Shown here: positions 1 through 30,393 of the stretch, piece after piece
Numbering within the stretch: position 1 is the first letter of the stretch
Layout: the number at the start of each line of letters is the position of its first letter
Virus record (IMG/VR): IMGVR_UViG_3300032295_001253
Location: 1-30,393 of that record
Strand: one strand, 5' to 3'
From: a virus
Lineage: Duplodnaviria; Caudoviricetes
DNA length: 30,393 nucleotides
Made by a program: the position numbers and the translations under genes
The notes under the pieces: model-generated
Seen by the model: only the letters and a program-made list of their open reading frames with translations
Told to the model about the DNA's origin: nothing
Databases searched by the model: none

Positions 1-1064
1 GGATCTTGTGCAGATGCCAAGAGCTTGACATCTACATCACCACCCCTGGATGCAGGAAGAATTTCTACACCTTCTTTGATTCCATAGGCACCACCTAGCT
101 TTTCAGCATCTTGACGTGCATGCTGATTGATATAGTCAGCAAACATGTCTTGATACTTCCAGGTTGATTCCCGATCTTCATCAGGAATTGACATCTGGTT
201 TAGTGATTCGACTGCGGCTTCTTGGCTGCTGTAATCAGGGATACCAAAAGATTCAATTGCGCAGATTTCCACGTTGTTGGCACCACGCATTTCATTGGCA
301 AGTACCGGAGCAAATACGGTAGTTGCATAAAACTTTTCATTGAATGCTAACGGGATCTCAGAGTCCAGTGCTTTGCTCAAGCACTTAGACATTTCTTTCT
401 CATACAGTTTAATCTTGTCAGCAGCATCAGTGCCATTCAGTCCTTTCAAGGTAAGGACCATTGGGATCTTGTGTGCACGCTTGTTGTCTTCCGTCAGAAT
501 ATAAACAAGGTACTTGGTACGCACACCGTACTTACGCTTGTACATCTCACCTTTGCTATTGGCAAGATCAGATGCAGTCTTGTCGGCATCAAATAATACT
601 TTGACCGCTGGGTCATCAAAGGTACCAATCGTTTGCCTCATCCCAGTCGTTTCCTCAACCATGAGGGGAGAACGTAAAAGGATTTGAATTCGAGGCTCAA
701 CAAAATTGAGTCCTTCTTCAATTGAAGTATTGGGAGCTATACCAAAAGTCTGCTTGTAGTTCCAGAGAACTGAACCTTTAGCAAACTGATCCTCAGTGGC
801 GTTCCATCCACAAGTGTCAAGGTCTGAGTTCCGCACGAACCAACCTCGTGTCTTGGACTTGTTGAGAGGTTGAATTGTGACGAGATTCTGGTATCCGGAC
901 ACAAACTTTTTATCTTGGAAAAGTTTGAAGGAATCCAGTCCACGGGTAGCAAGGGCAGATGTTTTCTTAGTGGTCATGATCTTTACAGGAGTTTTAGTAG
1001 AGGTTTCAGAGGTTTGTTCAGTGTCAGAGTTAGGTTGTCTCAAAGAATCAAAAATAGAAGTCAT
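1..1064 (-). CDS. Conserved phage/cyanobacterial protein, DUF5895-like (runs off the left edge of the window)
   Basis: Missing from the ORF track. Translated by hand from ATG 1064 (MTSIFDSLRQ...RTKYLVYILTEDNKRAHKIPMVLTLKG...); open to position 1. Family call is from recalled motif resemblance and its position next to SSB. Confidence 0.6.
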   Translation of the reverse strand, partial: MTSIFDSLRQPNSDTEQTSETSTKTPVKIMTTKKTSALATRGLDSFKLFQDKKFVSGYQNLVTIQPLNKSKTRGWFVRNSDLDTCGWNATEDQFAKGSVLWNYKQTFGIAPNTSIEEGLNFVEPRIQILLRSPLMVEETTGMRQTIGTFDDPAVKVLFDADKTASDLANSKGEMYKRKYGVRTKYLVYILTEDNKRAHKIPMVLTLKGLNGTDAADKIKLYEKEMSKCLSKALDSEIPLAFNEKFYATTVFAPVLANEMRGANNVEICAIESFGIPDYSSQEAAVESLNQMSIPDEDRESTWKYQDMFADYINQHARQDAEKLGGAYGIKEGVEILPASRGGDVDVKLLASAQD

Positions 1065-1084
1065 GGTTGTTTGTTGTTGAGTAA

Positions 1085-1112
1085 TAGGCAGTTTAACGTC
1101 ATGCCTAGGACG
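1085..1112 (-). ncRNA. Repeated compact pseudoknot motif, copy 1
   Basis: CGUC-C-UAGGCA-U-GACG-UUAAAC-UGCCUA. Confidence 0.75.
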
Positions 1113-1117
1113 GTTAC

Positions 1118-1351
1118 TTAATTAGCTTCAAGAAAATTTTCTTTAAGCTCTTTAAGTTTCTTTTTCATGTCATTGTGTTCATCAACAATGTCTTCCATGT
1201 ATTCAATTACAAATTCCCTGGCAAAGCCACAGCCACACATAAACTGAACAAAAGCATCAATAATACTTGAGCCAAGATCAGCATTAAATGAAACCTGATA
1301 AGTGGTTTCATCATCAATGTGTTTGAATTCGTAGTGATTGTAAATAGTCAT
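1118..1351 (-). CDS. Hypothetical protein (77 aa)
   Basis: ORF co-oriented with and tightly packed among neighbours. Confidence 0.75.
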   Translation of the reverse strand: MTIYNHYEFKHIDDETTYQVSFNADLGSSIIDAFVQFMCGCGFAREFVIEYMEDIVDEHNDMKKKLKELKENFLEAN

Positions 1352-1356
1352 TGAGT

Positions 1357-2169
1357 TCAGAACGGAGGATCGGAGTCATCAGCCATACTGGTCAGGCCAT
1401 AGCCAGGCAGGTCAGGAAGCGCATTTCCAGTCTGGGCACCCCAGGGCTCAGCGATGTCTTCGGCGGTCTTGCCACCCCACAGACTAGCAACACCTGTGTT
1501 AGATGCAACGGTGGTTTGCGGGTTGATAGGCTTGGACTCATTGGTTCCCTTGGGAGCCAGGGTCATTGATACCAATTGAATCTTGGTTAGGTTCTTTTTC
1601 TCTTTGGTATCTTTATCAACCCAAGAGTCGGTAACAAGTTTGCCCTGGATACTAAGGCCAATACCTTTACGCGTAAAGTTAACAAGCAGTTCCGCATTGT
1701 TCAACTTATCTTCTGCAGTATTAATTGCATAGAAGTTAAACAGATCTGCTTGATTCCTTCCTGTATTAACAGAAAGAGTTTGATTACAGATCATTAAGCC
1801 ATCTGCCGTTGTCTTAAATGCACGTGCATCATTTTGATCAATATCTTTAACACAGCGACCACTAAGAATCACAGTGTTCAGAATTGGAAATGATGTATCT
1901 ACCTGGGTAACAATACCACCTTGCAGTGAATAAGTTTTGGAGTTTAAATCATACCGAAGCTTTGAACCATGAATATAAATCTGTGCACCTGCTGGTACAC
2001 GAGCAAAACGCTCAGCAGCTTTGCCGTAAATACTGAGTTGAATAGGTGTTGGAGCTTTGTTACCAACAGGTGGCAACAACAGATTGCATACGGTAGCAAA
2101 AGAATTTTCGCTAATAGCTTTTTCTTTTGGAACCTCAGTAGTTTGAGCGCAAAGGAATGAAAGATTCAT
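1357..2169 (-). CDS. ssb: Single-stranded DNA-binding protein with two tandem OB-fold-like halves
   Basis: SSB signatures NTVILSGR...KD and NFTRKGIGLSIQGKLVTDSWVDKDT; acidic C-terminal tail DDSDPPF; the N-half has a second copy (IYGKAAERFARVPAGAQIYIHGSKL). Confidence 0.8.
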   Translation of the reverse strand: MNLSFLCAQTTEVPKEKAISENSFATVCNLLLPPVGNKAPTPIQLSIYGKAAERFARVPAGAQIYIHGSKLRYDLNSKTYSLQGGIVTQVDTSFPILNTVILSGRCVKDIDQNDARAFKTTADGLMICNQTLSVNTGRNQADLFNFYAINTAEDKLNNAELLVNFTRKGIGLSIQGKLVTDSWVDKDTKEKKNLTKIQLVSMTLAPKGTNESKPINPQTTVASNTGVASLWGGKTAEDIAEPWGAQTGNALPDLPGYGLTSMADDSDPPF

Positions 2170-2190
2170 TGGATCAAAAGTCAGGTGGTA

Positions 2191-2217
2191 AGGCAGTTTA
2201 ACGTCATACCTAGGACG
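2191..2217 (-). ncRNA. Repeated compact pseudoknot motif, copy 2
   Basis: CGUC-CU-AGGUA-U-GACG-UUAAAC-UGCCU (one U-G wobble). Confidence 0.75.
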
Positions 2218-2227
2218 GAAACAACTA

Positions 2228-2497
2228 TTAAATACTTTGAATAATTTCTTCAGAATTTACAAGTTTTACTACAGTATAGTCAAGTTGTTCTTGTGATTTT
2301 TTTACACGATAAAGATTGCCTTGATATGTAAATAATTCATTACTCATTTTAGTTTTTGCTAAAACTGCATTAAGTTCAGAAGAAATTTCTTCAAATACTT
2401 GCAAAGCTTTTTCTTTTTGCATATGTAAAATAAACACACGTTTCAAATTAATGTCGGCATCAATTCCTTTTGTTTTTGATTTAATTTGATTTGTCAT
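2228..2497 (-). CDS. Hypothetical protein (89 aa, AT-rich)
   Basis: ORF lying between two identical pseudoknot repeats. Confidence 0.7.
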   Translation of the reverse strand: MTNQIKSKTKGIDADINLKRVFILHMQKEKALQVFEEISSELNAVLAKTKMSNELFTYQGNLYRVKKSQEQLDYTVVKLVNSEEIIQSI

Positions 2498-2518
2498 AAT
2501 AAAAGAAAATAAATTGTA

Positions 2519-2545
2519 AGGCAGTTTAACGTCATACCTAGGACG
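2519..2545 (-). ncRNA. Repeated compact pseudoknot motif, copy 3
   Basis: Identical to copy 2. Confidence 0.75.
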
Positions 2546-2550
2546 GTTGG

Positions 2551-2718
2551 TTAACGCTTAGGGTGAAGGCATGCGTCATAAAGCAGCCAATACAACCAAC
2601 CAAGGACAAACCCCTGGGGCCAAGTAAAAGCAAATGCGTACTTGATTGCTACCACGTACAGCGCAAGAGCAAGTATTCCACCAATTGCTTTACCAATTAG
2701 CTCTTTGTTTGAATCCAT
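2551..2718 (-). CDS. Small membrane protein (55 aa, two hydrophobic segments)
   Basis: Translated by hand: MDSNKELIGKAIGGILALALYVVAIKYAFAFTWPQGFVLGWLYWLLYDACLHPKR; ATG abuts the polA stop codon. Confidence 0.7.
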   Translation of the reverse strand: MDSNKELIGKAIGGILALALYVVAIKYAFAFTWPQGFVLGWLYWLLYDACLHPKR

Positions 2719-4539
2719 TTAGTGGGTATCAAGCCAGGTGTATCCTACCTTGGCATCGCCATCAATAGGACAGCGGAATCCAAAGAATTGTTGCGCTGCA
2801 GGGAATGCGTTTAATGCATGACCTTTTAATGTTTCCACAAGGTTTGGTGCACAGCTTAATTGAATTTCGTCATGGATCATGCCTTGTTGTTGCCAGTCAA
2901 CTCCGTATTGATAACCAGCTTCTTCCATTGTTTGGTGCAAACCAATCACAACTTGTTTCATAATTAATGCACCAGAAGATTGCAGCAATACATTCAATCC
3001 TTTAAAGTCAGACCTGCAATACAAAATACGTTTGTCTAATCCATACAACCAGCCGCGATCTTGAATCATCAAAGTAATTTCACTCTTCAATCGTTTAAGT
3101 GCGGGTAGTCCACGCATGAATGAGTTAATTGCATTACTTCCTAGTTGACGCAGAACCTCTTCATCTTTTTCATCTGGATCAATAATAGTTCCAGCTTTTA
3201 AAGATCCACATCCATACAACAATCCATACAACAAACGTTTGCTGATGTCCCTGGTAGCCACACCAAACTTCTCTTGGTTGTATGTATGGATATCAATGTC
3301 AGAGTTGGTTACAACAGAGGCATATTCTCCGTCATCCCAGATGGCAAGGTATCCAGCGAGGCAACGTAACTCAAGTGCTTTAGCGTCAACACCAATGAGA
3401 GACCACCCGTCAGGAGCATGGAACAAGTCTCGACATTCTTTTCCATACGGGGAGTAAGCAGCAGGGACTTGGCCCATATTTGGATTGCGGTGTGCGCACC
3501 TCCCAGTAATGCAACCGTTAGTAATAAGATCGCCGTGGATACATCCAGTGTCATTGTTGACAAGTTTGAGCCAAGCATTGTTGCCATCAGCAATTTGACC
3601 AAGACGTTTCTCAATCAACATATATTCTGCTAACGGTTTAGCTTCTGGATACGGCAACTTCTCAATGACTTCGTCATCAAGAATTGGATTACCTTTCTTG
3701 GTTAATTTTTCAGGTTGCCAATTGTACTTTTGTTTTAAACGATCAGTAATCTGTTGCCTAGATCCAGGGTTAAATTCTTCAACACGTATTTTTTCAAATG
3801 GCACACCTTTGACATAGCCACGAGTTTTGTTGTTTACTTTTGGAATAAATACTTCTTTATGTTCAATAGGTGGAAAGATTTCTTTTAGGTGTGTTGCAAG
3901 TTCCGTTTCTTTTGTTCTGAGACCATCCACCAGATCAAGGCATGCATCAACATCAAAAGGAAAACCTGATCTAATTTGTCTTTCAATTGCCAAAGCAAAG
4001 TCATGCTCCAGCTTGAGCGCTGGTTCCGGATAGCTTTGTTGCTGGATGTGCTGGAATAATTTATAGGTAACTGATACGTCTTGCCTGCAGTAGGCCGCCA
4101 TTTCTTCTGAGTATTCAGAAAAATCTTTGAAGTCAATTTTGTAATCTGATAGACGATAACCCCAAGCCTTGAGCGCTGCTGAACCACACAAGTTCTTTGG
4201 AACTTGCGTATGTTGTTCTGTGTCAAGTTCATAGAGTTTTTCTTTAGGCCAGATGAGTCGAGTACAAATGAGTGTATCAATGATCCGTGCTTCCGTATAA
4301 AACGGATAAAGCTTACGGATCACTGGAATGTCATAGAACAGAATGTTGTGTCCTATTAGAACATGACCGCAAGCCAAATGCTCAAGAGCATCGTCAATGC
4401 GGTCAGGCCCATAAGTAGTAGTTTTGTTTCCGTAGATATCATGGATGACAATGCAGTGAATCTTAGTGACCTTGTCATAAAGATTATCAGATTCGATATC
4501 GAATACAAGCCAACGTTCAATGTCTGAACTTGCCTTCAT
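2719..4539 (-). CDS. polA: DNA polymerase, family A (T7-like, 3'-5' exonuclease plus polymerase)
   Basis: ExoI FDIESD, ExoII GHNILFYDIP, ExoIII YCRQDV; motif A GVDAKALELR; motif B RDISKRLLYGLLYG; motif C HDEIQ. Start at 4539 preferred; 4584 is possible. Confidence 0.97.
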   Translation of the reverse strand: MKASSDIERWLVFDIESDNLYDKVTKIHCIVIHDIYGNKTTTYGPDRIDDALEHLACGHVLIGHNILFYDIPVIRKLYPFYTEARIIDTLICTRLIWPKEKLYELDTEQHTQVPKNLCGSAALKAWGYRLSDYKIDFKDFSEYSEEMAAYCRQDVSVTYKLFQHIQQQSYPEPALKLEHDFALAIERQIRSGFPFDVDACLDLVDGLRTKETELATHLKEIFPPIEHKEVFIPKVNNKTRGYVKGVPFEKIRVEEFNPGSRQQITDRLKQKYNWQPEKLTKKGNPILDDEVIEKLPYPEAKPLAEYMLIEKRLGQIADGNNAWLKLVNNDTGCIHGDLITNGCITGRCAHRNPNMGQVPAAYSPYGKECRDLFHAPDGWSLIGVDAKALELRCLAGYLAIWDDGEYASVVTNSDIDIHTYNQEKFGVATRDISKRLLYGLLYGCGSLKAGTIIDPDEKDEEVLRQLGSNAINSFMRGLPALKRLKSEITLMIQDRGWLYGLDKRILYCRSDFKGLNVLLQSSGALIMKQVVIGLHQTMEEAGYQYGVDWQQQGMIHDEIQLSCAPNLVETLKGHALNAFPAAQQFFGFRCPIDGDAKVGYTWLDTH

Positions 4540-4750
4540 CGCAAACGTAGAGTTCTTCACTGGCAAGGTCGGAGTCATTGTCATTAATCCAATTCAAGAT
4601 TTGTGTTGCGCCAATCCTGTACGGATGACAGAAAACTTTGGCTAAATCCGAATCAGATTCTACAGGAATCAAAACAAAAGAATTGGCTTCTTTGTCTGCT
4701 CGGATGCAGTAGTTTACATTGTTTTTACTTGTGGTAATAACGTAAGGCAT
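4517..4750 (-). CDS. Hypothetical protein
   Basis: ORF with likely start MPYVITT at 4750; the longer ORF-track start runs through a hairpin. Confidence 0.65.
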   Translation of the reverse strand: MPYVITTSKNNVNYCIRADKEANSFVLIPVESDSDLAKVFCHPYRIGATQILNWINDNDSDLASEELYVCDEGKFRH

Positions 4751-4758
4751 AAAAGATT

Positions 4759-4791
4759 TGGGAAAGCCTGTTAATAATACAAGCTTTCCCA
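4759..4791. other. Intergenic hairpin (terminator or processing site)
   Basis: TGGGAAAGCCTGT-loop-ACAAGCTTTCCCA inverted repeat. Confidence 0.5.
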
Positions 4792-4822
4792 CTAAATGCA
4801 ACTATGTCAGCACATCAATATT

Positions 4823-5584
4823 TTACTTTTTGTAACCAGTCCACTTGTTTTCTTTACGTCGCTTGTTCAGGGCTTTTTGTGCGTCAGAGCCAGCGCGTTG
4901 CACATTGTGAACAAGAAGTGCAAACGGCTTGGGACCAAAGCAGTGGGAATCGTCATGGTCAATGTCAAGACCCATTTGCTCAGCCTGTTCTTCTGTGTAC
5001 ACAACATAAGCAACACGATAAAACACCTCTGGATACCTGGGGATCAAGTAATCAAGAGTGCCGCCTACTGATGCGGTTAAGTAAAAGTTATCAGGAATCT
5101 CGTGACGTTTTTCATACCACATACCTAGTGACTTTGTAAAAGCATATAGTTTGAGTTTTGGATTATTACGTGCAACTTGCAACCATGCATTGAAATAAAC
5201 TTGGGTCCAAAAGTCACCTGATTCATGGATGCGCAATAGATCATACTTGGATCTAACTGGTTGTGATTCTTCAATTGATTGTTGAATCAAAGCAACAAGA
5301 GCATCTGTTGGGTTGTCTGAAGTATACATAACTTCTTTGATTAGATCCCAGTTGCGCCAGCGACTGTTACGTACGGCAGGTCTAGTTTCTGCCATAGCAG
5401 CAAAGCAACGGTAGTCTTGCCAAGCTGGACCGTTCTCCTGAGGCAAGTCAGTAATTGTCCCTGTGATACGGTCAGCCAATGTTTTGCACACACCAGCGTG
5501 AGGGCATGAGTAACCAGCGGGCAAGCTAAAGATCAAACGCTTACCAAGCTTGGCGTTACCGGTTGAAAAGTTGAGTAAGTCCAT
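4823..5584 (-). CDS. Phage GP88-like protein (Cys-rich, probable Fe-S / radical-SAM-related fold)
   Basis: GNAKLG..FSLPAGYSCPHAGVC...CFA and RIHESGDF...YAFTKS motifs typical of gene-product-88 family proteins. Confidence 0.75.
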   Translation of the reverse strand: MDLLNFSTGNAKLGKRLIFSLPAGYSCPHAGVCKTLADRITGTITDLPQENGPAWQDYRCFAAMAETRPAVRNSRWRNWDLIKEVMYTSDNPTDALVALIQQSIEESQPVRSKYDLLRIHESGDFWTQVYFNAWLQVARNNPKLKLYAFTKSLGMWYEKRHEIPDNFYLTASVGGTLDYLIPRYPEVFYRVAYVVYTEEQAEQMGLDIDHDDSHCFGPKPFALLVHNVQRAGSDAQKALNKRRKENKWTGYKK

Positions 5585-5618
5585 GGGTTGAATTAAATTG
5601 ATTAATAAAACTAATGAA

Positions 5619-5642
5619 TGAGTTTAAGGACATCTCAGGTCC
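5619..5642 (-). ncRNA. Repeated pseudoknot motif, variant copy 4
   Basis: GGAC-C-UGAG-AU-GUCC-UUAAA-CUCA; stem 1 compensated to GGAC/GUCC. Confidence 0.65.
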
Positions 5643-5650
5643 ATGCAAGT

Positions 5651-5947
5651 TTACAGCATAATCTGTGACTCTCGAAACTGTTCACGACTCATGCGTAATG
5701 TAATTTGATCTCCATTGTCTGGTGTGTCGTTAGGTCCTTGATGAACTAACAACTCCCAAACATGTTCATTGATACGCATAACGTCTCTACAGTATTCAAG
5801 AATAAGCCGGTCTTTGTCTTGTCCTGGTTTATAAGCCAAGACTTTTTTATAAGTATCAAATGGAACATCTTCGTCTTCTTGTGTGTAACACGCAATCCAA
5901 TAACGTGCAGTCTTTTCAGTTTGCTTGGTAGCGGCAAATCCTTTCAT
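5651..5947 (-). CDS. Hypothetical protein (98 aa)
   Basis: ORF with ATG start, co-oriented with neighbours. Confidence 0.75.
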   Translation of the reverse strand: MKGFAATKQTEKTARYWIACYTQEDEDVPFDTYKKVLAYKPGQDKDRLILEYCRDVMRINEHVWELLVHQGPNDTPDNGDQITLRMSREQFRESQIML

Positions 5948-6045
5948 GTTTTGTTGCGTAGTGAACTACATGAATTAAATAAATAACGTACAGTATTTGT
6001 AACAATAGTTACCATTATGAAAACTGGATTTATTATTTACCTAAG

Positions 6046-6088
6046 CAATAAAAAAGCAAAAGAGATTCGAAAAGGAATCGAATCTCTT
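6046..6088 (-). terminator. Probable intrinsic terminator
   Basis: 11-bp stem AAGAGATTCGA/TCGAATCTCTT followed on the minus strand by UUGCUUUUUU. Confidence 0.55.
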
Positions 6089-6129
6089 CATGCCGTCAAA
6101 GCATTAGGTAAACAACCTACTGCAGTTGT

Positions 6130-6435
6130 TTAAGTCCCATAAAGTTGTGCTGTATAATCTTCAAGAATTTGAGGCAACTCAGATTCAAAACACAGGCGAG
6201 CTTGTGCATGCTCACCTGTTGTGTTGTTGTCCCACTTTACTTGACAGTAAGCAGACTCAGTACCATTGCTGTTCTTTTTTTGTCGAATAGCAATAATTGT
6301 TCCATAGCGTTGCGTGCAATTCTTTGCAACAATTTCAGCTTTCCATTTTGAAATGCCTGGAATAAATGTTGCTTTAGGTTTTTCAGCAACGCGATCACCT
6401 GGTTGAAAGCGAATAACTTTTTTGTACTTAGACAT
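6130..6435 (-). CDS. Hypothetical protein (SH3/KOW-like FQPGDRV...VKWD)
   Basis: Likely start MSKYKK at 6435, overlapping the end of the upstream gene. Confidence 0.65.
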   Translation of the reverse strand: MSKYKKVIRFQPGDRVAEKPKATFIPGISKWKAEIVAKNCTQRYGTIIAIRQKKNSNGTESAYCQVKWDNNTTGEHAQARLCFESELPQILEDYTAQLYGT

Positions 6436-6775
6436 GGTTCCACATTTTACGTTTGACAATGCGATAAACAGTTTGAGGATGAATGCCAAATTGTTTGGCA
6501 ATGTCTTTGTAAATTACATTTTGTTCTGCAAGCTCTCGAATCTTCCTAACGTTTTCTTCAAGCAATACAGAACTTCCGTTTGCCTCTCCTTTTTTGACAT
6601 GGTTAACATGAATAGATCCTCCTGGTTTAGCACCACGTTTTTTGAGTGCATACATTTCAATTGTCTTAAATCGTTTGTCGCAATCTAAACATCTGCAGTA
6701 ACGCCAAGTCTCGTTACCTAGATGTTCTGTAGCAGTTACTCGTGTTTGTTTTGAGTTGCAGAAACGACACTTCAT
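6428..6775 (-). CDS. NrdR-type Zn-ribbon fused to a helix-turn-helix; putative transcription regulator
   Basis: MKCRFC..TRV....WRYCRCLDCDKRFKTIE resembles the NrdR N-terminus; C-terminal YKDIAKQFGIHPQTVYRIV is HTH-like; no ATP-cone. Confidence 0.7.
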   Translation of the reverse strand: MKCRFCNSKQTRVTATEHLGNETWRYCRCLDCDKRFKTIEMYALKKRGAKPGGSIHVNHVKKGEANGSSVLLEENVRKIRELAEQNVIYKDIAKQFGIHPQTVYRIVKRKMWNHV

Positions 6776-6829
6776 TTGTTTTCATAACTAGCTTTTGTAC
6801 TTTCAATTGCATCTAGTGATGGTTGTCGG

Positions 6830-7027
6830 TTAATCATTAGCGCCATCCAGCTCAGCGGCGATGGCGAGAATGTTTTTCTCAGTGATACCAAAATACTTAA
6901 GTTCTTGTACAACAGCTCGTAGGGCGGCGGCCATGGCGTAACGGTCTTCATGCTGCAGGGAAGGATCCCATGGACTCTTCCAGTAGGCGTCTAATATTGC
7001 CTGCGCAGCAGGGGAAAGGTTAGTCAT
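6830..7027 (-). CDS. Hypothetical phage protein (LSPAAQAILDA...AAALRA type)
   Basis: ORF overlapping the upstream stop (TAATG). Confidence 0.75.
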   Translation of the reverse strand: MTNLSPAAQAILDAYWKSPWDPSLQHEDRYAMAAALRAVVQELKYFGITEKNILAIAAELDGAND

Positions 7028-7368
7028 TAGTAAGCAATGCGTACAGTAGCAATACCATCTAGAGGTACACCTAATTTATAGGCTGCACCTGCAGATAGAT
7101 CTAGTGAGTTGCAATCACAACGATCAGTTACCGGTACAACCAATGATCGACCTTTGTAACTGACCCGGACTTTGGTCCCACATTCCAACCATGGATGCGC
7201 TGCTGACAAACCCCAGTGTTGATATGTATTACCGCAGTAGGTGATGCGTCCGTGGTACCAGTCGTGATAAACAGTTGCAGTAACTGGTCTTCCGTGACCC
7301 GTACCGTGATGTGCAAATGCTGGTCCTTGCATAAACATTGCAGCAATAAACAGAATGCGTTTAATCAT
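7027..7368 (-). CDS. RlpA-like double-psi beta-barrel lytic transglycosylase with signal peptide
   Basis: ATVY..WYHGRIT.CG..Y....SAAHPWL.CGTKVRV....VPVTDRC...LDLS..AA..LG; N-terminal MIKRILFIAAMF...AFA signal peptide. Confidence 0.85.
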   Translation of the reverse strand: MIKRILFIAAMFMQGPAFAHHGTGHGRPVTATVYHDWYHGRITYCGNTYQHWGLSAAHPWLECGTKVRVSYKGRSLVVPVTDRCDCNSLDLSAGAAYKLGVPLDGIATVRIAY

Positions 7369-7687
7369 CGAGTTGTTCCAGTGCTTTACGAACAATTGAA
7401 AAGTCGTTAATGTCCCAACTTGGGTCTTCTGCTTTATCTAGCAAAGCCAGCGCCTGTTTCTTTAAGCTCGGCGGCTTGGGGCGGCGTGCGGCGCGGAGTT
7501 CTAGTGCAAGACTTTCGCGGAGATCGCGGGCAAAATAATGGCAGCACGCCTCCAGCTCCTGGTCGGCACCGTATCGGGCAGCTTCAATTAACAATTCATT
7601 AATTCCTTTGTTGCAATAATCATGTTGCTCAAGCCAAAGCTGCAATAATTCTGCTGGTGGAATAATGGGGTGTTGTTGATTAGTCAT
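7361..7687 (-). CDS. Hypothetical phage protein (GADQELEAC...RRPKPPSLK type)
   Basis: ORF overlapping both neighbours. Confidence 0.75.
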   Translation of the reverse strand: MTNQQHPIIPPAELLQLWLEQHDYCNKGINELLIEAARYGADQELEACCHYFARDLRESLALELRAARRPKPPSLKKQALALLDKAEDPSWDINDFSIVRKALEQLDD

Positions 7688-8012
7688 TGTTGTTAGTTGG
7701 CTGTTGAATTTTTTCTAGTTGAAGAGCATCTAACAAATATGTTGTTTGATCTTCACCAAGAATCTTAAATGCATCAACAATTAAATCTTTGTTTAGTTCA
7801 TTTGATTTGTAGTAATCATCAAGGATCTCAAGTGCACGTTCGTCACCTGTTGGATCACCAGTTAGTTGTTCAAGAATTTGAGTTGGCATTACATCAACCA
7901 TTGCATCAATTAATTGTTCTTTAACAATTACCCATGTCCATTCTGGAATGTTGTCACATACCAGATCAACAAGATCAAGGTTGATTGCTTTGTTTGGATT
8001 GTTTGAAATCAT
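7680..8012 (-). CDS. Hypothetical acidic protein (110 aa)
   Basis: ORF. Confidence 0.75.
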   Translation of the reverse strand: MISNNPNKAINLDLVDLVCDNIPEWTWVIVKEQLIDAMVDVMPTQILEQLTGDPTGDERALEILDDYYKSNELNKDLIVDAFKILGEDQTTYLLDALQLEKIQQPTNNND

Positions 8013-8014
8013 AG

Positions 8015-8042
8015 AAAAGAAAAAGCCCCCATTACTGGAGGC
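8015..8042 (-). terminator. Possible intrinsic terminator
   Basis: GCCUCC-AGUAAU-GGGGGC followed by a U-rich tract on the minus strand. Confidence 0.45.
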
Positions 8043-8062
8043 CCCTCGCCTTCGTGTGTAGA

Positions 8063-8425
8063 TTAAACGGCTTGAGCGCTGGTGTCAACAGGTTCACCAA
8101 CCATTCCAGCATCTCTTAATCTATCAAGCATTTGACACATGATCGTGGCATGCTCATGGGTTTTCTCCATGAATGCCATAGCACGGTCTGCTGAAATGGT
8201 ATGGACTGTGCCATTGGCTTCTGTGTATTGCCAACTGCCATCAGGCTGTGGCTGCCCTTGGAGCGCAAGACGCTCTGAGTTACGAACGTACTTGAGTTCT
8301 AGGTTGTGACTATCAGTCAAACCCTCTGGATCAGTCCATGTGAGTCCAAGGTTATAGCGCTTGTCCCCATCCATGTATGCATGGGGTTGAGGAATGAGAT
8401 GTTTGACAACAGCAAAAATTGACAT
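8063..8425 (-). CDS. Hypothetical protein
   Basis: Likely start MSIFAVV at 8425; the ORF-track start lies inside the tRNA. Confidence 0.75.
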   Translation of the reverse strand: MSIFAVVKHLIPQPHAYMDGDKRYNLGLTWTDPEGLTDSHNLELKYVRNSERLALQGQPQPDGSWQYTEANGTVHTISADRAMAFMEKTHEHATIMCQMLDRLRDAGMVGEPVDTSAQAV

Positions 8426-8448
8426 GATGTTTAAGTTAAGTGTGAAGT

Positions 8449-8524
8449 TGGTACCTGAGGTGGGATTCGAACCCACGCTGGAGGACTTTTAAGGTCCCTG
8501 TCTCTTCCGCTGGACTACTCAGGC
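8449..8524 (-). tRNA. trnL: tRNA-Leu(UAA), 76 nt, intronless, short variable loop, encoded CCA
   Basis: GCCUGAG/CUCAGGU acceptor; GGGAC-CUUAAAA-GUCCU anticodon arm; GUGGG-UUCGAAU-CCCAC T arm; A73-CCA. Confidence 0.93.
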
Positions 8525-8730
8525 TCACTTGGATTTACACTCACATCTATTGATGTGTGATACCAAGTGTGATCATGAGGCAATGGTTCCGTACCATAAT
8601 CCCACGTATCGTAATCATCTTCGTTACGTGGGTCTTCAATCAGTACATACTGTGGTGAATTGTCAGCAATGAATTGACCAATGTTTACCATTGCCATGGT
8701 AAGCAATTGATCATCTGTGTAGTCAGTCAT
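8515..8730 (-). CDS. Hypothetical acidic protein (71 aa); its last 10 nt overlap the tRNA
   Basis: ORF ending GAG CCT GAG TAG inside the tRNA 5' strand. Confidence 0.7.
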   Translation of the reverse strand: MTDYTDDQLLTMAMVNIGQFIADNSPQYVLIEDPRNEDDYDTWDYGTEPLPHDHTWYHTSIDVSVNPSEPE

Positions 8731-8738
8731 TGGTTTGA

Positions 8739-8770
8739 TGGTGGCCTTAGATACGAGGCTAAGACCACCA
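8739..8770. other. 12-bp intergenic hairpin
   Basis: UGGUGGUCUUAG-CCUCGUAU-CUAAGGCCACCA on the minus strand. Confidence 0.5.
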
Positions 8771-8782
8771 CGCCTGTGGGGG

Positions 8783-10516
8783 CTAGTTAGATACTAACTC
8801 ATTTTCACGAGCTTGCAATGCTTGACCAAATGCTGTGGTGTACAGCTCTTGTTGTTCTGGACTAAGCCTAGAGTTTGATAGTCCAACAATTTGTTTGACA
8901 AACATTAAACCATTGTTGACTTCCAGTTGAACAGTGAACTGTGGCTTGCCATCAATCAAACACAACACAATGAAGTGTTGTTTCTTGCGAACACCTTCTG
9001 CATAGCTAGATGCATTACCAACGCAATTGCGTACGGCTTGTCCCCATTCACCCAATTGATGTGTATCAATCGGTTGAAAGAATGTCCATTTACTGGAGCC
9101 AAGTTCAATCCTAACAGGTGTTGGAAACAAATCTTGTGGTAAACTTTGGTTTGGATTTTTAATCTTCCAGTTTTCTGCCTGGACATAATCATGAAACTCT
9201 TCGATGCGCCAACGCTTGGGTGGTGCAAACTCTGAGTCTGGTTGGTCTTCAAGAATCCTGGTAAGCATAGAAGTTGTATCATTCCATTCATAGAAGCGAT
9301 AGATGTAAATACCAAGCTCACCATTTAAATGATATGAAGTAAGCTTGGTCTGTTGCTCTGCTGTTTCTTTGTCATAGTATTTAGAAATAATTTGAAAAAA
9401 TGAAGCAACAGGCATGTGTTTATTTAGCCATTGCATTGTTACATCACGATGACCGTAGGATGAAAAGTCAACGCTAAGTATTTGTTCAATATGGTTTTGA
9501 TAGTAATCAATAGGGCAATCAGGCCAAATACTATTAACGTAAAGAATACGATCAAATAGTTTATTAATAGTTAACCATGGACGCCTGATGTGACTACGGT
9601 ATTTATTTGTTTCATCTACATATGTTGCGTTAACTTTATTGCATTGTTCTTGAATCCATTTCTTAAAGAATGGTTTAGAAATAATATGAAGAATCTTATT
9701 GTATCTTATGTAGTTATGTCCATAACCACCAAAGATGTGTGCATGGTGTGTAATTAAATTAAACAAAGATTCGTAAGATGCTTTCCAAGTTGTTTTATCA
9801 TTTACCTCCCAATAAGTATTATCTGCATCTGATGAGCTAACAAACAAAATCGACGGTAGATTATGTTTACTTGCAATACGTTCAAAGATATTACTAGTGT
9901 CTTGCCATACTGGAATAGTGGTTACTAGTTGCTCTTCAAATTGTTTAATAACATTGCAAAGTTCTTTAGACTTTTGATGATATGAAGTAGCATGTGGAAT
10001 ATTCCAATTGCGACTTGTCTGTCCATCTTGAATGGACTCAATAGTAACCAACTCTTGATGCTGGTACATTACTAAACGACCAGTAATTACTTGTTGATAT
10101 GAATCAATAGAGTTAGTAATTACCCGTGGCACAATTTCATGTGCAGCCTTTGTATCTTTGAATGCAAAGGCATAGCCATACACATACTTGCCTTCTTGTC
10201 CTTTAGGTGGTAGCCATGCTGCATACCAACAGTGCTCATAGTGATACAAGATGGCAGTAACATTTACATCGCCATTAACAATGCGTGTGAATTTGTGATA
10301 ACGATCTGCTGCAGGATTTGAATTAATGTGTGTGATTGCATCGTCAAGCAGTGACTCACGCACCACATCAACAGGGATTAATCCTTTGGGGTTACCAAGT
10401 GGATGAGTAGACTTCTTGGCTTTGGGTTTTGGATTGGTGTTGCGTGCCAGCTTCTTAAGCACTGGGTCATACGCAAGCAGTTCAGTTTGCAGGTTAGAAG
10501 GGAGACGAAATTGCAT
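8783..10516 (-). CDS. PcfJ-domain protein
   Basis: C-terminal FHD...LGEWGQAVRNCVG..SY...FTVQL...VKQIVGLSN is typical of PcfJ-like proteins. Start MQFRLP at 10516; the track ATG at 10561 lies inside the pseudoknot. Confidence 0.75.
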   Translation of the reverse strand: MQFRLPSNLQTELLAYDPVLKKLARNTNPKPKAKKSTHPLGNPKGLIPVDVVRESLLDDAITHINSNPAADRYHKFTRIVNGDVNVTAILYHYEHCWYAAWLPPKGQEGKYVYGYAFAFKDTKAAHEIVPRVITNSIDSYQQVITGRLVMYQHQELVTIESIQDGQTSRNWNIPHATSYHQKSKELCNVIKQFEEQLVTTIPVWQDTSNIFERIASKHNLPSILFVSSSDADNTYWEVNDKTTWKASYESLFNLITHHAHIFGGYGHNYIRYNKILHIISKPFFKKWIQEQCNKVNATYVDETNKYRSHIRRPWLTINKLFDRILYVNSIWPDCPIDYYQNHIEQILSVDFSSYGHRDVTMQWLNKHMPVASFFQIISKYYDKETAEQQTKLTSYHLNGELGIYIYRFYEWNDTTSMLTRILEDQPDSEFAPPKRWRIEEFHDYVQAENWKIKNPNQSLPQDLFPTPVRIELGSSKWTFFQPIDTHQLGEWGQAVRNCVGNASSYAEGVRKKQHFIVLCLIDGKPQFTVQLEVNNGLMFVKQIVGLSNSRLSPEQQELYTTAFGQALQARENELVSN

Positions 10517-10544
10517 GATGTGTTCAGAGTAAGTTCGTAGTGTA

Positions 10545-10571
10545 GAGCAGTTTAACGTCATGCTCAGGACG
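10545..10571 (-). ncRNA. Repeated pseudoknot motif, copy 5
   Basis: CGUC-CU-GAGCA-U-GACG-UUAAAC-UGCUC. Confidence 0.75.
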
Positions 10572-10576
10572 TTGGA

Positions 10577-10777
10577 TCACCAACGCATTACTTCTTTACC
10601 ATCAACTTTAAAGACAATTTGATCGTCACGATCTTTTAAGTATTCATCCCATGTCATTGTTCGATCTGGCAGAATAACTGGCATTTGTTTTGCAAACCCA
10701 AAAGCAGAGTACACTCGACCTTTGGGTCCACGAACAACCAAATACCAACGCTTGAATTCAATTGAAAAGCCAATCAT
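10577..10777 (-). CDS. Hypothetical protein
   Basis: ATGA overlap with the upstream stop. Confidence 0.7.
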   Translation of the reverse strand: MIGFSIEFKRWYLVVRGPKGRVYSAFGFAKQMPVILPDRTMTWDEYLKDRDDQIVFKVDGKEVMRW

Positions 10778-11034
10778 GAGTCTAAGTTCCAATCAGATGT
10801 GTCGACAAGTTCCCACCGAAGATCGAGGTCAGTAAGATAATTACAGAAGTCATCTTCGCTGGTTGGGAAAGGCAGCTCTGGATCCAACTCAAAAGATGTT
10901 GTGCACAGAGCTGGAGCCCACTCTTCAGGTTCATCGCGAGTTGCTTTGAATAGAAGACGCATGTCTTCCACAAGTGCTGTAACTGTGACATGGATACCAT
11001 TGACGATTGTGTTTTCGATAGCAAGAACTGTCAT
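10774..11034 (-). CDS. Hypothetical acidic protein (86 aa)
   Basis: ORF. Confidence 0.75.
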   Translation of the reverse strand: MTVLAIENTIVNGIHVTVTALVEDMRLLFKATRDEPEEWAPALCTTSFELDPELPFPTSEDDFCNYLTDLDLRWELVDTSDWNLDS

Positions 11035-11037
11035 GAA

Positions 11038-11235
11038 TCAAACCTCTGCTAGTGTTTTGGCTTTCATAAATTGAGACGTGGGACCATACTTAACTACAAG
11101 ATCAGGGAATACGTCAAGAATCTTTTGACGATTTGTTGGATCTGCGTAGCGTAATGCTGTAGCTAGATGGGATACAAATGTACCACCATAAGTTTGCATG
11201 CATTCAGTCATTGCATGGAACTGAGCTGAGTTCAT
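11038..11235 (-). CDS. Hypothetical phage protein (YGGTFV..LA.A...AD..N..KI...FP motif)
   Basis: ORF; start at 11235 or 11256. Confidence 0.75.
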   Translation of the reverse strand: MNSAQFHAMTECMQTYGGTFVSHLATALRYADPTNRQKILDVFPDLVVKYGPTSQFMKAKTLAEV

Positions 11236-11255
11236 AGTTGAGTTGAGATGGGACA

Positions 11256-11283
11256 TGGACAGTTTAACGTCATGTCCAGGACG
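11256..11283 (-). ncRNA. Repeated pseudoknot motif, copy 6
   Basis: CGUC-C-UGGACA-U-GACG-UUAAAC-UGUCCA; stem 2 compensated. Confidence 0.78.
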
Positions 11284-11397
11284 GTATCAATGGTTAGTTA
11301 ATGGATATTGATATTACTAATAGATGGTAGATATTAAGTAACGTAATAGGGATTACCTCGTGGTACTGGCTGTTGCCAGGGGGTTGTAGGGGGATCT

Positions 11398-11592
11398 TTA
11401 GATTATCTTTATATTTCGACGACTTAATCCTGTGCCTGGAATACTGATAGATCCATGTACACCCGACTCGCGTGCGTTGAGTGTTACCTGGAACGGACCA
11501 AGTTTAATTGACTTGGTGAATGATTTAACACCACGTTCTGTGATGTTAAAGCCCGCGATTGTCTTGTCAAAATTAATTGGTGACTTAGTCAT
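11398..11592 (-). CDS. DUF4236-like small basic protein
   Basis: KSIKLGPF...GSISIPGTGLS motif. Confidence 0.6.
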   Translation of the reverse strand: MTKSPINFDKTIAGFNITERGVKSFTKSIKLGPFQVTLNARESGVHGSISIPGTGLSRRNIKII

Positions 11593-11902
11593 CGTTGTTG
11601 TAATCAACAGAGTTAGCAGTAGCAACTACAAATTTCAAGACGAAGTAATCATCATCTCCATACTCTGAAGGATAATATGTAGCATAGAGACCACCAGATG
11701 TTACTTCAGTATCTTTAATAGATGATCGAAGCAAGTGACGAGCCATTGCTTTGAGTCTTGCAATTGATGGCACTGCATGTCCGTTACCTTCAGTGCAGGC
11801 CCATTGCCAGTCAAGTGAAAGCATAACGCATCTAACTTTTTCAAAGTTAAAGTTGTCAATGATGTAATCAATTTGTTCTTCGTGAACTAAAGAGGTAGTC
11901 AT
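11585..11902 (-). CDS. Hypothetical phage protein (IDYIIDNFNFEKV...LDWQW)
   Basis: ORF. Confidence 0.75.
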   Translation of the reverse strand: MTTSLVHEEQIDYIIDNFNFEKVRCVMLSLDWQWACTEGNGHAVPSIARLKAMARHLLRSSIKDTEVTSGGLYATYYPSEYGDDDYFVLKFVVATANSVDYNNDD

Positions 11903-11911
11903 TGTGTTCAG

Positions 11912-12088
11912 TTAGTTAGAGCGAAGCCTGGTTGATTCAACCCAATAATAATCATCAGGACATTCAGTATTCATTTCATCACGGTGTTCAGTGGCTGCTT
12001 CTATACTGTTGTAAACAGCACAGAAACCACAGTCAAGTGATTGAACAATGAATACTTCTGGATCATTGGGTTTAATTGTTATAGTCAT
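11912..12088 (-). CDS. Small hypothetical protein (58 aa)
   Basis: Translated by hand: MTITIKPNDPEVFIVQSLDCGFCAVYNSIEAATEHRDEMNTECPDDYYWVESTRLRSN. Confidence 0.65.
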   Translation of the reverse strand: MTITIKPNDPEVFIVQSLDCGFCAVYNSIEAATEHRDEMNTECPDDYYWVESTRLRSN

Positions 12089-12161
12089 TTTCTAATCAAT
12101 TGATTTGCTATTAAATAACCAAGGATAAAGCAGATGATGAATAACAAGAATGCGCTTATAT

Positions 12162-12380
12162 TCATTTCAAATCATCAGGAAGAAGCATCTGAGTATCTGT
12201 TTCGTCCATGTTTGTCATTATAAACTTTTGTCCATCGGGGGCTACAAAGCCCCCGATAAAACCATTACCATTGCGATCTGCAGCTTCTTTCATGCGAGCA
12301 ACAAATTGCATGGCTTGCAATCGCTGGAAATCTACTGAGTCAGGGATGCGTGGTTTAGGTGAATCGTTTAGTGCTGACAT
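12162..12380 (-). CDS. Hypothetical protein
   Basis: Likely start MSALND at 12380. Confidence 0.7.
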   Translation of the reverse strand: MSALNDSPKPRIPDSVDFQRLQAMQFVARMKEAADRNGNGFIGGFVAPDGQKFIMTNMDETDTQMLLPDDLK

Positions 12381-12517
12381 TGTTTTGAATGATGTGAAGT
12401 AGTTGAATGTTGTTAGCTTATCACCCCCTGTCAAGGGGTGTCACCCCGTTCATGAGTTGTAACACTCACGTTGGGGGTGATGTCTTAACTATTTCTTAAC
12501 CTGTGGTAGACCAGTGT

Positions 12518-12862
12518 TTATCTGGCAGTACCAAGGTTTAGTGTACGAATGCGAGCTGCTTTCTCTTCACGTTTCCGTTTGAAGTACACAGAACTAATCT
12601 GGTCTTCAAACTCAGTTAGTCGTTTGGTCAAGCAACTGATTGTCTCTTGGTACCACTCAGTTTGATTATTAATTAAATCAGGGTCTTTACTCTGGATAAT
12701 TTCATTTAGTCGTTGTTGAAAATAATCAATACGAGCTTTGAATAAATTAGTGATAAGCCACCATTCATCTTCATGAAGATCTGTCCAAGTAACAGTGTGC
12801 AATCCTTGTGGATAATCAGGGGATGCTCCTTTGGTTTTGTCAGCAGCTTTAGTTCTTGCCAT
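12518..12862 (-). CDS. Hypothetical protein (114 aa)
   Basis: ORF. Confidence 0.75.
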   Translation of the reverse strand: MARTKAADKTKGASPDYPQGLHTVTWTDLHEDEWWLITNLFKARIDYFQQRLNEIIQSKDPDLINNQTEWYQETISCLTKRLTEFEDQISSVYFKRKREEKAARIRTLNLGTAR

Positions 12863-12907
12863 GATGTTTGAAGTAAATAAGATTTAATTCTGTGAAATTA
12901 AATTGAA

Positions 12908-13234
12908 TTACCGATGTGCTTCTTGATGTTCTTTCCATGCTGCTGAATGCATCTCAGCCATGGTGATAGGTGGTTCACCATATGAGTCTTCGATTTCATA
13001 AGGCCATTCGATTGCTTTCTCAAGTAGATCGATGGCCTCCAGTAGTTGTTCTTCCGAACCATAAGGAAGATCGTTGTACCCAAGTGGGCGTTCGTCTTCT
13101 CGTTTAACGATAGCCTTAAGTTCTTTGATCATAAGTTCAATGCGTTTGTCGTCGTGCATAGGAATAATTAGTTCCTTGTCTCTACCAACGACTTGATAAA
13201 CTTTTGGTTCGAAGTGGAGTTCAGTCTGTGTCAT
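12908..13234 (-). CDS. Hypothetical protein (108 aa)
   Basis: ORF starting 22 nt downstream of pseudoknot copy 7. Confidence 0.75.
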   Translation of the reverse strand: MTQTELHFEPKVYQVVGRDKELIIPMHDDKRIELMIKELKAIVKREDERPLGYNDLPYGSEEQLLEAIDLLEKAIEWPYEIEDSYGEPPITMAEMHSAAWKEHQEAHR

Positions 13235-13256
13235 AGTGAGTACATAGTTAGTTTGT

Positions 13257-13284
13257 TGAGCAGTTTAAAGACATGCTCAGGTCT
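13257..13284 (-). ncRNA. Repeated pseudoknot motif, copy 7
   Basis: AGAC-C-UGAGCA-U-GUCU-UUAAAC-UGCUCA; stem 1 compensated to AGAC/GUCU. Confidence 0.78.
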
Positions 13285-13292
13285 AGCAAAGG

Positions 13293-13559
13293 TTATTGAA
13301 AAGAATTCTCAACAACGTTTGCAGGTTTGGTCTCTGGATCTTTGATGATCCAACCACCGTAGTGAACGGTGTTACGTTCAACGCTAATTAATTGTTTCTC
13401 TTCTAGTACTTCCAATGCTTTGAGAAAAGTATTGGACCTAGATTGAAACATCATTAGCTCTGGTACAAGACAAGCTTTACCTTTGTACTTCTGCTTGTGA
13501 TGCAGATAGTACTGATAGATATTGCGTTGAGTTGTAGTAAGACCCACTGGTTTAGTCAT
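13293..13559 (-). CDS. Possible winged-helix (LexA N-terminal-like) DNA-binding protein
   Basis: LTTTQRNIYQY...FLKALEVLEEKQLISVER pattern; CDS likely, function tentative. Confidence 0.45.
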   Translation of the reverse strand: MTKPVGLTTTQRNIYQYYLHHKQKYKGKACLVPELMMFQSRSNTFLKALEVLEEKQLISVERNTVHYGGWIIKDPETKPANVVENSFQ

Positions 13560-13642
13560 TGATGCATTAGATGTTTCGTATTGGCACATCAGCCAATACA
13601 TGGATAGTATTGGCTATTTTGATGTGCACTTTAATACTTGAC

Positions 13643-13999
13643 TTAGATCAGGCCGAGAATCCTAAGCCAGGAGTCTGGGTGATCGCTTTCGACTTCGTCT
13701 CCTGCTGGGGTATAGCAGATGCTATCGAACGAATACTCTTCGATGTCTTCGTTACTTGGTACGTCGTACCAGCCCGTGAGCTCGTCCTTCTCCTCTGCCG
13801 AGTAGTTGTCTTCGGCTGGGATCCAGAAGCATCTGAGGACTCCCTGCTTGTCTCTGTAGACGTTACCAGTGCAGGGGATGGATCCTTTAGGTGCATTTTG
13901 GAAGTCGCACTCTGCCTGGTACTGCTGCTGCCCTTCTTCTTCGTCGAAGGGTTCGTAGCCGAAGGTTGCAGCGATTTCTTGGGTGATGGGGTGAAGCAT
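13643..13999 (-). CDS. Hypothetical acidic protein (118 aa)
   Basis: ORF with C-terminal VESDHPDSWLRILGLI. Confidence 0.75.
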   Translation of the reverse strand: MLHPITQEIAATFGYEPFDEEEGQQQYQAECDFQNAPKGSIPCTGNVYRDKQGVLRCFWIPAEDNYSAEEKDELTGWYDVPSNEDIEEYSFDSICYTPAGDEVESDHPDSWLRILGLI

Positions 14000-14088
14000 G
14001 AGATGAGTTCTGTGATAAGGATTGAGATGATAACAATGATGTGTAATATTACATCATCATTATATTGTTGGGTTTGAAGTTGTTTCAT
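13648..14088 (-). CDS. Possible overprinted membrane-anchored S/T/K-rich protein
   Basis: ATG overlaps the upstream TGA; hydrophobic N-terminal helix; overlaps 13643-13999 in another frame. Confidence 0.4.
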   Translation of the reverse strand: MKQLQTQQYNDDVILHIIVIISILITELISCFTPSPKKSLQPSATNPSTKKKGSSSTRQSATSKMHLKDPSPALVTSTETSRESSDASGSQPKTTTRQRRRTSSRAGTTYQVTKTSKSIRSIASAIPQQETKSKAITQTPGLGFSA

Positions 14089-14246
14089 CAGAAGTGAACA
14101 TTGGGTAGTGTGTGAATTGATTTGTCAACACCAAGCCATTCCTCTGGAACAGACTCGCGCATGGCTTGCTCCTGTTCATAGGCTTGGTCCGCCATAGCAT
14201 CAAGTGCATCAGACGGAATGTCATTCTCAAATTCGTTTGAATGCAT
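14088..14246 (-). CDS. Small acidic hypothetical protein
   Basis: Likely start MHSNEF at 14246. Confidence 0.65.
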   Translation of the reverse strand: MHSNEFENDIPSDALDAMADQAYEQEQAMRESVPEEWLGVDKSIHTLPNVHF

Positions 14247-14277
14247 GATTTGTCGGAAGTTGACTGCAGTGTTTGTA

Positions 14278-14304
14278 GAGCAGTTTAACGTCATACTCAG
14301 GACG
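14278..14304 (-). ncRNA. Repeated pseudoknot motif, copy 8
   Basis: CGUC-CU-GAGUA-U-GACG-UUAAAC-UGCUC. Confidence 0.75.
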
Positions 14305-14315
14305 TGTCCTAGTTG

Positions 14316-14681
14316 TTACGGATAAGGAATAAAGTTTGATTCCTTACCTGTTAACTGCTGGATCGTTACACAATCTTCTTCTATTTCTTCGAATGATTCA
14401 TATTCATTTGTCTGATCTTCGACGACTTCGCAACCGACGTCCTCCAGTTCATTAACGAACTGAGCCCATGAGTTGGCATTGCCATAAACATGGGCATAAC
14501 GTCCGGATGCATCAGCGATTAGTGCAACGTATGTCATAGGTTGAGTTTCAGTTAGTGTGAATGGTCTTTGATCTGCTGCCATGACAAGTGCATGGACAGC
14601 AATTAGTTCTCTAGTTGATAGCTCACCGTTGTGTTTCCACTTGAGTACCGTGTGATTCAGGTAAGTATCTCGTTGCATCAT
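14316..14681 (-). CDS. Hypothetical protein (may really start at internal MTYVALI)
   Basis: ORF; the internal ATG is preceded by an A/C-rich leader-like tract. Confidence 0.6.
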   Translation of the reverse strand: MMQRDTYLNHTVLKWKHNGELSTRELIAVHALVMAADQRPFTLTETQPMTYVALIADASGRYAHVYGNANSWAQFVNELEDVGCEVVEDQTNEYESFEEIEEDCVTIQQLTGKESNFIPYP

Positions 14682-14859
14682 CTAGGTTAAATGTGGTGAC
14701 ATCATAACCAAGCATTGCACCGGCAGTGATGGCTGCGATGCAAAAGGTAATGAGCACACCAAAGACTTTGCCAACGGCATTATCCATGTAATCACCTTGT
14801 TGATTATAGGTATCAAGTTGAATGTAACGATTGATACCAAGCTTGATGATTTGTTTCAT
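14623..14859 (-). CDS. Small membrane protein (78 aa)
   Basis: One hydrophobic segment VFGVLITFCIAAITAGAMLG. Confidence 0.65.
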   Translation of the reverse strand: MKQIIKLGINRYIQLDTYNQQGDYMDNAVGKVFGVLITFCIAAITAGAMLGYDVTTFNLDDATRYLPESHGTQVETQR

Positions 14860-14943
14860 GGTGATAGGTCTGAGTAAAGGGAATCAACCTAACGGTTGAT
14901 GGGCGACTAGTATGATTGTACTAGTAGTGATGGGAATGGGGGA

Positions 14944-15006
14944 GCAGGATGTTAAGTCCTGCAGAAAACCCACTCATCACAATGGATGAGAAGGGTTAAG
15001 TGCAGG
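14944..15006 (-). ncRNA. Double-hairpin repeat family, copy 1
   Basis: CCUGCA..AACCC[stem-loop]GGGUUUUC-UGCAGGA-CUUAACA-UCCUGC. Confidence 0.55.
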
Positions 15007-15008
15007 AA

Positions 15009-15251
15009 TCAATCCATCATATGTTCTTGTTCCCACTTGAGAAGTGCACGATTAAGATCGACTTTCTTCTCGAGAACAACAATAAATGGAATTAGATCCT
15101 GGAACTGAACTAATCCGTCTTGCCATTGGTAAAAGATTTTGAGTGCAGCTTGACGTTGACTCTCAATCTCTTGGTCAATAGCAGGTGCATCTCGACGAGC
15201 GAGAAGCCTGGCGTCTTGGATCAGAAGTTGTTCAACACTTGCAGGAGACAT
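15009..15251 (-). CDS. Hypothetical protein (80 aa)
   Basis: ORF. Confidence 0.75.
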   Translation of the reverse strand: MSPASVEQLLIQDARLLARRDAPAIDQEIESQRQAALKIFYQWQDGLVQFQDLIPFIVVLEKKVDLNRALLKWEQEHMMD

Positions 15252-15279
15252 AGTCCTAGGTGGGTTGAGTTGAATTGAG

Positions 15280-15330
15280 TGCAGATGTAAAGTCTGCAGA
15301 AAACCCTGGTGTTACTCAGGGTTAGTTGCA
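15280..15330 (-). ncRNA. Double-hairpin repeat family, copy 2
   Basis: UGCA..AACCCUG-loop-CAGGGUUUUC-UGCAGA-CUUUACA-UCUGCA. Confidence 0.55.
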
Positions 15331-15334
15331 AACA

Positions 15335-15583
15335 TCAGTCTGCCATTGCCATGCGCTGCTCAAATTCGCATACCTGGCAATAGTTATAGAACTCTTGCAT
15401 ATGAGTGTGCATCTCACTCATACTCGTGGGTATACCACTACCAAGAGTTTGGACATTGCGGTCTATCCAGTCGGGATTACCATCCCAACCGTCGACCTGT
15501 TGTTCGTAATGCAACTGGGTTGATTCACCGCCGTGCCATACAACACGATCGGTTGAGTTGATTTGAGGTTGATAGATCATCAT
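15335..15583 (-). CDS. Hypothetical protein (82 aa)
   Basis: ATGA overlap with the upstream gene. Confidence 0.75.
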   Translation of the reverse strand: MMIYQPQINSTDRVVWHGGESTQLHYEQQVDGWDGNPDWIDRNVQTLGSGIPTSMSEMHTHMQEFYNYCQVCEFEQRMAMAD

Positions 15584-15747
15584 TTGACTTGAGTTTCAAT
15601 GGTCATGAATGCATCCTTAGGCATGATTACTGCCGCAATGCGGACACGATACTCATGCACCTTGGATGCAATAGTCTCTTTCGTTGTATCAGTCTCCAGC
15701 TTGGTAGCTGTCAACTTAAGGATGTTAGCCAGATTCTTACGAATCAT
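15580..15747 (-). CDS. Small hypothetical protein (55 aa)
   Basis: Likely start MIRKNLA at 15747; the track start lies in the tRNA-like element. Confidence 0.7.
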   Translation of the reverse strand: MIRKNLANILKLTATKLETDTTKETIASKVHEYRVRIAAVIMPKDAFMTIETQVK

Positions 15748-15757
15748 GGTTCCATAA

Positions 15758-15826
15758 GCCACTCTCAGTGAGTGGCAATAACTGGACCAGGGTTTGCACC
15801 TGGTCACCCGCTTTTACGGATCAGTT
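15758..15826 (-). ncRNA. tRNA-like minihelix element C plus downstream hairpin
   Basis: AACUG-AUCCGU-AAAA-GCGGGU-GACCAGG-UGCAAAC-CCUGGUC-CAGUU-A, then GCCACUC/GAGUGGC. Confidence 0.75.
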
Positions 15827-16108
15827 GTTTTCATAATCGCTATAAACTGTGTGTATAAATTCTTCTTCGCGTTGACGCAAATACTTGATGATTCCTTTAA
15901 TCTCATCAAGTGTTAGGTGACCGGTTGGATCAGCTAATCCCGGAAACCACACTTCGTATGTGGTCTCTTGACCTGGGTCGTTAGCTGCCATTAGTCCTGA
16001 ACCTCGCGGTCCAGTAACAATGGATATGCCTCCGACCAAGTCATCTGAGTAAACCAGGCGATAACCACCTGGTATATCATGTGGCTTCCAACCTGTAGTC
16101 AGATCCAT
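15821..16108 (-). CDS. Hypothetical protein
   Basis: GGAG ahead of ATG 16108; alternative start at 16120. Confidence 0.75.
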   Translation of the reverse strand: MDLTTGWKPHDIPGGYRLVYSDDLVGGISIVTGPRGSGLMAANDPGQETTYEVWFPGLADPTGHLTLDEIKGIIKYLRQREEEFIHTVYSDYENN

Positions 16109-16126
16109 GGATAACTCCATGTGTGT

Positions 16127-16200
16127 GCGGTACCCATCTCCGCTGTGGGTAATAACTGGGCAGGGGATTGCACCCTGCCTCCCGCTTTAACGGATCAGCC
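16127..16200 (-). ncRNA. tRNA-like minihelix element A plus downstream structure
   Basis: GGCUG-AUCCGUUAAAGCGGGA-GGCAGGG-UGCAAUC-CCCUGCC-CAGUU-A-UUACCCACAGCGGAGAUGGGUACCGC. Confidence 0.75.
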
Positions 16201-16413
16201 GTAGTTCTCGGGAAGCTCTACAAGCTCCGCAAGAACTTGGTGTTGCAGCTCGCGTTCGCCAGCAATCTGCAGACCCCATGCGGCGATCTGTAGTGCTTGC
16301 TCACGGCTTAGTAGCTGCGAATAGCCTGACTCCATCCAGAACTGGATGAGATCGTAGGCCGTATCAGCTAACTCTTCCCTGGTAGGAAGCGTAGCTGTAG
16401 TAGTGTTGGCCAC
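16195..16413 (-). CDS. Hypothetical protein (72 aa)
   Basis: GGAG + GTG start at 16413 (MANTTTATLPTREEL...). Confidence 0.7.
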   Translation of the reverse strand: MANTTTATLPTREELADTAYDLIQFWMESGYSQLLSREQALQIAAWGLQIAGERELQHQVLAELVELPENYG

Positions 16414-16429
16414 GGTGTTCTCCGTGTGT

Positions 16430-16503
16430 GCGGTACCCATCTCCGCTGTGGGTAATAACTGCCGGTGGGTTTGCACCACCGGACCCGCTTTAACGGATCA
16501 GTC
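16430..16503 (-). ncRNA. tRNA-like minihelix element B plus downstream structure
   Basis: GACUG-AUCCGU-UAAA-GCGGGU-CCGGUGG-UGCAAAC-CCACCGG-CAGUU-A-UUACCCACAGCGGAGAUGGGUACCGC. Confidence 0.75.
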
Positions 16504-16593
16504 GGTTACGTAACCTATTACGAAGGCTGCAATAAATATTGCAACCAGTGAAACGTAAGGTGCGATAACCTGACCGGCTGGTGTGTAGTCCAC
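16498..16593 (-). CDS. 31-aa single-pass membrane microprotein
   Basis: AGGAG SD + GTG; MDYTPAGQVIAPYVSLVAIFIAAFVIGYVTD; its stop falls in element B, as for neighbouring genes. Confidence 0.65.
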   Translation of the reverse strand: MDYTPAGQVIAPYVSLVAIFIAAFVIGYVTD

Positions 16594-16609
16594 AGGAAAC
16601 TCCTGTTGT

Positions 16610-16675
16610 GCGGTACCCATCTCCGCTGAGGGTAATGCCTGGGAAGGGAGTCGAACCCTTCCTGCACCGTCAGGC
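16610..16675 (-). ncRNA. tRNA-like minihelix element D (canonical T-loop) plus downstream structure
   Basis: GCCUG-ACGGUGCA-GGAAGGG-UUCGACU-CCCUUCC-CAGGC-A-UUACCCUCAGCGGAGAUGGGUACCGC. Confidence 0.75.
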
Positions 16676-16683
16676 GTTAAGAC

Positions 16684-16863
16684 TTAAAACGGAAACACTT
16701 CTATCACAAGCAGATCTTGCTCCCAATCTTCAAAAGATTGGAAGTATTGAACCGCTTGTTCTTCTGTGTCAAAAATGCGCTCACTTCCTTGGAAGTACGC
16801 ATCTTCAAAGACATAATCCTTGTTGCCGGTGTAAACTCTTTTGACCTGAACTGAATAAACCAT
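16684..16863 (-). CDS. Small hypothetical protein (59 aa)
   Basis: Translated by hand: MVYSVQVKRVYTGNKDYVFEDAYFQGSERIFDTEEQAVQYFQSFEDWEQDLLVIEVFPF. Confidence 0.7.
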   Translation of the reverse strand: MVYSVQVKRVYTGNKDYVFEDAYFQGSERIFDTEEQAVQYFQSFEDWEQDLLVIEVFPF

Positions 16864-16885
16864 TGTGTTAAGTTGAATAGGACAT

Positions 16886-16910
16886 GCTGCGTTTAACGTC
16901 CAGCTTGACG
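16886..16910 (-). ncRNA. Repeated pseudoknot motif, variant copy 9
   Basis: CGUC-AA-GCUG-GACG-UUAAACG-CAGC. Confidence 0.6.
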
Positions 16911-17021
16911 GGTCAATCGCTGAGATCCATTGCGACGACAGTCTTTTCAGCGAATTACCTCACGGGGAGATGCCCCAAAAAGGGGTCAGAATACCCGAGT
17001 AAATAGGTCGGGATTAAGTAG

Positions 17022-17064
17022 TTTTCCACAGATAACATGTAGTTTTCCACAGGGTTGTGGAAAA
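17022..17064. promoter_or_regulatory. Cluster of three DnaA boxes (TTTTCCACA); candidate replication origin or DnaA-regulated site
   Basis: TTTTCCACA at 17022-17030 and 17043-17051; inverted copy TGTGGAAAA at 17056-17064. Confidence 0.7.
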
Positions 17065-17076
17065 GTTGATGAGACG

Positions 17077-17127
17077 ACAGCGGGTGAGTGCTGCATAAAC
17101 CCCTGACACGAGTCAGGGGAAGAGGCA
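17077..17127 (-). ncRNA. Double-hairpin repeat family, divergent copy 3 (possible terminator)
   Basis: UGC..CCCCUGAC-UCGU-GUCAGGGG-UUUA-UGCAGC-ACUCACCC-GCUGU. Confidence 0.4.
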
Positions 17128-17131
17128 ACAG

Positions 17132-17368
17132 TCAATTGATGTACGCAAGTTTTGCCTGCGCAATTGCGCGGCCGTTCTTTACATCAACGTAAACTTTATA
17201 AGTCACCTCATCTCCTGGGTCAGTGTGACCGAAGATGACGTAACTCTTCAGTTCGGCTAGCCAAGCCTGAACATTACCTTGTGGCAACTCACGCACTGCT
17301 ACGCTAACCTTACGGCCAGCTACCAGCATGTTCGCTGCATTCTCAAACCTTTGCATACGATCAGTCAT
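17132..17368 (-). CDS. Hypothetical protein (78 aa)
   Basis: ORF. Confidence 0.7.
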   Translation of the reverse strand: MTDRMQRFENAANMLVAGRKVSVAVRELPQGNVQAWLAELKSYVIFGHTDPGDEVTYKVYVDVKNGRAIAQAKLAYIN

Positions 17369-17619
17369 TGAACTAAATGCGATGGAACTCTGCGTTACAC
17401 GGATGCGCAGCCCCCGTTACTCTCACTACCACCCCGCTATTCTTTTTTTTCTTCCCACAACTCACTACATGTAGGTATGTGGAGAACAGTCAGGTAATTT
17501 TGTACCCAAATAGGGTTAAAAGTTGGCGCCCCCTGGAGCGCACAACAAAACACATGTGTAAAAAAATATAAAATTCCAAATGAGTACCTAAAAGTCTCGT
17601 CTATCCCAAATATTTACAC

Positions 17620-17649
17620 AAAAATGCCGGGTTTTTAGGCCCGGCTTTT
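17620..17649 (-). terminator. Intrinsic terminator, possibly bidirectional
   Basis: GCCGGG/CCCGGC stem flanked by an A-run and a T-run, downstream of 17672-17884. Confidence 0.65.
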
Positions 17650-17671
17650 GATCATTGATAGGTATTTGTAC

Positions 17672-17884
17672 TTAACTTTGTTTTTTACGTTGGTAAGCCT
17701 GTGTTGCTTTCACTGCTTTTTTAAAAGCTTCTTCATCAGGAAGCTCATAAGCCAGCTCTTTCTTTGCGCTGGTTACAAAATCACGCACTTCTAGCGAATC
17801 ACGCCCTTCTTTTGCCATGTCAAGGGCTTTTCCCTTAATACTTTCTAGCGCATCTACGCGTTTTTGGCGTATACCTGCGTCCAT
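17672..17884 (-). CDS. Small charged hypothetical protein (70 aa)
   Basis: ORF followed by a terminator. Confidence 0.75.
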   Translation of the reverse strand: MDAGIRQKRVDALESIKGKALDMAKEGRDSLEVRDFVTSAKKELAYELPDEEAFKKAVKATQAYQRKKQS

Positions 17885-17986
17885 TTCACAAAACTACGCT
17901 GTTATTTACTTAATATAAGACATACACTCTTTGGATTAGCAGCCAATAGAATGTAAACAGCACAAAAGTTAGTGTAATAACTTCAA

Positions 17987-20900
17987 ATGGCTCTTTCTCC
18001 GGCGGATTTCTACTCTTACAGCCGTGCTACTGGGGCACCAGTCCCCGAAGATCCGGAAGAAAGGGCAAGAATGGCGCCTGAGGTACTTGAGTACAGGCGT
18101 AACCAACTCAAGGCCCCCCGCCAGGAGCAGCAACAGGGACCTGATCCCCTTTCTGTGGGGCTTGGAATCGGTATTGCGTTAGCTGGTGGTGTTGGCGGGG
18201 CTTATGGTCTCAATAAGTTGTTGCGTGGTCGCGGGAGAGCTGCAAACGAAGGGAATAAACTAAGTAATCTTGGTAGTTTTGTTGAGAAAGCGGGTTCAAC
18301 CGTAAAGCGTACCCAAGAACAAGGCGTTCCTACGGTTGTACCAAGGCAAACTGAACCACAGCCTTCTAAACAACCTGACTTTACACCACGTTCTTATATT
18401 GAAGATACGGGTGCTGTAGCTCCTGCCGAAGATTTAACCTCAAAACAAAAGCAATCTGGTGCGTCATTAACAGACCAAACATATGAAGCTGTTGAGTCTG
18501 GTATTGGACAAGAGGAGCAACGTATTGACGTTAAACTCCAACGCCATACCGGGACAGATGTTCCAGATGTAGACATTCCTCAAGGAGAAGATACTTTTGA
18601 AGCCTTTGGTTTACTACCTCCTGTTCAACGTACTTTAACAAAACAAGAAAAAGAAGCAAAAATATTTGCACGCCTGGAAACAGAAGCTTTAAAACTTGGT
18701 AAAACAACACATTCCGCAACTAGTCCCTTTGGCCCCGAAGGCCCACGTATTCCACCTGGGCCGTTGTTGTATCCTTCTCAGATTCCCGCTCAAGAAGGGC
18801 AAACAGTCGCTGGTGTTTCAAGCCCCACGCGTGAATTCTTAAGTGTTTTTGCACAAGGTGATCCACGTGTACAAGATGTTGTACGTCGAGAAAACTTTCA
18901 AGGTTTTGAACGTGTTAAAACTTATGGTGGTGTTAAAGGAGCTTCCTTATTAGAAGGCGATGTATTTGATCCGTTGTCGGGTGAAATGCTTGCACGAGGA
19001 GAACAAATTTCAGGCACAGGAAAGACTAAACAGGTTCTTAATCCAGCCTGGTCTGAAGCGTATAAAACTTATTGGGAGCGACGCGCTACGGAACTTCCAC
19101 ATACGCTTGATGATTATGAAGCCCGCAAAGCGGCTGGCAAGTTAAATTATCAATTACCTGCGGAACAGCAAACCGCATCAAACAATGCACAAATGTATGA
19201 AAAATGGGATAAACAAACTTCAGAAGCTTTGCAAGATATTTATGCTGAAACCGTTGGAGATATTCCACAATATATTACTGAAACAGTAGAGCCCAAAACT
19301 ACGTCCGCTGGGACTGAAACCCGATATCGTGGAGATGTTGGGACGGCAGGGGAAACTACAGGTGCTCCTGTTCCTGTGTTAAATCCAAAAGGTATTTTGT
19401 ACGGAGCCCAGGCTAAAGGCCAACCTTTTCTATCTGTAGGCGAAAGCACTCTTGCACGTGCTGCACAAGATCCTTCTTATGCATCAGGGAAAGTTTTACG
19501 TTTTAAAGGAGAAGGAGGTTCAACAAAAATTGATGTAATGCCTCTTAGTTATGACGCCGAAGACGACGTAATATTACCCTCTTCTGTCCCTGGTCAAACA
19601 GTTAAAGGCAAAGCAAAGGTAACACGCACAGCCTTAGTTCCTCTTCAAAAAGCTGTTCTTGTAAAAGATCCACAAACAGGTCAACAAAAAACACAACTTG
19701 TTAATTTTTCAGTGGACCTTTTAGCACCTGTTGGAACTCGAACAGCAACTGATGAATCAGGTAGAGAATTTGCAAAAACAGTAACACTGCAAGAAGCAGT
19801 TAATGATTTACGTTCTTATCACGGAAAAGATTATGCTTCTTTAAATCGTGATGTTGATGCTCTCTTAAAGCGCACTCACAGTGCTTACGATGTTCCTGTG
19901 ATGACGCGTACTTCGTTTGATAAATATGACGAAGCACGTAATGAATTTATTCGTATGCTTGGAGGGTCCCAGTATGAAGCAAAAGAATATGGATTTTTAA
20001 CTTCTGTTGAAGGAAGGGAATTGCCTTATACAGGACCCATTCGTCCTGGTTCAAAAGGCAATAGAGCTGAGAATGTAGCAAATGCTCGTTTAATACTCTC
20101 ACAAGCAGGTGTTCCTTTAGACAAACTTTCTAATTACTTGCCTGACGTTGACGAGCTAGGGACAACCCCACGTGTTCAAACAACAAGTACACGCGACGTT
20201 GGAGTTCCCAAGCCTGACATTATGTCAACCGGCACTAATTTAGGAATTCGTACTAGCACTTATGAACGAATTTCTCCCAGAATGGGAGGTGCTGTTACCA
20301 GTCAATTAAGAAACTTAATATCTAAAGGAGCAAAAGTTGAAAATACTAATGGGAATGTTGTTTATTCAACTGAGCTGGGCAAAGTCACTTACCCAGAAAA
20401 CCAGTTAATTGAAACATTAAAATCAGAAAATCAAGACGCTCCATCAATTGCTGCTTTAGTTGGGCGTTCAATTGCTACAGAAAAAACCAATTCTTTAACT
20501 GTTCGCAAGGAACCTTCAGTTCTTGCTCAAGAACGTGCAAGTGAAAGTGGTTATTATTACGACGAAGCGGGCAATCGTCTCAAAGAGCCAATGACAACAC
20601 CAGGAGGTTCATTTACTGGTGCAGCACGTTTTGCCGCCGGACCCGCATCTGCTGTTTCTATGGGCACTTATCCTCAGGGAGGAAGTCGTGTTGGAATTAA
20701 AACTTCTCCTGTTGATTTAAGTCAACTTCAAGAACGTAATGAGTTTGCCTTGACTGCTAATCTTACCCCCGGTGGGACAGTTCGCCAAGGTGCTTTAAAT
20801 CTTGGGCAAGGTCTTGGTATTATTAATGCAGGAGTTGGAGATTTGACCGAGAGTCAAGCAATCCAGCGTTATGGAATAACTGGTAATCAGTTGCAACAGT

Positions 20901-21163
20901 TTGGAAGAAAATTAATGGATCAAGCAGCTCAAAAACGTGGATTACCATCTGGCCCAACATCTGTTCGCGCAAAAGTTACATCTTTGCCAACTGAGTACAA
21001 AATCAATGCACCTACTCAACTTCCTATTTTAGGCTTGTCTCAATTGAGCCCGTATCGCCAACCTGATGAATTAGACCAAATTGAAGCTTATTTACGCAAA
21101 ACACAAAGGGGGCGATCTACTCCTTTGACATCTGAAGTGCGTATCCAACCAAAGTTGTTCTAA
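17987..21163 (+). CDS. Large low-complexity protein (1058 aa), probable internal virion/ejection protein
   Basis: Long ORF rich in Q/P/T/G with N-terminal GLGIGIALAGGVGG glycine zipper; first gene of the late arm; function inferred. Confidence 0.6.
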   Translation: MALSPADFYSYSRATGAPVPEDPEERARMAPEVLEYRRNQLKAPRQEQQQGPDPLSVGLGIGIALAGGVGGAYGLNKLLRGRGRAANEGNKLSNLGSFVEKAGSTVKRTQEQGVPTVVPRQTEPQPSKQPDFTPRSYIEDTGAVAPAEDLTSKQKQSGASLTDQTYEAVESGIGQEEQRIDVKLQRHTGTDVPDVDIPQGEDTFEAFGLLPPVQRTLTKQEKEAKIFARLETEALKLGKTTHSATSPFGPEGPRIPPGPLLYPSQIPAQEGQTVAGVSSPTREFLSVFAQGDPRVQDVVRRENFQGFERVKTYGGVKGASLLEGDVFDPLSGEMLARGEQISGTGKTKQVLNPAWSEAYKTYWERRATELPHTLDDYEARKAAGKLNYQLPAEQQTASNNAQMYEKWDKQTSEALQDIYAETVGDIPQYITETVEPKTTSAGTETRYRGDVGTAGETTGAPVPVLNPKGILYGAQAKGQPFLSVGESTLARAAQDPSYASGKVLRFKGEGGSTKIDVMPLSYDAEDDVILPSSVPGQTVKGKAKVTRTALVPLQKAVLVKDPQTGQQKTQLVNFSVDLLAPVGTRTATDESGREFAKTVTLQEAVNDLRSYHGKDYASLNRDVDALLKRTHSAYDVPVMTRTSFDKYDEARNEFIRMLGGSQYEAKEYGFLTSVEGRELPYTGPIRPGSKGNRAENVANARLILSQAGVPLDKLSNYLPDVDELGTTPRVQTTSTRDVGVPKPDIMSTGTNLGIRTSTYERISPRMGGAVTSQLRNLISKGAKVENTNGNVVYSTELGKVTYPENQLIETLKSENQDAPSIAALVGRSIATEKTNSLTVRKEPSVLAQERASESGYYYDEAGNRLKEPMTTPGGSFTGAARFAAGPASAVSMGTYPQGGSRVGIKTSPVDLSQLQERNEFALTANLTPGGTVRQGALNLGQGLGIINAGVGDLTESQAIQRYGITGNQLQQFGRKLMDQAAQKRGLPSGPTSVRAKVTSLPTEYKINAPTQLPILGLSQLSPYRQPDELDQIEAYLRKTQRGRSTPLTSEVRIQPKLF

Positions 21164-21165
21164 TC

Positions 21166-21384
21166 ATGGCTGAAGAAAAAAAGAAACCCAACAAGTGGAT
21201 TCAAAAAGCTGATATCAAAGAGGGTGCCTTTACTGCCAAAGCCAAGCGTAAAGGTATTACCTCTGCTCAGCTTCAGGAGAACGTCCTTTCAAGTCCTGAG
21301 AAGTACGATGAACGTACGGTAAAACAAGCTAGACTGCGTCAAACTCTTGTTGGTTTACACGGCAAAAAGAAAGGTAAAGAATGA
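21166..21384 (+). CDS. Small basic phage protein (KWIQKA..K.GAF...KQARLRQTL)
   Basis: ORF, Lys-rich. Confidence 0.8.
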   Translation: MAEEKKKPNKWIQKADIKEGAFTAKAKRKGITSAQLQENVLSSPEKYDERTVKQARLRQTLVGLHGKKKGKE

Positions 21385-22019
21385 AAGACCAACGTCTTGA
21401 ACTAAATCGTTATATCTCTAATCCTTTTGATAACAAGGGACGCATTGCATCCCAGTTAAATTTTCGTGAGTTATTCAGAAATAAATATGACACTGAAACA
21501 GGCGGTTCCCCCTGGGTCCCATCCCGATACACTTCGGAAGACTTACTTAAAGCAGTTCAGAATAGGAAAGTAACTCTTAACCCACGTCTTAATTTTGTAC
21601 CCAATTCTCCCTTTTGGGATACGGAGAATCAGTTACCGCCTGAAGACTATGAAATGTTTGCGGGCCTTGGCAGATTTAAACGCTCTGATTACGACTTTGA
21701 TAATGGTCGTGCATTAACTAAAGCACGTCCACAGCAACAACCTGATTTCAAAGAAGAGTGGGTTGAAGCCTATAAATTAAGTCCCACGGTTAATCCTGGT
21801 AAGCGTGCGAAGAATCCAATGCCGCGTACCGCCAATCCTGATCCCAATGGGTTCATCATGTCAATGGCAGAGAATAGAGCTGAAAATGAAGTAGAAGGTA
21901 AAGTTTCTGTTGCACAACTTCTTCAGAATAAAAAGTTAAACCCAACAGAGGAACGAGAAGGTAATCAAGTTATCAGTAAAGAAGAAGAGAATATTTCTCC
22001 TGGTAAAACAGTTGGTTAA
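21381..22019 (+). CDS. Hypothetical protein (212 aa)
   Basis: ATGA overlap. Confidence 0.8.
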   Translation: MKDQRLELNRYISNPFDNKGRIASQLNFRELFRNKYDTETGGSPWVPSRYTSEDLLKAVQNRKVTLNPRLNFVPNSPFWDTENQLPPEDYEMFAGLGRFKRSDYDFDNGRALTKARPQQQPDFKEEWVEAYKLSPTVNPGKRAKNPMPRTANPDPNGFIMSMAENRAENEVEGKVSVAQLLQNKKLNPTEEREGNQVISKEEENISPGKTVG

Positions 22020-22040
22020 TTTAGAATAAAAAATAAAACC

Positions 22041-22613
22041 ATGTTAGCAGGACTCCTAAAAAAATTGGGAAGCGAGACTTCTCGTGAAGCTGCTAAAGCA
22101 GCTTTACCTGGAGCTGCTGTTAACGCTGCTATTGGAACACTAAGCGGTGGTCCTGTAGCTGGACTTACGTACGCTGTTGGTGATTTTCTTGCAAACTATC
22201 CAGTTGTTGCTGGAGCACGTACATTTTTTCCTGGCACCCCTGGCGGCAAAGCAACCATAGTGACTAAAGAAGGTAACGTAATTAATAAACAACTTGACTA
22301 TGCTCCCTCAAGAGTTGAAAGTGCAGCCAACTTTGCTGCTTCTCTTGCATCAATGCCCTTAGTTGATTACGTAACACAAGGAGCACTACTTCCTACTGCA
22401 CAAGTCGAGCCACCAAACATTTCTCAAGAACGTCAAATTATTCAACAGAACAGTCAGCGACAAACCGTTAACAATTTAATGCAACCACAGACTGTTGCTC
22501 CTGGCACTCAGTTCCAAACTCAAGGAATTGAACAGACACTTCATTACCCAGGCATTACGCTTCCTCCGGAAGTTTTAGCGCAGTTACAGCAGCAACAACA
22601 GAGGATGGTGTAA
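22041..22613 (+). CDS. Probable virion protein (Ala/Gly-rich N-terminus, Gln-rich C-terminus)
   Basis: ORF; composition. Confidence 0.65.
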   Translation: MLAGLLKKLGSETSREAAKAALPGAAVNAAIGTLSGGPVAGLTYAVGDFLANYPVVAGARTFFPGTPGGKATIVTKEGNVINKQLDYAPSRVESAANFAASLASMPLVDYVTQGALLPTAQVEPPNISQERQIIQQNSQRQTVNNLMQPQTVAPGTQFQTQGIEQTLHYPGITLPPEVLAQLQQQQQRMV

Positions 22614-23617
22614 TGGCAAACACTCCATTGCGTCAAGGGGTTCGTGGTGGATACCAGGCCGCCAAAGAACTTTTAAAAAATCTTGATCAAGATTCTAACC
22701 GTTACAAAAGAAACGTTTTTTACGATCCGGAATTTAGACAGGGTCTTCAAACTGCAGGTATTAATGTTAAAGAAACTCCAGGCGCTTTCTTGGGTGCATA
22801 TTCAGCACGTCTTGGAGCTGATTTAACTTCTGATGAAATGCGCAATTTTTACTGGGGCATTAGTCATCCTGCTGAAATATCTAATCAAATTTTTAAAAAA
22901 AATGTTGATCCTCAAAATCAATTAGGGCGTTACGGCCGTGGAATTGTATCTCTTGCTGCTGTGCAACCAGCCCTTGCTTTAACAGGTGCATACAATGTTT
23001 TAAATCTAGGGGAGCTTGGAAGACCAACAGGATTTAAACAAAATGAACCAGATCCAGAAGATCCAACTAAAACAACAAACCCTGCATCAGAACTTTTTCA
23101 AAGATTTTTCTTAGGCCGCACCGGCCGTCCTTTGGCATACGAAAAAGCTAAAGAAGAAATTCCTGATCTTACTAAGCAACGTTACGCAAACTACATGAAT
23201 TTCTTGTACAACGATCCCGGCCCAATTGGTCAAGCAACCTTGGGACTTGTTAAGGTAACACCTGAAAATTTACAGGGTGACCCAGAGGCTCGAATCTTGG
23301 GTTATCCAGTTAGTATTCCGTATGCCGGAACATTAGCTGGTGGCGTACTTGGTGCACGCATTGGTGTTAATAAATCTCCTTCTGTCACTCAAACAGTACA
23401 ACCAAGTTTGTTAGCAGGTCAGAAAGCAGAAGTGTCACGGGCCATGACAAAGCGCACACCTTCTATTGTTCGTGGTTTGGCAGGTGGCGCAGTTGGTTCT
23501 GCCGCTGGTGCAGTTATTGGTACTCTTACCAACCAAGCGATTGCCGCCGCTGGTAATTCAATGAACAAATTACCAACTCAACAAGAGTATCAAAATATTT
23601 CTGCTGGTAGAATTTGA
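22613..23617 (+). CDS. Probable virion/ejection protein with glycine-zipper helices
   Basis: GTLAGGVLGARIG and GLAGGAVGSAAGAVIG segments. Confidence 0.65.
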   Translation: MANTPLRQGVRGGYQAAKELLKNLDQDSNRYKRNVFYDPEFRQGLQTAGINVKETPGAFLGAYSARLGADLTSDEMRNFYWGISHPAEISNQIFKKNVDPQNQLGRYGRGIVSLAAVQPALALTGAYNVLNLGELGRPTGFKQNEPDPEDPTKTTNPASELFQRFFLGRTGRPLAYEKAKEEIPDLTKQRYANYMNFLYNDPGPIGQATLGLVKVTPENLQGDPEARILGYPVSIPYAGTLAGGVLGARIGVNKSPSVTQTVQPSLLAGQKAEVSRAMTKRTPSIVRGLAGGAVGSAAGAVIGTLTNQAIAAAGNSMNKLPTQQEYQNISAGRI

Positions 23618-23644
23618 ATATAAATAAAATAATACGCCTAAATA

Positions 23645-24724
23645 ATGACGCCTGAAGAAATCGCAAGAATGCAGGCAGGTGTTGATCCACGTGCTTATTA
23701 TCAAGACTATGATATTCTGCGAAAAGTAAGAGCTGGTGAGTTACCCGAAGAATTGCTTGGCAATCGTGGCGCAACAACTATTCGTCCGGGAACTACAGGC
23801 GCACAACAATTTAACGCTTCTAGTTTTTTTGAAAATATGATGAATCGCATGGGCGGTTTTGGCAAAAATTTTGAACAGAATTTAGAAGCACCTGGTGGAC
23901 TGTTTAAAAATAAAGAAGGTGCATATAGACGAGCAGGTGGTGGTAAAACAGGTGCTGTTCTTGGTGCCGTTGAAACAACTCTCCAAGATCCAATAGCAGG
24001 TATTGTTAGTGCCCCCATTGGACTTGCCGCTGGCCAAGCAACAAATATGTTAACTAACGCTCTTACTAAAGGATTGCTAGAAAAAGGTCCTTTACCAGTT
24101 AAAGCTGCTGGTATGGCACTGAGGTATTTAGCTCCTTCTTTCGTTGGTTATCAAGCACAGCAAGCTGCTGCCCGTGGTGTACAAGGCATAACAGGCTCTG
24201 CTCCTGAAGCTGCTCAAGGTGCAACACAAGCACTTGCAGGAGGCGGAGGTCTTCTTGGTCTTGGTAGCAATATGCAAGATCTTTCTCTTGATTTACCAAT
24301 CCTTGGGAAAGTTAATATTGGTGAACGAGCAAAGATGCGTTCTGCCGCAGCGTTTAATCGCGAAATGATTTCGTTAGATCAACAGATGGAGTTGGATAGA
24401 CAACAAAAAATGAATCGAATGAATATGACCAATGAAATTGAATATATGAAAGCTGCTGGTCAAATTGACAGTCAAAATAGACTTAATTATCTCAAATCAA
24501 TGCAACCTATTATTGAAAGAGCACAGCGAAATGAATTAGCTGCAAATCAAGCGATGATGAATACTCAGATTGCAGGGGCGCAAAGTTTAGCTCGAATGTC
24601 GGGCATGTTCCAGTTAGCGGATAGGTCTAAGGCCGAAGAAGGAGCACTTGCTCGTACCCTGGCAGCAAATAGCCCATACAATGCGGCAATGCTTCCCATG
24701 CCACAAATTCAATTTGGAGGTTGA
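23645..24724 (+). CDS. Probable virion/ejection protein (Gly/Ala-rich plus Met/Gln coiled coil)
   Basis: ORF; composition. Confidence 0.65.
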   Translation: MTPEEIARMQAGVDPRAYYQDYDILRKVRAGELPEELLGNRGATTIRPGTTGAQQFNASSFFENMMNRMGGFGKNFEQNLEAPGGLFKNKEGAYRRAGGGKTGAVLGAVETTLQDPIAGIVSAPIGLAAGQATNMLTNALTKGLLEKGPLPVKAAGMALRYLAPSFVGYQAQQAAARGVQGITGSAPEAAQGATQALAGGGGLLGLGSNMQDLSLDLPILGKVNIGERAKMRSAAAFNREMISLDQQMELDRQQKMNRMNMTNEIEYMKAAGQIDSQNRLNYLKSMQPIIERAQRNELAANQAMMNTQIAGAQSLARMSGMFQLADRSKAEEGALARTLAANSPYNAAMLPMPQIQFGG

Positions 24725-24726
24725 TA

Positions 24727-25248
24727 ATGGCTAACCCATCATTTCTCACGGCTGGTAATTGGGATCCTACAGAATTCAAAAAAATCTTTCCGGCACAAGG
24801 ACAATCTTTTTATGGTTCTCCTCAAACTGCTCAAAACAGAATTTTTGAAATATATGAAAAATACAAAACTTCTCCACAAGAAGACCTCAGCAAACTTTCT
24901 GAAAATGAACGGATTCTTGCTAGATACACAGGTTTTAATCCGGCACAAGCTGCTATGACATCAGAACTTCAGAGGATAAATGCAGAAGATGCCTCCAGGT
25001 TATCCAGAGAAAACATTGATTATGCTGTTTCTCAGCAAGGTAAGTACGAAAAAGAAAGAGACGAAAGACGTTTTAAATACGGAATGCTTGCTAACCTAAC
25101 TCAACTTCCTGGACAAATTTTTTCTCAAAATGCAGCTTATAAACTTTTAGGCTCTCAAATGGGTACTCAATCCCTGGCAAATGTTTTAAATACACCTTCC
25201 GCTAATTTTGTTACTGCTCCTTTTCAGCCCCAAAAATACCTTAGTTAA
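24727..25248 (+). CDS. Hypothetical virion-associated protein
   Basis: ATG at 24727 (track uses TTG at 24721). Confidence 0.7.
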   Translation: MANPSFLTAGNWDPTEFKKIFPAQGQSFYGSPQTAQNRIFEIYEKYKTSPQEDLSKLSENERILARYTGFNPAQAAMTSELQRINAEDASRLSRENIDYAVSQQGKYEKERDERRFKYGMLANLTQLPGQIFSQNAAYKLLGSQMGTQSLANVLNTPSANFVTAPFQPQKYLS

Positions 25249-25254
25249 AATAAA

Positions 25255-25842
25255 ATGAGCTTCCCAGATTATCCGTATTTTTCAAATCCTTCTTTTGGGG
25301 TTAGCTCTTCTTTGAATCCCTTTCAAGGGGGTCCATCTTCTCAATTAAAAAGCAGTAGTTCAAGCGGAGGTTCGAAATTGGATCCCTTTTCAATAGCAAT
25401 GGCCGGTGTCGGTGGACTCGGCTCTGCAGTAGGAGGTATCTTTGGAAGCCAAGGCGCTGCTCAAGCTGCTTATCAAAACGCGGTTATGGCTGGAGCTGGT
25501 CTCCAGTATAAACAAGCAGAGGCACTTGGTTCCCTAGGGCAAGCACGTTGGGTACCAATGTTTGGCGCTGGTACTGGCGGCGATATTTCATTTGCACGAG
25601 AAAAAGAAGGCGAAAAATTTAAGCAATTTTTTAGTCGTCCCCAAGATTTGCTATATTCCACTCAAGCAGCGGAAAGGGCGCGAGCATTTAGCGAAGATCC
25701 TGCAACTCGCCAACAATCTGCGCGAGATCGAAAAAATGAACTTGAAATGGCAAGTCTTAAAGCAGGATTTCAAACATCACGTATGTTTGGTCCAATAGGA
25801 CAAGATGTTGCACTTGCCGGTAAATACGGTTTATTCGCATAG
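25255..25842 (+). CDS. Probable DNA pilot/ejection protein
   Basis: DPFSIAMAGVGGLGSAVGGIFGSQGAAQAA N-terminal motif typical of podovirus ejection proteins. Confidence 0.55.
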   Translation: MSFPDYPYFSNPSFGVSSSLNPFQGGPSSQLKSSSSSGGSKLDPFSIAMAGVGGLGSAVGGIFGSQGAAQAAYQNAVMAGAGLQYKQAEALGSLGQARWVPMFGAGTGGDISFAREKEGEKFKQFFSRPQDLLYSTQAAERARAFSEDPATRQQSARDRKNELEMASLKAGFQTSRMFGPIGQDVALAGKYGLFA

Positions 25843-25853
25843 AGGTAAACAAA

Positions 25854-26729
25854 ATGGGATCAGCACCTAGTTATACTCCGCCACCGCCCGACGATAGCTT
25901 CAAGAAATATCTTGAATATACGAAGGAAAAAGAAGCTACTTTAGAAGAGCGTGCAGCCAAAGAGCGTGAAGAAGCTAAAGCTGAGTCAACAGCACGCAAA
26001 GCTGCCGGTGCAGCAGCGTATGGTGGGCTAAAGAAAACAACTCAACAACAATTAGCTCAAGGCTTAATTGGATATGAGTCTGCTGCTAACCAATTGCGTG
26101 ATTATGCAACTAAATATGAGATGACTCCGCCAGAAGCGGACATCCAAGAACTGACTCAACAGTACACAGCATCTCTCCCTGGAAAGAGAGCCACAGGGAT
26201 CTCAGCGGCGTATGAAGAGCTTCTTGGTAGGCAAGCTACAGGAGAAGAACTTGCCAAGGCTCAGACGCGATTCCAAGAGGGTTACTACGGGACGATGGAG
26301 GACTTTAAAGGTTCTCTTGCCAAAAGCCCTGAGTACCAAAAGAAATTTAATCAAAGCTACCTGGACAATTACTATGACACGATGTTTGGTAAACAAACAG
26401 TTACTGCTGAAGGTGAAAAGACAGGTAAACGTGCTTTTAAATTTGACAAATCACTTCTTCCTCAATACTCTGGAGATCTTGCTAGCCGCACTAAAGTCAC
26501 GACCCCTGACTTCGGTCAAGAAATTACTGGTACTCCTTTTGAACTTCAAGAGCAAGTACAAAACATTCGCGATACCAGGCAGTATCTTTACAGTGCTGGC
26601 TTGACTAATCTCCAAGGGGAAATTGACAGTCAAGTACAGAAATTAAAGAATGAAGGATCCAAAGAAGTCGCTAAGATTGGTAGCTGGGGCAACGTCATGT
26701 CTAGTGCGTTGTCTGGATTCTGGAGTTAA
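25854..26729 (+). CDS. Probable virion protein (MGSAPSYTPPPP N-terminus, coiled coil)
   Basis: ORF; Pro-rich N-terminus, amphipathic C-terminus. Confidence 0.65.
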   Translation: MGSAPSYTPPPPDDSFKKYLEYTKEKEATLEERAAKEREEAKAESTARKAAGAAAYGGLKKTTQQQLAQGLIGYESAANQLRDYATKYEMTPPEADIQELTQQYTASLPGKRATGISAAYEELLGRQATGEELAKAQTRFQEGYYGTMEDFKGSLAKSPEYQKKFNQSYLDNYYDTMFGKQTVTAEGEKTGKRAFKFDKSLLPQYSGDLASRTKVTTPDFGQEITGTPFELQEQVQNIRDTRQYLYSAGLTNLQGEIDSQVQKLKNEGSKEVAKIGSWGNVMSSALSGFWS

Positions 26730-26737
26730 TTTACACT

Positions 26738-26746
26738 TGCTATAAT
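26738..26746 (+). promoter_or_regulatory. Extended -10 promoter TGCTATAAT
   Basis: Perfect TGnTATAAT 23 nt upstream of ATG 26770. Confidence 0.6.
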
Positions 26747-26769
26747 TTGTTTATTGAATCTTTTTTATA

Positions 26770-26940
26770 ATGACTGCTTCTTCTGGAACTGATACTGCAA
26801 CTGATTTTGATCTTAATCGTTTTCAGGAACTGTTAAATCGTCTGGAAGCGTCGAAAGGTCGCCAACAGCGTCAAAAATCTGTCGAAGGTCGCCGCGATAT
26901 CTTTTCGCAGGGCCTTGCTAGCATGATGTCTAATTTCTGA
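26770..26940 (+). CDS. 56-aa protein, tandem copy 1
   Basis: MTASSGTDTATDFDLNRFQELLNRLEASKGRQQRQKSVEGRRDIFSQGLASMMSNF (below the track cutoff). Confidence 0.9.
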   Translation: MTASSGTDTATDFDLNRFQELLNRLEASKGRQQRQKSVEGRRDIFSQGLASMMSNF

Positions 26941-26963
26941 TCGTTTAGTAAAATTTTTCTACA

Positions 26964-27134
26964 ATGACTGCTTCTTCTGGAACTGATACCGCAAGCGATT
27001 TTGATCTTAATCGTTTTCAAGAATTACTGGATCGCCTGGAGGCCTCCAAGGGTCGCCAACAGCGTCAGAAATCTGTTGAAGGTCGTCGCGATATTTTCTC
27101 GCAAGGTCTCGCTAGCATGATGTCTAACTTCTGA
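26964..27134 (+). CDS. 56-aa protein, tandem copy 2
   Basis: 54/56 aa identical to copy 1, with mostly synonymous differences. Confidence 0.9.
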   Translation: MTASSGTDTASDFDLNRFQELLDRLEASKGRQQRQKSVEGRRDIFSQGLASMMSNF

Positions 27135-27139
27135 TTGTT

Positions 27140-27280
27140 ATGCAATCTCCAGGTCAAGATCAACCATTGGGTCCTGAATTTGACCTGGAGAAGTATCGCA
27201 ATCTCCTGGAGAGTCTTCAACAATCTAAACGTGATAAAGAACGTTTGGATAAAAAACTTCCTTTACCAAAGCCGGTATAA
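27140..27280 (+). CDS. 46-aa protein, distant paralogue (FDLEKY..LL..L..SK)
   Basis: MQSPGQDQPLGPEFDLEKYRNLLESLQQSKRDKERLDKKLPLPKPV. Confidence 0.75.
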   Translation: MQSPGQDQPLGPEFDLEKYRNLLESLQQSKRDKERLDKKLPLPKPV

Positions 27281-27289
27281 TTTGTTATC

Positions 27290-27538
27290 ATGACTAGCAG
27301 TGTTCCCGCTGGCCAAACCGATGTTGATGATTGGTTTGATCTAGATAAGTACAAGCAAGCCGCTGGCGTGGCGTACGAATTTTCCAAGAAAAAAATGGAG
27401 ACTGCTGGTGAGCAAGAACGAGAAACTATTGGTAGAGGAGCAGGAGAGCAGCGCACTTCTGCAGAACAATCTCAGCGCTTTAAACAAGAGGACGAGGCGA
27501 GAGACTACGGTCAGTCCCAACGAGCTTATCGATATTGA
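27290..27538 (+). CDS. 82-aa protein sharing the FDLDKY...SK motif
   Basis: ORF preceded by TATAAT. Confidence 0.8.
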   Translation: MTSSVPAGQTDVDDWFDLDKYKQAAGVAYEFSKKKMETAGEQERETIGRGAGEQRTSAEQSQRFKQEDEARDYGQSQRAYRY

Positions 27539-28025
27539 GCTATTTGATCAGTGGGTAGACAATTTAGATTCTGCTACCCAAGAGAGTTTTCTTGAATTTG
27601 CCAAAAAGACATACTCTGTAATTGAGATTTATTTGTACTCCAGGTTTCTTGGATACAGAGGATCTATTACAGGTTGCAACGCCTGGGTCTTGACTCATTA
27701 CAAGAAACCAGATCATCTGCGTGTTCTTCTTAATGAGATCGAAGAGATCCAAGAAGACATGCGTAAGTTACGTGAAGATATTGAAAATCTTGCCGTCAAG
27801 CGTGATGCAGGTGTTGCAAGGCTTGCGGCAATGACGAAAGAATTGCGTGGCACCATTAATCAAGTTGAATCGTACACTACGGTTAAAGATCGCAAAGGAT
27901 TACTAATGGCTGGCGCAGATCAAGCCATCCGTGAGTTGCTTGCAGTATTTAAAGATGACCCAATTGAAGGTCCTTTGCAAGAAGCATCAATGTCAGTGTG
28001 GGCTAAAATGCAATTAAATGAATAA
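27408..28025 (+). CDS. Hypothetical coiled-coil protein; terminase small subunit candidate by position
   Basis: GGAG + GTG start overlapping the previous gene by 131 nt; start uncertain. Confidence 0.6.
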   Translation: MSKNEKLLVEEQESSALLQNNLSALNKRTRRETTVSPNELIDIELFDQWVDNLDSATQESFLEFAKKTYSVIEIYLYSRFLGYRGSITGCNAWVLTHYKKPDHLRVLLNEIEEIQEDMRKLREDIENLAVKRDAGVARLAAMTKELRGTINQVESYTTVKDRKGLLMAGADQAIRELLAVFKDDPIEGPLQEASMSVWAKMQLNE

Positions 28026-28030
28026 TATTG

Positions 28031-28180
28031 ATGCAACAACAGCAACCACCAACTAATGTCCCTATCCGTTCCGGAATTATTTTTGGTCCTGGTCGTTCCA
28101 CTCGTCTGCCTGATCCTGGTACGCCTGAGTACAAACAACTCGTAGATCGCATGCGTAACGCCGCACAAAACAATAAATGA
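28031..28180 (+). CDS. Small hypothetical protein (49 aa)
   Basis: MQQQQPPTNVPIRSGIIFGPGRSTRLPDPGTPEYKQLVDRMRNAAQNNK. Confidence 0.65.
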   Translation: MQQQQPPTNVPIRSGIIFGPGRSTRLPDPGTPEYKQLVDRMRNAAQNNK

Positions 28181-28338
28181 CAAAAGGTAAGATGCCACCT
28201 CAACTGGTGGAACACTTTAAAAAAAAGGAAGCCAAAAAAGAAGATGGCTCCGAGATGAATGACAAAGAAAAGCGTAAAGCAGCTTTAGATAAGGCGCGTA
28301 AGTATCAAGAGCAAAAACGCAACAAAACAAAAGAGTAG
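28177..28338 (+). CDS. Small Lys-rich protein (53 aa)
   Basis: MTKGKMPPQLVEHFKKKEAKK...; ATGA overlap. Confidence 0.75.
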   Translation: MTKGKMPPQLVEHFKKKEAKKEDGSEMNDKEKRKAALDKARKYQEQKRNKTKE

Positions 28339-28368
28339 GTTAGTATTAACTAAATTACTGGCTTTATT

Positions 28369-29895
28369 GTGCCTGCACATCTTCATCAAGCTTATCGACG
28401 TAATGCTCAAGCTGCTGCGCAAAAGCATCGCGTTCGTAAGCATGATAATGAAGATCTCCTGGAGCAGGCAAGAGAAGACTTTGGTTTTTTCTGTGATTAC
28501 GTAGCTGATAAACCACCTGCTAAGCATCACCAAGATTGGCATCGGCACCTGGTAACCAACCAAGACAGCTCTTGTTTACTCAAGGTTGCTGGTCCCAATA
28601 TTGATTTATTGGCACCCAGGGGATCAGCTAAGTCCACTGTCGCAGGCTTGTTTGCAGCATGGGCCATTGGTGTGCACACGGCAGCCAAGAGACCTTTACA
28701 AATTCTTTATCTTTCGTACACCGTTGATATCGCCCGATCTAAGTCGGCAACCATCAAAAGACTTATTGAAAGTAAAAAATATCAAGAAGTTTTTCCAACT
28801 GTAAAACTACTCAAGAACGTCACCAGTAATGAGTACTGGTCAATTGACCATCGTTTTGCGGGTATTGACATTGCTGGTGAAGAACAATTCACTCTTTGCG
28901 CTGCAGGCCTAAAGGGTTCAGTTACTTCAAAACGAAGCCAACTTGTAATCATTGATGACGCCATTAAAAGCTCGTCAGACATTTCCAACCCTGACATCAG
29001 GAAAATGATGCAGGATAACTGGAACGCAGTTATCGCACCAACTATGTTCGAAGGTGGTAGGGCGATTTGCCTTGGCACCAGATTCAGGCATGATGACATT
29101 CATGCAACTACTTTCAATTCGCAAAACAACTGGACGCAGATTGTTCTTTCTGCTATTCAGAGTGATCCGGACACTGGAGATGAGGAGTCTTATTGGCCGG
29201 AGATGTGGTCTCTTGACTACTTAAAAGAAAAGAAACGGCAAGCACCAATTGCTTTTTCTTTCCAGTACATGAATCAAATCGTCAGGCAGAACGAGTTATC
29301 TCTTGCGCCTGAGCTGATTGTCAAAGCTGAGATTGCAACCGAGTTTGATGCTCTTGGGGTTGGAGTTGACCTCTCCGCTGGTACAAAAGAAAAGAATGAT
29401 TACACCGTATTTGTTCTTGGCGGACGGCTTGGTGACAAAGTTCACATCATTGATTATCGCCGCATGCGTGTCATGGGTAACCTGGAAAAACTTGATGCGC
29501 TTAAAGAATTGCTTAATGATTGGTCAATTGTAGGCAAAGACAGTAACGGTCATTATTTTCCGACCTACAACACGTGTGACATATGGGGAGAAGCTGTACA
29601 GTACCAGGCATCTCTGGAGGCTGACTTCAAGCGGATCTGTTTAAGTGGAGACGGTCTATACAATTTAATCTGGCATCCTGTTAAAGGTTTTAGGGCTGAT
29701 AAGCTAGCTCGCTTCAGAGGAATCATGGGTATGTTTGAAGACCGAAAGCTTATCTTCAATCGTTACCGGAACTTCACTGCTATGTTCGAAGAACTTACTA
29801 ACTTTGGTGTTAGTAGTCACGACGACTGCGTCGACGCTCTCGTCTGGCTCGTAAACGGATTAGCAAAGAAAGGTAATCTTCAGGTTGATTACTGA
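28369..29895 (+). CDS. terL: Terminase large subunit
   Basis: Walker A APRGSAKST, Walker B LVIIDD, motif III LGTRF, nuclease GVDLS and HDDCVDA. Confidence 0.95.
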   Translation: MPAHLHQAYRRNAQAAAQKHRVRKHDNEDLLEQAREDFGFFCDYVADKPPAKHHQDWHRHLVTNQDSSCLLKVAGPNIDLLAPRGSAKSTVAGLFAAWAIGVHTAAKRPLQILYLSYTVDIARSKSATIKRLIESKKYQEVFPTVKLLKNVTSNEYWSIDHRFAGIDIAGEEQFTLCAAGLKGSVTSKRSQLVIIDDAIKSSSDISNPDIRKMMQDNWNAVIAPTMFEGGRAICLGTRFRHDDIHATTFNSQNNWTQIVLSAIQSDPDTGDEESYWPEMWSLDYLKEKKRQAPIAFSFQYMNQIVRQNELSLAPELIVKAEIATEFDALGVGVDLSAGTKEKNDYTVFVLGGRLGDKVHIIDYRRMRVMGNLEKLDALKELLNDWSIVGKDSNGHYFPTYNTCDIWGEAVQYQASLEADFKRICLSGDGLYNLIWHPVKGFRADKLARFRGIMGMFEDRKLIFNRYRNFTAMFEELTNFGVSSHDDCVDALVWLVNGLAKKGNLQVDY

Positions 29896-29924
29896 CGATT
29901 AGAATAAGAAGAAAATCTTTTGCC

Positions 29925-30215
29925 ATGGGACCTGAGTACCTGGCGATTCTGATTACAACTGGTATTGCAGGTGTCTCAGGTGGTACCTGGGCTGCTAATA
30001 AGTTGTTATCCAGGTCGCATGAACGAATAAAACAGCTCTCTGATCGCGTGACAATTCAAGAAAAAAAAGTTGAAAATCTTGATGATAGTTTCAACCGTAT
30101 GCCCCTGGAATACGTATTAAAGGTTGATTTTTTACGGGAAATCCAGCATATGCATGACACCTTCAAGGAAATCAATAGTAAGCTGGACAGAATGATGGAT
30201 CGCCTTTTGAAATGA
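29925..30215 (+). CDS. Membrane-anchored coiled-coil protein (holin-like candidate)
   Basis: N-terminal hydrophobic helix followed by heptad coil; YVLKVDF...I..KLDR. Confidence 0.55.
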   Translation: MGPEYLAILITTGIAGVSGGTWAANKLLSRSHERIKQLSDRVTIQEKKVENLDDSFNRMPLEYVLKVDFLREIQHMHDTFKEINSKLDRMMDRLLK

Positions 30216-30393
30216 CCAGCTACATTATCGAGATTCAAGAAGATCAAGACGGAGAACTTTTTATTCAGTTCCCCGAAGAAATCATTGAGGAACTCGGTTG
30301 GCAGGAAGGAGATATTCTCTCGTGGAATCTCAAAGGGGAAGGAATTGTTCTTTCTCGTTTGAATGATGAAAGTGGCTACGAAGTAATAGAAGA
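30212..30393 (+). CDS. AbrB/MazE-like DNA-binding protein (runs off the right edge)
   Basis: MTSYIIEIQEDQDGELFIQFPEEIIEELGWQEGDILSWNLKGEGIVLSR. Confidence 0.75.
   Translation, partial: MTSYIIEIQEDQDGELFIQFPEEIIEELGWQEGDILSWNLKGEGIVLSRLNDESGYEVIE

Follow-up and report, generated by a model that had tools for sequence, protein, structure and literature searches.

What is the short element that recurs nine times between the genes of this phage, and what might it do there? The window, by which we mean the whole stretch analysed (30,393 nt; IMG/VR record IMGVR_UViG_3300032295_001253, positions 1 to 30,393), belongs to an S-EIV1-like cyanophage. A check of its sequence found nine minus-strand copies where a preliminary description had placed them, with the proposed stem sequences present (Table 1). 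All nine are intergenic and on the coding strand, all nine have the next likely ATG 20-34 nt downstream, and seven start close behind the end of a sizeable ORF (at 5, 10, 5, 8, 5, 8 and 11 nt), as had been described. A strict descriptor recovered seven copies in the window, all on the minus strand, compared to 0.18 per dinucleotide shuffle and never more than one (100 shuffles), and a relaxed descriptor run over the window added none. Seven copies share one register (type I), consisting of a 4-bp stem 1, a loop C, a 5-6-bp stem 2, one free base and NNAAAC, while the remaining two, at 5619-5642 and 16886-16910, are distinct subtypes.

Table 1. Pseudoknot copies and marker genes in the window (S1, stem 1; S2, stem 2)
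Feature	Position	Strand	Context
Type I pseudoknot, 4-bp S1, C, 6-bp S2, U, UUAAAC	1085..1112	-	5 nt past stop of ORF 1118-1351; 20 nt before ATG of ORF 3-1064 (354 aa, open end)
ssDNA-binding protein gene ssb, downstream of copy 2190	1357..2169	-	70% identity to S-EIV1 ssb
Type I pseudoknot, 5-bp S2 including one U-G pair	2190..2217	-	10 nt past stop; 20 nt before ssb (1357-2169, phrog_44)
Type I pseudoknot, same sequence as copy 2190	2518..2545	-	5 nt past stop; 20 nt before ORF 2228-2497
Family A DNA polymerase	2719..4584	-	74% identity to Synechococcus phage S-EIV1; basis for placing the window
7-nt-loop variant, S2 UGAG/CUCA	5619..5642	-	8 nt past stop; 34 nt before ORF 4823-5584 (phrog_1392)
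Type I pseudoknot, 5-bp S2	10544..10571	-	5 nt past stop; 27 nt before ORF 8783-10516 (577 aa, phrog_16315)
Type I pseudoknot, 6-bp S2	11256..11283	-	20 nt before ORF 11038-11235; closest listed upstream ORF end 114 nt off
Type I pseudoknot, S1 AGAC/GUCU, 6-bp S2	13257..13284	-	8 nt past stop; 22 nt before ORF 12908-13234
Type I pseudoknot, 5-bp S2 including one U-G pair	14277..14304	-	11 nt past stop; 30 nt before ORF 14088-14246
Distinct subtype, 6-nt loop AAGCUG, 3-bp S2 GCU/AGC	16886..16910	-	22 nt before ORF 16684-16863

In order to avoid bias from the search patterns, covariation scans were run with each stem left free in turn, and compensatory change was found in both stems. Among the 88 distinct 28-mers collected with stem 1 free, the two inner pairs of that stem were Watson-Crick in 86, where shuffling gave means of 48 and 37, and the closing pair was C-G in 86. 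On the coding strand G-U pairs outnumbered A-C pairs in the unfiltered sets (68 vs 29 and 23 vs 4), and a pair between the loop A and U19 was near-invariant (76/90). The covariation in both stems and the G-U excess support the claim of an RNA pseudoknot, and we predict a 28-nt H-type fold related to the coremin exoribonuclease-resistant RNA (xrRNA) of plant viruses. The outermost pair of stem 2 lacks covariation support (33/90 Watson-Crick against a shuffled mean of 36). The same data bear on whether the motif could act at the DNA level, for instance as a promoter whose -10 box is TAAACT. TAAACT does match TAnnnT, a sigma-70 call on copy 11256 fits at 9 of 12 positions, and a promoter is annotated at the motif in one staphylococcal phage record; however, both stems covary, the G-U excess lies on the coding strand, the first T of the hexamer is kept in only 49/98, and no base is conserved at -40 to -1. 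The promoter reading thus fails, and we regard it as extremely improbable.

With loop 3 left free, its length was 6 nt in 98 of 116 matches and 2 nt longer in 11. Within those 98, A15-A17 were kept in 97, 98 and 98 and C18 in 95, and U stood at positions 13 and 14 in 45 and 49. The UUAAAC loop that had been called constant is therefore fixed family-wide only in AAAC and the U that follows, its first two bases being free. The first loop base is C in eight of the nine window copies; the type I collection patterns all fixed this C, so counts outside the window are biased. Two stems also had to be redrawn. In copy 5619-5642 the hairpin loop is 7 nt long and the pairing, UGAG/CUCA, lies in a different register from that first proposed; this variant resembles the Watson-Crick register of coremin. 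Before similar gene starts in relatives we mostly found a type I copy, and one relative has the 5619-type variant. For copy 16886-16910 the 4-bp stem 2 GCUG/CAGC shrinks to GCU/AGC, as the supposed fourth-pair base is U in 34, C in 26 and G in 20 of 80 homologues. This subtype is conserved in 99 viral stretches, and several members lie directly 5' of tRNA-like or other structured RNAs.

The motif is not specific to one phage and is common to phages of unrelated families and hosts. By our estimate each search pattern would hit between one and two thousand stretches of IMG/VR, and carriers span siphoviruses, podoviruses, crAss-like and T4-like phages of several phyla, among them phages of Staphylococcus, Lactobacillus, Roseobacter and Mycobacterium, with unrelated genes downstream. 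Between co-directional ORFs lay 152 of 219 copies, with 17 in convergent and 14 in divergent gaps, as placed by a crude ORF caller that misreads one window copy. Just 2 of 19 plasmid matches span 80% of the query. RNA-library contigs from four runs run through the motif and are uninformative on ends or levels; four runs gave no raw reads on a phiETA-type locus. The spread over unrelated phages speaks against an operator for one phage protein, a translational regulon of the T4 gene 32 type, as had been suggested. A copy does precede ssb, as in S-EIV1, which itself carries at least 5 copies, and the multi-copy layout also favours a regulon, but the motif stands before unrelated genes across these families, and a near-identical element occurs in eukaryotic RNA viruses. 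A single-protein regulon consequently fails and is very unlikely. A T4-type operator confined to its own gene's leader was likewise rejected, since ssb follows only one of the nine window copies and the others precede other genes, with unrelated genes, a head gene and tRNAs downstream elsewhere. A host-wide binder is compatible with the distribution.

The motif had also been said to match no named family. This holds for Rfam, whose families overlap the motif neither in window positions 1-18000 nor in one copy alone nor at 40 other loci, but not for the literature, where coremin xrRNA is described. STAXI (RF01728), which consists of two or three tandem pseudoknots with units of different sequence (Weinberg et al. 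2010, PMC2864571), is likewise a small repeated pseudoknot near ssb and DNA-handling genes of mobile elements. It was rejected; no window sequence matches the RF01728 model at E up to 10, and the window copies are dispersed. Luteoviral frameshift pseudoknots (BWYV, PLRV; PMC10321173) share the short stem 1, the single-C loop 1, the one unpaired junction base and the A-rich loop 3, whereas the phage motif lies outside coding sequence. Recoding by frameshift or readthrough fails as an explanation, given a slippery-like heptamer upstream in only 5/345 copies and flanking-gene frames of 34/32/28 of 94. Ordinary frameshift pseudoknots of similar size do not stall Xrn1 (PMC10321173), so the fold alone is insufficient for resistance, a point against a roadblock.

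Judged by sequence and pairing, the phage motif is a close relative of the Xrn1-resistant coremin RNA of plant viruses (Dilweg et al. 2019, 2023; Flobinus et al. 2018, PMC5869530). Coremin, or xrRNA-C, has YGNNAD hexaloop and Watson-Crick (xrRNA-WCC) variants (PMC6546385, PMC10520033, PMC10321173, PMC5869530) and consists of a 4-bp hairpin and the spacer UUAAACUAC (PMC10520033). The window copies have the same 4-bp hairpin followed by UUAAACU. In both elements hairpin 1 is closed by C-G and its pairing outweighs its sequence, the loop ends in A-D (62/69 phage octaloops), and the element sits just past stop codons or between genes. The first loop base of coremin is a pyrimidine, to be compared with the C of eight window copies. 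Both also share the register in which the loop A pairs with U19, as proposed by the coremin authors (PMC10321173), and an NNAAACU spacer with matching fixed and tolerant positions. In coremin, changing U13U14 to AA or inserting UU is tolerated, while changes at A16, A17, C18 and U19 are not (PMC6546385). The natural conservation in phages mirrors this mutagenesis, which we count in favour of kinship with a roadblock.

The differences from coremin are also clear. Window copies have an 8-nt loop with U instead of G at position 2 and a canonical 5-6-bp stem 2 in place of the G-A pair. G was found at loop position 2 in none of the 69 octaloops and no window copy carries YG, so the YGAD/YGNNAD consensus failed here, and A20 of coremin is replaced by a loop-paired G in 94% of type I copies, a figure partly fixed by the search patterns. 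Some other phages do carry the exact YGNNAD hexaloop form, the Xrn1-resistant consensus in coremin; among hexaloops in other DNA phages 26 of 38 fit YG..AD, 25 of these 26 with A20. A second hairpin directly downstream, as in coremin, was found in none of five window copies (clustered set) and in 12 of 111 S-EIV1-like loci, and the folding energy downstream of copies is about that of shuffles. Furthermore, many phage copies lie ahead of translated genes, and the hosts differ, the phage motif occurring in DNA phages, with resistance only predicted, and coremin in eukaryotic RNA viruses.

We consider it reasonably probable that the copies act as protein-free roadblocks to 5'-3' decay by host RNase J and stabilise the cistrons downstream. 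An upstream cut or 5'-end activation would open one of the long early and replication transcripts of the phage to RNase J, which would follow behind the last ribosome translating the upstream gene until it stopped one or two bases short of stem 1. The message left for the downstream gene would then have a structured 5' end, and its unstructured leader of 20-34 nt would stay open to ribosomes. We predict that stem 2, longer and canonical here, substitutes for coremin's second hairpin. The placement of the copies also fits a roadblock, since the motif begins within the first 3 nt past the stop in only 2/301 and leaves at least 12 nt before the next ATG in all but 6/270. A flavivirus xrRNA stops RNase J1 in vitro (PMC5760640), and RNase J of Synechocystis has 5' exonuclease activity (PMC12464536). 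RNase J (TIGR00649) was present in 42 of 52 genomes with a fully paired stem 1 compared to 17 of 45 with chance or ambiguous matches (Fisher p 2e-5), where the 45 include eight ambiguous rows, all with RNase J (9/37 without them), and the 52 exclude two CRISPR-spacer-like rows (L461, L470) and a same-MAG duplicate (L457). On the same side, two window copies searched against 5,426 E. coli genomes gave no match and one weak match (E 6, inside a CDS), respectively. The correlation is dominated by Bacillota, being weaker outside this phylum (14/24 vs 14/42, p 0.07; 11/18 where stem 1 pairs at three of four positions).

RNase J scored over the cut-off in none of 41 genomes in the order of one Segatella genome (G092) and none of 61 in the order of a Lacimicrobium genome (G013), nor was it found in four motif-bearing Deltaproteobacteria and Syntrophaceae MAGs (L517, L522, L491, L444). 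Intact copies are carried by crAss-like phage cr7_1, Vibrio phage D456 and Pectobacterium phage PM1, phages of groups without RNase J, which counts against a roadblock. For such hosts alone we offer a comparison with RNase E, whose scanning the knot may hinder instead. According to Richards and Belasco (2023, PMC9943677), pseudoknots obstruct RNase E scanning; compact structure there shields downstream RNA from 5'-dependent decay, as would the phage motif, but the effect depends in general on size, and no sequence is conserved. The mRNA-stabilising roadblock of the preliminary description therefore stands as a candidate only: it has gained coremin xrRNA as a known relative and the correlation with host RNase J, and against it are the two coremin features absent in the window copies (second hairpin, loop G) and the phages of RNase J-less groups.

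Two further readings draw on how the copies sit between genes. In one, which we think unlikely, the knot is a 3'-end element, either shielding the upstream mRNA from PNPase or RNase II or acting as a weak terminator or pause. The stop-to-motif distance is exactly 5 nt in 56/301 copies and sharper than the motif-to-start distance, and a U-rich tail follows 65/320; yet no window copy has a U-tract or was called as a terminator, two window copies and most 16886-type members have no nearby upstream ORF end, and the conserved bases are those that coremin needs for 5'-3' resistance. Immediately 3' of some copies lie a Pistol ribozyme (L484) and a hammerhead (L414), both identified by Rfam, and HDV-like cores follow 4/345 by a rough pattern, which also favours a 3'-end element. 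Copies directly 5' of self-cleaving ribozymes would end at a 3' end, an observation that counts against a roadblock.

The other reading, which we hold to be similarly improbable, directs the knot at ribosomes: it would lie just in front of the terminating ribosome and block scanning for re-initiation, or else it would recruit ribosomes (e.g. through protein S1) to leaders lacking a Shine-Dalgarno (SD) site. The motif repeats a wall at 4-7 nt after the stop in three sets (39/103, 30/79 and 21/69). Such a wall fits the ribosome footprint. The spacing does not discriminate, however, because a roadblock must also clear that footprint. Coremin halts scanning ribosomes in eukaryotic lysates, and cyanophage leaders contain 5% G with an SD-like site in 3/69, but 25/39 close leaders in the cross-phage set do have an SD-like site, and copies also precede tRNAs and a DUF2800 RNA, not start sites.

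In the literature searched we found no coremin-like elements in phages; the supplementary candidate lists (Weinberg 2017, PMC10690425) lay beyond its scope and could hold the motif unnamed. The cited coremin and xrRNA literature places xrRNAs only in eukaryotic viruses, and PMC10321173 has no occurrence of 'phage' or 'bacteri'. Tentatively, and with rather more doubt than belief, we suggest that one compact pseudoknot fold may be a cross-kingdom exoribonuclease roadblock, serving DNA phages across many phyla as well as RNA viruses from plants, fungi and the sea, and the first xrRNA family in bacteria. Scattered in operons, it could carve stable sub-messages from long transcripts by halting, and perhaps tying up, RNase J, and the form with a full stem 2 would be a hairpin-independent minimal xrRNA that reveals the structure of coremin. 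The coremin papers term that pseudoknot structure unelucidated; the phage copies, whose natural covariation bears on its register and whose canonical form lends itself to crystallography, make this open structural question testable. If true, phages would have in a 28-nt xrRNA a further level of mRNA control that needs no protein, and the element would be a small, portable means of stabilising mRNA in bacteria with RNase J, cyanobacteria and Bacillus among them.

All nine copies of the motif, a predicted H-type RNA pseudoknot, are present in the 30,393-nt viral contig as the preliminary description had them, but the single form it assumed holds for only seven, which fit a strict descriptor (against 0.18 matches per shuffle); the copy at 5619-5642 pairs in another register and that at 16886-16910 is a separate subtype. 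This subtype is present in 99 viral stretches, and its 3' arm, when left free, is still AGC (79, 79 and 76 of 80 for the three bases) opposite GCU. The DNA polymerase and ssb of the window are 74% and 70% identical to their counterparts in Synechococcus phage S-EIV1; an examination of 45 kb of that phage gave five motif copies, of which three have another stem 1. The early and replication region occupies the left 17 kb on the minus strand, and the right part holds plus-strand genes, terminase among them. A second repeat, of 81 nt, starts mostly at a stop codon and has seven matches in related loci and no Rfam match near the cut-off. Its predicted fold is multi-stem, with a T-loop-like hairpin and a separate 3' hairpin; the repeat looks tRNA-like or c4-like and could be a processing site feeding RNase J. 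On GVMAG-labelled contigs, which may reflect giant-virus origin or mis-binning, we observed the ninth-copy subtype (L912, L914, L918, L931, L939, L961, L962, L976, L982) and tandem copies of the main form, type I (L251), often with tRNA-like RNAs downstream.

Features of the window and placement of the motif in cultured and crAss-like phages
Feature	Position (window) or context	Strand	Remark
81-nt repeat, copy 1	15747-15827	minus	
81-nt repeat, copy 2	16121-16201	minus	
81-nt repeat, copy 3	16424-16504	minus	
81-nt repeat, copy 4	16604-16684	minus	
tRNA-Leu(TAA)	8449-8524	minus	among small early genes
Motif in phiETA	3' of head gene		fold kept
Motif in SIO1	3' of ribonucleotide reductase		fold kept
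Motif in Labelle	5' of tRNA		fold kept
Motif in S-RIM4, cr7_1, Vibrio phage D456			fold kept

In IMG/VR scans each part of the motif was freed in turn. With stem 2 free (129 contexts), all five positions were paired in 93 and at least four in 113; with stem 1 free, 73 of 123 were fully Watson-Crick and 26 more had one G-U. Among distinct 28-mers, none of 1,000 column shuffles reached the level of three stem-1 and four stem-2 pairs; the closing C-G pair and the A-U pair at the junction hardly varied, and the outer stem-2 pair had no covariation support. A 75-row alignment of seven window copies and 68 of 238 filtered motifs, whose filtering leans toward structure, has two-sided changes in 8 of 10 pairs and a covariation score of 0.44 versus 0.19 when shuffled. 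In unfiltered sets the coding strand has more G-U than A-C (68 versus 29; 23 versus 4), which points to an RNA rather than a DNA element. Stem 1 by itself has little stability (-1.6 to -2.9 kcal/mol), so that the two stems together account better for its conservation. The claim of an RNA pseudoknot is supported by compensatory pairing in both stems and by the G-U excess, the outer stem-2 pair excepted; covariation supports the fold, which presumably also forms in vivo.

Pattern estimates of IMG/VR stretches with the motif range from about 740 to 2,000. BLAST with two window copies matched cultured phages of Staphylococcus, Lactobacillus, Roseobacter-group bacteria, Rhizobium, Mycobacterium and Synechococcus, as well as crAss-like phages; the sequences read at six matches keep the fold, with loop-3 bases varying in some. 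The two matched sites in one Rhizobium and one Escherichia phage are without the AAAC-U core. A regulon under one phage protein, suggested earlier, cannot explain such a spread over unrelated phages and hosts. The 345 flank-clustered instances include 320 with sufficient flanking sequence and 301 with an ORF upstream; the motif starts exactly 5 nt past the upstream stop in 56/301, 3-15 nt past it in 158/301 and 0-3 nt past it in 2/301, and overlaps the ORF in 6/301. The 4-7-nt peak was seen again in three separately gathered sets. Slippery sites are rare near the 345 instances, and the genes flanking the motif in the flank sets analysed have no frame relation. Elsewhere, the DUF2800 RNA motif (RF02960) lies directly 3' of the pseudoknot (L523, L478, L499, L486), which may be its missing 5' module, and in Saprospira, Veillonella and an Oscillatoriaceae MAG (L461, L470, L512) CRISPR-repeat-like sequences flank the motif, which looks as if captured in putative spacers.

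The Rfam search that the preliminary description asked for gave no match to the motif in the window or other loci. Coremin, a plant-virus xrRNA (Xrn1-resistant RNA) that stalls Xrn1, consists, according to PMC10520033, PMC6546385 and PMC10321173, of a 4-bp hairpin whose loop reads YGAD or YGNNAD, followed by a UUAAACUAC spacer and another hairpin; the BLAST searches that PMC10520033 describes were confined to RNA viruses. In the scan with loop 3 free, the phage motif is variable at the positions where coremin tolerates change and fixed at those that coremin requires (PMC6546385). Of 129 contexts in a variable-loop scan, 69 had an octaloop, 38 a hexaloop and 4 a tetraloop; 26 of the 38 hexaloops fit YG..AD, 25 of these keeping A20 (coremin numbering), and this form has matches in Enterococcus, Lactobacillus and Synechococcus phages. 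The window form, unlike coremin, has neither the loop G nor the second hairpin and is therefore classed as a coremin variant, not a member; four extra canonical pairs may stand in for that hairpin. Some 20 bases are too few to tell shared ancestry from convergence. We found no literature report of a coremin-like element in phages, with supplementary material that possibly holds an unnamed candidate searched in part.

GTDB matches to one motif pattern, many of them on possibly mis-binned MAG contigs, were divided into paired and chance-like (control) sets, and RNase J was present in 42/52 paired, 11/18 partly paired and 17/45 control genomes (p 2e-5 for paired versus control). It was found in 28/28 named Bacillota, and outside Bacillota in 14/24 paired versus 14/42 control genomes (p 0.07); E. 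coli genomes had next to no motif matches. Intact copies in phages of Vibrio and Pectobacterium and in one crAss-like phage, together with no RNase J over the cut-off in genome samples of two relevant orders, count against an RNase J link. According to the literature, RNase J is rare in beta- and gammaproteobacteria (PMC3997798), RNase J1 is blocked by a flavivirus xrRNA (PMC5760640), cyanobacterial RNase J has 5' exonuclease activity (PMC12464536) and stalled coremin RNA represses Xrn1 (PMC5869530); the abstract of PMC9943677 supports a fallback in which, where RNase J is lacking, the knot may impede RNase E. In five MAGs in which no RNase J was found (L517, L522, L491, L469, L444; the titles of four give Deltaproteobacteria or Syntrophaceae), a conserved sequence adjoins the motif upstream, and the two possibly form a larger RNA element.

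The covarying fold, the placement, the conservation profile and the host bias are the established basis for proposing that the knot is a roadblock, a halt to 5'-3' decay. We think it rather likely that the knot acts in this way, and the message of the downstream gene would thereby be stabilised; the proposal supposes folding in vivo, stalling of a nuclease, the enzyme involved and a benefit to the phage. Raw reads from four sequencing runs included none at a phiETA-type locus. At some loci a Pistol, hammerhead or HDV-like ribozyme directly follows the pseudoknot (L484:234-326, L414:1447-1526, L306, L467), a position that favours a 3'-end cap. We consider this role and one directed at the ribosome, the main rivals, equally unlikely, and both may coexist with the roadblock. 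At these loci, 5' trimming up to the knot together with ribozyme self-cleavage would release an RNA of ~30 nt.
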